A stretch of 64,000 bases of DNA, taken from IMG/VR virus record IMGVR_UViG_3300037127_000056, positions 32,001-96,000 of that record; one strand, 5' to 3'. The number at the start of each line of letters is the position of its first letter. Positions within the stretch are counted from its first letter, which is position 1. The stretch is from a virus (taxonomy: Duplodnaviria > Caudoviricetes). Of this stretch, positions 1 through 64,000 are shown piece by piece. The translations under genes and the position numbers were made by a program. The notes under the pieces were generated by a model. That model saw only the letters and a list, made by a program, of their open reading frames with translations, was not told where the DNA came from and made no database searches.

Positions 1-192
1 GCCATTGTCTTCGCGGACCATGGCGCCGTCAGCATTCTCGGAAAACCCCTGATTCTGGAGTTCCTGCTTGAAGATCCGCTTGACGGGAACGCCGTGGATT
101 GGCACTGGTCCGAGATTGCCCTTGATGCGGTCGCTGGCGTCGATGACAGTCGTGCAGGTGTGCTTCGATTTGATCGTGATTTGATGACTCAT
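1..192 (-). CDS. Partial ORF running off the window edge; resembles an FtsH-ternary-system small accessory protein (fvmX5-like)
   Basis: Hand translation MSHQITIKSKHTCTTVIDASDRIKGNLGPVPIHGVPVKRIFKQELQNQGFSENADGAMVREDNG; preceded by TAAGGT-N6-ATG; directly downstream of the vWA/MoxR genes. Family resemblance is from memory. Confidence 0.5.
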   Translation of the reverse strand, partial: MSHQITIKSKHTCTTVIDASDRIKGNLGPVPIHGVPVKRIFKQELQNQGFSENADGAMVREDNG

Positions 193-243
193 GCGTCTAC
201 CTTACCTTGGTTCGATACAAAATTCAACGGGGGACTTCTGGGT

Positions 244-1509
244 TCAGATGAGAGCATTCAGCGCGGCGATGGCGGCGTTTTGCCACGCTCGTAGGGGTGA
301 GTGCCCGGCTTCACTAACGCGCTCGCCACAGACATGTGACGCCCGCTCGTCAACGGTAAGCCACGACTGACCGACCTCTGAATCGGCGGGCTCGTCATCT
401 TTCAAGGCCGGCGCCGATTCCCGCCGGCGGGACACGATATGGAGGATGTCGATTCGGGCGTCTTTGGGGTTCATGTCATCGGTATCGAAAGTACCCATGG
501 TGACGCTTGGCATGCCAAGCAAGCACAGCTCAAGGGCACCACGTTCCCGGTCCAAGTTCGCCGGCACTGCGACACGGATGTCCAGATCGTCGGCGGAAAG
601 CCACGTCGCCAGCCGCTCGCAACACACGCGGATCGTCGCAAGGGCAAGAATTCCACGTTGCCAATTGAGACTGGCGTCCTTCACGCGAGCACCGATGAGG
701 CTATCGTCTAGCCGGATCAAGACTTTGCGGCGGGTCCGCCACTGCCGATTGTCGTCGCGGTTGAAGTACAGAAGTTCATTCGTGACGAAGCGGGCAATGA
801 AAGGATCGATTTCCTCGTGGTCGTCGGCGAGCCCGAACTCGGACGGAACGATGCCGCTGGGACGGCCGTGATTGGAAAATCCGTCGTAGCCCCCAAACTC
901 GGAGCCGTCATCGTCGGGAACTGGCACCCGTGCGGCGTGGTCGGGGTATGGAACCAATCGGCCCGGCACGAGAGAAAAGATGGCGTCGCTTGCTGCCAGC
1001 ACGTGCGCGACGCCCATGCGCTTGCTTTCCGTGCTGAGAACGTCGAGGTGCTTGGCGGTGTAGGCATCCGATGGTAGGACTAGACGTCCACAGAGACGGG
1101 CTCCACGAATCGCCGCGCCTACGTCTTGGTCGAACTGGGCATCATTCGTATCACCCGGCATCAGCGCGTCTTCCACCGCTACGGCGGAGACTGGCCGCGA
1201 GGGAATACCGCAACGGCGCATGATCTGTTCCGCGATGATAGCCGCTTGGTCGGTGACCAAGCCGGCATTGATGATGCCTTGTATGTATGGTGAATTGCGG
1301 ATTCTGTCAATGATCTGGCGACGATACGCGATCACCGACGAATCATAGGACCCCGGAACGGGATGTCCCATTAGCACCGTCACGATGTCTCGTGCGATCG
1401 CGGGAACGTAGGCACGGTTACATACCTGGAGTGTCGCGCGAGCGATCGCAGCATCTTTCATGACGAATCCGCTGGTACGCAACCACGCGGCGTCGGATGA
1501 TCCGTTCAT
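244..1509 (-). CDS. vWA-related partner of MoxR (ternary-system inactive-vWA-like)
   Basis: GGYDGFSNHGRPSGIVPSEFG...FIARFVTNELLYFNRD then a beta strand VLIRLDDS; overlaps the MoxR stop by 4 nt. Confidence 0.65.
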   Translation of the reverse strand: MNGSSDAAWLRTSGFVMKDAAIARATLQVCNRAYVPAIARDIVTVLMGHPVPGSYDSSVIAYRRQIIDRIRNSPYIQGIINAGLVTDQAAIIAEQIMRRCGIPSRPVSAVAVEDALMPGDTNDAQFDQDVGAAIRGARLCGRLVLPSDAYTAKHLDVLSTESKRMGVAHVLAASDAIFSLVPGRLVPYPDHAARVPVPDDDGSEFGGYDGFSNHGRPSGIVPSEFGLADDHEEIDPFIARFVTNELLYFNRDDNRQWRTRRKVLIRLDDSLIGARVKDASLNWQRGILALATIRVCCERLATWLSADDLDIRVAVPANLDRERGALELCLLGMPSVTMGTFDTDDMNPKDARIDILHIVSRRRESAPALKDDEPADSEVGQSWLTVDERASHVCGERVSEAGHSPLRAWQNAAIAALNALI

Positions 1510-2477
1510 TTGGTCGAACCTCGGAGGTGGCGCGGGACTTCCGTTGCCAGCTGGTCAAGGGAATCCAGCGAGTCGCCACAGTACTTCAACAGTTCGAGAT
1601 CATTGCGGGTAACGACGTCGCCGCGTAGCAGCCACGCGTACGCCCGGATCATGGAATACATCTGGCCCAAGCGACGATCGGAGATGAAGATGTTGAGGTC
1701 GTGGCGGATGGTAGAAACCAAGCGCTTGAACTCGCGGAATTCGTCCTTGCCAAAGAGGGGGTCATTTTCACCGCTGGTACTGACCAAGTACTCGCGTACG
1801 GTGAGGACATCATCCAGACTACATGCAGTCGCCGCCCATGGCTTGCGGCCCGCGGCCTTGTGCCGGGCGATCTCGGCACCGGCATTGAGCAAGGCATCGA
1901 AGTGTTCGATTCTCAGAGGACGGACGACCATCTTGAGAGCGAACCGGTCCCGGAGGGCGCTGAGTTCGGAAGTCTGCGGGATGTCGTTGGTGGCGCCTAC
2001 CAGGACCTCCAGGGGGATGTCAATGGCCCGACCCTCCTCATACACCCGGTGATCGTTGATGGCACCAAGAAGGGCATTGAGGATTGCCGAGTTGCCCTTG
2101 AAGACCTCATCGAGGAACACCATCTTCGCCGTCGGGAGCATACCCTGCATGCGGCGAATCATGCGACCCTGCTTGAGGTTCATGATGTCCACCGGGCCAA
2201 GGACCTCGCCCGGCTCGGTGAACTTCGTCAGTAGTAGTTCGAAGTAGTCGTCATCTGAGACACCGATGGCGTCGCGGAACATCGTGATGGCCATCGATTT
2301 GCCGGTGCCCGGAGGGCCAGCAAGTAGCAACGGGTATCCCGCGACGGCGGAGACCGCAAGAAGATCGACGACCTCATCCCGCTGTACGAGGTTGGCCTTG
2401 ACGCCGTTGATGGCTGTGATGATGCGCTGCCGAGCCTCATTGGCCGCGGCATTGGACTTGGTTTTTTTCTTTCGCAT
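1506..2477 (-). CDS. MoxR/RavA-family AAA+ ATPase
   Basis: Walker A GPPGTGKS, Walker B FLDEVFKGNSAILNALL, GATN, ALRDRF. Confidence 0.92.
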   Translation of the reverse strand: MRKKKTKSNAAANEARQRIITAINGVKANLVQRDEVVDLLAVSAVAGYPLLLAGPPGTGKSMAITMFRDAIGVSDDDYFELLLTKFTEPGEVLGPVDIMNLKQGRMIRRMQGMLPTAKMVFLDEVFKGNSAILNALLGAINDHRVYEEGRAIDIPLEVLVGATNDIPQTSELSALRDRFALKMVVRPLRIEHFDALLNAGAEIARHKAAGRKPWAATACSLDDVLTVREYLVSTSGENDPLFGKDEFREFKRLVSTIRHDLNIFISDRRLGQMYSMIRAYAWLLRGDVVTRNDLELLKYCGDSLDSLDQLATEVPRHLRGSTK

Positions 2478-2510
2478 GGCGCCAACGCTACCAGGTCCCG
2501 CCGGCGGGAA

Positions 2511-3458
2511 TCAAGAGAATTCTGGGGTGTTCTCCACGATCATCGCATCGATGCCGGCAAAGTACGGGTCCAGCTCAGCGATCATTCTCAAGATGATGCG
2601 GCGACGTTTGGATGTCCGATGCAACTGGAGTGCCAACGTCCTCCAGTGCGTCATCACCCGGGACGTCGCAAAGAGATCCATAGCAGCGACGTGGACATCA
2701 TGGATCTCTGCCATTGTCGCCGCCCCCTCGGTGGGAACGAACTCATACACGTTCCCACGATGGACGTCATAGGCTTTGACGATGGCTCGGACGATCAGGC
2801 GGGCGAGGTCCTCACGCTCGGTGACTTGGCACGCCGTGAGGTAGCTGTGACGTGTGTTGGCCCCCGCTATGGCAGTGATTGGCCACGCGGAATCATACAC
2901 ACGCTGCTGAGCCGCCACGATGGAATCGGTGATGCGTGGCCCGAGGGCCGCGAGGATGATTGCCCCGCTCCCAGACATCCATGGGATCCACTGTTCCGGT
3001 TCTATGGAAATTCCACTATCGGGAAACATGAGTCCCGCGAGGGGATCGTTCTCCAACCGGTAGCGCGTCAACATGTCAACCCGCCGGTTCCCCGCACTCG
3101 CTACGAGGACCCCGAGTAAGGAATCCCCGGGGGTTTGCGGCGTGACGTGCAAGCTGTCGCCGTGCCGTGAGCGTCCGTTGAATCGGAAAATCTCGGTGGC
3201 GTAGCTGGAAAACTTGAGATCGCCGTGTGGGTACCGGTCCCATATCCGCCCGGCGGTATCGTCGAGCCCTTCTTCGGGTAACGCTCCATTCGTAAGCAAT
3301 ACCCGTGCCAGGCCCCTCTTTATCGTGTCGGTGATGCATGCCGCCCCACCTTCACTGAGGTTTTCAAACCCCAGCGCGCTGGGGTTGACCTCGCGGCCCA
3401 TGAATACCCGCTGGATGGCGTGAAGGAACGCAGCGTCCTGTTGTGTGACATTGTACAT
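2511..3458 (-). CDS. Hypothetical protein, FtsH-ternary-system accessory (fvmX6-like)
   Basis: CITDTIKRGLARVL...GRIWDRYPHGDLKFS resembles the recalled family pattern; immediately upstream of MoxR. Confidence 0.5.
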   Translation of the reverse strand: MYNVTQQDAAFLHAIQRVFMGREVNPSALGFENLSEGGAACITDTIKRGLARVLLTNGALPEEGLDDTAGRIWDRYPHGDLKFSSYATEIFRFNGRSRHGDSLHVTPQTPGDSLLGVLVASAGNRRVDMLTRYRLENDPLAGLMFPDSGISIEPEQWIPWMSGSGAIILAALGPRITDSIVAAQQRVYDSAWPITAIAGANTRHSYLTACQVTEREDLARLIVRAIVKAYDVHRGNVYEFVPTEGAATMAEIHDVHVAAMDLFATSRVMTHWRTLALQLHRTSKRRRIILRMIAELDPYFAGIDAMIVENTPEFS

Positions 3459-3542
3459 ATCGGCACCATATCATGACGGCGTCGAAGTGTTCAACCGCTA
3501 GTGCTCTTGTCTTCTGCGATACATTGGCGTATACATCGATGC

Positions 3543-5423
3543 ATGAGACCACAAGAACTGCTCACAACCGACGGTCCCCTCGCCGACATGATTCCCGGCT
3601 ACACTGAGCGTCGTTCTCAAATCGCGGCGGCGTCCACAATGTTCGATGCCATGACCCGCGGTGCCGAACTCATGATCAACGCCCCCACGGGAACCGGCAA
3701 GTCATTTGCGGCCGGCACCGCGGCGGTGAGCTATATCGCGGCACCTGGACCTCCCCGTCGTGTTCTCGTGGTCACCGGGTCCATCCCACTTATGGATCAG
3801 TACCTTCACACCGACCTTCCCGTCGTGCGTCGCATGGCCGCCGCTGTTGGCGTCCCCCTCGACATCGTTGCGATCAAGGGGTCCAACAACTACCTCTGCG
3901 CCGCGAAGCGGGCCACGTTGAAACGCAACGAAATCCCGCGGCGGGAACACAAGCGCCTCCGGGTGATTGAAGAATGGGCGGACACCACGAGGACCGGAGA
4001 CGTCGCGGAGCTGGAGACAGATCCGGGCCAACTGTGGGAGCATTTCAGCTTGGGACGGACCCCATGTCGAGGTCATGTTTGCCGTTACGCCGGTGCATGT
4101 AGTCTCTTGCATGCCAGGGCGAGGGCCCGGGATGCTCAGATCGTCGTGACGAACTACCACTACCTGTTGGCGCAGGCACGCCGAAGCCACAAGTGGATCG
4201 AAGGGTTCGACGCCATCATCTGCGATGAAGCTCATGTGATCGCCGACATCGCTCGGACCGCCCTGGGCTGGCAGATCGGGGAGCGACGGGTGGCCATTCT
4301 CTCACGATTCGCGGAACGATCGATATCGGACACTGCGGTACAAACCACGGCTGCGCTGAGCCGCATTCTAAAGCGCTTCGCCGGGGACTCCGCTACCCGT
4401 ATACCCGAGACAAGTACGGTACGCGTTGACGCGCTTGTGGGGGCCATACACGATGCATTGACATCGAGCCGCGATACCTTGGAAACGATCCCACCGACCA
4501 ACCGCGAGGCCCGCGCCGACGTCAACGCGGCAATCGCGGGCCTCGAAGATCTCATCAAGGAACTGTCGTCATTCTCACTTCAGGAGGATGGGTACGTTTT
4601 CTACGCCGAACCCGTCGGCAAAGGGGCGCGACTCTGTGCCGCGGTGGTGCAACCCGCGAGCCGGCTCCGCAATTTCGTCTGGCGTCACGTGGATTCCGTG
4701 GTGTGTATGTCCGCCACTCTGAGCCCCATGGACTTCGTGGCCCGCGAGATCGGCCTCACCGGTGCCCAAGAACTGTCGGTGTCGTCTCCGTTCGATTCAG
4801 AACGTCGGTTGTTCTACCTCCCCAATGCCCTGCCCTGGCCGACCCAACGGGATGCCTATCGTGAAGCCGCGGGCCGACACATCGTCAAGCTCATTCGTGG
4901 CGTCGGTGGGAAGGTGCTCAGCTTGCATACGTCCTACGCCGGGCTCAAAGCGGCATCGGAATCTCTTCGCCGCGCCCGGATCAAGCACCGATGTCAAGGG
5001 GATGCGAGCCGTGACGTTCTCGTTCGTTGGCTCCGCGAAACCGATGATGGTGTCCTTCTTGGGACGGAATCGTTCTGGACTGGGATTGATGTCCCCGGCA
5101 TGTCGTTGCTCGTGATTGACCGGCTGCCATTCACGCCACCCGGTGACCCCGTGGGAGACGCTCTCAAGGATAGATTCAAGGCTCGGTTCTTTCCGTTAGT
5201 GGCGCTACCTCAGATGCAAGTCAAGCTCTTGCAAGGCATCGGGCGGGCGCAACGCAAGGCCACGGATCGCCCAGTGGTGGCCATCTTGGATCCACGGATA
5301 TGCCCCGTCCCGCCGGCGGGAAAGAAGCGGGCCGGCTACGTGAAGCGGGTGCTCAAGGCGGCGGGGGTCACGAAATGGACCCCGGATCTGAAAAACGTGT
5401 TGAAGTGGGTTGGTGAGGGTTGA
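3543..5423 (+). CDS. dinG: DinG/YoaA-family Fe-S SF2 DNA helicase
   Basis: APTGTGKS, KGSNNYLC plus C-x4-C-x5-C Fe-S cysteines, VVTNYHYL, DEAH, SATL, SFWTGIDVPG, QGIGRAQR. Confidence 0.92.
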   Translation: MRPQELLTTDGPLADMIPGYTERRSQIAAASTMFDAMTRGAELMINAPTGTGKSFAAGTAAVSYIAAPGPPRRVLVVTGSIPLMDQYLHTDLPVVRRMAAAVGVPLDIVAIKGSNNYLCAAKRATLKRNEIPRREHKRLRVIEEWADTTRTGDVAELETDPGQLWEHFSLGRTPCRGHVCRYAGACSLLHARARARDAQIVVTNYHYLLAQARRSHKWIEGFDAIICDEAHVIADIARTALGWQIGERRVAILSRFAERSISDTAVQTTAALSRILKRFAGDSATRIPETSTVRVDALVGAIHDALTSSRDTLETIPPTNREARADVNAAIAGLEDLIKELSSFSLQEDGYVFYAEPVGKGARLCAAVVQPASRLRNFVWRHVDSVVCMSATLSPMDFVAREIGLTGAQELSVSSPFDSERRLFYLPNALPWPTQRDAYREAAGRHIVKLIRGVGGKVLSLHTSYAGLKAASESLRRARIKHRCQGDASRDVLVRWLRETDDGVLLGTESFWTGIDVPGMSLLVIDRLPFTPPGDPVGDALKDRFKARFFPLVALPQMQVKLLQGIGRAQRKATDRPVVAILDPRICPVPPAGKKRAGYVKRVLKAAGVTKWTPDLKNVLKWVGEG

Positions 5424-5435
5424 TGGCCGGCATCG

Positions 5436-6152
5436 TCACTGATCGCCGCCACCTTCACGCCGCTCGCGATCCCGCTTGAGGGCATCGTGGGTTTCCTGCA
5501 AGCGATGAAGGATGTCTTCCTCGCTCGTTGGGAGCCCGCCCATGGCCTGGACACCGATCACCTCATCGGGACCACCGAGTAGTTGCCGCTCCGCCTTCAG
5601 GAGCCGCTCCGCACTTGCCGTCGCCGCTTGATGGGCCTGGGTGAGCTTCCATATCACCGACGCCGCCTTCTCCGCCACGGCGATGTCGATGCCATCCTCG
5701 GAGTTCATGGACTGCGCGATCTCGAACGCCGCCCCATGAACGAGACCGGCTAGGGGTGCCATGCCCTCGATCAGCTCGTTCATGGAATCGATGAGGCCCA
5801 TGGCACCCCGACGCGCGCGCTGAACCATCCGGGTCTCTTCGATCTTTGTCGTTGCGGCATCGATGATGGCATCGTCGGCCGCCTCTTGCAACGCCTCACC
5901 GGCTTGCTTGAAGAGTGGGGTATCATCGGCTTGTGCCCGCCGGGCACGGGCGTCAATGACATCACCATCGGGCCACGACTGCAGCGGGGCCAACCCGGCA
6001 TCGGGGTTACCAAGTTCCCACGCGCGGGACGCGATGAGCTTTGATACTCCGGCTGCCCGTCCGAGTTTGACGATGAACCCCCGCTTCAAGGGATCCAGGG
6101 ACGGTAGAGCGTCACGCATCGCCGTCCATTCTGCAACACTCGGATATTTCAC
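5436..6152 (-). CDS. Helical protein with N-terminal HTH-like segment; terminase small subunit candidate
   Basis: GRAAGVSKLIASRAW HTH-like segment, C-terminal ERQLLGGPD; TATAAT-N7-GTG start. Confidence 0.35.
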   Translation of the reverse strand: MKYPSVAEWTAMRDALPSLDPLKRGFIVKLGRAAGVSKLIASRAWELGNPDAGLAPLQSWPDGDVIDARARRAQADDTPLFKQAGEALQEAADDAIIDAATTKIEETRMVQRARRGAMGLIDSMNELIEGMAPLAGLVHGAAFEIAQSMNSEDGIDIAVAEKAASVIWKLTQAHQAATASAERLLKAERQLLGGPDEVIGVQAMGGLPTSEEDILHRLQETHDALKRDRERREGGGDQ

Positions 6153-6182
6153 CGTAAGTATTATAGCACATACAATCACGGC

Positions 6183-6665
6183 ATGCCCATCGACCGCCGC
6201 GAGCTATCTGGTAAGAGTGTCGCTGAATCCCATGTCCCCAAGTTCTTGGATTTCATCGACACCCTAGAAAGTCGGCTCGAAGCCATTGAATCGTCGATTG
6301 GGACCGGTGTCATTACCATTCCAGAAGATCGATACTCGACCCTAGGATCGGTCACTGGCGGCACGACCGTTGCCGCCGGTTCGGTGCTTCCAGCAACAGG
6401 TGGCGTCGTAATCCCCGAGCCCGGAGCGACAACATGGATCAGAATTTCCGGTACCGATGCTCGAATCGGAGACGCGGTGTTTGCTGTGTACGAAGGGCGC
6501 CGAACCGCCCTGGATACGAACCCCGCGCAACGAATCCTTTCGGCCGCGGGCCCTGGGGCCCCGGGGGTCGATTCGATTCCTGCAGGCACGATCGAAATCG
6601 CCCTCAATTCTGCCAACACGGACCTCAACCGAGTGTTCTGGTTTTTGATGCGCGCCGCCGCATGA
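6183..6665 (+). CDS. Hypothetical, possible virion protein
   Basis: 160 aa, Gly/Thr/Ala-rich and beta-like; TACAAT-N6-ATG. Confidence 0.55.
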   Translation: MPIDRRELSGKSVAESHVPKFLDFIDTLESRLEAIESSIGTGVITIPEDRYSTLGSVTGGTTVAAGSVLPATGGVVIPEPGATTWIRISGTDARIGDAVFAVYEGRRTALDTNPAQRILSAAGPGAPGVDSIPAGTIEIALNSANTDLNRVFWFLMRAAA

Positions 6666-6722
6666 TTCCGTAATGACTTTGTAAGGCACGGTACACTCAT
6701 GGCATGAGAAGGACGGTGGCGT

Positions 6723-7442
6723 ATGGCCGAACATGAGATCGGTGATCTGGTAGAATACTTCCCTTTCGGGGAACCTCCAAGGGTTGCCATTGTTGTAGAC
6801 AAGCAAACATCGAACCAGGGCACGATTCGAACCCTGGCTCCCAACCCGGCCGATGACGTCCCAGTCGGGCCAACAGGCTCATGGTCAACCAATCAGATCG
6901 CTGTCACGATCAACGACACCGCAAACCCGGGCACCGCAACCCTATCGGCGTCAAGCCGGCTCCCACAGGACCTCCGAGACAAAACAGACCGCTGGCAGGT
7001 TGCCGGCAACTTCGACGACCGGTTCTGGGAATCGTCCACGTCTGGGACTCCAGGCATCACAAGCCATACGATCGAATGTTCGAATTCCAATCGTGATACT
7101 TGGATTTGGCATGCCACCAAGACCGAATACACCGTGGTGACGGTTGAGGTGAAGCACCCGCTGGGTACGACGGTTCGAGCGGAGCTGTATGAATACGACG
7201 GGGTCGCCGTTACGGGCCCAAGTGGGTCGTTTGCGGATGTCATACGACCCACCCTCGGAGTCAACAGCGATTCGGACGACGCCAACTGGCAGGTCATCAC
7301 AATCAATACGAGCGCAACGTCATATCCGACTCCGGTCCTTGGACGTATCTACACACTACGTCTCATTACTGGAACCAATCAACCCGGTGCCCTGTGGGAG
7401 GCACGCAACATCGACGGCGAAGCTGGCCCGATTCTGGTGTAA
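6723..7442 (+). CDS. Hypothetical beta-rich protein, possibly virion/tail
   Basis: 239-aa ORF, AAGGA upstream, Thr/Ser/Gly-rich. Confidence 0.55.
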   Translation: MAEHEIGDLVEYFPFGEPPRVAIVVDKQTSNQGTIRTLAPNPADDVPVGPTGSWSTNQIAVTINDTANPGTATLSASSRLPQDLRDKTDRWQVAGNFDDRFWESSTSGTPGITSHTIECSNSNRDTWIWHATKTEYTVVTVEVKHPLGTTVRAELYEYDGVAVTGPSGSFADVIRPTLGVNSDSDDANWQVITINTSATSYPTPVLGRIYTLRLITGTNQPGALWEARNIDGEAGPILV

Positions 7443-7444
7443 CT

Positions 7445-7849
7445 ATGGCGAACTATGACTACTCTCCTCAAACCATCGTGGGCTTCCTGCAGAAGGGTGG
7501 CGGCAATCGCACGCGGCGAATCAATGCCGATATCGGTGGCGGGCTCTTGAATCTGCTGATCGATTTCCACCACCTCGGGCTGGCACAAGACGCCATCTCC
7601 CCCGGAGTACCCAGCGCGGCGATTGCAGCCGTTCCACAGGGCTTCCAGTTCCTGCCTCACCTCGTGAAAGGCGCCAAGATTCACCCCGACGATTCCGTGT
7701 CCCCAACGGATTGGGGTGGCGTCCGCCCCAATACATTCGATGACGACAAGTTCGAAAGCGTCGAAATCGAAGATCCGTCGTTTACGACTACGGAGCCGTC
7801 ACCGGTTCTTGCGGACTGGGCCACCAAACTCGGCGGTACCGTGGGTTGA
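7445..7849 (+). CDS. Hypothetical protein
   Basis: ORF between 6723-7442 and the tape measure gene, same strand. Confidence 0.55.
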   Translation: MANYDYSPQTIVGFLQKGGGNRTRRINADIGGGLLNLLIDFHHLGLAQDAISPGVPSAAIAAVPQGFQFLPHLVKGAKIHPDDSVSPTDWGGVRPNTFDDDKFESVEIEDPSFTTTEPSPVLADWATKLGGTVG

Positions 7850-7897
7850 TTCCCGCCGGCGGGAATCGTCTCGTCCCATAACCGTACACTCTAACCC

Positions 7898-10800
7898 ATG
7901 GCTCTCAATCAGCTCGGCCTGGGAATGCTCTTCACGGCGCGCGATGCGGCATCCGCGACCGTGGTAGGGCTAACCAAGAACGTCGCCGGCCTTGAGGGTC
8001 GCAGCAAAGCAACCGCGTCCGCACTTCAGACTGGTCTGGGTGGTGTCGCGGCCGTTGCCGTTGGTGCCGGGTTGTCCAAGTTGGTCAACCAGGCGGCGGA
8101 CTTCGAATTCGGCTTGGCAGCGGTCAAGAACATCGCGAACGCCACGGCGTCGGACATGGTAATCCTACGGGACGCGGCATTCGAAGCCGGGCTCAAAACG
8201 CAATTTTCGCCGACCCAAGCCGTCGAGGGTTTGCAGAACCTCGCCGCCGCGGGCTTCAGTGCAGCGAAATCGGCGCAACTCCTAGACCGGTCTCTGATCC
8301 TCGCACAGGCTGGACAGATCAGCGTCGCCCAATCCACGGCGACGATGGCTACCGCGATCAAGCTATTCAACCTCCAGGGCAAGGACCAAGAAACCCTGGT
8401 TGACAAGTTACTCAAAACGACATCGATGTTCAAGATCCATAGTGTCGATCTCGAACAAGGTCTCGCCAAAACGGCTGCCGCTGCCCTCTTGACCAACCAG
8501 TCTGTGGATGAGATGTTGCTCACCGTCGGTCTCATCAAGAACGTCTTCCCGGACGCTGGCGAGGCGGGTAACTCGGTGAGTCGAGCGATGCAGTCCCTTT
8601 CACAGAAAGCCGACAAAGTCAAAAAAGATTTTGGCGTTGATGTGCTGGATGCGAATGGTGCGTTCAAGCCAGCCCTGGATCTCTTTCTGGAACTAGATGA
8701 AGCGTCTGCTAAAGCATTTCCCAATGCCGCTAAACGCTCGGAAAAGTTGAGCAGACTCCTTGGTTCCTTCGGCATCAAAGGCTTTTCCGCGGCGGTGGGC
8801 TCGATCGACGAATTCGCGACGTCGAACAACTTGACGCGCAAGCAAGCCGCGGCACAGCTACGAGGGGACATTGCTGGTGCAGAAGGAACTGCCGATCAGT
8901 TCTTGGCGGGTCTCAATGCGACATTCAAGGGACAGAGCATCATCTTGGAAGGTGCCGTCCAGACCCTCGCCGTCGCCCTCGGGGAACCGCTCCTGAAAGT
9001 GTTGGTTCCAGCGGTCAAACGTGCCGCAGAATTCGTTGCCGACCTCGCCAGGGTTGTCAAAGATGCCAACCCTGAGTTCAAGCAAATGATCGCCCGCATC
9101 GCCCTCACGGCGTCGGCCGTCCTCGCATTCGGCGGCATCGTTGCGATCCTCCGTGTCGGTCTCGGCCTCTTGCTACCGGCCCTCAAAGCCGCTGCCATCG
9201 GGTTCGCTGGTACCATGCTCGCCGCCATCCCATTGATTGCGGTGATCGGCGGTGTCGCCCTTGTGGCCCGCGCCGCGGCGAAATCCATGGACACCAGCTT
9301 CGGGGACGCCAAGGCTGCGGTCACCGGGTTCTTCGAAGACGCCGTGCTCGCGGGGAAGGCGTTCGTCCAGCTCATGCGGACCGGTGAGTTCAGTGGGTCC
9401 GTCAAGCAAGAACTGAACCGGGCTGAGAACGCCGGCATCAAACGATTCGTCATCCGGCTCGGGATGTTTGCGCATCGGATCGAGAAATTCTTCGAAGGCG
9501 TCGCTGGCGGTATCAATGCAACCATGGGACGAGTCCAGCCCGCGCTCAAGAGAGCTGGGCAAAGTCTCATGGGCCTTGGCAAGGCCATGGGGTTTGTGTC
9601 TCAGAAAGGTGATGGTGTCGGTGACAGCCTTCCTGGTGCGTCTTTCTTCGAAGCAGGGGCATCCATTGGGCGCGCGCTTGCAAGTATATTCACTGGCGCC
9701 GTGGACGTGTTCGGTGTTGTGGTCGATGTTGCAGCTGGCTTTATCAGCCGCATGAAAGGAATTTTTGAGACATTCAGCTCCGTGTTCACCGGGCTGTTTG
9801 ACAACCTGACCGAACTCGGCAACGAGATCGGTGTAACTTTCATGACAGTTGGCCGATCTGTCAATGGCGGCGCTGGACCCGCTGTCAACGTTGGCAAGAC
9901 AATTGCAAACGCTATTGGCCTTGTCACGATCGCATTGGTCAAAGCTGCCTCCATTGCGACCAAGATTGCAACAAGCCTGTTGCAGGCATTCCGCCCAATC
10001 AGCTACGTTGTCTTACCGATCCTAAGATTCGTGGCTAACCATCTCACCGAGATCATCTTGATTTTGGTCGGTATCAAGATGGCACGTTCCCTCCGTAACC
10101 TGTCAAGTCTCGCGGAGGGATTTACGGCGATCAAAACTGCAGCATCGGGTGCCGCCGCTGCGAGTGCATCGTTTCTGAGGACTCAGAAGAAGGCTCAGCC
10201 GGGGCGTGACGAGTTTGGTCGGTTCCTCCCCAAGGGTGCTCAAGCACCTGGAGGGGCCCGCCGCGACGCGACTGGTAGATTCTTGCCAGCCGGGGGTGTC
10301 GCTACCGCCGCTGATAAGACGGAAAAAGCTCTTGGCAAACTCGCCGTTGCAGCCGAAGTTCTCAAAGTGGGCTTCATGGGTTTCGCTCTTGGTACTGTAT
10401 TGGATCAATGGCTTGATATCAGTGGGCAAGTTTCGGACATGCTTACCAACCGGTCTGGCCGTGGAGCGGGTACCGCCAAAGGGACGAAGTTTGATCCCAC
10501 GGGGCGGGCGGCCAACCTCCGTAAGTTCGCAAAGGATATCGAAACCGACATCCAAAAATCGCAAAAAACGATCCAAAGTCTTGCCGAAGCCAAGGTCGTT
10601 CTACCACAATTTCGTGCAACTGCGGAACGTGCCAAAACCGGACAACTGCAAGAATCGGACGTAGGGGTGCTGCGAAAGATTGGTGGTTTCAAGGAAGAAG
10701 AAGCACTCATTACTCCAGACAAGTTGAACGCCGCGCAGGGTGAGATCCGGGACGCCCTCCGCGAAGCCGCCGCCATCGAAGCCGCGCAACGGGTTGCCCA

Positions 10801-11047
10801 ATCCGAGGACCTCGCGAAGGGCTTCGAGGCCATTGATCTCGAAGCGAAGTTCCGGGATGCTAGCATCGCCGCCAATGCCGTGGAGCGTGACAAGCTTGCG
10901 GCGATGCTGTCTCGCGAGATCAGCCAGCTCACAAATCGCCCCATCACCATACAGATCGATCAGGAAACCCTCGCCGTCGCGGTGTCCGAGGGCCAGCGAC
11001 AAGACGCGGCGCGCGGATTCCAGGCGGTGGGGCCAGGTGAGGGTTAG
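7898..11047 (+). CDS. Tail tape measure protein (TP901 / PhageMin_Tail type)
   Basis: 1049 aa, Ala/Gly-rich helical; AADFEFGLAAVKNIANAT...TQFSPTQAVEGLQNLAAAGFS core; central hydrophobic helices. Confidence 0.93.
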   Translation: MALNQLGLGMLFTARDAASATVVGLTKNVAGLEGRSKATASALQTGLGGVAAVAVGAGLSKLVNQAADFEFGLAAVKNIANATASDMVILRDAAFEAGLKTQFSPTQAVEGLQNLAAAGFSAAKSAQLLDRSLILAQAGQISVAQSTATMATAIKLFNLQGKDQETLVDKLLKTTSMFKIHSVDLEQGLAKTAAAALLTNQSVDEMLLTVGLIKNVFPDAGEAGNSVSRAMQSLSQKADKVKKDFGVDVLDANGAFKPALDLFLELDEASAKAFPNAAKRSEKLSRLLGSFGIKGFSAAVGSIDEFATSNNLTRKQAAAQLRGDIAGAEGTADQFLAGLNATFKGQSIILEGAVQTLAVALGEPLLKVLVPAVKRAAEFVADLARVVKDANPEFKQMIARIALTASAVLAFGGIVAILRVGLGLLLPALKAAAIGFAGTMLAAIPLIAVIGGVALVARAAAKSMDTSFGDAKAAVTGFFEDAVLAGKAFVQLMRTGEFSGSVKQELNRAENAGIKRFVIRLGMFAHRIEKFFEGVAGGINATMGRVQPALKRAGQSLMGLGKAMGFVSQKGDGVGDSLPGASFFEAGASIGRALASIFTGAVDVFGVVVDVAAGFISRMKGIFETFSSVFTGLFDNLTELGNEIGVTFMTVGRSVNGGAGPAVNVGKTIANAIGLVTIALVKAASIATKIATSLLQAFRPISYVVLPILRFVANHLTEIILILVGIKMARSLRNLSSLAEGFTAIKTAASGAAAASASFLRTQKKAQPGRDEFGRFLPKGAQAPGGARRDATGRFLPAGGVATAADKTEKALGKLAVAAEVLKVGFMGFALGTVLDQWLDISGQVSDMLTNRSGRGAGTAKGTKFDPTGRAANLRKFAKDIETDIQKSQKTIQSLAEAKVVLPQFRATAERAKTGQLQESDVGVLRKIGGFKEEEALITPDKLNAAQGEIRDALREAAAIEAAQRVAQSEDLAKGFEAIDLEAKFRDASIAANAVERDKLAAMLSREISQLTNRPITIQIDQETLAVAVSEGQRQDAARGFQAVGPGEG

Positions 11048-11523
11048 CCCATGATGTCTTTGGTCACCCATTCTTCGTTGAACTTGGTGAGCCTGGATAC
11101 AATGGGGGACCAATCAACATCGAACGTGGTGTAGTTTGCCCGGCACCGTAGCACTTCGAGTGCCGTCATGTAGGCGGCACGCTTTGCGGTGACTTGGCCC
11201 ATCAGTGCGCGGATCGAACGGGCGATCACCCATGGTGCATTGGTTTCGATCTTGGATGCGTGCGCGCGGCGTACCGTGTCGGTCGCCGCTGCATCGGCCG
11301 CCTTTATGGCGGCATCCACCTTTTCGCGAGGCATCTTTCCTCGAATGTACAGCTCAGCGACATCTATTACATCGGTTGTTCGGAGGTCATGTACGTACTC
11401 TGTCAAGAGCTTGAGACACCAACATGCGAAAAGTTTGACGTCCCGAACAGGGATGTGGGTAAGAAGATTCCACACCATATCGGTGGGATGCGAATCATCG
11501 TTGGGCATTTGCGTACGATTCAT
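11044..11523 (-). CDS. Hypothetical phage protein (Imm5-like helical family)
   Basis: LFACWC...DLRTTDVIDVAELYIRG...AAADAAA pattern. Confidence 0.5.
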   Translation of the reverse strand: MNRTQMPNDDSHPTDMVWNLLTHIPVRDVKLFACWCLKLLTEYVHDLRTTDVIDVAELYIRGKMPREKVDAAIKAADAAATDTVRRAHASKIETNAPWVIARSIRALMGQVTAKRAAYMTALEVLRCRANYTTFDVDWSPIVSRLTKFNEEWVTKDIMG

Positions 11524-11647
11524 GGCACAACACTACATCACTTGGTTGACTCAATGCAAGGAAGTCCGTACACAATCTCGGATTCCCGCCAGCGGGAATC
11601 CTGTTACCCTCCTTGCACCTCACCCCACGCCATGCTAAATCCATGGG

Positions 11648-12388
11648 ATGCTTACATCGATCATCCTAGGAATCACTGCGGTTTGTTCTGTAAATTCAGC
11701 AACTTACGTCACCGCCAACACGACATTCTATTGGGTGGCAGAAGAACGCCACGAGTCCGAATCCGTCCCCTTGATGGACAAATCGTGCCAACCCATTGCA
11801 TCTGTGGGCCCCGAGTTTCGCGATGACCTCCGTCGCGAGGGGACCGGGCGCGCCAACGACGGCTCCACCTACAACGTCTCCGGCCAGTGTAGCTGCCTCC
11901 CCGACCACGACTACTGCTACCACCGGGTCAAGCATCGCTGGGGCACAGGAGCCGGCTCAGCGCCACTGAAGCCATTCCGTTCCGTTGCCGTGGATCCCCA
12001 GGTCATCCCCATCGGGTCTCGAATCTACATTGCTTCCCTCGCGGGGCTTGCCGTTCGTGCGGGGAATCGCACCACTACCCACGATGGTTGGGTCACAGCA
12101 ATTGACACCGGTGGTGGCGTCCACGGGTTTCAGATCGACATCTTCACGGGGTCTAAGGGGGCGTATCATCGGACGTGGCGTCGGATTGCTCCGACACCTG
12201 GCGTTGACGTCGCGATCTATCCACCGCATCGTACACCGGGATCAGAGCTTCAGTGCCACCCAACTCATACGCACGAACGAGCCGACGGATTTGACCCGGT
12301 GTCCATTCTTGGACGTGCAATTTCACGTATAGAGGCAGCGGCTCGACAAGCGCTCCGAAGAATTCGGGATCACAGGCACCCAACGTGA
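11648..12388 (+). CDS. 3D-domain (MltA-like) lytic transglycosylase with N-terminal signal; endolysin candidate
   Basis: PFRSVAVDPQVIPIGSRIYI...AIDTGGGVHGFQIDIFTG (three Asp); hydrophobic N-terminus MLTSIILGITAVC. Confidence 0.85.
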   Translation: MLTSIILGITAVCSVNSATYVTANTTFYWVAEERHESESVPLMDKSCQPIASVGPEFRDDLRREGTGRANDGSTYNVSGQCSCLPDHDYCYHRVKHRWGTGAGSAPLKPFRSVAVDPQVIPIGSRIYIASLAGLAVRAGNRTTTHDGWVTAIDTGGGVHGFQIDIFTGSKGAYHRTWRRIAPTPGVDVAIYPPHRTPGSELQCHPTHTHERADGFDPVSILGRAISRIEAAARQALRRIRDHRHPT

Positions 12389-13127
12389 TCTCAGCGCCAA
12401 CCCGATTCAGGGCGCCGGGATGACCATAAGGAACGCACACAGCGACGGCTCCGGACGCGTGGATGGCGTCCAGCACAACATCGGTGACATCGCCTTCAAT
12501 GACCACGACATCGGGTTGAAGAATCGACACGATGTCGTGGTCAAACCCGGTGTGGAAGACCAATGGCCGAGCTATTGTATGAGCAGCTGCCCGTGCCGCC
12601 GACGACTTTCCAACACCCGGTGGGCCAAACAGTGCAACGCTACACCCGGCGGCGACCCAATCGCAGATCTCATTGGTCGCCTGGGACGCAATGACCTCCG
12701 ATCCGTCTGGACACTGTGCGGGTTCTACTCGCAGTTCGAAGTCGTGCGAGCCCACGGGATAGACACCGATCGCTACAAACTCCGTCCATAGGTCTGCAAC
12801 CAGCCCGTCCAATACGTCGCCGTGTGAGACGTTGTCGTCGTACACGATCTCGTGGCCCACGACAACGGGGTCTCCATCCATCTCAATGACAACCTCGCCG
12901 TGACGCTCTGTTGCAAGCGTTTCTTCGACAACATCGACGAACCACGGAGGCACCTTCAACCGCGGCCGGTTGGATGATGTCGATTCGAGAATCCCGGTTA
13001 CTGCACCCGCCGCAGTTCCAACCAACCTGATGGGGCTGTGGTCCCGCGACAGTTCGTCCGCAATCCGCACGATCCCGCCGATGATTTGCGCGCCTTGGTA
13101 CAGCGCCGACTTCCATTTGTGTCGCAT
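12153..13127 (-). CDS. P-loop (AAA-like) ATPase, divergent
   Basis: VALFGPPGVGKS; atypical Walker B (VVVIEG); N-terminus resembles 41374-42504. Confidence 0.6.
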   Translation of the reverse strand: MRHKWKSALYQGAQIIGGIVRIADELSRDHSPIRLVGTAAGAVTGILESTSSNRPRLKVPPWFVDVVEETLATERHGEVVIEMDGDPVVVGHEIVYDDNVSHGDVLDGLVADLWTEFVAIGVYPVGSHDFELRVEPAQCPDGSEVIASQATNEICDWVAAGCSVALFGPPGVGKSSAARAAAHTIARPLVFHTGFDHDIVSILQPDVVVIEGDVTDVVLDAIHASGAVAVCVPYGHPGALNRVGAEITLGACDPEFFGALVEPLPLYVKLHVQEWTPGQIRRLVRAYELGGTEALIPVYDAVDRSRRQRQVSEQSDATSDDTPP

Positions 13128-13131
13128 CGTC

Positions 13132-13698
13132 CTACTCGATCGTCACTCGGAGGTCACCAGGACCTTCGACGGTGAGAGTATTCCCATCGACGCGTAGTCG
13201 CCAATTGGGTACCAACGCGATGTCACCATCCCATTCAAGACTCATCGCCCACTTGATGACGGCGGCACGAGCATGATGCACGGCAGTCTCGGCATCGATA
13301 TCGAAAGCAACGCCATCGATGACTTGAACCCATGCCTTGGCCCCTTCGTTGATCGCCGCGAAGACTGTGAGCCACCCATCGTTGATCCGGTCGGTCCAGA
13401 TCACGTGCGCGGTGGTCTTTGTGATCACCGCGATGAAATCTGGTACGGTCCCCTGCGGGCCGCTTTCACTTCGTTCCGTGATTGCGTGACGAAGGTCCAC
13501 GCATACCGACGCCCAGTTGTTTTGGTTGGCATGGGGCTTGAATGCGTTGTAGCATGAATACCACGACCAATGTGGTGACAGCGACTTGATGTTCTTCAAC
13601 CATCGTTGGACGGCGACTCTGGGGACCGTCGCAACTGGATACCCGGAGTGGTGAATTTCACCTGTGGCCCGATTTTGGGAAAATGGATCTCGTGGCAT
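13132..13698 (-). CDS. Hypothetical protein
   Basis: 188-aa ORF; TAGGTT-N6-ATG. Confidence 0.6.
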   Translation of the reverse strand: MPRDPFSQNRATGEIHHSGYPVATVPRVAVQRWLKNIKSLSPHWSWYSCYNAFKPHANQNNWASVCVDLRHAITERSESGPQGTVPDFIAVITKTTAHVIWTDRINDGWLTVFAAINEGAKAWVQVIDGVAFDIDAETAVHHARAAVIKWAMSLEWDGDIALVPNWRLRVDGNTLTVEGPGDLRVTIE

Positions 13699-13730
13699 GG
13701 TGTGAACCTAGCACACGGTCGGCAGGGCTG

Positions 13731-14150
13731 TCAATCTTTGTTCACGCACACCGGACCAAGACCGAGTTCAAGGGACATCGGGACGGTGAGGGTACGGCGG
13801 CAGCGCCCACACTTGCCGTCGTGATGAACTTCCGACGATCCCAAGCCGTGACCGGCATTGAGGTGAGCCCACATCCAAGCGAACACCTTGAACGACGACG
13901 CATCGGGGCTCGGGCTCTTGCGGGTCGCGATGAAATCGCCTCGCCGACCGATGAGACCGATGTACTTGAAATCACTGGTGTTACTGGGGCCGTTGAGGAC
14001 ACTGACGAAGAACGCGGCACCATCATCCGCAGCGACGACGCGGTAGGTGAAGTGTGCGCCAGTCTTCCCGCTCTTGACGGTGGCAATGCTCCGGCCCGCG
14101 GTGAGATAGGGGATGATGGCGTCGGCGGCGAGCTTGGTGTTCGTGTTCAT
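13731..14150 (-). CDS. DUF6011-like Zn-finger phage protein
   Basis: KTGAHFTYRV, FFVSVLNGP, HHDGKCGRCRRTLTVPMSLELGLGPVC. Confidence 0.75.
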   Translation of the reverse strand: MNTNTKLAADAIIPYLTAGRSIATVKSGKTGAHFTYRVVAADDGAAFFVSVLNGPSNTSDFKYIGLIGRRGDFIATRKSPSPDASSFKVFAWMWAHLNAGHGLGSSEVHHDGKCGRCRRTLTVPMSLELGLGPVCVNKD

Positions 14151-14217
14151 CGGGATGTCCTTGCTTGGTGAAGCCGTTATACGATGACCGGCCTCCGCAT
14201 GCAAGGAAAATCGACGA

Positions 14218-14763
14218 CTATTTCGTGATACTCGTATCCGCGTCGAGATCTCGGGTGCTGCCCTGCGCGGTCCCTTGGTCCGTACTCGACGTATCGGTCA
14301 CCGCCGCCTTGTTGTTGTTCTGATTCGAGACATTGGTTTCCGATGCCGGGCCGCGCATGAATGCGATGGACATGATGACCACGAATGCCAAGGCCATCAC
14401 TACAGCGGCCCCCCACTTCATGGCGCGGAACATGCGCTCCAACGACTTCTCCATGTGCTGGACGCTGGTATGAGTCGCGGCGGTGGTGACCTTGAGATCC
14501 GCTAGCTTGCCATCGGTCTCCCCGAGTTGGGTCGTGAGCTTGTCCACCGCGGTACGCAGAGTCCTCGATTGCTCCGACACCGTGGCCACGTCGGCGACGA
14601 GTCGGTCTATCCGCTCGTTTGCCGCCCGCCGGTGATCGCGAAAATCGGACTGCATCAAGCGAACCTGTTGCCGGAGGTCGCTGAAAAGCGTTGCATAACC
14701 ATGGTCGTGACTCCGTCCATTGGACGGAATGGGATCGGAGGTCGGGGCGCGGGAAGGGTCCAT
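14218..14763 (-). CDS. Coiled-coil protein with one C-terminal transmembrane helix
   Basis: Heptad region then WGAAVVMALAFVVIMSIAF; TACACT-N6-ATG. Confidence 0.6.
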   Translation of the reverse strand: MDPSRAPTSDPIPSNGRSHDHGYATLFSDLRQQVRLMQSDFRDHRRAANERIDRLVADVATVSEQSRTLRTAVDKLTTQLGETDGKLADLKVTTAATHTSVQHMEKSLERMFRAMKWGAAVVMALAFVVIMSIAFMRGPASETNVSNQNNNKAAVTDTSSTDQGTAQGSTRDLDADTSITK

Positions 14764-14856
14764 GGTGTGAGTGTACCGCGGGGCGCCCGATCTCGCAAGG
14801 GAAATCTTCGGTGCTCTTAGCTTGCGCTCGTGTTGGAGATGCTGTACGCTGGGGCT

Positions 14857-15285
14857 ATGTCTGATAGGACCGAATTGAAGCCGTGTCCGGTATGTAGTTC
14901 GGCCCCTACATGTGGGGACGATTTTATCGAATGCCGATGCGGGATATATTTCGACGGCAATATGGTCGAGCCAACATTCCCGATGTTGGCAAAGTTGTGG
15001 AATGACCTCCCACGGCCGTGGGAAGTTGTCTCACACCTCGCCCACGCCTTGTTCGGGTCCGATGATCTCCCCAAGACTCGCGCCGACTGGGACGCCCGTA
15101 TCGACGCTCTCATCGAGTCCGGGGAGATCGGCGAGAAGCTTGCGGCGGAACGGCTGCATCGGCTCGGAACACAAGCGGCTCAGTTTCGAAAGATGCGTGA
15201 CGAGCTGTATGATGTCTACACCACTAGCGAGTCTCCTTGTCAAGTTGCAACGATCGCGCGGGTTTTGAAAAAGTACTCATCATGA
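14857..15285 (+). CDS. Lar-like Zn-ribbon protein with shared IDALIESGEIG module
   Basis: ELKPCPVC...IECRCG...LWN. Confidence 0.65.
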   Translation: MSDRTELKPCPVCSSAPTCGDDFIECRCGIYFDGNMVEPTFPMLAKLWNDLPRPWEVVSHLAHALFGSDDLPKTRADWDARIDALIESGEIGEKLAAERLHRLGTQAAQFRKMRDELYDVYTTSESPCQVATIARVLKKYSS

Positions 15286-15638
15286 GCACGCCATCCCCCA
15301 TCACATGCACGTTCTGCCGGCAAGAAGTACATCCCACGACAATACATTACGGCATCGGCTACCGGACTTCCATCCACTGCCACGACTGTGGCATCCTGTG
15401 CTACTCCACCGACATGGCGCCCGGCGTGGCAACTCAAAAAGCCCGTACCCAATGGTCTCGAATTCAGGCCACCGTAAATGAACGTGCGTTGTTCAAGCAT
15501 GTCGCCGACGCGCTCTTCGATGGTCCCATTTCAGACATCGATGCATGGAACGCCGCAATCGATGCGAAAATCGAAGCCGGCGAACTCGGAGACGCCTTGG
15601 CGAGCGCTCGCGTCAAGAAGTTGATGAGCAACGTATGA
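15282..15638 (+). CDS. Zn-ribbon protein, paralog of 14857-15285
   Basis: CTFC...CHDC; WNAAIDAKIEAGELG. Confidence 0.65.
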   Translation: MSTPSPITCTFCRQEVHPTTIHYGIGYRTSIHCHDCGILCYSTDMAPGVATQKARTQWSRIQATVNERALFKHVADALFDGPISDIDAWNAAIDAKIEAGELGDALASARVKKLMSNV

Positions 15639-16234
15639 CCCTCCAACCATGCCCATTCTGCGAGACGAGCGATGGCCTCGTACGTTCCGCAAGTTCAGCA
15701 ATCCGGATCCAATGCACGTCGTGTGATATCACCTTCGCGCCGCACCATGTAGGTGACTCGCTCGCTCACGTCGAGAATGAATGGAACTTCATGGTCGAAC
15801 GGATGACGCAACGGCGAGAGCTTGCAGACGCCATCACACAGGCCGTCTTCGGTGACCGCACCTTTGCCACCACCAACGAATGGGTCGTCGCCCTCGACGC
15901 TCTCATCGAATCTGGTGAGATTGGAGAACGCTTGGCAGACGCTCGACTCGCGGAACCGGAGCACGGGCTGGTGAGCCACCTCATGTCAATCGAACAGATC
16001 CTGACGTCGTCCAACAGCCCCGACTTTTTGCAAAATGCATACCACGCGATAATGGCCCTCGCGGACACTGCGCTAACCCGCAAACGGGACATATCGATTC
16101 GGGTGATGGCCGACCATGTCCGATTCACCGGGACCGCCATGTCATCGTTGGTCACAGCCTTTCGACGTACCGGGGAAGCCATGGCACGTTTCGCGGCGGC
16201 CCTACCCGATGACGACTTCGACCCGCCGGAATGA
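15635..16234 (+). CDS. Lar-like Zn-ribbon protein, paralog of 14857-15285
   Basis: LQPCPFC...IQCTSC...EWN; LDALIESGEIG. Confidence 0.65.
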   Translation: MTLQPCPFCETSDGLVRSASSAIRIQCTSCDITFAPHHVGDSLAHVENEWNFMVERMTQRRELADAITQAVFGDRTFATTNEWVVALDALIESGEIGERLADARLAEPEHGLVSHLMSIEQILTSSNSPDFLQNAYHAIMALADTALTRKRDISIRVMADHVRFTGTAMSSLVTAFRRTGEAMARFAAALPDDDFDPPE

Positions 16235-16244
16235 TCTCTGCGGG

Positions 16245-16547
16245 CTAGTCCTCATCCCACGACAGTTCGCTGTTGCCGCCGCGACGAGTCTCGCGATTTC
16301 GAAGACGGTTCAGCAAGTGAAGGTAGTCAAGAGCTTCCACCAACGTAAGCTCCATCACTTCACCCATGCGGAACGTGAATCCGGAGCCACGACTCTGGTA
16401 GCAGAGGTTCCCGATGATCTCGGTGATGTCTTGCCGGCTCGGTATCGGGACGACACCGCCGACGATCAGTCCTTCATCTGGCCGCGGGTCTTGCGCTTGC
16501 GCTTCGTTGAATTCGGACGCCAGAAGCTGGACATTCCTCCCAAAGGG
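16245..16547 (-). CDS. -1 frameshift extension of the tail chaperone (GT-like)
   Basis: Minus-strand C CCT TTG at 16547-16541; the -1 frame is open for 100 codons (…IIGNLCYQSRGSGFTFRMGEVMELTLVEALDYLHLLNRLRNRE…) to TAG. Confidence 0.75.
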   Translation of the reverse strand, partial: PFGRNVQLLASEFNEAQAQDPRPDEGLIVGGVVPIPSRQDITEIIGNLCYQSRGSGFTFRMGEVMELTLVEALDYLHLLNRLRNRETRRGGNSELSWDED

Positions 16548-17344
16548 AGGTCCACCTCACCGGACCATCCGCAGTTGCGGTCGTTGCAAGACAGGAAGAT
16601 CGACGTCTCGATGCCGCCGTCGTAGTCATCCATGAGATCTTGCAGCTCGACGAGACGGTAGCTGAAATCGCCCTTTTTCAGGACCTCTGCAATCTCAGAT
16701 CGGGCATTCGAGGTGTACACGACATTCCCGTCGGGATCCCGCGTGACGCCGACATCTCCGAAGCTGATCATGCGCGCCGCCAGCGACCGCGTCACCATCT
16801 CACCCGGAGCCTCACCGACAAACCGCTGGACGCTGTCTTGATCGCGACCACGCATGAGGCGGAACCGTACAGGGATCCCTTCCCACTCGATCTCGAAGAC
16901 GTTGTCGCCATCTTGGATCTTCTTGCGAGACTCGTCCGGCAACGGGATAACCTCATCGGTGACGATCTTCTCCAGGTCGAGCGTCGCGACACCCATGCCG
17001 CCGATGGGCTCATCCGGCAGCTGGAGCTTCCCCCGGCACGGCGTCGGAAGGGCGCGGGGACACTGGTGATCGATGGGAAGCCATCGCCCCCACACTGGGA
17101 TCCGCGTCGCCAGAAGCGCGACACTGCGATCACAGATCAAGACGTCGTTCCAGTTCACGGTACCGTCCTTGATCTGATACGGACCCGGATCGATCACGGC
17201 CGTCGTGCATTCCGTGAGCAACGTGGTTTCCATCGACGCCGGGCTCATCCGGCTGCGGACTTGGTCATTGGCCCACTTGATGTTCCATCCTCGGAGCGAG
17301 ACGGTGAGGCCGCTGGGGAGTTCAATCTCGAATGTAGTCGCCAT
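16466..17344 (-). CDS. Tail assembly chaperone (G-like; T4 gp26-like with Cys motifs)
   Basis: FEIELPSG start, DRSVALLATRI, CP..C, RFRLMRGRD, CNDRNC; slippery heptamer near the 3' end. Confidence 0.7.
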   Translation of the reverse strand: MATTFEIELPSGLTVSLRGWNIKWANDQVRSRMSPASMETTLLTECTTAVIDPGPYQIKDGTVNWNDVLICDRSVALLATRIPVWGRWLPIDHQCPRALPTPCRGKLQLPDEPIGGMGVATLDLEKIVTDEVIPLPDESRKKIQDGDNVFEIEWEGIPVRFRLMRGRDQDSVQRFVGEAPGEMVTRSLAARMISFGDVGVTRDPDGNVVYTSNARSEIAEVLKKGDFSYRLVELQDLMDDYDGGIETSIFLSCNDRNCGWSGEVDLPLGGMSSFWRPNSTKRKRKTRGQMKD

Positions 17345-17406
17345 GGCATGGATATAGCCGTGGCGGATTTTCCCGCCGGCGGGAAAGCTCGGCCTAAAAT
17401 CCCACT

Positions 17407-18150
17407 ATGGCCCAAGCCGACTGGAATGTCCTCAACAACACCATCCCTCAAGCCAGCGTCGAACGCGGAAGTACCTCCGGCATCCCGCGACCCAACGGCG
17501 GCGGGCAGTTCGTCTATGGCTTCAACAGCTTGCAGAGTATCGCAAACGGTGCCAGTGCCCAGTACCTCAACCTCACGGACTTCAACCCCACGGCAAAGGG
17601 GGCCCGGATCGCCGCCGCGATCCAGCGAGGACTCGGTGCCAATGACACCGGCTTTTCGGCGTGGGTGTATGTATGCCTTCAGAGCAACGACACCAATGAT
17701 GTCGGGTACATGCTCGGACTCTCGGACGCGTCACCATCCCGGCTCATCCTCCGTAAGGGTGTGCTGAGTTCCGGCATCCCCGATGACACCCCCGACCCGG
17801 CGGAGAATGGCAACCTCCTGGCCAGCACCAACACCTACGCCAGGGGGACGTGGGTCCACGTGCAACTCACCGCGATCGTGCAAGACAACGGCGACGTCGT
17901 GCTCACCGCTGAGACCAATGACCTCGATGCCAATGCTGTGACGGCGCCGGTGTGGACAACCCCCGGCGGTATGGAAGGCCCGCAAGACGGGGTGGCCGAT
18001 GGTCCGATCACTGGGTTCGTCGATGATGCCTTGCAGGTCAACACCGGGACGGCACCCCTTGTATCGGGCTTCATGGGATTCGGAATGGCCGTCAATGGGG
18101 CCGCTCGGCGCAGCTTCTTCGACCACATCACCGCGGCACGACAGACCTGA
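17407..18150 (+). CDS. Putative virion structural protein (beta-sandwich)
   Basis: Asn/Gly/Thr-rich with GTWVHVQLTAIV; strong phage codon bias; TAAAAT-N6-ATG. Confidence 0.55.
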   Translation: MAQADWNVLNNTIPQASVERGSTSGIPRPNGGGQFVYGFNSLQSIANGASAQYLNLTDFNPTAKGARIAAAIQRGLGANDTGFSAWVYVCLQSNDTNDVGYMLGLSDASPSRLILRKGVLSSGIPDDTPDPAENGNLLASTNTYARGTWVHVQLTAIVQDNGDVVLTAETNDLDANAVTAPVWTTPGGMEGPQDGVADGPITGFVDDALQVNTGTAPLVSGFMGFGMAVNGAARRSFFDHITAARQT

Positions 18151-18744
18151 TCATCGTCGCCTACGCCGTCGTCGAGAGCCAACCTCGCGCGAGTTGGCGC
18201 CCGTATTCCGGCGTAGCTCTTCAAGTCGCCGCTCCATGGCAATCGCGTCTGCGCGCTCGCCGCAACGATTGCACCGCGTCGATAGCTCCGTCATCCCATT
18301 ATGACGACACGGGCCCGGCTCGAGGAACACCGCAAGCTCCGGGGCGTCCTTGATACCTCGGGCTTGGATCTCTTTGAGCATTTCCGGTAGTACCCCGCCC
18401 TGAAGCAACCCTAGTTCCCACCGCGAGAATCTTGTGTCGCTGGGGATGTTTCGCATCAACATCCGGGCGGTGTTGATGAGGTGGGAGTTGCCCATCTCCG
18501 GCACCGGAGTGACTCGCCCATCTTTGGTCGTCCATACATTGGTGACTGCCTTGGGACGTGTGTGTCGCATGAACGCCACACCATACGCGTTCGCGAGCGT
18601 CCCTTGATCGATGAGGGCATCGACGGCGGCTGTGAGGGACTCGACATCATCTGGCTCGACGTCTTTGCCGAGAACATCCCGAGCCAGCGCGCAGATGATG
18701 TGACTCAACTTGAGAAGATTCGATACACTGACCTCGGCACTCAT
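18151..18744 (-). CDS. Hypothetical protein with a divergent IDALI module
   Basis: AVDALIDQGTL; WTTKDGRVTPVPEMGNSHLIN; C-terminal Cys/His cluster. Confidence 0.55.
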   Translation of the reverse strand: MSAEVSVSNLLKLSHIICALARDVLGKDVEPDDVESLTAAVDALIDQGTLANAYGVAFMRHTRPKAVTNVWTTKDGRVTPVPEMGNSHLINTARMLMRNIPSDTRFSRWELGLLQGGVLPEMLKEIQARGIKDAPELAVFLEPGPCRHNGMTELSTRCNRCGERADAIAMERRLEELRRNTGANSREVGSRRRRRRR

Positions 18745-18810
18745 GGTTCCGGTGTACATCATCCGGCAACGGATCACAAGTCCCGCCGGTGGGAATCGTA
18801 CAATGACGGT

Positions 18811-19104
18811 ATGAGCACCACCAAGACAATCATCATCGTGGCACTTGTGTTCGTTGCATCGTTCGGGCTCACCGCCGCGCTCTCTAAGCCGAGTGACATG
18901 GGCTTCCGGCAGTTCCAGGTCGCCGACGACATCGGGAACACTGGGCACTACTCGGCGCCGGTCTCTGGCCATTCACCGAGCTATGGCAACCATGGCCACG
19001 GCAACAACGCCGATGGGGTGGACTCCAGCAACCCCGGTCGTGGTGGACCATCGAGTGATGAATCGTGTGATGGGACCGGCGAGTGCATCGACGACGAGTT
19101 GTGA
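18811..19104 (+). CDS. Small secreted protein
   Basis: Signal peptide MSTTKTIIIVALVFVASFGLTAALS; NHGHGNNADGVDSSNPG. Confidence 0.6.
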   Translation: MSTTKTIIIVALVFVASFGLTAALSKPSDMGFRQFQVADDIGNTGHYSAPVSGHSPSYGNHGHGNNADGVDSSNPGRGGPSSDESCDGTGECIDDEL

Positions 19105-19159
19105 TCCGTGCCTGCAATTCCGTTGACACTTGGGCACAATTCGTGCCATACTTGGGAAT

Positions 19160-19594
19160 ATGAACGATGCAACTCAATGGAATCTTTGGGCATCTAATGG
19201 CTCCATCAGAACCGCGAGCAAGTTCCGGCTTCTTCCCGACACCTCCGGAACATCCCCGGGAGAGATGTGGCGTGTGGTCCGGACGTTCTATGCAGCGTCC
19301 AAGTCAAGTGCGATGTCCATTATGGAAGATGAAATCCGGTGTGCTGGCAACGAGCCGGTGTGGGATGACGGACCATATGAGCCCGCACCGGACGTCTTCA
19401 CTGGTAGGGTAGATGACGTTACCACAACCGATGCGGATCTCGCTAGAATGTGGTGTGTCGTAGATGTTTGTGGGCGTATGCATGTTCGGCCATGGGAACC
19501 CCATCTTCAATCACTTCGCTCAAAGCGATGGGCCGCACCGGTCTCCAGGGCACTTGCGCGGGAAACGTTGATTCCCGCCGGCGGGAATGGTTGA
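19160..19594 (+). CDS. Hypothetical protein
   Basis: TTGACA...CATACT-N7-ATG. Confidence 0.5.
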   Translation: MNDATQWNLWASNGSIRTASKFRLLPDTSGTSPGEMWRVVRTFYAASKSSAMSIMEDEIRCAGNEPVWDDGPYEPAPDVFTGRVDDVTTTDADLARMWCVVDVCGRMHVRPWEPHLQSLRSKRWAAPVSRALARETLIPAGGNG

Positions 19595-19627
19595 CATCGC
19601 CTACTCCGGCGTGCCATAGTCGTGTCC

Positions 19628-19849
19628 ATGGACGAATCCGACGACACCTACATCTGGAACATATGGGGCGACGCCGATACCGTGGAAGCATCGACGGACA
19701 CCATACTCGTCCCCATCAATCACCCCGATGCTGCCCGCGCCGCGAAGCCGCCGGTGTCAGAGGTCGAACTGCATATCATCGCAACGTCCGGTATCGAGAT
19801 GACATACCCACAAGCCGTGGACTGGCTACACGACCTCAAGGGGTGGTGA
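19628..19849 (+). CDS. Small hypothetical protein
   Basis: TTGACA-N18-CATAGT-N7-ATG. Confidence 0.5.
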   Translation: MDESDDTYIWNIWGDADTVEASTDTILVPINHPDAARAAKPPVSEVELHIIATSGIEMTYPQAVDWLHDLKGW

Positions 19850-20193
19850 TGCGAATCGCGACGCGATGGGCCATTGTTGAGACGGTGGCGGTGCGGTTTT
19901 TCACCGCCATACGTGCGCGTGATATCTGGCTGTATTCTCAAGCCATCGCCGAAATCACCGCCATTGTAACCAACCATACGTTTACGAGCGTAGCAAGTTG
20001 CTCAGAAATTTGCCATAATTTCATCGGAATTCAAAAATTCCCCACAATATCAAGCACCCTCAAAACAATCTCACGTGGGTACCCACGCGGCGAAGACTAT
20101 GCACTCATCATCGAGCGGTTCGGCCTCTACGACATGTCTCGCGATGAGATCATCGATTTCGTTCGGAATGAGTTGGTGAGTGATGCGGATTGA
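19849..20193 (+). CDS. Tandem paralog 1 (MRIxTR...FGLYxM family)
   Basis: MRIATRWAI...IIERFGLYDMSRDEIIDF. Confidence 0.65.
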   Translation: MRIATRWAIVETVAVRFFTAIRARDIWLYSQAIAEITAIVTNHTFTSVASCSEICHNFIGIQKFPTISSTLKTISRGYPRGEDYALIIERFGLYDMSRDEIIDFVRNELVSDAD

Positions 20194-20521
20194 GACACGT
20201 CGGGCGGTAACCAGAGAAGCGGCCCGCAGGTTTGTGATCTTGAGTGGTGGTGTGAACCAAGAGCTAATCGCCATTCTCCGATACCATGGCCCGTCCGGTT
20301 GCAGATACTTCAGTAACACCTATCCCAACCTCGGGCACGCCCTATTGGGTGTCAATGACCGTGAAATGATCGATAGGGGTGTCCGCATGGCCCGACAGTT
20401 GGGGCATGTCTTTACCAACCACGTGGTTCTTATCGTGGAGCACTTTGGTCTCTACCATATGGATTGGCAAGAGGTCGAAGACTTTGCCCATTCACTGCCA
20501 GAGAATTGGCATGAAACTTGA
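20183..20521 (+). CDS. Tandem paralog 2
   Basis: MRIETRRAV...IVEHFGLYHMDWQEVEDF. Confidence 0.65.
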   Translation: MRIETRRAVTREAARRFVILSGGVNQELIAILRYHGPSGCRYFSNTYPNLGHALLGVNDREMIDRGVRMARQLGHVFTNHVVLIVEHFGLYHMDWQEVEDFAHSLPENWHET

Positions 20522-20975
20522 AACCCGCCACGCCATCGCCCGCGAGGTTGCCCGCCGGTGCATCGAGTTCATCGGCTCGCGGGACCTGAGCACCTACCCG
20601 GCCTGGCGGTATGTCTCAGATGTCAACAACTTCGTGGCGTTGATGAGTCATCATAGATCACTTCGAGACACATGGTCATCTAACGTCAAGACCGTGATGT
20701 TGCTCGCCGGAGTGATTTCGAAGCTGCCAACTTCTTTCGCCGAAGCCGACAACCTCGCGGATCACTATGGGCGATTACTTCTTGGGCGACAATCAACGCC
20801 CGTCTGGGACCCCCGCCCCACATGGCGCACCCGCATCGCCGAGTACTTCGGGCTCCATCACATGACCGCCGATGAAGTCACGACATGGGCCATGAAGTAT
20901 GCATTCGAAGAACACTTCTCTAAGCCTAGACGCCCGCTAAGCAATCCCCGGTACCCAACCACCGGGCGACCATAA
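20511..20975 (+). CDS. Tandem paralog 3
   Basis: MKLETRHAI...IAEYFGLHHMTADEVTTW. Confidence 0.65.
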   Translation: MKLETRHAIAREVARRCIEFIGSRDLSTYPAWRYVSDVNNFVALMSHHRSLRDTWSSNVKTVMLLAGVISKLPTSFAEADNLADHYGRLLLGRQSTPVWDPRPTWRTRIAEYFGLHHMTADEVTTWAMKYAFEEHFSKPRRPLSNPRYPTTGRP

Positions 20976-21015
20976 AACGGCGCACACGGGCCGGCTCAGA
21001 ACGTCTCACGTGACA

Positions 21016-21510
21016 TCAACGACTTGCACCGATGTCGCGCGACCGGAAGTGCAGGAAGAAGAGGTTGCGGCGGGGGCGTCGGCCGAGTCCCCATCCCCGG
21101 GGGCGCAACTCATGGAGGTACAAGCCGGGTGACGACGACACGACAAGCATGGTCTCGCCCCCAAGGGTCTCCACGCGGGCGAGACGGTCTTGTTTTCCGA
21201 GAAGGGGTTGACCATCTGGGGCGATCAACCCCGCGGCCTTGAGCTGGCGTTCGTGCGTCGTGAGGTCCATGAACGAGACCGGGGAGTCGCCGTTGCTCAC
21301 TTGGCGGAGCCGCTCGAAGTCTTCATCGAGCATCTGGACCTTGACCTTGATCTCGGTGCTCTCGACGCGTTGGACGGTGCCGGTGCTGTCGAACAGGTCG
21401 TAGGGGAGTACCGACGGCTCCCGCAGCTCATCGTCATAGGGGATGGCGGACGTCTCGATGCGTGCGATAACGGCGTTGAACTTGAAGATCAGACGGTTCC
21501 CAGGAGGCAT
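21016..21510 (-). CDS. Putative head-closure / head-tail joining protein
   Basis: RLIFKFNAVIARI...YDDELREP...beta-rich, ~165 aa; TACAAT-N6-ATG; function inferred. Confidence 0.45.
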   Translation of the reverse strand: MPPGNRLIFKFNAVIARIETSAIPYDDELREPSVLPYDLFDSTGTVQRVESTEIKVKVQMLDEDFERLRQVSNGDSPVSFMDLTTHERQLKAAGLIAPDGQPLLGKQDRLARVETLGGETMLVVSSSPGLYLHELRPRGWGLGRRPRRNLFFLHFRSRDIGASR

Positions 21511-21551
21511 GCCAAGATTGTACGTTTTCCCGTGTGATCCTCGTGGGTTAG

Positions 21552-21852
21552 CCGAAAGGGATCCACATAACAGTCCTTCTTCTTTCGTGTCTCTTCCCGT
21601 CCAGCCGCTGCGCTCCGACCCGAGGGCCATCGTTGTGGCCTCGGTGACATGGGTTCCCGTCTCATGTGACGCGTCTCGCGAGCCATGTCTTGTGAGCCCC
21701 TGTTCTCACCTCTATCCCTCATGCATCTACGCCATCACATCGAACGGCGCCACGCGCCGGAGACTGGACCGATCAAGGGTGAGGACAAGAGCTGAAATGA
21801 CGAAGGGAGAAAAAAGAAGAAGAAGAAGGACTGTTATGTGGATCCCTTTCGG
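21552..21852. repeat. Inverted-repeat-bounded non-coding element, copy 1
   Basis: 33-bp perfect IR CCGAAAGGGATCCACATAACAGTCCTTCTTCTT; core GCCATCACATCGAACGGCGCCACGCGCCGGAGACTGGACCGATCAAG. Confidence 0.95.
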
Positions 21853-21921
21853 GATGAGCCTTGCCCCATAAGGGTTTCCTGGGATTTGACACGCTCCCCG
21901 AAACCATGGCACGATGCGCCC

Positions 21922-22497
21922 ATGCATGAGCCAGTTCCCATCCGTTACGTCGCGCTGTTAGATCCCAAGATCGATCGTGTGAGGCCAACATTCGCCGCCG
22001 CCATTCTTGCCAATGATGCAGGTCATGGCGTCATCGTTCCGTCGGCTTCAAAGACCCGAGGGCAGCTCGATGCATTCTTCGAACGATGGGGACTCCCGAT
22101 TGGATGTACCTACAAGTGGGCCGCCATCGACCCGGGATGGGATACCCCGGTATGGATTGACGCGCCGGGAGTGTTTTCATCCATGGCGCTGGAGTTCATG
22201 AGTGTCCACCAGGCCCGGGTGTACGCGCCCCCCGCGAATTGGTTCACCGTGCTACGTATGCTAGAACCGGCATGCGTCAATCGCGCGTCCAAGAATGAGC
22301 GGTACAACGGTCTGATCCAATTGAGGAAAATCATGTACCCCGTGGTCATCCCGATGTGGTTGAACCGACACGCCGCCCGCATCGGGATATCGACTCGGAC
22401 CCGTGATTGGCAGACCGTTGTCATCGATGCGCTCTACGAGAGCGGATATTCGGTGCCGGAACAATGGGTGGCATGGCTCAACGAGAGACAGAGGTAG
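21922..22497 (+). CDS. Hypothetical protein
   Basis: TTGACA-N18-CACGAT-N6-ATG adjacent to element copy 1. Confidence 0.55.
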   Translation: MHEPVPIRYVALLDPKIDRVRPTFAAAILANDAGHGVIVPSASKTRGQLDAFFERWGLPIGCTYKWAAIDPGWDTPVWIDAPGVFSSMALEFMSVHQARVYAPPANWFTVLRMLEPACVNRASKNERYNGLIQLRKIMYPVVIPMWLNRHAARIGISTRTRDWQTVVIDALYESGYSVPEQWVAWLNERQR

Positions 22498-23114
22498 ATC
22501 TCTGCAAGCGATTGATCGATGCCGCCGACGGGTGGACGGCTTACCCAGAGGTCGGACGATGGGACATCGTCCTGGAACGGGACGGTATCACCGTTGGGGT
22601 TCAAGCCAAGCTTCAGTGCTCGTGGCAACTCTTGGACCAGGTCACGCGTTCCCGCCGGCGGGAAATCCCCAACCATCGGACCATCTTGATCCCGAAGTTC
22701 AACAAGCGGTTCATGCGATTCGCGCGCCGACTCGGTGTCGGAACATACACCGCGAGTGGGCTGGCAACGATGGCCGGGTTCAAGCCGCGGGGCCCATATC
22801 AAGAATCGGACATATGGCTGCCCGATGTTCCATCCCCAACGCCGGCGGGATCGCCGTCGCCGTCATCGTTGACACCGTGGCGACAAGCGGCGATCCGTCT
22901 ATGCATCCTTCTCGACCGGCAAGGCTTCCTCAGCGGCGCTGACTTCGCCTCTCATGGCGTCAATCCTCAGCGGTGGGTTACCCGGGGGTGGCTTGTGAAA
23001 GACGGGTGGTGGGCGGCTGAGGGGCGGAGGTGGCGACGCTACACCCGCGGACCGGCGGAGACGATGCCGGACACCGGATGGGACGTGATCCGGGACCAAC
23101 TCACGCCGGCTTGA
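22473..23114 (+). CDS. PD-(D/E)xK-like nuclease-fold phage protein
   Basis: ETEVDLC...AYPEVGRWDIVL...VGVQAKL. Confidence 0.55.
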   Translation: MAQRETEVDLCKRLIDAADGWTAYPEVGRWDIVLERDGITVGVQAKLQCSWQLLDQVTRSRRREIPNHRTILIPKFNKRFMRFARRLGVGTYTASGLATMAGFKPRGPYQESDIWLPDVPSPTPAGSPSPSSLTPWRQAAIRLCILLDRQGFLSGADFASHGVNPQRWVTRGWLVKDGWWAAEGRRWRRYTRGPAETMPDTGWDVIRDQLTPA

Positions 23115-24492
23115 ACCGGACGCCATCCCACACGATGACGTCTCCGGCTGTCGCGTCAATTCCATTGATGAACGCGGGCGGAATGATCATCGGATCGTCG
23201 TTGCACTGAGCCCATTCGACCACGAGGCCGCCGGGGTATCCAAACACCTTTGGCAGTGTGAGCCGAACTCTGGCCTGTTCCCCGGGTTCTGTCTCGATGT
23301 TGGGTGACCATTCCTGCCAGCGGGAATTGAGTGCGTACAACCGTTCCACACTGGTACGGTAGATGTGTTCGGCGGCAACGTATTCCGCATCGAGCCCATC
23401 CGAATCTCTCGACGCATGGGTGCCGGGGAGTAGGGCACGGCTCAGAGAATAGGTCATCGTAGCTTCGAACGTGTACAGCTGCGCGAGGTCATCCCGTACC
23501 TGTGGGTCCTGTAGTGGGGCAGGATCATTGATGAATGTTTCTTGAACCATGTAGTGATCCAAATGGAGATGCTCCAACAGTTGGGGCCATGCCCCGATGT
23601 TCTTGACCCACTTGGCGTGCTCCCAGTCATTCACGTCGCAGGGCGGGGCGACAACACGCTCGGCGATGCGATCAAGCCGGGCGTGTTCGTTGGTACGGAA
23701 AGTGCGGGGGAAGTCGGGGGACGATAGGAGATCCCAGGTGTCCCGACGCACCCACGTGGCACTCAGGCGGGCCAAGACACCGAGCGCGAACTGTTGGTCT
23801 TCTGGAAAACCGAGATAGAATCCGGTGAGGTCTTTCCACCGTCGGCCGAAGTTTGCGACCCGGATGTGTGTGTGTACTTCATACCCATCACCACTTTGTC
23901 TCAAGACAAGTATGGCCCCCGCATCTGGGGTGGCATCACGGGTGAACCACTCTGAGAAGAATCTGTCGATTCCGGGATCTTCGTCACTGCCGGTGTAGGC
24001 GATGATGCGAAGGTCTTTCGATGATGGGTGTTGCCATACCGGTTTCCCGAGATATTGGCCAGCGGAAACAAACCCCAGGTCTGGGAGCCGGTCGAGTGTC
24101 GATGCCCGCGCCTCCCATGGTGGGGTCATGATGCTGCGCATGGCGTCGGAAAGTAGATAATCGGGGTAATCACCCAAGCCGTTGCTAGCGACCTTCACAA
24201 GCGATGCGACACCACTGAGGCCCAATTTTTTGGCGTATACCAACGCGGCGCCGGCTTCGTGGAATTCTTCCATGCCGTTGCAGCCGTTCCTACCAAAGCA
24301 TGGAACCACGGCGCGGTAGGGGACTGCGCTAGTCCATTCACCCGATGGCAACATGTCGCCAGGAGAGATCTTGACGGAACCCAGAGGATGCACCCGGTCA
24401 TCCATGGTAATTGGTCGAAGGATGATACAGACAGAGTCGTCCCCGGGGCGGATCGCCCCAAAGAGACAGTCATATTTGTTGAAAGTACCCAT
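23101..24492 (-). CDS. Hypothetical protein
   Basis: Long ORF (~463 aa) with no recognised motif. Confidence 0.6.
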   Translation of the reverse strand: MGTFNKYDCLFGAIRPGDDSVCIILRPITMDDRVHPLGSVKISPGDMLPSGEWTSAVPYRAVVPCFGRNGCNGMEEFHEAGAALVYAKKLGLSGVASLVKVASNGLGDYPDYLLSDAMRSIMTPPWEARASTLDRLPDLGFVSAGQYLGKPVWQHPSSKDLRIIAYTGSDEDPGIDRFFSEWFTRDATPDAGAILVLRQSGDGYEVHTHIRVANFGRRWKDLTGFYLGFPEDQQFALGVLARLSATWVRRDTWDLLSSPDFPRTFRTNEHARLDRIAERVVAPPCDVNDWEHAKWVKNIGAWPQLLEHLHLDHYMVQETFINDPAPLQDPQVRDDLAQLYTFEATMTYSLSRALLPGTHASRDSDGLDAEYVAAEHIYRTSVERLYALNSRWQEWSPNIETEPGEQARVRLTLPKVFGYPGGLVVEWAQCNDDPMIIPPAFINGIDATAGDVIVWDGVRFKPA

Positions 24493-24598
24493 AGCAGCTG
24501 TGTAGCACGATTTTCGCGGACTCGTCAACGGGTGACGCGCGCAAAAATGTATGGCCCAAGCGTTGACATCCGGGGCGGCGTGTGTCAACGTTGTGAGC

Positions 24599-24919
24599 AT
24601 GAGCCACGAAACCGAGAACAGTCCATTCCCAATCGACATGTCTGATCCCATCGTGGGATGGTGTGTCGAACAGATTCAACACGCAGACCCCGATGCTATG
24701 AACCTCCCTCATGGACGGATAGCTGCCTTATTCATCCGCGCTATCCTTGGGGAAACCGATGATGCCCGCGCGCGCACAATCAACGCAATCACAGCTGGTG
24801 GCCTTTTCGAGACGTTCCGACGCAATCTTCGTGCCATTCTGACTAATCCAACGGTTCTTGACGATTCGGAAGATCTGATCGAGTACCTCCAGGATCAGGA
24901 AGACGCCGACTCGCTATGA
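24599..24919 (+). CDS. Small helical protein, tandem family member
   Basis: FPIDMSDPIVGWCVEQI. Confidence 0.55.
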   Translation: MSHETENSPFPIDMSDPIVGWCVEQIQHADPDAMNLPHGRIAALFIRAILGETDDARARTINAITAGGLFETFRRNLRAILTNPTVLDDSEDLIEYLQDQEDADSL

Positions 24920-25332
24920 GTAATATGCATCTCTATGCAGTCAAAAATCTAGCTCTGGTTCAATTCGAGCTTCCCATCGACATCGACATCGACACCACGG
25001 GTCTGTCTGTCAAGAAGACGATATCGACTAAGCCGTCACACGAGGTTCCGAAGCAGAGTCTCATGACCATGTTAATGATGGCGCTTATGGGGGATTCATC
25101 CGATGCCGCTGTCTACAGGTGGATCCGCGCATTGGCGCCGCACCGAAGCTACGTCATTGAGTCCATCACGGAATACTTGCGCCTCGCGACACTAGCGGAC
25201 TCGCTTGGCCAGAACCAAGACCACAGCGAATGTGTTGTCGCACTGGTAGACAGATACGCCGAGACCGGGCACCCAATTTCGGCCATCATTGACGAGTTTT
25301 GGCACATCGATGATTTGTCACTTGACAAATGA
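24916..25332 (+). CDS. Small helical protein, possible tandem family member
   Basis: FELPIDIDIDTTGLSVKKTI; 4-nt overlap with the previous gene. Confidence 0.5.
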   Translation: MSNMHLYAVKNLALVQFELPIDIDIDTTGLSVKKTISTKPSHEVPKQSLMTMLMMALMGDSSDAAVYRWIRALAPHRSYVIESITEYLRLATLADSLGQNQDHSECVVALVDRYAETGHPISAIIDEFWHIDDLSLDK

Positions 25333-25396
25333 TGCCCGCGTGTGACACGATCCATATAACCCGGCGCAGTGATGCGCCCAAATCAAAGGAACGACA

Positions 25397-25741
25397 ATGA
25401 GTGACACAACGCCATTTCCAATGCCAAGCACCCCGACCGGACTGTGGGTCCAGCAAATCTTCCGCGATCGTGCTTCCCCCACCCTTGAAGCCCCTCATGA
25501 CCGAATCGCGGTGAAGTATATTTATGAGCTGCTCGGCGCCACCGAGGAGGAATGTACGGTGACGGCGGACACCATCATCGAAGAAGGACTGCGCGAGACG
25601 TTCGTCGATGCCGTGGAGTACGTTATTCGGAACGTCTTGCAGCTGAACTTGAAGCCAGAGGAATTCGTCGATCATCTGCGCCGGTACGCAAGCGACGGGA
25701 TTCCGAACGACCTCGACGAATCAGCTGATCGGGAGGATTGA
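25397..25741 (+). CDS. Small helical protein, tandem family member
   Basis: FPMPSTPTGLWVQQI...PHDRIA...LLG...TIIEEGLRETF; AAGGA RBS. Confidence 0.55.
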   Translation: MSDTTPFPMPSTPTGLWVQQIFRDRASPTLEAPHDRIAVKYIYELLGATEEECTVTADTIIEEGLRETFVDAVEYVIRNVLQLNLKPEEFVDHLRRYASDGIPNDLDESADRED

Positions 25742-26278
25742 CGTCAACACGTCGCGCCCATTGATCGTCACCACGGGGGCGTCGATGGTGATGCTGCCAC
25801 CCGCGGTGATCGATAGGTCTGCGGTGGCGCCGATGTCCACCTTCAACCCGTCGCGTGTGAGACGGAAGCCGCCACCGGTTTCACGATCGATCAATGCGGC
25901 GGTCTCGTTTTTGTCATCAAGTATGATGGCGTATCGCTTCCTGGCAATCACCCAGATCCGGGGTGACCCGCCTTCGGTTTCTGCAGGTACCGATGTCGTC
26001 GGCCACGAACCGCCGTAGTAGTAACCCTCATCGGGATTCCCGAGGAAGAATCTCACTACGACATCGGATCCCTTTTCGGGGACCATCCAAGCTCCGATAC
26101 CTGGCCCGGCACCCATCGCCGCTGGGTACAGCCATCCTGTCGCCGGCTGATCGACGATGCCATCAATCGTGGCACGGATACGACCAAGGCCGCGGGGATC
26201 TTCATTGTCGAACACGACGGCGGCGTAGTCACCGTTCAGATCGAGGCGGTCGCCTTGGTCATCGAATGTTGGTTCCAT
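25721..26278 (-). CDS. Baseplate central spike (gpV/gp5 OB-fold)
   Basis: DNEDPRGLGRIRA...GW...GAWMVPEKGSDVVVRFFLGNPDEGYYYGG; C-terminal ITIDAPVVTING. Confidence 0.88.
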   Translation of the reverse strand: MEPTFDDQGDRLDLNGDYAAVVFDNEDPRGLGRIRATIDGIVDQPATGWLYPAAMGAGPGIGAWMVPEKGSDVVVRFFLGNPDEGYYYGGSWPTTSVPAETEGGSPRIWVIARKRYAIILDDKNETAALIDRETGGGFRLTRDGLKVDIGATADLSITAGGSITIDAPVVTINGRDVLTSILPIS

Positions 26279-26319
26279 ACATGAGATGATAGCAAATACC
26301 GTGCCGTAAACTCGTCATC

Positions 26320-26682
26320 ATGATCCGACTGACGAATGTACGGCGCCCTCCGGCACCGATCGAAATGGCGGGGCCGGCGACCACCGTCGTAAAGCGTCTC
26401 AGGTCGCAGGCTACCAAAACACAGTCCCGACAGAGGGCACTCTCTGGCCGTTCCGCAAAGCGGGGTGTCCGTCGAGAGCAAGTCCACGTCCCGGTGGGGA
26501 TCCGACTGAATCCCGGCGTGCCGGTCGAGGTACCCGACGAATGGCAGCACACCGCGGACTTCAAGCGGCTCGTGGTTCGCCTCCGTTGGGTGCGCGCAGA
26601 GTTCATCCCAGACGCGGATGATTCGGCTCCAAAGGCATCCCCGGTGAAGAAGTCTCGGAAGCGGAATAAGGGGGGCAACTGA
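26320..26682 (+). CDS. Small basic protein preceding the sheath
   Basis: Stop overlaps the sheath start; TAAACT-N7-ATG. Confidence 0.55.
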   Translation: MIRLTNVRRPPAPIEMAGPATTVVKRLRSQATKTQSRQRALSGRSAKRGVRREQVHVPVGIRLNPGVPVEVPDEWQHTADFKRLVVRLRWVRAEFIPDADDSAPKASPVKKSRKRNKGGN

Positions 26683-28886
26683 TGTCGAACCAATATCTTT
26701 CGCCTGGTGTCTACGCCAGGGAAGCTCAGCCGACACGGCGAGCATTCGATCCCGTCCAGACTTCGGTGGCCGGATTCGTCGGTGTCACGGAGCGCGGGCC
26801 TTTCACGCCCACCGAGGTCGTCGGTTTCGATGAGTTCGAGCGCATCTTCGGTGGGTTCATCACCGACAGCGAACTCCCACAATCGGTCCTGGCGTTCTTC
26901 CTCGGGGGCGGACAACGCGCCATCATCACTCGGGTGGTTCACTACACCGATGTTCTTGACCCGGCGACCAAGACGTCCGCAGCCGCTACCTTGAATCTGC
27001 TCACGGCAAGCGGTGCTCCCACGGCCGCCGTGATTGACGGAACCAATCCCGGACCATTCGACTTTGAACCCGGTGATCAGGTTGCGATTGATGTCGATGG
27101 TGGCGGTGCCGTTCTCGCAACGTTCGATGCCGCGCCCGGTGCCCAGACGTCGGTCAACTCCGAGGACTACGTCCTCGCCGATCTTCAGACCCTTGACGTA
27201 AGCGTTGACGGCGGTCTGGCGCAGACCATCACGTTCCTCACCGCGGAGTTCGCCAACATCGCGCTCGCGAAATCGGCCGAGGTCGCGGCGGTCATCAATG
27301 CCAAGATCTCGGGGGCGTTCGCCAGCGGTGCCGGTGGCGTCGTGACCATCACGTCGGATACTCGGGGCACGGCGTCAAGCGTCGAGATTACCGGTGGTAC
27401 CGCGGCGGCGGCGTTCGCATTCCCGGCGGGTGCTGCTGTTGGTACCGGTGACGTCGCGGATATCGATGCCGTGACGGGCGCTGAGGTCAAGACGGTCGTC
27501 GAAGCCGATGTTCCTGGTACCACTGTGACGGTCCTTGGTTCCGGGGCGGTGCGGCTGGAGAGCAACACCACGGGCCCGGCGTCCACGCTTCAGGTCGCCA
27601 GCTCCGCGATCCAGATCGCCTTGGGTTGGACCACCGCTACGGTAAGCGGGACGTCCGGTGCTGCGGCGCCAACGGTACAGATTGACGGCAAGACCGACGG
27701 TGAGTATGCCAACACCTTGCAGGTGCGCATCGAAGATGCCACCAACGGGGACGCCGAGTTCTTCAACCTCTCGGTGGAAGACAACGGGCTCGTTCTCGAA
27801 CGGTTCGCCAATCTCACCATGGACCCCCTGAATAGCGGGTTCGTTGAGGCGGCGCTTACCGCGAGCGACTACATCTCGGCGACTGACCTCGAACTGGCAG
27901 CGGCGGACACCCGCCCCGCCAACGGGTTGCTGGGACCACTCACCGGCGGTGATGATGGTCTCGTGGGTCTTGCCGATACCGACTTTCTCGGTGGTCGCAG
28001 CGCCAATGGTGCTACCGGTCTCCGGGTACTTGACCAGACTGTGACGTCCATCTTGTGTGTCCCTGGCCAGACGTCGGCGGTACTCCAGAATGGGATCGTC
28101 GAATACTGCGAGGTGATTCGAGGCGGCGCCATCTTCGGGATCTTGGATCCGCCGGCGGGTCTCAATGAGGATGAGGTCGTCACTCACTTCAAGGCGACCA
28201 ACGCCCTCACCGGGCTCAGCGAATTCGTGATCACCTACTGGCCGCGCCCGCTCATCATCAATCCCGATGAGGTGGTGTTTGGGAATGCCGCCAACATCGC
28301 GATCCCGGTGAGTGGTGCTGTTGCCGGGCGCTATGCCGCCACGGACAACCTGTTTCCCGGTGGCATCTACCAGTCCCCGGCGGGTGACAACGAGCGCGGG
28401 CAACTCCGGGGCGTCGTCGGCGTCGAGGAACCGCGGGTCCGCGAGCGGGCGGTTCAAGACAAGGTCTACCCCGAGCTGATCAACCCCATCACGATCAACG
28501 ACGACGGCGTCGTGTACATCAATGGGACGAAGACCTTGCGCGCCGATAGCAATTTCCCGCGGGTGGCTCAGCGTCGCGGGGCGATTTTCATCGAGCAAAC
28601 CATCATCAAGGGCTTGACCCCGTTCTTGCACTTCCCCAATGACCAAAGCCTCCGTATCGAGGTCACGCGGGTCGTGGAACAGTTCTTGCTTTCGCAGCTC
28701 AAGATCGATGCCTTCCGGAGCAAGGATCCATCCACCGCGTACATCGTCAACTTCGGGGAGGCACTCAACCCCCCGGACAAGATCGAGGCCGGCGAGTTGA
28801 ACGGCAAGATTGGCCTCGCGTTCGCCACACCCGCGGACTTCATCATCATCGAGTTCTCACGCTTGTCGGCGGACTCCACGATCTAA
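26682..28886 (+). CDS. Contractile tail sheath protein
   Basis: YLSPGVYARE, VAGFVGVTERGP, FFLGGG, YWPR, SGAVAGRYA, SPAG, INPI, PADFIIIEF. Confidence 0.95.
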   Translation: MSNQYLSPGVYAREAQPTRRAFDPVQTSVAGFVGVTERGPFTPTEVVGFDEFERIFGGFITDSELPQSVLAFFLGGGQRAIITRVVHYTDVLDPATKTSAAATLNLLTASGAPTAAVIDGTNPGPFDFEPGDQVAIDVDGGGAVLATFDAAPGAQTSVNSEDYVLADLQTLDVSVDGGLAQTITFLTAEFANIALAKSAEVAAVINAKISGAFASGAGGVVTITSDTRGTASSVEITGGTAAAAFAFPAGAAVGTGDVADIDAVTGAEVKTVVEADVPGTTVTVLGSGAVRLESNTTGPASTLQVASSAIQIALGWTTATVSGTSGAAAPTVQIDGKTDGEYANTLQVRIEDATNGDAEFFNLSVEDNGLVLERFANLTMDPLNSGFVEAALTASDYISATDLELAAADTRPANGLLGPLTGGDDGLVGLADTDFLGGRSANGATGLRVLDQTVTSILCVPGQTSAVLQNGIVEYCEVIRGGAIFGILDPPAGLNEDEVVTHFKATNALTGLSEFVITYWPRPLIINPDEVVFGNAANIAIPVSGAVAGRYAATDNLFPGGIYQSPAGDNERGQLRGVVGVEEPRVRERAVQDKVYPELINPITINDDGVVYINGTKTLRADSNFPRVAQRRGAIFIEQTIIKGLTPFLHFPNDQSLRIEVTRVVEQFLLSQLKIDAFRSKDPSTAYIVNFGEALNPPDKIEAGELNGKIGLAFATPADFIIIEFSRLSADSTI

Positions 28887-28934
28887 CCCCACGGTTTCCC
28901 GCCGGCGGGAAACGCCACGGGGAGAGGAGACAAC

Positions 28935-29441
28935 ATGCCCATCACTTCACCTGGAGCCGCGACGACCTTCCACGATTCTTTCCGATTCATCGTGCAGATC
29001 GAAGGCGTGACGCGTGCGAAATTCCGTAGCGTGTCGGAAATCACAATGACCCACGAGGACATCGATCACTGGGAGGGCGGGCGCGCCATCGCGTACAAGT
29101 CCCCGGGCCGCGTGACCGTTGACGACGTTACCTTGGAGCGGGGGGTCATCGACAACGACGACGACCTCTACTTCTGGTTCATCACCACGACCGATGTCAA
29201 CGTCGATTCCCCGCTCGGTGCTGGCATCGGTACCGGTCTTGGTCTCGATGACGAAGCCTACAAGCGGGACGTCGATATCGTGCAGCTCAAGCGGGACGGC
29301 ACGCCGCGGAAGCGGATTCGTTTGGTCAACGCCTATCCCAAAACGGTGACTCTGGGGTCGATGAACAACGAAGAGGACGCCAAGACCATCGAGTCGGTCG
29401 TCCTGCGCTACGACTACCCCCGCGTCATTCCGGTTCAGTAG
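28935..29441 (+). CDS. Tail tube protein (T4 gp19-like)
   Basis: FRFIVQIEG...WEGG...KSPGRVTVDDVTLERG...NAYPK...IESVVLRYD. Confidence 0.92.
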   Translation: MPITSPGAATTFHDSFRFIVQIEGVTRAKFRSVSEITMTHEDIDHWEGGRAIAYKSPGRVTVDDVTLERGVIDNDDDLYFWFITTTDVNVDSPLGAGIGTGLGLDDEAYKRDVDIVQLKRDGTPRKRIRLVNAYPKTVTLGSMNNEEDAKTIESVVLRYDYPRVIPVQ

Positions 29442-29802
29442 CGGCGGGCTGCTGCGCGACAAGCCGCGCGAGGGCCACGACGTCATCGATGGTCTGCCAT
29501 CCTTGAACTTGGTCGAAGTGTCCTTGATACGAAACCCACGGCGCCTTGGTCGCCGGATCCCAGAACTTGCCACCGGGTAGTGTTACCGCAGTTTCCACGG
29601 TCACATCACCGCCAGTGTTTCGACCGACACTACTGTAGCTACCCCAGTGATACTGGATCGACAAGTGCATCCCGTTTTCGAACTCGACGATCATTCCGGT
29701 CGGTGAGCCGCAGCCCAACGAATCGGTCGGTGAGATGACGGAAGTGATACCCGCTTCCGCGATGCGGGTAGAGATGATCGTGTAGAGGTATTTTTTGTTC
29801 AT
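29425..29802 (-). CDS. Hypothetical protein
   Basis: FENGMHLSIQYHWGSYS. Confidence 0.6.
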   Translation of the reverse strand: MNKKYLYTIISTRIAEAGITSVISPTDSLGCGSPTGMIVEFENGMHLSIQYHWGSYSSVGRNTGGDVTVETAVTLPGGKFWDPATKAPWVSYQGHFDQVQGWQTIDDVVALARLVAQQPAATEPE

Positions 29803-29911
29803 GGTGTAGCCACTCTACATGAGCCACTTGGCCATGTCAAGCCCGTCGAACACAAAAATCGAACATCGTCTGAGTTGATCTCACCGCGCCCGTTGTGGTA
29901 GGTTCGCCCCC

Positions 29912-30559
29912 ATGAATGATGACGCATTGATGGCCGGCATCTACGAGAGCATGGTTGATCTCCTGGGACTCTCAACGGACCCCTTTGACCCGAAGTCACC
30001 CAAGGCGCTGACGGACGCCCTAGCCCTTGCCCTCATACGGCCGGAGAAGCGTGCCAAGGCGGTCCTGGAGTCGGCTACGGATTGGCCTCTGCACATAGTC
30101 ATTCGGTACCTTGTCACGCATTCTCCGATATACGTTAGACCCACCGGATGGGGCACGTATGTCCCGGGATCGTCGAGATGGAACACACCGGACACGTTGG
30201 TCACCACATTCGACTGGCTCATCGATAACGGGCGGGATGACCTCGTACAAGACGCCATGCTCTGGGGTGAGACGCAATGGGCAGTTGGGTTGTATGCCGG
30301 CGATGACCTTCTGGGGCGATACAAAGTATCGCAATCATCCACCATGTTCTCGTATGGATATGTAAGGGACGCGTCGGTCCCTTCGGGAACACGGTCTCAA
30401 ATCATCGATGACGATTCTATTTATAGGACCATCGTCGTCACACATCGAGACACTGATGCCGACTACTCCGTCTATAGTATCGACACGGTCAAACAGATAC
30501 TTGTTAAAACGGCACATAGTCCGGTTTACAACTGCTCTTGGATTGACATCATCCACTGA
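29912..30559 (+). CDS. Hypothetical protein
   Basis: 215-aa ORF with TAGGTT just upstream. Confidence 0.55.
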   Translation: MNDDALMAGIYESMVDLLGLSTDPFDPKSPKALTDALALALIRPEKRAKAVLESATDWPLHIVIRYLVTHSPIYVRPTGWGTYVPGSSRWNTPDTLVTTFDWLIDNGRDDLVQDAMLWGETQWAVGLYAGDDLLGRYKVSQSSTMFSYGYVRDASVPSGTRSQIIDDDSIYRTIVVTHRDTDADYSVYSIDTVKQILVKTAHSPVYNCSWIDIIH

Positions 30560-31097
30560 GTCCTCCGTCGAGTACTCGTAGTCGGGGTCGCGCTTTTCGT
30601 TCCCGGAGCCACCGGTAGATCGTTGACTTGCTGGCCCCGAGGTGTTTGCCTCGGACGTCGTACCAATGCGCGACGGAGCCGTACTTTGCCTTCCCGGCGA
30701 TGGCGGCATCCACGATTTCCCGCCGGCGGGAATCACTGAATCGTCCTCCCCCATCAAGAACCACGTCGGTATCATCCAATTCGATAACCTCGGGGTCCGG
30801 CTCATCCCTCACCGAATGCATCACCGCGGCGACGAACTCACGGAACATCCATGGGTGCCGCTCAGATGCCGTTGACGGTCGCCTCCATGTACCGACCCTC
30901 TCTGGGTGCGGGACAACACGGGCGCCGGCTACGGCTCGCTCAAGCTCACTGACGCCATTGAACGTCGCGGCGACCATCATGGTTCCAGCCACGGACATCC
31001 GCAACACGATTCGCCCACCGACGAGAGTTTCGGTTGTGAACAGCCGGCCTCGCGAAGTCTTGAACCTATCACCGGGCTTGTACTTGTACACATGCAT
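30549..31097 (-). CDS. Protein with C-terminal HTH
   Basis: HLGASKSTIYRWLR. Confidence 0.6.
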   Translation of the reverse strand: MHVYKYKPGDRFKTSRGRLFTTETLVGGRIVLRMSVAGTMMVAATFNGVSELERAVAGARVVPHPERVGTWRRPSTASERHPWMFREFVAAVMHSVRDEPDPEVIELDDTDVVLDGGGRFSDSRRREIVDAAIAGKAKYGSVAHWYDVRGKHLGASKSTIYRWLRERKARPRLRVLDGGLSG

Positions 31098-31153
31098 CCC
31101 GTAAGCCTATACGAATCCATCGTAAAGGGCAACCCTGAGCTACATTCATTGAT

Positions 31154-31738
31154 ATGTCGGATTGGGTATGTGGGTGCGGTGCCGACCGAATTTTGCTTGA
31201 CTTCAGGGGGCGGCCGTTCCGAGGATGTTCGAGGTACCCGGAGTGCAAGGACACGGCTCGCGGCACCCCATGGGATCGCGCAATCTCAGTCTACGCGAAG
31301 CGGGCGCCACGGCTTGCCAACGGTCGTGTCGTCGCCGGCCTGGACTACGGCTACACGGTGTGCAAGATTTTGCGCGCCGCGGAGTCTCGTCTCGTGATCG
31401 TGACATTTTCAATCGGCGATGATGGCATGGTTGATGCATTGGTGAACGATGCCATTGACCGCGGCGTTGATGTCGAAGTATGGGCCGGCGGTGTCGCCCG
31501 GAAACAAGGTCAACGGCTCAGTGATCTCGGCGCCCGCGTATGGTTACCGAAGCCGGGAACCAACTTGCATGCCAAGTTCATCGTCGCCGATGGTCTCGTC
31601 GCGGTCGTCGGTTCCGCGAACCTGGCGCAGACCAGTTTGACCCGCAACCTAGAGGTCGGCGTGATCTCGACCAAGGATGTCTCGATGTGGGCGGGGCAAT
31701 GGCGGCGCGACGCCGTCCGACGATTCCGCGTGCTTTGA
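31154..31738 (+). CDS. Phospholipase D-family (single HKD) nuclease with N-terminal topoisomerase-type Zn ribbon
   Basis: CGCG...FRGCSRYPEC; LHAKFIVADG...VGSANL...NLEVG. Confidence 0.85.
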   Translation: MSDWVCGCGADRILLDFRGRPFRGCSRYPECKDTARGTPWDRAISVYAKRAPRLANGRVVAGLDYGYTVCKILRAAESRLVIVTFSIGDDGMVDALVNDAIDRGVDVEVWAGGVARKQGQRLSDLGARVWLPKPGTNLHAKFIVADGLVAVVGSANLAQTSLTRNLEVGVISTKDVSMWAGQWRRDAVRRFRVL

Positions 31739-31777
31739 CCTTGATTTCCCGCCGGCGGGAATGCTAGTGTCGCCGGT

Positions 31778-33871
31778 ATGAGTAACAAACGCTACATCAA
31801 AGAGCGGGACCTTCCGGCAGAACTCGAACCCATCGACGCCGTCACGATCGGCTATGGTCCCCAACTGACGCGCGCCGCGGATGCGTTGGTCCGCGGCCAG
31901 CACGTCTTGATCTCAACGGACTTGATGGTCTCGACGTTCGTATCACAGATCATCTCGGACCGTCTCAAGAATCAAGACCAGAGTCTCGCGGACCGCATCC
32001 GCTACATCGACTCGGCACCCCTACCAGAGATGGAAGGTGCCGCACCGTCTCAGGTCATGATGGCAAAGATTCGAATGGCCATCAACAACCCGCCCGCGGA
32101 CGATTCGCCACCGATCATCATGATCCCGTTCCTCGGTGTGTTGGTGTCCGGCTCCGGCAGCCTCACCATGGAAGCTCGGCAGTTCGCGCAGCTCGTGGGC
32201 GAGAACCCCGAGGAAGCGATCTGGTTCGCGTGCATGGACCGGAACATCGTCATCCCGGATTCGTTGTCGAAGATCTTTGGCCTCCATGAGCGTTGCGAGG
32301 GTATCGCCCGTGAGCGGTTGCCGCAACTGGTGACCCGCGAGCACGCCCGCAAGTTCTCGGCGGCACCGAATCGGTTCGACCCATTCGGCCTTCACCAGCT
32401 CGTGTCGGGCCTCAACCCGTTTTCTCTGATCAAGGCCCTCGACGCCGTCAACGTGGCGCCGTACATCGATCCCGATGGGGCGTACGACCAGCTCGCGGAA
32501 GCGGCCACCGACGCCGATGTCGAGCGCCCCGACATCGGTCTCGACGACGACATCGGCGGATACCAAGACGTCAAGGACAAGCTCAACGACGAGATCATCT
32601 CGTTCCTGGAGCGGCTCGACGAAATCGATGACCCCGTGGAGTACAAAAAGACCGAATCGATGATCCCCCGCGGCATCCTCCTACATGGCCCCCCGGGCAC
32701 CGGCAAGACGCTGTTCGCCAAAGCGCTCGCCACGGCCATCAATGGCGTCTGCATCGTCGTCAACGGCCCGGAGCTGAAGTCCAAGTTCGTTGGCGAGTCG
32801 GAAGAAAACATCCGACGGGTTTTCCGTCGAGCCCGCCGCAATGCACCCGCAGTGATCGTGTTCGACGAGATCGATAGCCTCGCCCCGGCTCGGGACATGT
32901 ACTCCGGCGGCAACGGGGTCACCCACGCCATGGTCAATCAGCTACTCACCGAACTCGACGGGTTCCGCAAGGATGAACTGGTGTTCGTCATCGGCACCAC
33001 AAACTTCCCGTCATCCCTGGACCCCGCCCTGCTTCGGGACGGACGGCTCGGACATCAGATCTATGTCGGGTACCCCGATGACGACGCCCGCCGCGCGATC
33101 CTGAATCTGTACAACGACAAGCAAGAGCTGGAGATCGATGACGACGCCATGACGACTCTTGTCCGGCGCACCGCAGGTCCAACTCCCAACACCGGCACCC
33201 GATACACCGGGGCTGCACTCGCCGGCCTGTGTAGCGCCCTGGCTCGCTACCGCATCCGCGAGCGCGTCAAAGGGGTGACCACGAAGGAACACATCGACGC
33301 CCTCTTCGATTCGATGGTCGATCGCCCGGATCTCAACGAGGGGGAGCGTCGTACCGTCGCCGTCCACGAAGCCGGTCATGCCGTCGTCGCACTGCACCTG
33401 GAGCACGCGCCGCCGATCAGCCGTGTGACGATCGAGGGGGATGTCTCCGGCGCTCTGGGCTACGTGGCGTTCGATGACCCCAAGGACAAGTATGTCCAGA
33501 CCAAGCCCGCACTACTCGACCGGATATGCACCATGCTCGGTGGCCGGGCCGCTGAGGAGGTTGTACTCAAGGTGGTGTGCGCCGGTGCCAGCGACGACAT
33601 CGCCCGCGCCACGCGACTGGCCACCGCCATGGTCACTCAACTGGGGATGGGTGCAAGCCTCGCAATGACTGGCGACACCAACGTCCCGGCGAGTGTCAGT
33701 GAAGCCCGCCACGCCGAGATCGAAGGTATCCTCAAGGCGCAGCTCACGCGCGCCAAGGGCCTGATCGAAACCTACGCCGCGGAGCACGCCGGCATGGTCG
33801 AGGTCCTACTCAACAACGGGTCCTACGAGGTCGGCGGCGACGGTGAGCTGCGCGTCGAGAAGGGGGCGTAA
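31778..33871 (+). CDS. Soluble FtsH-like AAA+ ATPase / M41 metalloprotease (no TM helices)
   Basis: GPPGTGKT, VFDEID, TNFPSSLDPALLRDGRL, HEAGH, LGGRAAEEV, GASDDI; ~250-aa hydrophilic N-terminus. Confidence 0.92.
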   Translation: MSNKRYIKERDLPAELEPIDAVTIGYGPQLTRAADALVRGQHVLISTDLMVSTFVSQIISDRLKNQDQSLADRIRYIDSAPLPEMEGAAPSQVMMAKIRMAINNPPADDSPPIIMIPFLGVLVSGSGSLTMEARQFAQLVGENPEEAIWFACMDRNIVIPDSLSKIFGLHERCEGIARERLPQLVTREHARKFSAAPNRFDPFGLHQLVSGLNPFSLIKALDAVNVAPYIDPDGAYDQLAEAATDADVERPDIGLDDDIGGYQDVKDKLNDEIISFLERLDEIDDPVEYKKTESMIPRGILLHGPPGTGKTLFAKALATAINGVCIVVNGPELKSKFVGESEENIRRVFRRARRNAPAVIVFDEIDSLAPARDMYSGGNGVTHAMVNQLLTELDGFRKDELVFVIGTTNFPSSLDPALLRDGRLGHQIYVGYPDDDARRAILNLYNDKQELEIDDDAMTTLVRRTAGPTPNTGTRYTGAALAGLCSALARYRIRERVKGVTTKEHIDALFDSMVDRPDLNEGERRTVAVHEAGHAVVALHLEHAPPISRVTIEGDVSGALGYVAFDDPKDKYVQTKPALLDRICTMLGGRAAEEVVLKVVCAGASDDIARATRLATAMVTQLGMGASLAMTGDTNVPASVSEARHAEIEGILKAQLTRAKGLIETYAAEHAGMVEVLLNNGSYEVGGDGELRVEKGA

Positions 33872-33873
33872 CG

Positions 33874-34350
33874 GTGAGGTATACCCGCCCGGCGTGGAAA
33901 ATTGGGTTCCCAGTCAACGGTTCGTCATCCGACCAAGTCGTCCCTGTAACTATGACCGACCCGGAAATGGTGTTCGGCATCACCGGCATCGCTGTACACC
34001 CCGACGACGACCGTTACCGCGACGTGGTCGGGCTCACCGTCAAGATCCCATTGTCCGACATGACGGCGCCCATCGTCGCTGACACGGGTCGCTCGATGCA
34101 ACATAACGACGGTACCGTTGCCGTAATCCCGGCTCACGAAAGCTACATCGGGTGTTCGCGTGGGGAACGCCTCGGGTTGCAGCTGGATCGCGTGGTATGC
34201 AGGTACGACATCCATGACGGCGGCGTACTCATCGCCCCTTCCCCGGTGAAGTATCAGGGCATGCACCTCTACGCCGCTCGCAAAGCGGTTGTCAATGACC
34301 TCAACGCGGGCGGGCATCTACTCGCGGTATACGCTAGCAGTATACGCTAG
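33874..34350 (+). CDS. Stand-alone valyl-tRNA synthetase editing (CP1) domain homolog, possibly frameshift-truncated
   Basis: PEMVFGITGIAVHPDDDRYRDVVG...IPL...PIVAD...PAHE...KYQGMHLYAARKAVVNDL. Confidence 0.75.
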   Translation: MRYTRPAWKIGFPVNGSSSDQVVPVTMTDPEMVFGITGIAVHPDDDRYRDVVGLTVKIPLSDMTAPIVADTGRSMQHNDGTVAVIPAHESYIGCSRGERLGLQLDRVVCRYDIHDGGVLIAPSPVKYQGMHLYAARKAVVNDLNAGGHLLAVYASSIR

Positions 34351-34537
34351 CGATGCGGGTGATGGCCACCAACGGGCGGTAGAGTTCGACGGGCCCTTGG
34401 AGCCCGGTGCCATCATCGCGCTCGCCGTGCTCAACGAGCGGGTCGTGACGGTGCTTGGTGACGGTGCCCCCTTGGAGTTCGTCGCCGCGAAATGACTTGT
34501 GTCGGCCGCGAGCCGGCTCCTATGTAGCGCCGGATTT

Positions 34538-34780
34538 CTAGGCCACCCGTGTCGCTCCGGTAGTGACGCATGCACCGGTGCGTGGTTCGGGCTCGCTCGG
34601 TGAGGGGGCATCCACTACAGATATCTCCTGGAGCGCGATCTTTCGAGCCGCCGCCCGCGCCGCGGCAATGGCATCGACCAAGTCCCGCCGGCGGGAATCG
34701 TCGCGGAAGAACTGGGGAATGGCGTCGCGCTCCACGAGGTCGCAGAGGTGGGTGATGGCTTGCTTCTGGTCTGGGGTCAT
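34538..34780 (-). CDS. Small hypothetical protein
   Basis: TAGCAT-N7-ATG. Confidence 0.5.
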   Translation of the reverse strand: MTPDQKQAITHLCDLVERDAIPQFFRDDSRRRDLVDAIAAARAAARKIALQEISVVDAPSPSEPEPRTGACVTTGATRVA

Positions 34781-34894
34781 GGCGGGGATGCTAGCACGAT
34801 GCGGGCGGGATGCAAAGACGTGGGACTCGACTGTTTTCCATAAGAAAATCCCGAATGGTTCCGGTCACTTAGAAAAAAGACCGAAGAAAGTGAC

Positions 34895-34986
34895 GAAAGT
34901 TGTTGATCCCAGGTCATGGATTCGCTATAAACAGAATCAAGGGGGACGACAGAGACCCCAGCAACACGAACACACAGGACAAGACA
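34895..34986 (+). promoter_or_regulatory. Leadered promoter, class 2 (copy A)
   Basis: A-rich upstream region, TTGATC...GCTATAAA, leader ATCAAGGGGGACG...ACCCC; matches 47197-47290 on the minus strand. Confidence 0.65.
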
Positions 34987-35235
34987 ATGACCCACACAAA
35001 TCTCGTTACGCTTCTCAGCAACCTTTCCCCCACGAAGTTCACGTTTGCCGTTGATTGGACTGGAACGTCGGATGTCAAGGTGTCGGTTCGTCGAGCCGGG
35101 TGGCCGGTTCACAACAGCTACGTTGCAGACGTGCTGGTAACCACCCGGGGGTGGATGTTCAACAAAACCTACACCGACGTCAACGACGTCGTCACCAACC
35201 TGAACAAAATGTTCGATCTCGTAGAGGGAATGTAA
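34987..35235 (+). CDS. Small hypothetical protein, probably early
   Basis: AGGA RBS, follows the class-2 leader. Confidence 0.6.
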   Translation: MTHTNLVTLLSNLSPTKFTFAVDWTGTSDVKVSVRRAGWPVHNSYVADVLVTTRGWMFNKTYTDVNDVVTNLNKMFDLVEGM

Positions 35236-35237
35236 TC

Positions 35238-35348
35238 ATGAACAAAGAACACACCGACCTCCCCGGCGAGCTTTCAGAATCCCCGCTCCAGGCCATCCCC
35301 AGCACCCCAATGGCCCCGGTTGACGACTCCGACGAGATCCCGTTCTAG
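35238..35348 (+). CDS. 36-aa peptide ending in an SSB-like acidic tail
   Basis: MNKEHTDLPGELSESPLQAIPSTPMAPVDDSDEIPF; GAGGG upstream. Confidence 0.55.
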   Translation: MNKEHTDLPGELSESPLQAIPSTPMAPVDDSDEIPF

Positions 35349-35374
35349 GATCCACGCACCGATACGATCACGCT

Positions 35375-35563
35375 ATGCGTTGGATGATCGTGTCTCTGTT
35401 TGTGATGGTTGTTGGTCTCGGTGCGTGCGATGGCAAGGTGTCGCCGGGGCCGGATGCTGGGATGGTTGATGCCGGGGCTGAGATGGATGCGGGCATGTCG
35501 GACGGGAACGTCCCATGGGTAGACGTGTCATGTCCAGACGCTGTTCCGTGGCGATGCAAGTGA
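35375..35563 (+). CDS. Small lipoprotein with DAG repeats
   Basis: Lipobox-like LGAC; PDAGMVDAGAEMDAGM. Confidence 0.55.
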   Translation: MRWMIVSLFVMVVGLGACDGKVSPGPDAGMVDAGAEMDAGMSDGNVPWVDVSCPDAVPWRCK

Positions 35564-35647
35564 TGTATGTACGAGGTAGCCGATGATTTTCTAGTGAAAT
35601 CGGCCATCTCATGTTGACATCTGGTGAGTAGTGCATATCATCTCATC

Positions 35648-36091
35648 ATGAAGTCAACGATAATTTTTGCGCTCATTCTCGGGGCCTGCGCCCCTACGTC
35701 ACCCATTGACGGCGATTGCATCCCCACGATGCGTTCGACCATTGTCGATGCAAGAGGTGGCACCTACGATCCCCGCTATCACGCGGTCCTACGACTCAAC
35801 AACACGGAGTCTGTGACCTGGACACCGACGGGTATCCCGATCAGTGATTCTGTATGCGCCATCACTCTCTATACCGTGGGTGATGGGCACGTCGAATACA
35901 CGGTCCATTCGAATGCCGTTGAGAATGGAAAGTTCAGCGGCATCGCCTCCGGCACGTTCGACGGAAACGGCCCGATCACTATTCCAATTGACGTACCGGA
36001 GCCGACCGAATTTGCGAACGTATCAGTGAACCTGAACGTGTTTCATGACAACCGGCTAATCACCGGTATGGATGTATGGACAGTGCGTTAG
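35648..36091 (+). CDS. Lipoprotein
   Basis: MKSTIIFALILGAC; TATCAT-N6-ATG. Confidence 0.65.
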   Translation: MKSTIIFALILGACAPTSPIDGDCIPTMRSTIVDARGGTYDPRYHAVLRLNNTESVTWTPTGIPISDSVCAITLYTVGDGHVEYTVHSNAVENGKFSGIASGTFDGNGPITIPIDVPEPTEFANVSVNLNVFHDNRLITGMDVWTVR

Positions 36092-36093
36092 CT

Positions 36094-37296
36094 TCAGATC
36101 ACGCTACGGTCCAGGGTGACCTTGACGAACAAGAATTTGTCGCCGGCATCCGCAGATTGAATATTGAAAAATATCGCGTCCGTTGCTGTCACGGTGTAGG
36201 GGAATGTCCCTCCATCGACGCCGGAATCTAGCAACGCGCTTTGTGGGCCAGCTCCAGACGCGGTTGACGCAAAAAGCGACGATGTCGTTGCGGCAGCCGA
36301 CGAAATGATCTCAAGACGGCCATCAGACGTCCCGACACCAGAATTTTTTACAACGAAGAATTCGAACGATTGGATCACGTCGCCAACTTGTACACCAGTG
36401 AGTGGGATCAGAATCGTCGTTCCCGCGGCACTCGCGACGAACGATTTGTTGGAATCCGCGTACGACACTGAGCCAGTTCCGAGTACAGCGTCACCCGCTA
36501 GAACTGCAGGCACCATGATCACCTTCGTGTTCGCCGCCGCTAGTTCATCGAGTTGTGTTCGCACTGTTCCAACTGAAAGTGGCGGCGCAGCCGCAGCCGC
36601 AATATCTGTTGCATCGAGACCGGCGATGACGTCAACATTCGTGCTGATCGCCGTCACCAGCTGATCCACGGCATCCACCACCGTCCCGGCATCAATATCA
36701 AGGTTCGTCGATGTCGCACGGATGGCGAAGTCCCGTCGCGTCTCGACATCGATACCCCCGGCAACCACCGGAGGCGAGGAATCCACGATCTGAATCGTCC
36801 CTTGCTCGATCCTCACGTCGGCGACGATGATGTCCGAGGTATCCACCGGGGGCTTGGTGGCCGCTCCGATGAGGGCCTCCGTCCCCTGGGTGACCACGAT
36901 CTCCGTCGCTTCGTCCTGGACATAGAACACGGGGTTCCCGTTGCCATCGGTGCGCTCATCGGACAGGGCGCGGGTGGCACGGAGGTAGATGGTGATCCAC
37001 TTCTCGTTGCCGCCCCCGAGGACGGCCGTGGGGATCCCGTCGGAGTCGAATTCGAGATCGACGGTCTGCGGGGAAGTGATCTCCAGGCGGGCCCCCTGTT
37101 TGTCGGTGCCGACGCCGGCTCCGAGTTCGACGGTGAGGTCGGGCGCCCCCTGCTGGGTGACGGTGAGCCCGCTGAAGATGCCGGTGTAGTCGGCGTCCAC
37201 GTTCTGATTGCGGTCCGCCTCTTCGGCGAGGTCGAACCATTCGTTGGCCTCTGGGGCTGTTACAAGGTGCTTAAAGTAGGTGATTCGACGCTGCAT
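36094..37296 (-). CDS. Putative tail / tail-fibre-associated virion protein
   Basis: GIFSGLTVTQQGAPDLTVELGAGVGTDKQG N-terminus; compositionally different C-terminal half; AAGGA RBS. Confidence 0.6.
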   Translation of the reverse strand: MQRRITYFKHLVTAPEANEWFDLAEEADRNQNVDADYTGIFSGLTVTQQGAPDLTVELGAGVGTDKQGARLEITSPQTVDLEFDSDGIPTAVLGGGNEKWITIYLRATRALSDERTDGNGNPVFYVQDEATEIVVTQGTEALIGAATKPPVDTSDIIVADVRIEQGTIQIVDSSPPVVAGGIDVETRRDFAIRATSTNLDIDAGTVVDAVDQLVTAISTNVDVIAGLDATDIAAAAAPPLSVGTVRTQLDELAAANTKVIMVPAVLAGDAVLGTGSVSYADSNKSFVASAAGTTILIPLTGVQVGDVIQSFEFFVVKNSGVGTSDGRLEIISSAAATTSSLFASTASGAGPQSALLDSGVDGGTFPYTVTATDAIFFNIQSADAGDKFLFVKVTLDRSVI

Positions 37297-37480
37297 ACAC
37301 TTCCTTACATGTAGGTGTGAGCCCTACATCGTCTGGGTTGTGGGTTCGGCGGCCCGGTGATGTATGCATCCATTATAGGGACCGACGTCATCACCCATAG
37401 ACGCGATCGTCGCTACGCCGTCCGTAGAAGCCGCCGAACTTCACTTGACACCACCCTCCGCCCCATCATACGATACCCCA

Positions 37481-38065
37481 ATGAAAGACCGCATCTTCGC
37501 AGAATTCACAGACCACGAGCGCGACCTGTTCCAGCTATCCGAATCTCAGGACATTGACAGCAAGCTCAGGATCACTCTGAAATCCGCCATCGACGTCTAC
37601 ATCTACGCGATCAAAGACCGACTCAGAGCAGCCGACCTGGAAACGATCCGGGCCGCCGTCAAGCCGTGCCCCTTCTGTACCGGCAAGCCCGTCGTCGAAA
37701 CGCTCACGGGCGGTGATGGCGGCGATGGCCTCTACAGGTTCGAGGCGGCACCATACCGCGTCGAGTGCAATGAATGCTCCCACAGCAGCCGGCAGGTATC
37801 GACGGACCCGCAAGTGGTGATCGACGAATGGAATGGCGTGTTCTTCGTCCGCCGCGGGACGACCGACGAATCCGACCGTGATACCCTCACCGCGCGGATC
37901 GCTACCGCCGTCGAGCTGGCCGCCAGTTATGGGAACGTGAAGACTCGACACAAGACGCAATGGCTGATCGACCAAATGCTGCGCGCACTTCTCGACGATG
38001 CCGGCTACGAAGAGTTCGTGGCGCGATGCGGGCCCGACGGGTGGTGGGTCGGCTCCGAATCGTGA
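37481..38065 (+). CDS. Lar-like Zn-ribbon-containing protein
   Basis: KPCPFC...VECNEC...IDEWN; TTGACA-N18-TACGAT-N6-ATG. Confidence 0.65.
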   Translation: MKDRIFAEFTDHERDLFQLSESQDIDSKLRITLKSAIDVYIYAIKDRLRAADLETIRAAVKPCPFCTGKPVVETLTGGDGGDGLYRFEAAPYRVECNECSHSSRQVSTDPQVVIDEWNGVFFVRRGTTDESDRDTLTARIATAVELAASYGNVKTRHKTQWLIDQMLRALLDDAGYEEFVARCGPDGWWVGSES

Positions 38066-38109
38066 TTGGTGCCCTTGACCTCGTATCGCGCCCATGATAC
38101 TGTCCTGAC

Positions 38110-38418
38110 ATGACCTATCCCCAGGTAGTTCGCTCCATCGAACAAGAATTTGTCAAGCATGGCTGTACCGTCATCTGTCACGGTTGGGTGACCTCTTCAA
38201 CTGGCCGCGTATGGAACATCCATGTCATCGAACCCACGGCACTTCATGGACCCGGTTCATTCTCGATCGATGAGCTGAAGTGCTATCGCCCCGACGGGTA
38301 CTTGAATCATTCGTCCTACGAACGGGACGTGGTGAGGCGTGTCGGCCTGACGGCTCAGGGACCGACGCGGACGACACCGGAGAACATCGTAGCGATGGTC
38401 GCATCAGCGGTGAGCTGA
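38110..38418 (+). CDS. Hypothetical protein
   Basis: TTGACC...TACTGT-N6-ATG. Confidence 0.5.
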   Translation: MTYPQVVRSIEQEFVKHGCTVICHGWVTSSTGRVWNIHVIEPTALHGPGSFSIDELKCYRPDGYLNHSSYERDVVRRVGLTAQGPTRTTPENIVAMVASAVS

Positions 38419-38572
38419 TCGCCCCACCCTGTGCAGACGTTCGACAAGACGCGTGTGACTTGCGCCGCGTGTCTAGACTTCCATTTCCCGCTGGCGGGAA
38501 AGTCTCCGAGCGACTGAGACCCAGCTCATCGCGTGGGCACGTCACATCCCACCAGACGCCCTCAGCCGCCCG

Positions 38573-39133
38573 TCACTCGACGATTTCTTTGGCGATGTCC
38601 CCAACCCCCGCGTCGTCACAGAAGCACGTGACGGTCTTTAGAACGTCGAGGTTGATGCCCGCTTGGTCGAGGATGAGGACGGCGAGGGCCGCGTACTCTT
38701 CGGGGTGAAGGGCTTCGGGGATCAGGTCTTCGAGTGTCTTGATGGTGTTCATGGGGTGACTATCGCACATCACCCACTGGGGCGACAAGCGGAATCGGTA
38801 CGCCGGTGTGACGAATGTCGAGAATTCCGCGAGGTGCGCTTTGGCGTCGCGAGCAACAGCACGGAGCCGCTCGTGGATGTAGCCGCCGTTGTAGACCCGC
38901 TGAGTCCCATGTTGTCCGCAAGCGATGCCGTAGGTGCCCGGGCCCGCCCATGCTTCGTCAACCAGCTCATCGATGTTAGCCTCACGCTCGTGCTCAAGGC
39001 CGCCACAATACTCCGGCGGGTTGACGCGGGCTCGCAGGTCGGCGCGGGTGGCGAAGTGCTCGAACTCGATGTGATCGACGTCATCATCGAAGACCACGTG
39101 GAAGGCGGCGGGGATGGTTTGGTCATTGCTCAT
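38573..39133 (-). CDS. Hypothetical protein
   Basis: TTGACG-N18-TACCAT-N7-ATG adjacent to element copy 2. Confidence 0.6.
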   Translation of the reverse strand: MSNDQTIPAAFHVVFDDDVDHIEFEHFATRADLRARVNPPEYCGGLEHEREANIDELVDEAWAGPGTYGIACGQHGTQRVYNGGYIHERLRAVARDAKAHLAEFSTFVTPAYRFRLSPQWVMCDSHPMNTIKTLEDLIPEALHPEEYAALAVLILDQAGINLDVLKTVTCFCDDAGVGDIAKEIVE

Positions 39134-39202
39134 GGCGGTCATGGTAGCCCGCGGTGGGTGGATGCGTCAAGGGCCAGGAAACCCGCGTCGTTGCTGGCTC
39201 AT

Positions 39203-39499
39203 CCCGAAAGGGATCCACATAACAGTCCTTCTTCTCTCTCCTCTCTCCCCTTCTTCTCCTCCTTCGTCATCTCAGTTCTTGTCCCCACCCTTGATCGGTC
39301 CAGTCTCCGGCGCGTGGCGCCGTTCGATGTGATGGCGCATGGGTGAGAAGGACAGATGTGAGGACGACGGCTCACAGGACATGGCTCGCGAGACGGGAAC
39401 CCACATCACCTGGGCCACGGAGATGGCCCGCGGGACGGAGCGCAGCGACGGGAGGAAAGAGGAAAAGAGAGAAGGACTGTTATGTGGATCCCTTTCGGG
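39203..39499. repeat. Inverted-repeat-bounded non-coding element, copy 2 (reverse complement of copy 1)
   Basis: Same IR and core as 21552-21852. Confidence 0.95.
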
Positions 39500-39604
39500 T
39501 AACTCATCGACATCACAAGGGAAATCGCCACATTTCGCCCTCATCACCGACGCCCCCTACCACAAGGCTTGACATTGCCCCACCGATCGCGGTACAACGC
39601 CGAC

Positions 39605-40180
39605 ATGAGCACCAATCAAACATTTCAAACGGCCTACAAAATCTTCCCGAAGTACATGTCGGACGACACCATTCGTCTCGGCCATTACGAAACGGTGAAT
39701 GCACTCATCGATGACCTCGGCCCCGCGTCGGACGCGGTGAAGCGGATGGCCATTGCCGTATGGAGTTGGCCAGGGGTGTATGCCATCGTTCAAGCCGTCA
39801 ACGGAACGACCATTGACGTGATTCCGGGACACGAGGTCGAACGCGCCCTTGGCAGCGCGGAAGCCGTCTTCCGAGATCTGCGACTCAAGCTGGCCCCGGT
39901 TCCCGCCGGCGGGAAAGCGTATGACTGTCTCCCCAACCTCACCGGAAGTGAAGGACGAATCTACGACGTTCGATTCGAGACGCTCATGGAAGACCCCGGC
40001 GTTCCCGATGATACTTGGTTCGAATGGTCTGTCCCCGGCACATATATGACATATACTGCGGGCGAGATCCGGCAATGTGACCTCGCGCAGCGGGCCATGA
40101 TCAAGGTTTCGGAGCAGAGGGCGCAGCTCGATGAGATCGAGACCATGTTTCACCAGTTCGTTGCCAACACAGAAGACTGA
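39605..40180 (+). CDS. Hypothetical protein
   Basis: TTGACA...TACAAC-N6-ATG. Confidence 0.6.
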   Translation: MSTNQTFQTAYKIFPKYMSDDTIRLGHYETVNALIDDLGPASDAVKRMAIAVWSWPGVYAIVQAVNGTTIDVIPGHEVERALGSAEAVFRDLRLKLAPVPAGGKAYDCLPNLTGSEGRIYDVRFETLMEDPGVPDDTWFEWSVPGTYMTYTAGEIRQCDLAQRAMIKVSEQRAQLDEIETMFHQFVANTED

Positions 40181-40183
40181 GCC

Positions 40184-40810
40184 ATGTACATCGGAACCGC
40201 CAATCCCAACAAGCGACGAGAGTTCGGTGACATGCTTGTCGGGCTCGGAGTTGACGTCAAGTTCCTGGACGCCGATGTCCCGGAGACCGCAGACACCATC
40301 GCCGGCAACGCCCGCCAGAAAGCTCACGCCTACGCCGCGATGGCCCCCGGGGAATGGGTGATGGCTGAGGATAGCGGTCTCGTGGTCCCCAATCTTGACG
40401 GCATGCCGGGCCCGTGGTCGGCGAGGTTCCATGCACTGGATCTGGAGTCCAAAGAAGTTCGCGTCCCCATCAAGTCATCGCTGGCAGAAAAGTGGAACAC
40501 CATCCGCCTTCTCGACATGATGCGTGAGTGGCCGCCAGAGGACCGCTACGCCTATTTCGAAGCCGTGGTGGTAGTGGTGGGCCCAGACGGAAAGGAAGCC
40601 TACATCGGCCGCTCTGTGGCGCATGGGGCAATCACTACCGCATCGCGTGGGACGGACGGCTGGGGTTACGACTCGGTGTTCGTGTCCGCACGCAGCGGTG
40701 GCAAGACGTGGGCGGAGATCCCGGTGGAGTTGAAGAACGAGATCAGTCACCGCGCCGATGCCGTGAGGAAGCTCCAGGTGTGGGCGTCGGGGTGTAAGGG
40801 TTTGCGGTGA
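40184..40810 (+). CDS. rdgB: Ham1/RdgB non-canonical purine NTP pyrophosphatase (ITPase)
   Basis: TANPNKRREF, PETADTIAGNARQKA, EDSGLVVPNLDGMPGPWSARF, GWGYDSVF, KNEISHRADA. Confidence 0.93.
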   Translation: MYIGTANPNKRREFGDMLVGLGVDVKFLDADVPETADTIAGNARQKAHAYAAMAPGEWVMAEDSGLVVPNLDGMPGPWSARFHALDLESKEVRVPIKSSLAEKWNTIRLLDMMREWPPEDRYAYFEAVVVVVGPDGKEAYIGRSVAHGAITTASRGTDGWGYDSVFVSARSGGKTWAEIPVELKNEISHRADAVRKLQVWASGCKGLR

Positions 40811-40912
40811 CCCGCGCAGAGCATGTTCCGATTCTGGGACATCTTGTTGGCGACGATTGAGTTGCGGGCCCGCCGGTTGTGATTCGGCGACAGATGGGCT
40901 ATAGGGGTGGGT

Positions 40913-41335
40913 ATGTCTCAAGAAATCATGATCATCCCACCCGGTTCAACCCTCCTCGTCAAAGGGGGCACCCTTTCGAAGAAGGCCATTGCTCATCTTG
41001 AGCAATATGCCAATCTCTGCGTAGTCGTTGACGAACCCGAGCCGGCACCCGAGCCGGCACCCAAGTACTCCGAGGGTGTGGCAGGTGTCGTACAGCGACT
41101 CGGCGGGTCCGCAGGCAGGGGTGATGGCGTTATCGTGTACGGTCCGGCAGGTGCTATCGAACCTTTGCGAAAGCAAGTGCCGGAGGCAACATTCATCGTG
41201 TCCGACGGTGATGGTCTGAAGATCCCCGTCGGGATGCGGGCCAGCGCCCTGGTTTTGGTCAATGGTGTAACCCCGCCAGCTGCATTGGAAGAGCGTCGGA
41301 TGCCACCATATGTGACTGTCCAAGTCACAATGTAG
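40913..41335 (+). CDS. Hypothetical protein
   Basis: ~140-aa ORF with an EPAPEPAP linker. Confidence 0.5.
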   Translation: MSQEIMIIPPGSTLLVKGGTLSKKAIAHLEQYANLCVVVDEPEPAPEPAPKYSEGVAGVVQRLGGSAGRGDGVIVYGPAGAIEPLRKQVPEATFIVSDGDGLKIPVGMRASALVLVNGVTPPAALEERRMPPYVTVQVTM

Positions 41336-41373
41336 GGCTTGCATCCCGTGCCGATTCGCGCTACCATGGCCCC

Positions 41374-42504
41374 ATGAAACTCGATCTCCTCAAGTCCAAG
41401 ATCACTCGTGGCGTAGCCGCCGGGGTACGCTATGCCAACAAGAACGCCGCCCCCGCGCTCAAGGCGGCTGAGACCCTGGGACGGGCGTGGGCGCTCAAGA
41501 ATCCGTCACCCCTTGCTGTGGTGGGGGCCGCTGCAACAACGGTCACGGAGCTGGGGAAGTGGGCGGATCGTAATGCAACTGACGGCTACGTCTCTGTCAG
41601 ATATTCATTCGATTTGTGTACGTTTCTGTTTCTCAGCATTGGGCGCGGATGGGCGGCTTCGAACGGAACGATCGACGTTGATGGTGTGGTATTTCGTCAC
41701 GCAGAGGCACTACATAGCCGCGTCCCAAAATACAGCGTCTTAGTCCCAGTTCATGACAGTGAGCGCGCGCATGAACTTCTTGCCCAGTTGGTATCGAGGG
41801 CGGTGCCCCGGTGGATAGAAGGTCACATGAATTGGCGAGGAATGGCAACATACGGGCAAGATATACCTCCGAGTATTCCTTCGCCGATCAAAAGTGAACC
41901 CGCGGACCTCATCATTTCGCGGACGAAACCGTTCTTTGATGCAGGCGTTCGCCGGGCCATATTGATCCATGGGCGTCCTGGTGTCGGAAAAAGTTGTGCT
42001 GCAACGTACATCGCCGACGCGCTTGGAGCGGACCATATCGTGTGGGCGACCATGCTCAAAAATAGAAACATGGTAACTGATGTACCGAGGGTTGTGTCAT
42101 CGAAGAAGCTCATTCTCATACTCGACGACGTGGACAAAGTTTCCCTGGGGACATCGGACTACCGCTTGCTTCGTGAGCCCTATCTCCTCACCATTCTCAC
42201 CGCCAACAACGGGACCGACGACAAGGTTCTTGACGGCTCTCTCGTACGCCCCGGCAGCATCGACGAGACATTCCACATGGAGTCCCCGGGGTTCGACCCT
42301 ACGGATAGGGAGCCGCTGAGCCAGCTGTCTCCAGAGGTCCGAGATTGCATCCGCGGATGGTCCGTCGCTGCCTTGAACGAGGTCGCGCTTCGAGTCAAGC
42401 ACTTCGGGACGGATGAGTCTGCACTGCGCCTCGACGACATCGAGACCCGGAATGGGATGAAGTGTCATTCCGTGAAGGTCCGTCCGCTCAGAGAGGAATC
42501 ATGA
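41374..42504 (+). CDS. AAA+ ATPase
   Basis: RAILIHGRPGVGKS, LILDDVD, TAN, LVRPGSIDE. Confidence 0.8.
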   Translation: MKLDLLKSKITRGVAAGVRYANKNAAPALKAAETLGRAWALKNPSPLAVVGAAATTVTELGKWADRNATDGYVSVRYSFDLCTFLFLSIGRGWAASNGTIDVDGVVFRHAEALHSRVPKYSVLVPVHDSERAHELLAQLVSRAVPRWIEGHMNWRGMATYGQDIPPSIPSPIKSEPADLIISRTKPFFDAGVRRAILIHGRPGVGKSCAATYIADALGADHIVWATMLKNRNMVTDVPRVVSSKKLILILDDVDKVSLGTSDYRLLREPYLLTILTANNGTDDKVLDGSLVRPGSIDETFHMESPGFDPTDREPLSQLSPEVRDCIRGWSVAALNEVALRVKHFGTDESALRLDDIETRNGMKCHSVKVRPLREES

Positions 42505-42562
42505 TTCCCGCTGGCGGGAAAGGCATGCTTGCATTTGGCAGACCATGTGCTACGGTTCCACC

Positions 42563-42820
42563 ATGACATCACATGAACGCGTTGCGCGACTATATGGCCT
42601 GGACTCGGACCACATTGCAATTTGGTCCGGTCTGAGAACATGGAACGGCGACGCCGACCGAACCTGCCGAGCGATGTGGCGGTTCGGCCCGAACCGTGAT
42701 GTGTACCCGTACTGGATTGAGATCAAAGATCTCCCAAGGTTGGATGACCCGCCCCGAGACATGAACGACGTCATCTACAAGGCGTGGCACTGCTACTACA
42801 CCGCACTGGGACTGCTATGA
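42563..42820 (+). CDS. Small hypothetical protein
   Basis: TTGCAT...TACGGT-N6-ATG. Confidence 0.5.
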   Translation: MTSHERVARLYGLDSDHIAIWSGLRTWNGDADRTCRAMWRFGPNRDVYPYWIEIKDLPRLDDPPRDMNDVIYKAWHCYYTALGLL

Positions 42821-42859
42821 AACCTACCTACATTCCCGGCTCGGTGTTCCGGCGGTGGC

Positions 42860-43273
42860 GTGATGTCTAGCGTGAAGTGGTACGACGTCTTGGCCGAGCA
42901 CGACCCCGTGAGGTATCGTCGAGTGATGAATGTCAGCAATCACCGAGACATTGGTATTGGTCCGATGTACCCCGCCGGGGTGGGTTCCAAGCAACTGGCG
43001 TGGGCATGGGTATGGTACCTGTTGCGAGTGAAGACGCGATGGATTTACAAAGTTCGCTTGCAAAGACGCCTATCCCTGGTCATGGGGTGGGTCATGAATC
43101 CGCCTCGTTCCGTACCAATAGAGTCCACGTGGGTACATGATCTTCTGTCGGAGCACCACATGAAGTTGTTGAAGTCGGACCGTCAGTTGATGGATCAAAC
43201 CATGCAAGACATGTTCCAGTTTTGGGAGCTGCTAGTTGCACTCCGACAGCTGCAAATCATGCGCGCGTCATAG
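42860..43273 (+). CDS. Hypothetical protein
   Basis: 137-aa ORF, start uncertain. Confidence 0.4.
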   Translation: MMSSVKWYDVLAEHDPVRYRRVMNVSNHRDIGIGPMYPAGVGSKQLAWAWVWYLLRVKTRWIYKVRLQRRLSLVMGWVMNPPRSVPIESTWVHDLLSEHHMKLLKSDRQLMDQTMQDMFQFWELLVALRQLQIMRAS

Positions 43274-43274
43274 A

Positions 43275-43877
43275 TCAGTCATCGTGTGTGGTTCGACTAA
43301 GGTAGCTGAGCCCACGACGTGGTGACGGACTCGTAGGTGACAGGGGATCGATGAGTGTCGGGTCATCCCATTCTGGATCGGGCTCCGGGAATACGATCTC
43401 GCGCGCCGCATCGTGCAGGGTCATTGCGGCGACCGTCTCGGAATCGAGATCGATAGCCGGCACTGCCACTGCACCCAAATCAGAAACCATCTCGGTCAAA
43501 GCATCAACCTTGGCCTGGAGATGAGAGATCCTGGCGTGCGCCACCTTGTCCCCGATCGATCCGTCTTCGATCATGGCATCGATACGGGCTTCCCACTCAG
43601 GGAGTGAGCCCGGCCGTGACCCAAGGATCGCCGTCGCGACGTGCAAGCCGAGATCGTCAATCCGGTCATAGCGCCGGCTGTCGTGGACGCCATAGACGTT
43701 GATGTCCACGGGGTGTGGACCTTGCATCGCGAGGCCAGAAGACACCGCTTCTATGACAACGATGGGACGTCCAATGGCTTCACCTGCACTTTCAAGACGG
43801 CTGGTGACTGTCTTTGGGATGCGCCCGTTGGCGACAGTGATGAAGATGGGTTCGGGCGGGATCGTGGGTTCGCTCAT
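43275..43877 (-). CDS. Hypothetical protein with the shared IDALI module
   Basis: EWEARIDAMIEDGSIGDKVAHAR. Confidence 0.6.
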   Translation of the reverse strand: MSEPTIPPEPIFITVANGRIPKTVTSRLESAGEAIGRPIVVIEAVSSGLAMQGPHPVDINVYGVHDSRRYDRIDDLGLHVATAILGSRPGSLPEWEARIDAMIEDGSIGDKVAHARISHLQAKVDALTEMVSDLGAVAVPAIDLDSETVAAMTLHDAAREIVFPEPDPEWDDPTLIDPLSPTSPSPRRGLSYLSRTTHDD

Positions 43878-43913
43878 ACCCGTGCATATAGGGTGGCAAG
43901 GGCACGAACACAA

Positions 43914-44252
43914 CTACGAGATCACGGAGCCGCCAGCGTTGATGGAGCCACCAACGGAACGACAGATCACGCTACCATCTGCGGTGACGTTTCCACCAAC
44001 GTCACCACACTGTACCGATCCGCAGGCGTCGATGCGCTCAACATCGCCAGTCACTTGCACACTCTTGTCTGTGCTGATGTACCCGACATTGCCAGTGATG
44101 ACGATGTCTCCAGTCTTGTCGGTTTCGCCGACGGTTTTACCGTCAATCGTGATGACACCGTTGTCAATGGAAACGGAGCTACCGACGTAGGTCTGCCCGT
44201 CGATGGTGATGGTCGAGCCTTTGTAGGCATTCTTACGAAATGGTCCAAACAT
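43914..44252 (-). CDS. Small beta-helix-like phage protein
   Basis: ITIDG repeats; GSVQCGDVGGNVTADGSVICRSVGGSINAGGSV. Confidence 0.7.
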   Translation of the reverse strand: MFGPFRKNAYKGSTITIDGQTYVGSSVSIDNGVITIDGKTVGETDKTGDIVITGNVGYISTDKSVQVTGDVERIDACGSVQCGDVGGNVTADGSVICRSVGGSINAGGSVIS

Positions 44253-44284
44253 GTACGAGATGATACACGATTGAACCAGAAGTA

Positions 44285-44629
44285 TCAAATCCCGCCGGCG
44301 GGAAATTCGACATCAGGGAGCGGTACGGTGTTGGGCTCGACGATAGCACCCACAGTGGACCATGCCTTGTCGGTGGCGTAGAACTCGATGGAATCGTCGA
44401 AGTCATGCACACCACGGAACGAGGTGACGATTGCAACCCAATGTGGCCCGACCAAGATAATCGGATCGTGCTTGGCCCAATCATCCGACTGGGAAATGGC
44501 ACTGTAGCATGGGCCCAAGAGCTTGTAGGAACCATCCACCCGCACGGTGTGGACGTCAAGTGGACGCCATTCCGATACAGGTATGGCGGCGATGAATGTG
44601 TCGATATCTGTCGCGGTGTTTTCAATCAT
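44285..44629 (-). CDS. Hypothetical protein
   Basis: TAGGGT-N6-ATG. Confidence 0.5.
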   Translation of the reverse strand: MIENTATDIDTFIAAIPVSEWRPLDVHTVRVDGSYKLLGPCYSAISQSDDWAKHDPIILVGPHWVAIVTSFRGVHDFDDSIEFYATDKAWSTVGAIVEPNTVPLPDVEFPAGGI

Positions 44630-44687
44630 GGGCCTACCCTAGCACGCTTCCGCCGATGTCGCAACCTCCGTCCGCTAAAACCATGGC

Positions 44688-46430
44688 ATGAGAAATGCAG
44701 AAGGTGACAACGAGGTCAAGGTCAACGGCTACGTCCTAGGCGGAGACAAAGTCTTCAAGGCGTACTCCGTCCCGGGGGTGGCGCAGTCCAACGCCATGCC
44801 GACGACGGCGCTCAATCATAGCGCCCAACTCTTGGACCCGCGCTTCGACCCCGTGCGTCTTGCGGAGGTGTACCAGACGTCGGCTCACCTCCGGCCCCCC
44901 ATCGGGGCCATGGTCGCGAACATCGATGCTATGGGACACGTCCTGGAGCCATTCGTTGACCTCTCGTCCGCGGAAGCCGATGAGATCATCAAGACGGCGT
45001 TGATCACCGAGGGCGTCGATGATGGGTTGACGTATGATGAGGCGACCCCGAGTGACGATGACATCGCCGCCGCCAAGGAAATCCTTGCACGGGACCAACG
45101 AATCGAGCGTGTCCATCTCGACCGGTGGTTCGCATCGGTTGGCATCGGTACCACTTGGACGGAGCTGCGGAAGCGCACCCGCCTCGACTTGGAGATTACC
45201 GGCAACGCCTACTGGGAAATCTTGCGGGGTACCGACGATGCCCCCGCGGTCGGTCGCGATGGGTCGTCGATTCCCCTGGGACCGATCACGCGTATCCGAC
45301 ATCTCAGGTCGCCCGAATTTCGCCTTGCCCGTAGTGACGGGAAGCGGGTTGATGTGGCGCGCGTCGTGCGAACATCTCCAGTCGCGGTTGACATCGAAAC
45401 CGATTCCCGCAAAGTCCGGCGGTTCGTGCAGATGGTCGGCGGGCATACCGTATGGTTCCGGGAATTCGGCGATCCCAGGACGGTATCGTCCAAGACCGGC
45501 GTCGTGTATGAGAGTGAGGACGAACTCCACCGAACCGAGGGGGCCGATGCTGTTCCCGCGACGGAGGTCATTCACTTCTCGATCTACGACTCCCTCAGCG
45601 TCTATGGCGTCCCGCGATGGGCTGGCACCCGCCTATCCGTCTTGGGCTCTACGGCGGCCGATGAGGTCAACCTCGACTACTTCGACAGCAAGCCCCCGGC
45701 GGGAATGCTTCTGGTCACCGGTGGCCGACTCGGTAAGAAGACCGTAGGACGCCTGGAGAAGCTCTGGGAGGCTCAGGCCCGGGGGCGCGCGAAGTTCCAC
45801 GGTCTTGTCGTGATCGAAGCCGTTGAGGGCGGCCTCGCGATGCAAGCCAACGGTTCTGGCAAAGCGGCGGTGAGCTTTCAACCACTCACAGGGACGCAAC
45901 AGTCCGACGCCCTGTTCTCTGACTACGACCGCGAGAACGCCAACAAGATCGGGCGCAGCTGGCGGCTTTCCCCCATTCTCCGGGGCGATAGCCGCGACGC
46001 CAACCGCGCCACCGCACAAGCCGCCGTCGCAATCGCGGATGAGCAAGTGTTCTCAGATGAGCGCAAAACATTCGACACATTCGTCACCGACACCGTTCTC
46101 CCCCAAGCCGGCTTCACGCGGTGGCGCTTCATCACCAACTCCCCGGCGCCGAGTTCAGACCCCATCGAGCTGACCAATTCCATCGCGAACTTGATGGACA
46201 AGTCGCCGGGTTTGCTGTCTATCAACGAAGCCCGGCGCATGCTTTCCAAAGCCCTGAATGAGGACCTCGATCCCGTCGATAACCAGCACACGGATCCCAT
46301 GGAGCTGGCCAAGGTTCTGAGCACCATCGGCGAGAAATTGACCGACGTGTTCACGCCGCAGGAAGTGCGCGTCATGATGGCCCGCGCCCTCAAGGTGAAC
46401 CTAGAAGAGCTTGAGTCTATTGCTAAATAG
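44688..46430 (+). CDS. Phage portal protein (PBSX-like)
   Basis: DLEITGNAYWEILR, ATEVIHF, YGVPRW, NLDYFD, QSDALF, NRATA, SINEAR. Confidence 0.92.
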   Translation: MRNAEGDNEVKVNGYVLGGDKVFKAYSVPGVAQSNAMPTTALNHSAQLLDPRFDPVRLAEVYQTSAHLRPPIGAMVANIDAMGHVLEPFVDLSSAEADEIIKTALITEGVDDGLTYDEATPSDDDIAAAKEILARDQRIERVHLDRWFASVGIGTTWTELRKRTRLDLEITGNAYWEILRGTDDAPAVGRDGSSIPLGPITRIRHLRSPEFRLARSDGKRVDVARVVRTSPVAVDIETDSRKVRRFVQMVGGHTVWFREFGDPRTVSSKTGVVYESEDELHRTEGADAVPATEVIHFSIYDSLSVYGVPRWAGTRLSVLGSTAADEVNLDYFDSKPPAGMLLVTGGRLGKKTVGRLEKLWEAQARGRAKFHGLVVIEAVEGGLAMQANGSGKAAVSFQPLTGTQQSDALFSDYDRENANKIGRSWRLSPILRGDSRDANRATAQAAVAIADEQVFSDERKTFDTFVTDTVLPQAGFTRWRFITNSPAPSSDPIELTNSIANLMDKSPGLLSINEARRMLSKALNEDLDPVDNQHTDPMELAKVLSTIGEKLTDVFTPQEVRVMMARALKVNLEELESIAK

Positions 46431-46435
46431 GAGGC

Positions 46436-46867
46436 ATGAGTCTCCATCCAAGCAGTCCCGCCGGCGGGAATCCCGGCCCAATCCTCAACCCCAAACAGGC
46501 CGCCCTCAAGGCACGCCTTCAGCAATCTCTCAAGCATATCGGTCCCGAGGCATTCGAGGACCTCTACGGCTCACTTCAGGACCTCGTAAGGTCTGACAGC
46601 GAGGCCAAGGAAGTGTTCGCCGGCTTCTTCAAGGCGATCGTCGCGTCATTCTACACCGATCAGGTACAGCTACTCCAGATCACCGCGCATGAACTCCGGC
46701 GCCGTGTCATGCTGTGTATCCAGCTGTTCCGGGACATGCGCGGTGATTGCTACTGGACCTTGAATCGGACCCTTGACACGCTTCCCCATGCCCTCCGGGT
46801 GACCCTCGATGGCGAGGTTTTCGAGCCCAAGAAGGAACGCTCGACATGGGCAGCCACCGATGACTAG
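46436..46867 (+). CDS. Hypothetical protein downstream of portal
   Basis: GGAGG RBS, 143 aa. Confidence 0.65.
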   Translation: MSLHPSSPAGGNPGPILNPKQAALKARLQQSLKHIGPEAFEDLYGSLQDLVRSDSEAKEVFAGFFKAIVASFYTDQVQLLQITAHELRRRVMLCIQLFRDMRGDCYWTLNRTLDTLPHALRVTLDGEVFEPKKERSTWAATDD

Positions 46868-47196
46868 GACTGATTCGCGAGGACGAGCCACGTCGCCACC
46901 GACTCGCGGTCTTCGAACTGAGACATATTGGTTTGCGTGAGGCCGATGCGAACGGTCTGGTTGTTGATCGTGGACGTTGCAGTCGCAACGATGACCGCAT
47001 GGTCCCCCACGACTCCGGGGTAATTGCCGGAGACATCAACCGCCATCTGAACCGGCGCGGTGGGCGTGACGTTCCGAACCGTCCTGCGAAAGGCGGGCTT
47101 GAAGTTGTTGTGGAAGCTAGAAGCGACCTGGTTCCATGCGCAATGGGTGGAGAAGCGGCCGTTGGTCTTGCTGGTGGTGGTCTTGAAAGTGGTCAT
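46864..47196 (-). CDS. Small hypothetical protein, probably early
   Basis: Follows class-2 leader copy B. Confidence 0.6.
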   Translation of the reverse strand: MTTFKTTTSKTNGRFSTHCAWNQVASSFHNNFKPAFRRTVRNVTPTAPVQMAVDVSGNYPGVVGDHAVIVATATSTINNQTVRIGLTQTNMSQFEDRESVATWLVLANQS

Positions 47197-47290
47197 TGTT
47201 GGCGTCCGGTGTTTGGTGTGGCGGGGTTTCTTCCGTCCCCTTGATTTTCTTTATAGCAAGGCTAACTCCGCCCGTCTACAAAAAACGACA
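47197..47290 (-). promoter_or_regulatory. Leadered promoter, class 2 (copy B)
   Basis: GCTATAAAGAAAATCAAGGGGACGGAAGAAACCCC...ACAATGACC. Confidence 0.65.
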
Positions 47291-47362
47291 CATTCTTCGA
47301 ACTTTTTTCCCCCGTGATTTGCAAGATTTGGCCCGTTATATGCACATCTTATAATCGATGGC

Positions 47363-48823
47363 ATGCGAATTGCAAAGCAGATCCCCGAATCCGATGCGGA
47401 CATCGGGGAGCGTCGAGAAGCCGCCGATGAGCGAGCCGAAGGGTTCCCCGAGATCGAAGTCCTTGAAGACCAAGGGCTGAGCGCGGCGGAAGATGACCCT
47501 CTCGACGAAGCTCTATGGGGTGACCCCGTCAACCTCCGGTTCCCGCTGGCCTACCGCGGCGACACCGAGCCGGACCGTGAGCGGTCGTCAAATGCCCGGT
47601 CGCGGTTCAAAGGGCCGGACGGGGCGGATGCTTACGAGCGCGACGAAACTAAAGGGGTCGTCCACACCCGGATCGTGCAAGCGGAGATCGATGCCGGCGT
47701 CGAGCCCGGCTACGACCCGCAGGACCCACTAGATCGTCTGCTGAGTCCGCAAGTCAAACGACAACTGGGAGTTGAAAAGATGCATTACGGCGACGCGGTT
47801 CCATCTCCGTCTATCCCAACCCATGACGACAGCCCAGAGCACAAGCTCTACACCCTTGTCGAGCGCCACGACCGATACCCAGACATCGCGATACTCGATG
47901 GCATGCCCGCCGCGCGGCGCGATGAGCCGCTGTGTGAGGACCTCTGGGGCGATCCCGTCAACCTGATTTTCCCGCTGGCGGGACGCCACGAGGACTGGCC
48001 CAACGCCATCCACGCCAACACGGCGCGCGAGTGCTTCAAGGATGAGGATTCTTGGCGCAACGCGATGATCTACCCCGATGACCTGAGCCGGGCGTGTGTG
48101 CATGAGCGCATCGTCCGGGCCCAGATCGCCGCGGGAATGACCCCTGAGATTGATCCCGAGGATCCATTGGACTGCCTTCTGCCGGCGGACCTTTTGTATG
48201 GGGCCTCTGATGTTGACTCGGCATACCGGAGGAAGTCTATGCCACTGAATTTCGAGGCCAAACTGGCCGCCCTCGCGCCGGAGCCCGCTACCCCGGCGAA
48301 ACCCACCCTGGACAGTCTCCGTGAGACCCTGGCGTCGTTGGCGAAGTCGGCGGACGGGGGGCTCAAGGACGGGCTGACCAAAGCCCTCGCCGATCTCGAT
48401 GTCATCCGCAAGGCGTTTGATTCGATTGAAGGCGTAGGCTCATTCACCGAGACCTATGGTCCCGGCGGTATGGCTGAGCCGGAGATGAAGCTCACCGACC
48501 CCGATCCGGTACCCCCGGTGATCGACGATCACAATCAAGAGGATGAGCTGGCCCCGGACGCGCAGTTCGATGTCGATGATCCCCGGCTGCGGCAGCGTGA
48601 AATCCACGGCATCGCGACCAACGATGTTGCGGTCGTTCCGTGGGAAGCGAATGCCCGCACCGAAGCCAACCCCGGTCGGCCGGATGCGACCTCGGTGATC
48701 CCGATGGTTGGTCCGTCGGGTGCCGAGTTCGCCCCAGTCGATGGTGTCGCAAAGGCGTTCGGCGATTTCGAAAAGTTGCCCGCCCTTGGCTACGACTCGC
48801 AGATCCTCGGAGCGAGCAAGTAA
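47363..48823 (+). CDS. Head-associated acidic protein with a tandemly duplicated domain
   Basis: Two copies of LWGDPVNLxFPLA...N.AR..FK...VH.RIV.A.I.AG..P..DP.DPLD.LL; first gene of the head operon. Confidence 0.7.
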   Translation: MRIAKQIPESDADIGERREAADERAEGFPEIEVLEDQGLSAAEDDPLDEALWGDPVNLRFPLAYRGDTEPDRERSSNARSRFKGPDGADAYERDETKGVVHTRIVQAEIDAGVEPGYDPQDPLDRLLSPQVKRQLGVEKMHYGDAVPSPSIPTHDDSPEHKLYTLVERHDRYPDIAILDGMPAARRDEPLCEDLWGDPVNLIFPLAGRHEDWPNAIHANTARECFKDEDSWRNAMIYPDDLSRACVHERIVRAQIAAGMTPEIDPEDPLDCLLPADLLYGASDVDSAYRRKSMPLNFEAKLAALAPEPATPAKPTLDSLRETLASLAKSADGGLKDGLTKALADLDVIRKAFDSIEGVGSFTETYGPGGMAEPEMKLTDPDPVPPVIDDHNQEDELAPDAQFDVDDPRLRQREIHGIATNDVAVVPWEANARTEANPGRPDATSVIPMVGPSGAEFAPVDGVAKAFGDFEKLPALGYDSQILGASK

Positions 48824-50338
48824 GTGCGCTTGCACGTCCACACATTCGTCGATCCATTTGACGGAACGACGAACACGACGGCCGCGGAGATGGGGCAGTC
48901 GCACGTCCACACCGGGACATGGTCCAATGGCGAGACATACGTCACTTCGATGGCGGACGATGTTCCCAATCATGGACATCACGTCGTGTTCCCTGAGACC
49001 GGTGAGACTCTGGTGTCTAGCTACTCCCTGACCGTCATTCCTGGAGGCGAAACCATGAAATCCTATCCCCATGTCTTGACGTGGGAGGCCGTGGCAGCGA
49101 ACTACCTGCCGGACGATGGGTCATCGGGGATGCCGGAATCTCTTGAAGCCGACATCCCCGGTCGATACCAGTTCTGGAAGTGCGAGGCTACCGAAGACAA
49201 ACTCGCGGTTCGGCGCGCTCTCGTCGAATCCGGCATTGTCGCGGAAAGCAACATCCGCATCGTGACCGTCAAGTCCGGGAACGAGACCGTCGGTGAGGAA
49301 CTGCACCGCGTCGTCTTCAAAGAGACGTCGGCGATGGTCCTGCCTTCGCCGGAGCCTGGAGCCCCGGTCGTTCCTACATTCAAGTCGGATCTCACCCTGG
49401 CCGCGGATGTCGCCGGTCTTGAGAACCCCTTGGTGATGGACACCAACATCGTGTCCCTGTTCGGACTTGATGAAACTCTACGGCGCGCGGAAGCCGGCGC
49501 CCGAGACTGGCTTGTCCAGATTGATCCCGACTCCCCCGCATTCGACGCCGCTCTCAAGCGCTATGACGCTCCGACGCTGTATGCCCTCAAGCACAGTGAC
49601 GCCGCGGTGTATCTCGCAAGCGGTATCCCCGATGACGGTGATGTCCGATGGTTGATGAAAGCGGATACCGATGCCGTCACCAACCTGCTCTGCCGACAGA
49701 ACCTTTCACCCGTCGAGATTCTCCAGCGGGCGGACAATGAGGTCATCCCGGAGCGGGTCGCGGACCTTGCGGAACACGTCTCCAGCATCGCCGCCAAGCG
49801 AGCCGGTTGGTCTGACTACGATGCCAGGGTTGCAACCCGTGCCGTGGTCACTATCCAACGGGAACTCGCCAAGGGTGCGACCGCCGACGCTGCGACCCTG
49901 CAGTCTCTGGGTGTGGACGTCCGCAAGGCGGTGTCCGACCTCGCGGAGCGGGTGCAGGAAATCAGCATCCACAAAGCCGATCGTCCCGATGAGGAACGCA
50001 TCGTCTACGGCATCGTCCTCGAACCGGACACCGTTGACCTCCAGGGTGATGTCGTCACCGCGGACACCATCCGCAAGGCGGCACACGACTACATGGAGCA
50101 CTCCGGTGCCATCGGTCTCCAGCATGAGGAGATCATCACCGGCAAGGCCAAGATCCTGGAGACGTTCATCGCCCCCGTGGACTTCGACGTCGGCGGCCGT
50201 GTGATCCGCAAGGGTAGTTGGGTGATGTGCCAGCGGATCGTCGATGACGGCCTCTGGAAAGCCGTCAAAGCCGGCGACATCACTGGCTTTTCCATCGGGG
50301 GCCGTGGAACCCGCGAGCCCGTAGGAGGTGTCGCGTGA
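48824..50338 (+). CDS. XkdF-like prohead serine protease (C-terminal domain) with long N-terminal extension
   Basis: EERIVYGIVLEPDTVDLQGD...IGLQHE...GSWVM...LWKAVKAGDITGFSIGG. Confidence 0.88.
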   Translation: MRLHVHTFVDPFDGTTNTTAAEMGQSHVHTGTWSNGETYVTSMADDVPNHGHHVVFPETGETLVSSYSLTVIPGGETMKSYPHVLTWEAVAANYLPDDGSSGMPESLEADIPGRYQFWKCEATEDKLAVRRALVESGIVAESNIRIVTVKSGNETVGEELHRVVFKETSAMVLPSPEPGAPVVPTFKSDLTLAADVAGLENPLVMDTNIVSLFGLDETLRRAEAGARDWLVQIDPDSPAFDAALKRYDAPTLYALKHSDAAVYLASGIPDDGDVRWLMKADTDAVTNLLCRQNLSPVEILQRADNEVIPERVADLAEHVSSIAAKRAGWSDYDARVATRAVVTIQRELAKGATADAATLQSLGVDVRKAVSDLAERVQEISIHKADRPDEERIVYGIVLEPDTVDLQGDVVTADTIRKAAHDYMEHSGAIGLQHEEIITGKAKILETFIAPVDFDVGGRVIRKGSWVMCQRIVDDGLWKAVKAGDITGFSIGGRGTREPVGGVA

Positions 50339-51285
50339 ACAAAGCTCGAACGAATCGCCGGGCCCGCAAGGCCCAGAACAAACTGAAGAACCTCACGGTT
50401 CAGGAGGTGTCGATCGTGGATCGTCCCGCAAATGACCACCCGTTTCATCTGACCAAGTCCGAGACCCCCGTACAGGTGGACGGGGATAGCTTGGTCATCG
50501 ACCGTTCCGCATCGGCAGCCGCAACCGCCGCTCTCGTCGCGGGACAACACTTCAGCGCCGCCATCACGAAGATGCTTACGGTTTCCGAGCATGGGCGCCA
50601 GCAGGTGCATTCCTACCTCGGTGAGCTGTACATGCGCATCGATGAGCTGTGCAACATCCTAGCCAATGTCGATGGCAACCCCATGGGGGGCACCCTGGAC
50701 TCCGCGATCGGACAAGAGCTTGCGGAAATCGCCGGGATTTTCATGAAGCTGGCCACCGCGTTTGGTGCGACTTCGATCGTCGAGCCGGCTGCAAAGGCAG
50801 ATGCCAGTGACGACGCCGACGTGTCCAAGGCCGGTCGCAAGATGAGCAAGATGAATGCGTCTCGGTTGCGTGATGCCATCGTGCTTCTGAACGAGCTGGC
50901 GCAGACCGTCATGCCGGATGAGATCTCGGGTATGTACGAGAAGATGTACGGCGGGAAGTTCAAAAAGTCGGACGACGCGAGTCCCGCCGGCGGGAATCTC
51001 CCGGCCTACATCCCCGGCGCCGATGTCGCAGCCGCGCTTGCTGATACCGTCTCGAAGTTCGACAACGGTCTCAGTTCTACACTCGATCATGTGGTGGCTC
51101 TTACTCAGCGTGTGGATGCCCTGGAAGCCCGACCGGTTGCGAAAGCGGCCCCGGCGCGCCGGATCAACACCCATGCACCCAGCAATGCCATCGACACCGC
51201 GGATGCTGCCCCCCGGCATGCCCGTGCCACCGAACTCGATGCCAAAGTCCCCGCGTTGGGCTGGGACTCGGAACTGGCCCGCTAG
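50335..51285 (+). CDS. Putative scaffold protein
   Basis: LKNLTVQEVSIVDRPAN N-terminus, KAGRKMSKMN..RL; lies between protease and capsid. Confidence 0.7.
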   Translation: MNKARTNRRARKAQNKLKNLTVQEVSIVDRPANDHPFHLTKSETPVQVDGDSLVIDRSASAAATAALVAGQHFSAAITKMLTVSEHGRQQVHSYLGELYMRIDELCNILANVDGNPMGGTLDSAIGQELAEIAGIFMKLATAFGATSIVEPAAKADASDDADVSKAGRKMSKMNASRLRDAIVLLNELAQTVMPDEISGMYEKMYGGKFKKSDDASPAGGNLPAYIPGADVAAALADTVSKFDNGLSSTLDHVVALTQRVDALEARPVAKAAPARRINTHAPSNAIDTADAAPRHARATELDAKVPALGWDSELAR

Positions 51286-51315
51286 GCCACAACCCTTACC
51301 ACGAGGTATAGCAAT

Positions 51316-52275
51316 ATGAGTATCAACAACCTGGCCCAGCGAGAGCCCGAAGCGATCAAGAAGGCCGACCTCCGTCTCAGCAACATCCTGGATCCTCTGG
51401 GTGAGCTTGTCCCGGCTCAGGCGAACAACTTCGTCCGCCTGATGCAGAAGGAATCCGTGCTCTTGGGTGCGGCCAATGTCGAGGTTCTGCGCGCCAAGAA
51501 GCAGCGCGTCAACAAGGTGCGGTTCGCGCAACGGATCCTCCGCCGTGGCGTCGAGGGGCAGGCCCTGTCCCAGGCCGACCGCAGTGCCCCGGACTTCACC
51601 GTCGCGGAGTTCGACACCCAGCTGATGAAGGCTGAGGTCAACCTTACTCAGGAAGTGCTGGAGGACAACATCGAGGGGGATCGGTTCATCTCGACTCTCC
51701 TGGAGCTGATGTCCGGCGCCATCGCCCGCGACCTCGAAGATGTCGTGGTCAACGGTGATACCAGTATCGTCGATCCGACCAATCTCCTGGGCACCTTCGA
51801 CGGTATGCTGGTTTCCGCGACCACCAACGTCACCAACGCCCTGGGCTCCGTGTTCGATCAGAACGTCGCCAACGCGATGATCCAGACCATGCCGGTGGAG
51901 TTCCGCAAGAACCGTGCCGCGCAGCGCTTCATGACGGATCACAACTCCGATCAGAACGCCCGCAATACCCAGGCCACTCGTGCCACCGAGTTGGGCGATG
52001 ACCAGCTGACCAACTACAACGCCGTGCGCTGGCACGGCATCAACCTCATGCCGATCGATGTCTGGCCGAGCAACTTGGGTGGCGGTCTCGATGAGACCAA
52101 TGTCATCCTCACCGCACTGCAGAATGTTGGCGTCGGCATCTGGCGCCGCTTCAAAATCACTCGCGAAGTGGACAACCGCGCGGACACCGTCTCCTGGATT
52201 GCGTCGGTTCGGGCGGATTTCAAGTACATCGAAGAAACCGCGGTCGTGAAGGCGATCCAGGTTCAGAGCCTGTAA
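51316..52275 (+). CDS. Major capsid protein (HK97 fold, XkdG-like)
   Basis: GELVPAQANNF, EVLEDNIEG, ARDLEDVVVNGDT, FDGML, RADFKYIEETAVVK. Confidence 0.92.
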   Translation: MSINNLAQREPEAIKKADLRLSNILDPLGELVPAQANNFVRLMQKESVLLGAANVEVLRAKKQRVNKVRFAQRILRRGVEGQALSQADRSAPDFTVAEFDTQLMKAEVNLTQEVLEDNIEGDRFISTLLELMSGAIARDLEDVVVNGDTSIVDPTNLLGTFDGMLVSATTNVTNALGSVFDQNVANAMIQTMPVEFRKNRAAQRFMTDHNSDQNARNTQATRATELGDDQLTNYNAVRWHGINLMPIDVWPSNLGGGLDETNVILTALQNVGVGIWRRFKITREVDNRADTVSWIASVRADFKYIEETAVVKAIQVQSL

Positions 52276-52287
52276 GGAGGACTCAGT

Positions 52288-52626
52288 ATGGCACTTTCTA
52301 CTCCCGCTACTGCGCCACTGCGCGCGCATCAATCGCCAGAACTCCAGGTCTACTGCGACGTCATCGAGTTCCCTGGGGACGACGACTACGTCACCGGTGG
52401 TACCCCCGAGTTCCAGTCGTTCGTCCGGGCCGCGGTGGGTCACAACGTCACCGTGATCGCGATCATCGATGTCGGCAGCAACACCGCCGGTACTCCAGCG
52501 CTGTTCGAGCCGGTCTATGACCAGGCCAACGACACCCTCATCGTGCTGGACCCGGCGCGAGTCGAGGTGGCCGCGACGACCGACCTCAGCACCACGACCT
52601 TCCGCCTCGCGGTACTTTCCAAGTAG
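52288..52626 (+). CDS. Putative head decoration protein
   Basis: AAGGAGG RBS after the capsid gene; YVTGG...EVAATTDLS. Confidence 0.6.
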   Translation: MALSTPATAPLRAHQSPELQVYCDVIEFPGDDDYVTGGTPEFQSFVRAAVGHNVTVIAIIDVGSNTAGTPALFEPVYDQANDTLIVLDPARVEVAATTDLSTTTFRLAVLSK

Positions 52627-52641
52627 GAGGAACTCCTCAGT

Positions 52642-52926
52642 ATGGCTACTATCTACCCCACCACGTTCGATGGTCAAAACAACATTGAACGCGGCACCAA
52701 GGTCGTCAAGCGATCTGGTGAGTCGGATCTCGCGACCATCCTTCGGGACGCCGCGGGAGACCTCGCCAACAGTTCGACCGATCTGGGCTTGATTCTTCAG
52801 GCCCTGCAAGCGCTGTCCGACAAGCTGGATCTGGACGCCGGTGTCAGCGACACCGACTACCGAGCCACCCTTGACGGCATCATCACCGTAGTCGCTAGCG
52901 CGTCGCCCTCCACGATCGCCGGCTAA
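52642..52926 (+). CDS. Small putative head protein
   Basis: AGGAGG RBS; KLDLDAGVSDTDY. Confidence 0.6.
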   Translation: MATIYPTTFDGQNNIERGTKVVKRSGESDLATILRDAAGDLANSSTDLGLILQALQALSDKLDLDAGVSDTDYRATLDGIITVVASASPSTIAG

Positions 52927-52958
52927 CATCATCCCCATACTCCAACCAACGAGGAACT

Positions 52959-53525
52959 ATGTACAATTTTGATCCTGACCTAGAAGAATGGTCCCCCGAA
53001 GCCGACTACTGGGTGCGGTTTGCTCCGGTCCAGCCGAACATGAAGACCTACACGATCCTCGGGTTCGGCAAGATCACCTCGACTCAGGAGTGGGTGGTTT
53101 GCAAGGGTGACGTCGCGAAACATCTTGCCTACACCACCACGAGTGGCTACAGCGTGACGATTGCGGAACGACTGGGACGCGGGCGCTACAAGCTGGCGTT
53201 CGACGTTGCCCGGAATCCCGAGGAAGCCACGGCGATCGAGCGCTGGTATCAGCGCAACGTCGAGGTCGAGCGACCGGGTACCATCGCGCGCCCCAACGCC
53301 TTGAAGCGGTTGACTCCAAAGTCGATCGAGGCACGTCAGCGTCTCGTCGAACGGCAGGAGCTGCCGGAATTGAACCCCGCGGTTCCGGTGGAGAATCCTC
53401 CGCCACCCCCGATGCCCTCTCTGGGTACCCCCGCGAAGCTGAGCCCGCCGGCACTTGCCGAGAGTGCGCCCAAAGCGAAGCGAGGACGGGGGCGTCCCCG
53501 CAAGGGCGATTCCGCGAGCAAGTAA
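52959..53525 (+). CDS. Head-operon protein with C-terminal AT-hook-like motif
   Basis: GAGGA RBS; Pro-rich linker; KRGRGRPRK. Confidence 0.6.
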   Translation: MYNFDPDLEEWSPEADYWVRFAPVQPNMKTYTILGFGKITSTQEWVVCKGDVAKHLAYTTTSGYSVTIAERLGRGRYKLAFDVARNPEEATAIERWYQRNVEVERPGTIARPNALKRLTPKSIEARQRLVERQELPELNPAVPVENPPPPPMPSLGTPAKLSPPALAESAPKAKRGRGRPRKGDSASK

Positions 53526-53587
53526 GCTCATGATATGACCGGGTTGGAGAGCCCGTTCTGACATAAGGGTTGGATGGTGTATGGGTT

Positions 53588-53627
53588 GAGCCGGGCCACT
53601 TCGGTGGTGAGCCGGCTCTTTTTTTTT
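53588..53627 (+). terminator. Rho-independent terminator of the head operon
   Basis: GAGCCGG-CCAC-TTCG-GTGG-CCGGCTC followed by T9. Confidence 0.8.
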
Positions 53628-53634
53628 GTCGGAA

Positions 53635-54927
53635 TCACACGACCTTCACATGCGTCACCCACGTGTCCGGCTCGCCGCGGAACTCGCGATGTTGCTTCAC
53701 CTTGGCCCGAATGGTGTAACACTCGCCCTTGGTCATCTCCGGGTACGACGACGTCTTCCAGCTCATCTTGTCGCCCGCTTGGGTACGGAACACGAACAAC
53801 CGGGTGAATCCGCCGTAGCCGTTCTCACCGAAGTCGATGATCTTCTCCAAGGTGACCTCACCGGTGGCGTACTGCCCGACGATCCCGACGTGCTCCCCGG
53901 CAGGCTTGGATCCGTTCCGCTTTCTGGCGTCGTCCTGACGCTTCTGGTACCAGATCCACGCCGCCGCCGCGATGCGGGTGTGACGGTCCTGTAGGTAGAC
54001 GTCCTTGAGACTGGCGATGAGATTGGCCTCGAAGTCATTCCCGCCGGCGGGAATCTCACCCACCGCGGCGACCATCCGCTCGGCATGAGCCCGGTCATCA
54101 TCGGTCACCATAAGCGGATCCTGTCCCCAATAGGACACCATCGCGCGAGACGCCGTCGGAATGAGATTCCGCTCGTACGCCGCCTTGCCGGACACCCATC
54201 CATAGACGCGGGCCGCGGCGCAGACATGCGCCATGAAATCGTCCCGTTCCACGACATGGGGGTAGTCGTTGCCGACGTACCGCATCTCGCCAACGGCCTT
54301 GCCGATCCGTGCGATGTCCTTGAACGTGGTTTCCAGCATGCCGCCATCATCCACGAAGTCCGTGAGACACGTGGAGCCGACCTGTAACGACGTATCGCCG
54401 TTGTGTAGGACGAATGTGGTGTGCCGGCGACGCTTCGTCTGGCAGTGGTCACAGAATGCCGTGGAGCGGACCTTATTCCAGTCCACCCCAGCAAGGAGCA
54501 TCATCTGCGCTCGCGCCATAGCCCCGGTGAACTCGTGTCCGGTCTCGATCATGTGGTCCATGGCAACCATAGCGGATTCCGCGTCGTTGACACCCATCTC
54601 TACCCCGGCGTTGCGGGCCGCGTTGGCGATGATACCGATCGCCGGGATCGACTTGATGACCGCGGTGTCCCCGGCATGCTCGACCTTGGCCAAAACCGTC
54701 CATTCATGGGTCTGCCACACGAGGCCGCTGATCGTGACATCGACCACGGCGACATCGCGAGGCAGCCCCCACGACAGTCCCGACACGGTGTAGATGTCAG
54801 ACGTCGTGATGGTCAATGCGTTGAGGTCACCCCCCTTGGCGCGGCGACGATTGATGCGACCCACGGTCTTGGTGATGACGTCATTCCGGCCGGCGGGAAT
54901 CGTGATGGTGTAGTTCTGCGTGTTCAT
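53635..54927 (-). CDS. Conserved phage protein with Cys cluster and C-terminal OB-fold-like region
   Basis: CDHCQTKRRR...QVGSTCLTDF; WKTS...IRAKVKQHREFRG. Confidence 0.7.
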   Translation of the reverse strand: MNTQNYTITIPAGRNDVITKTVGRINRRRAKGGDLNALTITTSDIYTVSGLSWGLPRDVAVVDVTISGLVWQTHEWTVLAKVEHAGDTAVIKSIPAIGIIANAARNAGVEMGVNDAESAMVAMDHMIETGHEFTGAMARAQMMLLAGVDWNKVRSTAFCDHCQTKRRRHTTFVLHNGDTSLQVGSTCLTDFVDDGGMLETTFKDIARIGKAVGEMRYVGNDYPHVVERDDFMAHVCAAARVYGWVSGKAAYERNLIPTASRAMVSYWGQDPLMVTDDDRAHAERMVAAVGEIPAGGNDFEANLIASLKDVYLQDRHTRIAAAAWIWYQKRQDDARKRNGSKPAGEHVGIVGQYATGEVTLEKIIDFGENGYGGFTRLFVFRTQAGDKMSWKTSSYPEMTKGECYTIRAKVKQHREFRGEPDTWVTHVKVV

Positions 54928-54980
54928 GACCGTTACACTAGCGCATCCGCCGGCAACCCGCAAGATCTAAACTCGACTTT

Positions 54981-57005
54981 GTGGCGGACATCTCGACATT
55001 TTTCCCCGATCGCATTGGCTTCGAACACGGGCGTATCGTCCCGGAGTCGGTCACACCAGCGGATGGCGACTATGTCCTGAGTCTCGGCGGCGATCGCCCC
55101 TACACGACGTCATTGTTCACACCCGGTGATACGGTCGCCTATAGCCAGGAGCTGGCCCGCGGGACGAACAACCTGCTTCGGATGGTCGCCGCCACAATCG
55201 GCGTCCCCGTCCCTGTCATCACCACACCCCCGGTGTTCGCGCTCGCCGACGCCGAGACCATCACATTCACTTCCGACGGGGAGACCGAAGTCGTCACCCT
55301 TTCGACCGATGACTTCGTGGACATCGCGAACGCCACCGGCCAGGAGGTCGCCGATGTACTCGCCCGTGACCTCTCCGGGATCTACTCCGTGCGGCTCAGC
55401 AAAGATTACCGCGTCACCGTGGTGAGCACCCAGCGCGGCAAACAATCTGAGATCGTTGTAGGGGGCACGGCGACCCTTGGCTTTCGTCGCCCGCGCTGGA
55501 TCCTTGAAGCCGACGTCGAGGGGGTCATCGTATCTCGCGAAATCTTGTCCGGCGATGCCCAAGTCTACACCGACATCGCTGTCTACCTCGATGGTCTGCC
55601 GGCAAGCGTGACCACCACACTGAAGCTCTCGTTCCTGGACGCCGATGGTGTGGTCGATGCCGGCGTCCTGATGTTGGCGGAGCTACCGGGTGCGTACTTC
55701 GACAACCTCGTGTTCCTCACGGTGTCGCCCACCACTCTGATCAACCGCGTCCCTGAGCCCGGACATAGCGACCATCCCGTGGGCGACAACATCGTTCTCG
55801 AAGCCGTGGCGGATGCTCCCATCGCGATCGGCGATGTCTCGATCAACGTGTCCATCAATGGCGACGATTTCACCGCGATCGACACCGGCTCATTCGTCGC
55901 CCCATTCGATGGCCCGGAGTCGGCACTGACTCAGATTGGACCGAACCATATCGGGATCGTCATTGACCCCGTGGATGACCTGCCGGAGCAAACCGAGATC
56001 ACGGTGATGTTTTTGGCACCGCTGAATGGCGGCGCCGGTCCCATCACATACCAGTTCGTCACCGAAGACCTTACCGGGCCAAGGATCGAATCTCTCACGG
56101 CGCTGAGCAAGACAGAAGTCGTGATCACGTTCAACGAAGGCGTCGCCGATGACGCCCTGGATCCCGCGAACTGGACATACACCGCGGTCACGTTGCCGGC
56201 AATAACGCCCGTCGTGGTCTCTGTGGTACGCATCTCCACGCGTGCCGTGAAGCTCATCATCGACACCGAAACCTCGGTGGGTCGCATCTATGAAGTCGCC
56301 GCCGAATCCGTCGATGATACGTCCGGGAATGATAGTGGTCCGATCTCAATCCGCTACACCGCCCCGGCGTCATCGAACTCGCCCACGGACAGAGATTTCC
56401 GAGTTCAAGACTTTGTCCCGGACTACAACTGGTCCCTCGATGCGGCCGGCGACTTGCGGAGGTTCATCGACAGCTTGCAAGACATCGTTGACGTCCTGTT
56501 GTGCTCCATCGACGAATGGGTTTTGCAACTCGACCCCGATACCGCCAGTGAGCCAGTACTCGATGCCATGTTGTGCGATCTCGGGAATCCGTTCAACTTT
56601 GTCTTGTCCGAGAATGAAAAGCGCAAGTTGATCCGGGTCTTGGTGGCCATCTACCGGCTCAAGGGCACCAAGGTTGGGATCGAACAAACCATTCTGTTCT
56701 TTCTTGGGATCTCCGTCGAGGTCGTATGTCCGTTTCTTGAGACGACTTGGATCATGGGCGTGTCCGAAATGGGGATTTCCACCATCATGGGAAGCGGCTC
56801 ATCTTACGACAAGTACTCGTTCTACATTGTCTCACCGGTGGAATTGACCGATGCACAGAGAGAGCAAATCACGAGCATCGCGGAACTGATGAAGCCAGCG
56901 CACACCCACTTCTTGAGAATCGATGAACCCACCCCACCACCCCCGGTCGTGACCACCTTGATAATGGGTGTGTCTGAAATGGGGATCAACTGGATCATGA
57001 ATTGA
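54981..57005 (+). CDS. Baseplate wedge / tail protein (P2 gpI-like domain plus Ig-like domains)
   Basis: LDPDTASEPVLDAML.DLG...YRLKGTKVGI...MKPAHTH. Confidence 0.85.
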   Translation: MADISTFFPDRIGFEHGRIVPESVTPADGDYVLSLGGDRPYTTSLFTPGDTVAYSQELARGTNNLLRMVAATIGVPVPVITTPPVFALADAETITFTSDGETEVVTLSTDDFVDIANATGQEVADVLARDLSGIYSVRLSKDYRVTVVSTQRGKQSEIVVGGTATLGFRRPRWILEADVEGVIVSREILSGDAQVYTDIAVYLDGLPASVTTTLKLSFLDADGVVDAGVLMLAELPGAYFDNLVFLTVSPTTLINRVPEPGHSDHPVGDNIVLEAVADAPIAIGDVSINVSINGDDFTAIDTGSFVAPFDGPESALTQIGPNHIGIVIDPVDDLPEQTEITVMFLAPLNGGAGPITYQFVTEDLTGPRIESLTALSKTEVVITFNEGVADDALDPANWTYTAVTLPAITPVVVSVVRISTRAVKLIIDTETSVGRIYEVAAESVDDTSGNDSGPISIRYTAPASSNSPTDRDFRVQDFVPDYNWSLDAAGDLRRFIDSLQDIVDVLLCSIDEWVLQLDPDTASEPVLDAMLCDLGNPFNFVLSENEKRKLIRVLVAIYRLKGTKVGIEQTILFFLGISVEVVCPFLETTWIMGVSEMGISTIMGSGSSYDKYSFYIVSPVELTDAQREQITSIAELMKPAHTHFLRIDEPTPPPPVVTTLIMGVSEMGINWIMN

Positions 57006-57006
57006 G

Positions 57007-57654
57007 ATGGTCTCTGAATGGCACAACCGCGCCGTGGCTCGACTCCGGGCGTATGAATGGCTCATCGACCACGCGGGCGTCCGCGACGTGTTGACGACGA
57101 CTCTCGATGCTGCCGTTGAGCAAGGCATCGAAGGTTCCGTAGAGGTCGCGGACGCCCTTGCTGTTCCATTGGGTCCACCGAATTGGAACGTCCGGCCCGA
57201 TGTCGTGATGCGGACCATATTGGCAGCGGTTTCAGAAGCCGCAATGGCCGAGAGTGTCGGTGGTGACACGATGGTCGGCTTTGTCGTTGGAACGAACCTC
57301 CAGCTCTATATCGATGCCAACGATGCCGGCGCCGAGATGCAAATCACTCAGGCCATCTACCACCACTTGCACCGAGCTGGGTTCGCAACGCATGACATCG
57401 GGATCCGTATCGGAGAAATCCCAACGGCGTGCGAACGATGGACATTCTCTTGGCGCGGGCGCCCGCAGGTAACGCATGTCCTCGAACTCAGCCGATGGTT
57501 GTCCCATTATTCGGCATTTGCTGTCATCGTGGGCGATACGGACACTGCATGGGTGGGTGAGGTTTTGTGTTCTGATCCGCCCGCACTAGATGGTGACGCT
57601 AGCGGCGCCCGTAACCCCCGTCACCTTCTCACGATAGACGACGCGGATGAGTAG
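57007..57654 (+). CDS. Hypothetical protein
   Basis: 215-aa ORF directly after the baseplate gene. Confidence 0.5.
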   Translation: MVSEWHNRAVARLRAYEWLIDHAGVRDVLTTTLDAAVEQGIEGSVEVADALAVPLGPPNWNVRPDVVMRTILAAVSEAAMAESVGGDTMVGFVVGTNLQLYIDANDAGAEMQITQAIYHHLHRAGFATHDIGIRIGEIPTACERWTFSWRGRPQVTHVLELSRWLSHYSAFAVIVGDTDTAWVGEVLCSDPPALDGDASGARNPRHLLTIDDADE

Positions 57655-57966
57655 GCCATCGCCGTCGCCTTGAACATCCACGGCCTCCGTGGCGACGGAC
57701 AAGACCTGTACAGAATCCATCCATTCCGTGAGGGCTTCTTGGACCAAGGCTCCGGCAAGGGCGGGGAGCCCATCGTCATTGGGCAAAAACTTCAAGGTGT
57801 GCAACCGTGATCCGAACCGTGCGTTCCACGGCAGCTCCCCTTGTCGCGTGCCTAGGACCTGGCCGATGTGCTCGGCAATCAAGGTCGAGCCAGTCTCGGA
57901 ATCGATGTCGGCGGCCCCGCGTCGGAAGGTGCTGGAGATGCCGGTTTGCTGGTTGCGGAGTGCCAT
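57586..57966 (-). CDS. Baseplate gp25/GPW-family protein
   Basis: IGQVLGTRQGELPWNARFGSRL...EALTEW. Confidence 0.85.
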   Translation of the reverse strand: MALRNQQTGISSTFRRGAADIDSETGSTLIAEHIGQVLGTRQGELPWNARFGSRLHTLKFLPNDDGLPALAGALVQEALTEWMDSVQVLSVATEAVDVQGDGDGLLIRVVYREKVTGVTGAASVTI

Positions 57967-57997
57967 GAGGCAATTGTAGGATCGGGTCAAAAAGAAT

Positions 57998-58026
57998 GCC
58001 CCCAATGAGACTATCTCATTGGGGGC
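57998..58026 (-). terminator. Hairpin, probable minus-strand terminator
   Basis: GCCCCCAATGAGA-3nt-TCTCATTGGGGGC followed on the minus strand by ATTCTTTTT. Confidence 0.55.
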
Positions 58027-58140
58027 ATCATGACTCAGTCGGTCGGCTTACCGGGCTTCTCCTTGCGCGGGGGCGGGGGAGGCGGCGGCGGGGGTGGGAA
58101 GTCGGGATCGGGGTCCGTTGGGGTGGCATGGTTCTTGTAG

Positions 58141-58743
58141 TCATTCATCATCATCGTTACTCCTTTGCTTGCGCTTGAAGCGCTGAAATCGGTTCGTCCA
58201 ATCGTGCATCGCGGATGCCCATCGAACATCCATCTCCTTACGCCAGTCCGTGAGATTATTGAGCTTGTGCTCCAAGAGCTGGATCTTGGATTCCATTTCG
58301 TGGATCCTGGCGTTGAACTTTGAGATCTCATTGATCTTGTCGAACATCGTGTCGAACCGCCCCTCCAGTTTCTGGAAGCGCAGCTCGACGTCGCTCTTGA
58401 GCGCTCCAATGGCTTGCGCGTTGTCGCTGGGGGTGAGGTACCCGCCGCTGAGAAACGCCGCCACAATCGCTCCCAGGACGGCCCCATAGCGCGTCCACGT
58501 ATGTTGGATGAACACCTGGCCCGGTGATGGCTCCCCATCCGTTGGGTGTTGCCCCGGAGGAACGGTGGCGGCTCTAGGCAGCCGCTCATGCATCCCCTCA
58601 TTATCACCGACACTCTGGGCTCGTTCCCGCGGCCCCCACCCATCATACCCATGCATGCTGTTGAGTGTATGGTCTTTCCGTAACCATCGTCGCGCATTGA
58701 GCTTACAACGCGGGCACAACGAAGGTGGATCGGTGGGGCGCAT
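58141..58743 (-). CDS. Membrane-anchored coiled-coil protein
   Basis: YGAVLGAIVAAFLSGGYL then heptads; start uncertain. Confidence 0.55.
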   Translation of the reverse strand: MRPTDPPSLCPRCKLNARRWLRKDHTLNSMHGYDGWGPRERAQSVGDNEGMHERLPRAATVPPGQHPTDGEPSPGQVFIQHTWTRYGAVLGAIVAAFLSGGYLTPSDNAQAIGALKSDVELRFQKLEGRFDTMFDKINEISKFNARIHEMESKIQLLEHKLNNLTDWRKEMDVRWASAMHDWTNRFQRFKRKQRSNDDDE

Positions 58744-58802
58744 GTGAAGTATATGGTACCGGCATCGAAAAGGGTGATTTCCCTTGTGATGTCGATGGGT
58801 TA

Positions 58803-59032
58803 CCCGAAAGGGATCCACATAACGGTCCTTTCTCTCTCTCCTCTTCTTCTTCCTCTCTCTCAGCTCTTGCCCCAGCTCTTGATCGATCCAGTCTCCGGCG
58901 CGTGGCGCCGTTCAATGTGATGGCGCATGGGTGAGAGGGTCGGAGGTGAGGACGATGACCCGCGGGACGGAGCGAAGCGACGAGAGGAGGACACAAGAGA
59001 AGAAAAGGACTGTTATGTGGATCCCTTTCGGG
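58803..59032. repeat. Inverted-repeat-bounded non-coding element, copy 3 (shorter, core flipped)
   Basis: Same IR (1 mismatch) and core; about 70 bp shorter. Confidence 0.93.
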
Positions 59033-59184
59033 GGCTACCTCAAGCATCATCGCCATACAACTCCATCATGGCCATGAGATGCGTTCTATCGCCGCCGACA
59101 TCGTCCCGGTGGTTGGGTACCAAGAAGGCAGACCATCGCCACCACGCCCGGCTCAACACGTCTTATGGGATACCACGACCGGCA

Positions 59185-59655
59185 TCACTTGAGGGGGTTG
59201 GGGTCGAACGCCCAGTTCAACAGGGAGATGTCTCGCCGGCTCAAGGGACATTCATCGGACACCGGCTTCCCTTGTTCCACCGCCGACATCCGAACGATGA
59301 AGGCGATGGTTCGTTTCGCGTCCTCGATGTCGCGCTCATCCCATTCGTCCTTGGGAGTCGTCAGCAAGCGGAGGTTCCGTTCGATGGGTGCCCGGGACAA
59401 TGACGCCTCACGGCTGCAGGGGTCGTCAGCCCACTCTCTGAGTTCGGATGCCGTCATGTTCACGACATCGTGGTACTCGGCCCAGACATTATCGAGGATT
59501 TCGGAATCGACGGCTTTGAATGTGAGCCTTACGGTGTCGCCGGTAGAGAGGTCGGTCGTGTCATCGAGCCGGAGTCGCCAGACGGTATCGGGGTCACCGT
59601 CGATGGTTGCGGTGATGGCGTTGGGCTCGATGGTGTGGATGCGGGCGATGGTCAT
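59185..59655 (-). CDS. DUF3140-like protein
   Basis: VVNMTASELREW...SLLNWAFDP. Confidence 0.7.
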   Translation of the reverse strand: MTIARIHTIEPNAITATIDGDPDTVWRLRLDDTTDLSTGDTVRLTFKAVDSEILDNVWAEYHDVVNMTASELREWADDPCSREASLSRAPIERNLRLLTTPKDEWDERDIEDAKRTIAFIVRMSAVEQGKPVSDECPLSRRDISLLNWAFDPNPLK

Positions 59656-59681
59656 ACCCGCATTGTATCTCATTGGGATTG

Positions 59682-60059
59682 TTAGTCATCGTCCGGATCG
59701 GCTGGCGGGGGCCACGGTGCTCCGGGAACGTGTTGGACGCCGCCGACATGGAACGCGATGAAGTAGCCCAATGAGCCGGTGTATCCGAGGATGTCATGGG
59801 TTCGCTGGGGACATTCGTCCCGCCACAGGCGATGGTCTTCAAATGATATGCCTTGGTTGACCTCACCTTGAAAGTAGAGTTCCACGAAGTGGTCGGCGTC
59901 TGGGATGGTGCTTAGCCACTCTTCTTTGCTCGGGCATCGGAGGACAAACGCTTGAGACGTTCCCCGGTAGATGAGCTTCCCGTTTCGATACAGATGCCAA
60001 TCTGTGGGTGTCCCAGATACAGACCAGTTGTCGGGGTAGTCGATTCCGTCGATGTTCAT
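59682..60059 (-). CDS. Hypothetical protein
   Basis: TAGCGT upstream of ATG; ~125 aa. Confidence 0.5.
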   Translation of the reverse strand: MNIDGIDYPDNWSVSGTPTDWHLYRNGKLIYRGTSQAFVLRCPSKEEWLSTIPDADHFVELYFQGEVNQGISFEDHRLWRDECPQRTHDILGYTGSLGYFIAFHVGGVQHVPGAPWPPPADPDDD

Positions 60060-60215
60060 GATGACCGACGCTACCGCGGGTGACCTGAGGATGTCAAGCC
60101 CGCCGGTACGGTTTCGCGAGCAACCCCAACACCTATGGGTAATCTGACAGCGGCGGGGTAACTTTCCCGCCGGCGGGACTTGACGCAACGTTGGGTTCTA
60201 TGTACAGTAGCCGAC

Positions 60216-60371
60216 GTGAACATACGCATCACGAACCCTGACACCGGCGAGGTTTCAACTCTCGACACCCGCACCATGATCCGCGACGGCAAGATGGTGG
60301 AGAGTAGCAACCGCACCTTCAGCCCGGCGGTGGAACGACTGATGCACGAACTACTGGAGACAGACCGATGA
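60216..60371 (+). CDS. Small hypothetical protein
   Basis: TTGACG-N17-TACAGT-N7-GTG. Confidence 0.5.
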   Translation: MNIRITNPDTGEVSTLDTRTMIRDGKMVESSNRTFSPAVERLMHELLETDR

Positions 60372-61060
60372 AAGATGACACCCGCACCACTCACGAATCC
60401 TATGGCACCGTTCAGTTCAGTCGTCGCTCCGGCGACCGGCACCTCTTCGGGTCCGCGATCGAAGATCACCATCAATACGTGACGCTCACGATTTCGCAAG
60501 CCGAAGTCGTGCAGAGTGACGACACGCTCAGCGAACACGTCCACCCACTATTGCACCAGCCTGTGGTGCAGGTATCGATGTCGGAGGCTCAGTTCGCCCG
60601 CGCGATCACCAGCTTCGGGATCGGTACCGGCGTCCCCGTGACCATTGACCGCATCGGACATCAGCAACTGGAAGGCCCGCCCCGGAGTCCCGCATCGGTT
60701 CGGAGGGTAGGCGAGCAAGCGCACCGCGACATCGGGTCCACGAGGGATACCATCGGTGCGATGATCGCGGGCATCGGCGACAAGCTCACCGTCGCCAAGG
60801 TGTCAAAGAAGCGCCACACCGAGATCATGAACGAACTCCGAGGTGTCGCCCGGAAGCTCACGGGGCTGGCGGATTGGGTCGGCGAGGTCGTCGATGAGGA
60901 AGTCGAACGCGGCATATCCACCGCGGCGATCGAGATCGATGCCATGGTCACGGCGGCTCGTAAGCAGATGGGCGAAGCCGCCGTGGCGCAGCTACAAGGC
61001 CAGCGAGCCAGGTCAGACGTTTTCTTTGCGATCGACGTCTCTGATGAAAAGCCCGAATGA
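60368..61060 (+). CDS. Conserved hypothetical phage protein
   Basis: HESYGTVQFSR...LFGS...VSMSEAQFARAITSFGIGTGVPVTI. Confidence 0.7.
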   Translation: MKDDTRTTHESYGTVQFSRRSGDRHLFGSAIEDHHQYVTLTISQAEVVQSDDTLSEHVHPLLHQPVVQVSMSEAQFARAITSFGIGTGVPVTIDRIGHQQLEGPPRSPASVRRVGEQAHRDIGSTRDTIGAMIAGIGDKLTVAKVSKKRHTEIMNELRGVARKLTGLADWVGEVVDEEVERGISTAAIEIDAMVTAARKQMGEAAVAQLQGQRARSDVFFAIDVSDEKPE

Positions 61061-61063
61061 CCA

Positions 61064-63586
61064 TCACCGCCAGCGCGGCGTCGGCACACTCTCCCACTCA
61101 TCGTCGTCATCGTCGCTGACACCGATGACCGTCATCTCTGCCCCAGGCTCGTCACCATCTTCGTCATCACGGTCCGGTGGCGCCAGTTCGTCGAAGCGTT
61201 CCTCCACGATCTCGTCGTTGGCCCATAGGAGGCCGCGGCAACCCTCACGCGCGAACCACAGCGCCATGAGATGGTCCCCGGTGTGTGCGCCGCGGGTGTA
61301 TGAGACGATCTCGTCCTGGAGCATCATCAAGGGGGTATGACATGCGCACGGCTCCGTGGGGGCCGTCGCCGGCATCACCCATTGGTCGCGGTCGATTTCC
61401 GCCGAAAGGCCCTCGATGCCGTTGATGGGATCCGACTTCTGACGCCCGGTGGTGAACGCCTGGAATGGTGGTGTCGGAATGGCTGTGTCGTCGCCGGCTT
61501 TGAGACGATCGATTTCAAGGAGCCCCTCCATCACCTGGAAGATGTAGTCCTGTGCGGCGTTGTTCTCGATGATGATCGCCGCGGGGGCGAATCTCTTGTT
61601 GAGATCTAGGACCACTTGACCGATTTCGTCGGCTCGCCATCGCCCGGATTCGACCCACACCAGCTGGTAGACGTGCTGAGTCGGCCACAACACGACGACA
61701 CACATCGCGGACATATCCGCCTTGGCGTGGTTGCGCGCCGCGAGGTCAACCCCGATGACGACGTGGCACCCGAGATCCCGTTGTTCTTGAAGTGAGATCG
61801 ACTTGAACGTCGATGCGCCGGTGCCGCCCTCGTGGTGATGGGGATGCCGGAACAATGACCGGACCTTGGCCTGGTTGAACGGCGATTCCTTGTCATCGGT
61901 GGCCTGGCAGAGGTAGCCGCGTGCAAATTCTGCCGGGGGCTTGTCCTTGCGGAGGAACTCGATCCGCTCGCTGGGGTAGAAGTGGGGGAGCTGCAACTCG
62001 ACATCATCGAGGGGGATGTCGTACACCGCTGGCTTGTACACCGGGAACTTCTTGCATACCCACGGCGACTCCCCGGGCCGGCGGATCATGTCGCGTTCGT
62101 ACTCATGCCATGGGTCACGGGGGTGCCACGGGTTGGCGGCAAGAATGATCCGACCATCCGGCATCAAGCGTTCTTCCATGGTCGTGAGCCACTTCATGAG
62201 CCGCTTCCGGTCTCTGGCGCTGGCAACCGCCTTGAGGTCATAGAGGTCGTCGTAGACCAAGAGATCGACGCGCGCGCCGGTGATCAGGTTGGTGAAGTTG
62301 TTGCCGGGGGCCGCGATCTGGAGGGTGTAGTCTTTTTCTGCGAACGTCGAGCGGCGGACCCGGAAGCGCGACACCTCCCAGGGCAGCGCCTTGTGGAGGT
62401 GGGGAAAGACTTTCCGTACCTCCGGGGAGTCCGAGATCAGGGAACGGACCTGCTGCGCGATCTTGCGGCACGTCGATTCGCCACCCTTGGTCGCGGAGGC
62501 CACGACGATTCGAATGTCTGGGTTGCGGCCGATGAGCCAGACGAGACGATTGATGATCTGGGTGGTGTTGTGGGTGACGTGATAGCCGCGCCCGGCGATG
62601 TAGCTGGAGTCGGGGCTGTCAACCTGGATACAACGCATCGGCCCCGACGGGATGGGTGTGATGGCTGTGACGGTGCGGTAGAGGGATTTCGTGTGGTGCC
62701 CGTCAAAAGTGATCCTGTAGCACGTTTTCGTGAATGGGGCGTGCTCGACATTGATCGTCGCCTTGAAGCCCAAGGACCGGATCAGCTCAAGGGCGTCATG
62801 AGCGAGCCCATGGTACCAGATGGTAAGCTCGACCTGGCCGGATAGCTTGTCGAGCTGCCCGGGGTCCTCACCGCTACCACTGAGTAGGCCCGCTAGCAGG
62901 TTCCGGCGTTGCTCAATGGATGCGGTGAGGTATGTATCCGGGATACGTGGGTCTGCGCGATGGGTTAGGTCCTTGCCGCAGGTGTATGGATCGTTTGGAA
63001 GGTCACGGGCCGAGTACTGGACTGCTAGTGACAGCGGCATCCGCCATCGCTCGCCGGACTTGATGAACACCCCGCCATCCACGAGATCCTGTGTCGTTTT
63101 GACGCAAAGTGCGGGATGCATCGACGTCGTGTCCCGGACCCACCATTGATGGTCGGAGCACGCGTCCATGAACGTCCCGTCATCGAACTCGATGCGGTAG
63201 CTCACAGCCGGTGTCTCAATGGGACTCACGAACACCACGTTGCACCGCCGGCCGTGGCGGTCGAACACTTCGTCGCCAACCTTGAGATCTCCCATTGGAA
63301 CGAATCCACCGGGCGTCGGGATGGGTGTTTGAACGGGAATTTCTTTACCCGTCTCCGGCGAGGTCATGATCCCAAGCCGTGGATGCTCATCCATCAACCT
63401 CTGTAGCTCGACATGAAACGGCGACTGTACGATTTTGGGAATCAATCCACTATCGGCTTTGGCACGGGTATTGTATCCAACGTATTCGATGAACGAGTTG
63501 ACGTCCTCGCGCGCCCGTGCGATCTGCTGTTCCTCGGTGTACCGGAGAAGCTCCAACGCGGTCCGTAGCGTATTGGGATCAACCAT
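61064..63586 (-). CDS. terL: Terminase large subunit, intein-containing
   Basis: Walker A PETGK|T split by the intein, ITGARVDLLVYDD, NPWHPRD, nuclease IGVDLA, IENNAAQ, HTGDHLMALW. Confidence 0.92.
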   Translation of the reverse strand: MVDPNTLRTALELLRYTEEQQIARAREDVNSFIEYVGYNTRAKADSGLIPKIVQSPFHVELQRLMDEHPRLGIMTSPETGKEIPVQTPIPTPGGFVPMGDLKVGDEVFDRHGRRCNVVFVSPIETPAVSYRIEFDDGTFMDACSDHQWWVRDTTSMHPALCVKTTQDLVDGGVFIKSGERWRMPLSLAVQYSARDLPNDPYTCGKDLTHRADPRIPDTYLTASIEQRRNLLAGLLSGSGEDPGQLDKLSGQVELTIWYHGLAHDALELIRSLGFKATINVEHAPFTKTCYRITFDGHHTKSLYRTVTAITPIPSGPMRCIQVDSPDSSYIAGRGYHVTHNTTQIINRLVWLIGRNPDIRIVVASATKGGESTCRKIAQQVRSLISDSPEVRKVFPHLHKALPWEVSRFRVRRSTFAEKDYTLQIAAPGNNFTNLITGARVDLLVYDDLYDLKAVASARDRKRLMKWLTTMEERLMPDGRIILAANPWHPRDPWHEYERDMIRRPGESPWVCKKFPVYKPAVYDIPLDDVELQLPHFYPSERIEFLRKDKPPAEFARGYLCQATDDKESPFNQAKVRSLFRHPHHHEGGTGASTFKSISLQEQRDLGCHVVIGVDLAARNHAKADMSAMCVVVLWPTQHVYQLVWVESGRWRADEIGQVVLDLNKRFAPAAIIIENNAAQDYIFQVMEGLLEIDRLKAGDDTAIPTPPFQAFTTGRQKSDPINGIEGLSAEIDRDQWVMPATAPTEPCACHTPLMMLQDEIVSYTRGAHTGDHLMALWFAREGCRGLLWANDEIVEERFDELAPPDRDDEDGDEPGAEMTVIGVSDDDDDEWESVPTPRWR
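62567..63343 (-). mobile_element. Class-3-type intein (259 aa) with degenerate LAGLIDADG remnant
   Basis: EIPVQTPIPTPGG..MGDLKVGDEV, DHQWWV, MRCIQVD, VTHN|T. Confidence 0.88.
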
Positions 63587-63687
63587 GTATCAATCTTAGC
63601 CGGATAGGTGCGTTTCCCGCCGGCGGGAAAGATTTTCGACAATGCGCTTGACGTGCTGAGGTCACCGGTGTACAAATTGGTCTATCC

Positions 63688-64000
63688 ATGAACACTATTT
63701 CCACCAACGAGATCAACATGCTGGAATCCACGACCCAAGACAACGACATCCACGAACGTTTCGTGAGAGCCGGCGTCGAGTACTACGCCCGCGTCGGTGA
63801 GCTTCAAGAACAACTGCGGGCCGCGAACGCTCGTATCCATGAACTCGAACGACGACTCGACATGGCGACGCGGTTGCAACGAATCTGCGACGGCGACGAT
63901 GAGACCCAAGCCCGGCCAATCGAATGGCGCCAGTCGCTTCCAACCTCATCCGAGGCAGACGCACATTCACGAGCATACCCGTTGCCACGGACAAACCTCC
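63688..64000 (+). CDS. Partial hypothetical coiled-coil protein
   Basis: MNTISTNEINMLES... open to the window end; TTGACG...TACAAA upstream. Confidence 0.45.
   Translation, partial: MNTISTNEINMLESTTQDNDIHERFVRAGVEYYARVGELQEQLRAANARIHELERRLDMATRLQRICDGDDETQARPIEWRQSLPTSSEADAHSRAYPLPRTNL

Follow-up and report, generated by a model that had tools for sequence, protein, structure and literature searches.

The systems that most resemble the elements described here are, by analogy, the SPP1 origins oriL and oriR, the lambda ori and the RSF1010 sites ssiA and ssiB. The lambda ori fires bidirectionally and has a strand-asymmetric purine tract, and we liken both features to the elements of this study. 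It also lies in frame within the initiator gene O (PMC6022878), but it is a single copy with four iterons, and O is not a primase and requires P. Among the phages known to have several origins, SPP1 uses two similar ones with different jobs, one within the initiator gene and one intergenic, whose repeats adjoin an unwinding tract (PMC6316719), and T4 distributes several (oriA-G) across a large viral genome, although these are unrelated R-loop origins that share little sequence, R-loop use being described for the best-studied ones (PMC3016281). Baculovirus hrs are likewise dispersed, homologous palindromic origins that also influence transcription, but they belong to insect viruses and consist of arrays of 30-bp palindromes (PMC6669502). 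In RSF1010, two near-identical hairpin-bearing sites lie on opposite strands beside a primase made of an AEP domain and a helix bundle (PMC8567376, PMC13037366); it has a separate RepC initiator, iterons, a RepA helicase and one origin.

The genome that we analysed, 116,337 bp long, belongs to an uncultured myophage and contains five copies, E0 to E4, of one element. The window, the 64,000-nucleotide stretch at genome positions 32001-96000, holds E1, E2 and E3. The preliminary description of this DNA had reported three elements, whose arms, tracts, mini-hairpin and conserved block we located where it placed them (BLAST E values between copies of 2e-65 to 1e-16, far above chance); its count holds for the window, with E0 and E4 lying beyond it. 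We consider it likely that a lytic myophage uses the elements as dispersed, homologous origins of bidirectional replication, on which its own primase-initiator acts. This reading rests on the copy inside the primase-initiator gene, on switches of strand bias and on mini-hairpin words like those at priming signals, has precedents in PMC6316719, PMC6022878, PMC5862659 and PMC8567376, and favours one of the candidate roles proposed in the preliminary description, that of replication or priming origins. The features are as follows (window positions unless marked otherwise).

Genome 8541 to about 8815: E0, within the primase gene, arms direct
Genome 101313-101590: E4, outside the window
21526-21551, plus strand: E1 flank A, outer sequence common to E2, E3 and E4
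21552-21576, plus strand: E1 (first reported copy) arm A, nearly invariant 25-bp site starting with the CCGAAAGG mini-hairpin; putative initiator-binding/priming site
21577-21601, plus strand: E1 arm-A pyrimidine tract, 22/25 C/T; putative unwinding or primer-template stretch
21606-21615, minus strand: E1 mini-hairpin word of the GCGNAGC type
21624-21689, plus strand: E1 inner core, with a small hairpin (21624-21640) and an 18-bp invariant block (21672-21689)
21731-21777, plus strand: E1 47-nt block, a GC stem with a 3-nt loop (to 21759), then the arm-B core (21761-21777)
21803-21852, minus strand: E1 arm B and pyrimidine tract, the second 25-bp site (21828-21852) on the opposite strand
21853-21921, plus strand: E1 flank B, of which 21853-21882 is common to E2 and E4
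39141-39203, minus strand: E2 flank B, outward sigma-70-type promoter (39170-39141) for gene 38573-39142
39204-39498, minus strand: E2 (second reported copy), inverted relative to E1; arm B 39204-39228, arm-B core 39290-39306, hairpin block 39308-39336, mini-hairpin 39438-39447, arm A 39474-39498
39499-39524, minus strand: E2 flank A, near-identical to the E3 flank
58778-58803, plus strand: E3 flank A, joined to arm B, not arm A
58804-59031, minus strand: E3 (third reported copy), short, with an inner deletion of about 55-70 bp; arm B 58804-58828 (one change), arm-B core 58878-58894, hairpin block 58896-58924, mini-hairpin 58970-58979, arm A 59007-59031

Each of E1 to E3 combines a pyrimidine tract (22-25 of 25 nt C or T), a mini-hairpin word, the 47-nt block and a purine tract between arms that lie 180-250 bp apart within a copy. 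The 25-bp arm is nearly invariant, with two single changes in ten arms despite the differing reading frames of the E0 arms; the inverted repeats of the preliminary description are present in all three of its copies, although not identical throughout, the left arm of E3 carrying an A>G change. Because the arm is kept in E0, where the repeats are direct and read in two frames, it is a DNA-level site and not a pairing stem. The block, with its 6-bp stem and 3-nt loop, is conserved as had been described, except that E1 is oriented opposite to E2 and E3. The GCGNAGC-type word is found in all five copies with a varying loop base and just once more in the genome, whereas the inner core is common to E0, E1, E2 and E4 and deleted in E3. 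Homology extends 30-45 bp beyond the inverted repeats, which therefore are not the element ends that they had been taken for. The copies are mosaics of one another, and the E2 core is still an open frame resembling the primase linker. In comparison with the SPP1 and lambda type, each copy here has two nearly invariant arms with pyrimidine tracts, but it lacks an AT-rich element and has no more than two repeats; SPP1 has two copies with AT-rich unwinding elements, as opposed to five copies with purine/pyrimidine tracts in GC-rich DNA. The arm word CCGAAAGG is comparable to the ssiA mini-hairpin CCGAAGG (PMC8567376, PMC13037366), and the opposed hairpin priming sites of RSF1010 match the geometry of E1 to E4 but not that of E0, whose arms share a strand; priming here is putative.

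As the preliminary description proposed, E1 and E2 each lie between divergent genes, and their outward flanks have a -35 box in common. Flank A of E1, which is weakly similar to the primase coding sequence adjoining E0, contains a -10-like box 7 nt ahead of the start of the virion gene 21016-21510, and flank B holds a -35 box (21886-21891) and a -10-like box forming an outward, probably leaderless promoter for gene 21922-22497. On the flank A side of E2, a -35 box (39569-39574) precedes gene 39605-40180. At the junction of E3 flank A with arm B, either the core was flipped or the flanks were exchanged at the arm.

E0 lies in frame within a 956-residue open reading frame (genome 7456-10326), in a linker at residues about 500-600, and the same protein was found in a second assembly. 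Weak scores give the domain order as an inactive AEP-fold domain, an active AEP primase, a PriCT/PriX-like bundle and a winged helix. The AEP domain matches Pfam AEP-TOTE (E 7e-4, below the cut-off) and a PHROG primase (E 5e-4), has CAPP prim-pol as its top Foldseek matches (E 7e-4) and shows an invariant D-x-D, H and R in the homologue alignment, D307, D309 and H349 being invariant in six homologues and D382 in five. In the C-terminal model, residues 1-79 have chain C of the archaeal PriSLX primase as their top match (Z 7.3, middling), residues 95-209 match winged helices, ranked after that chain, and the C-terminal part falls in a PriCT_1 cluster at 0.89 in the Atlas. No NTPase family matched the protein. 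Judged by these sequence and model comparisons, it is most likely a ColE2-Rep-like primase-initiator in predicted function. ColE2 Rep similarly unites AEP, PriCT and HTH in one protein that is initiator, origin melter and primase, and has no helicase domain; membership of its family (Pfam Replicase) was rejected, as Pfam gives AEP-TOTE matches only, so that the phage protein would work like ColE2 Rep without being a family member by sequence. It differs further in its extra inactive AEP-fold domain, its winged helix and the origin within its gene, and the single origin of ColE2 is small, unidirectional and carried by a small plasmid, as against five predicted two-armed origins here. The linker spans about 180 residues, compared with about 30-60 in most homologues; one homologue (P0125) has a long linker too, which is unrelated in sequence and was rejected as a relative of E0 (p 0.92).

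Searches for the primase returned eight distant proteins, and further searches yielded no new member of the same architecture; this type was absent from 46 tail-sheath relatives in a search run without a positive control, and comparable inverted-repeat elements were absent at 80 tail-sheath loci. Scans of viral, metagenome and genome collections for the DNA pattern of the arm or core gave no match, and matches to a looser arm pattern were rejected as terminator-like chance occurrences in AT-rich DNA. About 1.1 kb upstream of the gene for the closest primase homologue (L008) lies a marginal arm-plus-tract match (p 0.013 before correction for nine regions); apart from it, no relative has a clear homologous element. 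An 18-bp inverted-repeat element beside another homologue (L007), with a 6-bp direct repeat outside its ends, was set aside (similarity p 0.65). The phage has no match to a DnaB-type helicase (PF03796), and none to RepC, RepA or iterons among the Pfam, PHROG and NCBIfam families listed, but encodes three SF2 helicases and clamp-like and DnaQ-like proteins. SPP1, in contrast, relies on the gp38 initiator, a loader and the DnaB helicase; since no DnaB-family helicase was found, this is not an SPP1-type module.

The GC-skew analysis suggested in the preliminary description gave five cumulative minima (genome positions 9084, 53081, 70474, 88754 and 100180), each no more than 2.1 kb from a copy. 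In a codon-controlled test, which presumes that a record classed as linear replicates as a circle or concatemer, five origins scored 939; of 20,000 random placements one reached this value, and no rotation by more than 3 kb did. The five copies together outscore every subset, and removing any one worsens the fit. A free five-point fit lands at 9, 51, 70, 85 and 105 kb. The switch is seen when only plus genes (p 0.003), only minus genes (p 0.001) or only genes over 300 residues (p 0.003) are used and after removal of 3 kb around each copy (p 0.0004), and it survives the inclusion of the covariates GC3 and length (t 3.7); at fourfold sites, T-A skew gave no signal. As the bias is present within each gene strand, transcription direction does not explain it. 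E0 and E1 show a strong switch, E2 a moderate one, and E3 and E4, whose local slopes alone reach z of about 1 or less, a weak one. In three complete tail-sheath relatives the skew forms a single arc or runs in one direction; one of them (G003) lacks dispersed repeats entirely, and the self-matches listed for the other two are end-region or tandem repeats. Since strand bias, here a leading-strand mutational signature, switches around the five copies, the phage probably begins DNA copying at several places, and the skew is bidirectional, unlike the unidirectional firing of SPP1 oriL.

A scheme in which these origins operate can be proposed. The PriCT-winged-helix module would bind the 25-bp arms and melt the adjoining pyrimidine/purine tracts, like ColE2 Rep, and the AEP domain would prime the exposed strands beside the mini-hairpins, like RepB' on ssiA/ssiB. 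Forks would then be extended both ways by a host helicase and polymerase III, together with the phage clamp-like and DnaQ-like proteins; because a DnaB-type helicase is missing, we assume that a host helicase or one of the three phage SF2 enzymes drives the fork. The largest switch, which is also symmetric, belongs to E0 with its direct arms and is not explained by a simple model of one arm and one outward primer. Duplication of the in-gene origin, with arm B turned round, is the most likely source of the intergenic copies, and copies would trade sequence by recombination at the arms. The virion operon, one colinear block in relatives, is scattered here, and two genes that stand close together in those relatives are immediately preceded by the sister copies E1 and E4, one by each. 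We suggest tentatively that the phage may replicate like a multi-origin chromosome with one helicase-less initiator, and that duplication of origin segments with gene loss may have helped to break up this operon.

Other explanations account for part of these observations. E0 could be the sole origin and E1 to E4 initiator-binding decoys, switch sites (by titration, or by fork stalling for a theta-to-sigma switch) or divergent promoter hubs, which we regard as rather unlikely. The biggest switch is indeed at E0, SPP1 oriR has been proposed as a fork-stalling site (PMC6316719, PMC3485210), and E1, E2 and E4 carry outward promoters in both flanks. However, E0 alone scores 295, stalling would yield skew maxima where minima are seen, transcription direction does not explain a bias that is present within each gene strand, and the promoters lie outside the conserved arms. 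It is improbable that the elements are site-specific inversion or recombination hubs, at whose inverted repeats a recombinase would invert the core or the stretches between copies. The flipped E3 core relative to flank A, the flipped E0 arm B, the mosaic copies and the scattered operon, two of whose genes begin beside E1 and E4, would suit such hubs, but searches of the phage for tyrosine and serine recombinases and for Y1 and DDE transposases, with the families PF01609, PF01797, PF00589 and PF00239, and for a telomere resolvase gave no match, the arm-A side of E3 is arranged identically in an assembly from a second sample, the operon has too many breaks for five sites, and the skew switches and the in-frame primase copy would be left unexplained. 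The recombination or regulatory hub of the preliminary description, for which the mosaicism, the flipped core and the flank promoters speak and the lack of a dedicated recombinase does not, probably describes a secondary trait of the elements. Resemblances to integron attC cores, dif half-sites and DnaA boxes were discounted for want of a second half-site, extrahelical bases or a recombinase, and a hairpin-telomere (protelomerase) site was rejected given the lack of a telomere resolvase gene and the interrupted palindrome.

That the elements encode a structured RNA, or form structured single-stranded DNA, closed by a long terminal stem, as had also been suggested, seems very doubtful. Whole copies fold strongly (z -7.8 for E1 as single-stranded DNA), small core hairpins recur and E4 lengthens one by three pairs; the strong folding is due to the inverted repeat, though, and without arms the cores, E4 excepted, fold no better than shuffles (E1 core z -0.1 as RNA). 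The covariation term is +0.62 (with only four sequences), no compensating change accompanies the arm changes of E3 and E4, tract likeness within copies hardly exceeds that between copies, E0 retains its arms where a stem is impossible, no inward promoter was found, and Rfam gave no match at gathering score, its sole sub-threshold match being a generic long hairpin. Five MITE (non-autonomous transposon) insertions, one in frame in the primase, would fit the size of 230-300 bp, the terminal inverted repeats and a linker longer than that of most homologues. Yet no transposase of the families searched was found in the phage, nor any target-site duplication, in agreement with the preliminary description; flanks past the repeats are common to several copies, the E0 arms are direct, and no element copy occurs among 185,579 prokaryote genomes. 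This reading, already largely refuted, retains only the slightest probability.

If the origin reading is true, five homologous origins and a genome-wide mutational record of their bidirectional use would make this phage a compact model of origin multiplication. It would also match an uncharacterised primase-initiator to a precisely defined candidate target, the 25-bp site in direct and inverted pairs, so that the way in which helicase-less initiators of the AEP type open DNA and prime it would become directly testable.

A genome-wide search for the 25-bp site that bounds the element cores recovered ten copies (arms), which pair into five related elements, E0-E4, including the three window copies (E1-E3) already recognized in the preliminary description. 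We consider this feature to be real, and the five elements are probably homologous replication origins.

E0: genome 8541 to ~8815, arms on the same strand
E1: genome 53552-53852, arms on opposite strands
E2: genome 71204-71498, arms on opposite strands
E3: genome 90804-91031, arms on opposite strands
E4: genome 101313-101590, arms on opposite strands

Every arm begins with CCGAAAGG. In arm A the 25-bp site is followed by a pyrimidine tract, a mini-hairpin word and the inner core, and in arm B the same site is followed by a pyrimidine tract and a short core of its own. The site carries two single changes among the ten arms; outside it, the copies share ~73-88% identity and differ by indels. Because the homology extends 30-45 bp beyond the arms (flanks A and B), the inverted repeats are internal sites rather than element ends. 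In E0 the conserved hairpin block is replaced by three tandem 9-bp GC repeats (genome 8702-8728); these can nevertheless pair there as a 6-bp stem closed by a 3-nt loop, in the position of the block. E1 and E4 have a 14-15 bp insertion in common. The genes adjoining E1-E4 display a -10-like box 6-9 nt ahead of the start codon, and their mRNAs are therefore probably leaderless.

The GC-skew analysis proposed in the preliminary description placed each of the five main minima of the raw cumulative curve within 2.1 kb of an element. To remove the effects of gene direction and amino acid content, we scored the bias at synonymous positions only, after subtracting codon-family means and excluding E0 itself. 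In these tests, which assume a circular topology and use the same DNA in which the pattern was first seen, the five-origin model scored 939, a value attained by a single set among 20,000 random five-point placements; no rotation beyond 3 kb attained it. A free five-point fit returned 9, 51, 70, 85 and 105 kb. The bias persists in plus-strand and minus-strand genes alone, in a set restricted to long genes, and after removal of 3 kb around each element. It also holds at fourfold sites and at purine twofold sites, each taken by itself; the result at pyrimidine twofold sites is marginal. Adding GC3 and length as covariates does not abolish it. The predicted leading strand has an excess of G over C, G over A and T over C, the usual signature of replication. 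Taken singly, E3 and E4 give a weak signal; the five elements together outscore every subset. That E0 alone fires as an origin is a much less probable reading.

E0 lies in frame within a 956-aa ORF (genome 7456-10326, called identically in a second assembly), at about residues 500-600. Its two arms are identical DNA yet are read in different frames, and the constraint therefore acts on the DNA. Residues 255-430 form an AEP primase whose catalytic motifs are intact, preceded by a second AEP fold (residues 1-250; genome 9577-10326, minus strand; TM 0.70 to AEP-TOTE models) in which inspection found neither a DxD nor an H motif. The model of residues 614-822 shows a helical bundle and then a winged helix; the bundle is best matched by PriSLX primase chain C, taken here to be PriX. 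Distant homologues are built alike, and in most of them the linker is much shorter. This arrangement of AEP, PriCT and HTH without an NTPase is also found in ColE2 Rep, which both unwinds its own origin and primes it (PMC5862659; PMC4980987). Origins within their own initiator genes are known from lambda (PMC6022878) and SPP1 (PMC6316719).

The in-gene copy and the polarity switches thus favour the replication origins listed among the candidates of the preliminary description. The structured RNA proposed alongside them is very improbable, given that covariation is absent, arm changes are uncompensated, core folding is unremarkable, no Rfam family matched and no inward promoter was found. It is more doubtful still that the elements are MITEs: in agreement with the preliminary description, we found no target-site duplication at the copies and no Y1 or DDE transposase in the phage, and the flanks are common to the copies. 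Exchange at the arms is shown by the mosaic nature of the copies and by the flipped E3 core. A dedicated recombination hub is nevertheless unlikely, as no tyrosine or serine recombinase or telomere resolvase was found in the phage genome and the arm-A side of E3 is unchanged in another sample (two further assemblies break off within E3, an expected effect of the repeat). Outward promoters do occur in the element flanks; however, they lie outside the conserved arms, and a promoter hub does not explain the within-strand bias.

Scans of viral, metagenome and genome collections with arm and core DNA patterns found no homologous element. At the start of the contig carrying the closest primase homologue, ~1.1 kb upstream of that gene, are a purine tract and a sequence resembling the arm. 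Nothing else in 1.27 Mb matches as well, but the margin is narrow (p 0.013, uncorrected), and a relationship to the element is suggestive only. In three complete tail-sheath relatives the skew is a single arc or a one-way trend. Two other contigs with primase homologues carry distinct features: a 325-bp element (L007:12271-12595) with 18-bp perfect inverted repeats flanked by a 6-bp direct repeat, inserted in a deltaproteobacterial prophage so as to separate a promoter from its start codon, which is likely a MITE unrelated to E0-E4, and Type IV-like CRISPR genes (a faint Csf1 match and Cas6) immediately after the primase homologue (L006:11992-16264).

The 116,337-bp record (the window being its positions 32001-96000), classed by CheckV as linear and 100% complete, is a myophage by its sheath, tube, tape measure, portal, protease and capsid genes. 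The virion operon, a single colinear block in relatives, is here dispersed over both strands of the whole genome.

Virion genes, both strands: window 7898-11047, 16466-17344, 21016-21510, 25721-26278, 26682-29441, 44688-52626, 57586-57966, 61064-63586

Two near-neighbour genes of the relatives' block (window 21016-21510; genome 100163-101260) begin 40-50 nt from E1 and E4, respectively. Within the 840-aa terminase (window 61064-63586), residues 215-299 are a homing-endonuclease domain and probably part of an intein. MoxR, vWA and FtsH-like genes (window 244-3458 and 31778-33871) belong to a phage-borne FtsH ternary system. A 14-bp palindrome, often in promoters or at gene ends, occurs 25 times at window 419-63628 and 43 times genome-wide (about every 2.7 kb); in L005, from a phage with head genes in common, a copy is found upstream of the primase homologue, and there is none in the three complete sheath relatives. 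The phage also encodes its own sigma-70 factor, a DnaQ-like exonuclease, a processivity-factor match, thymidine kinase and ribonucleotide reductase; a probable sliding-clamp gene, assigned by inspection, adjoins the sigma-70 gene (genome 15331-17895). No DnaB-type helicase was found in the phage genome.

The anatomy, gene context and polarity switches of the elements are plain in the genome. At these sites the initiator would bind the arms, melt the tracts and prime on the exposed strands, and host replisomes would then take forks in both directions. CCGAAAGG is among the listed stable DNA mini-hairpins, a similar one occurs in RSF1010 ssiA, and phage origins frequently contain GCGNAGC mini-hairpins (PMC13037366; PMC8567376). 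The geometry of E1-E4 (hairpin, site and pyrimidine tract, on opposite strands) would direct two primers outward. The strongest symmetric bias switch is at E0, whose arms are direct, so these arms may be binding sites for bidirectional helicase loading, or its arm B may have flipped recently; 12 additional tract bases common to both arms are a weak hint of recent copying. The phage set works like the in-gene origins of SPP1 and lambda but is a member of neither, nor does it belong to ColE2, which its initiator resembles, or to RSF1010, whose opposed sites its elements recall. Most likely, the phage unites in-gene origins resembling those of SPP1 and lambda with an initiator akin to ColE2 Rep and opposed sites akin to those of RSF1010.
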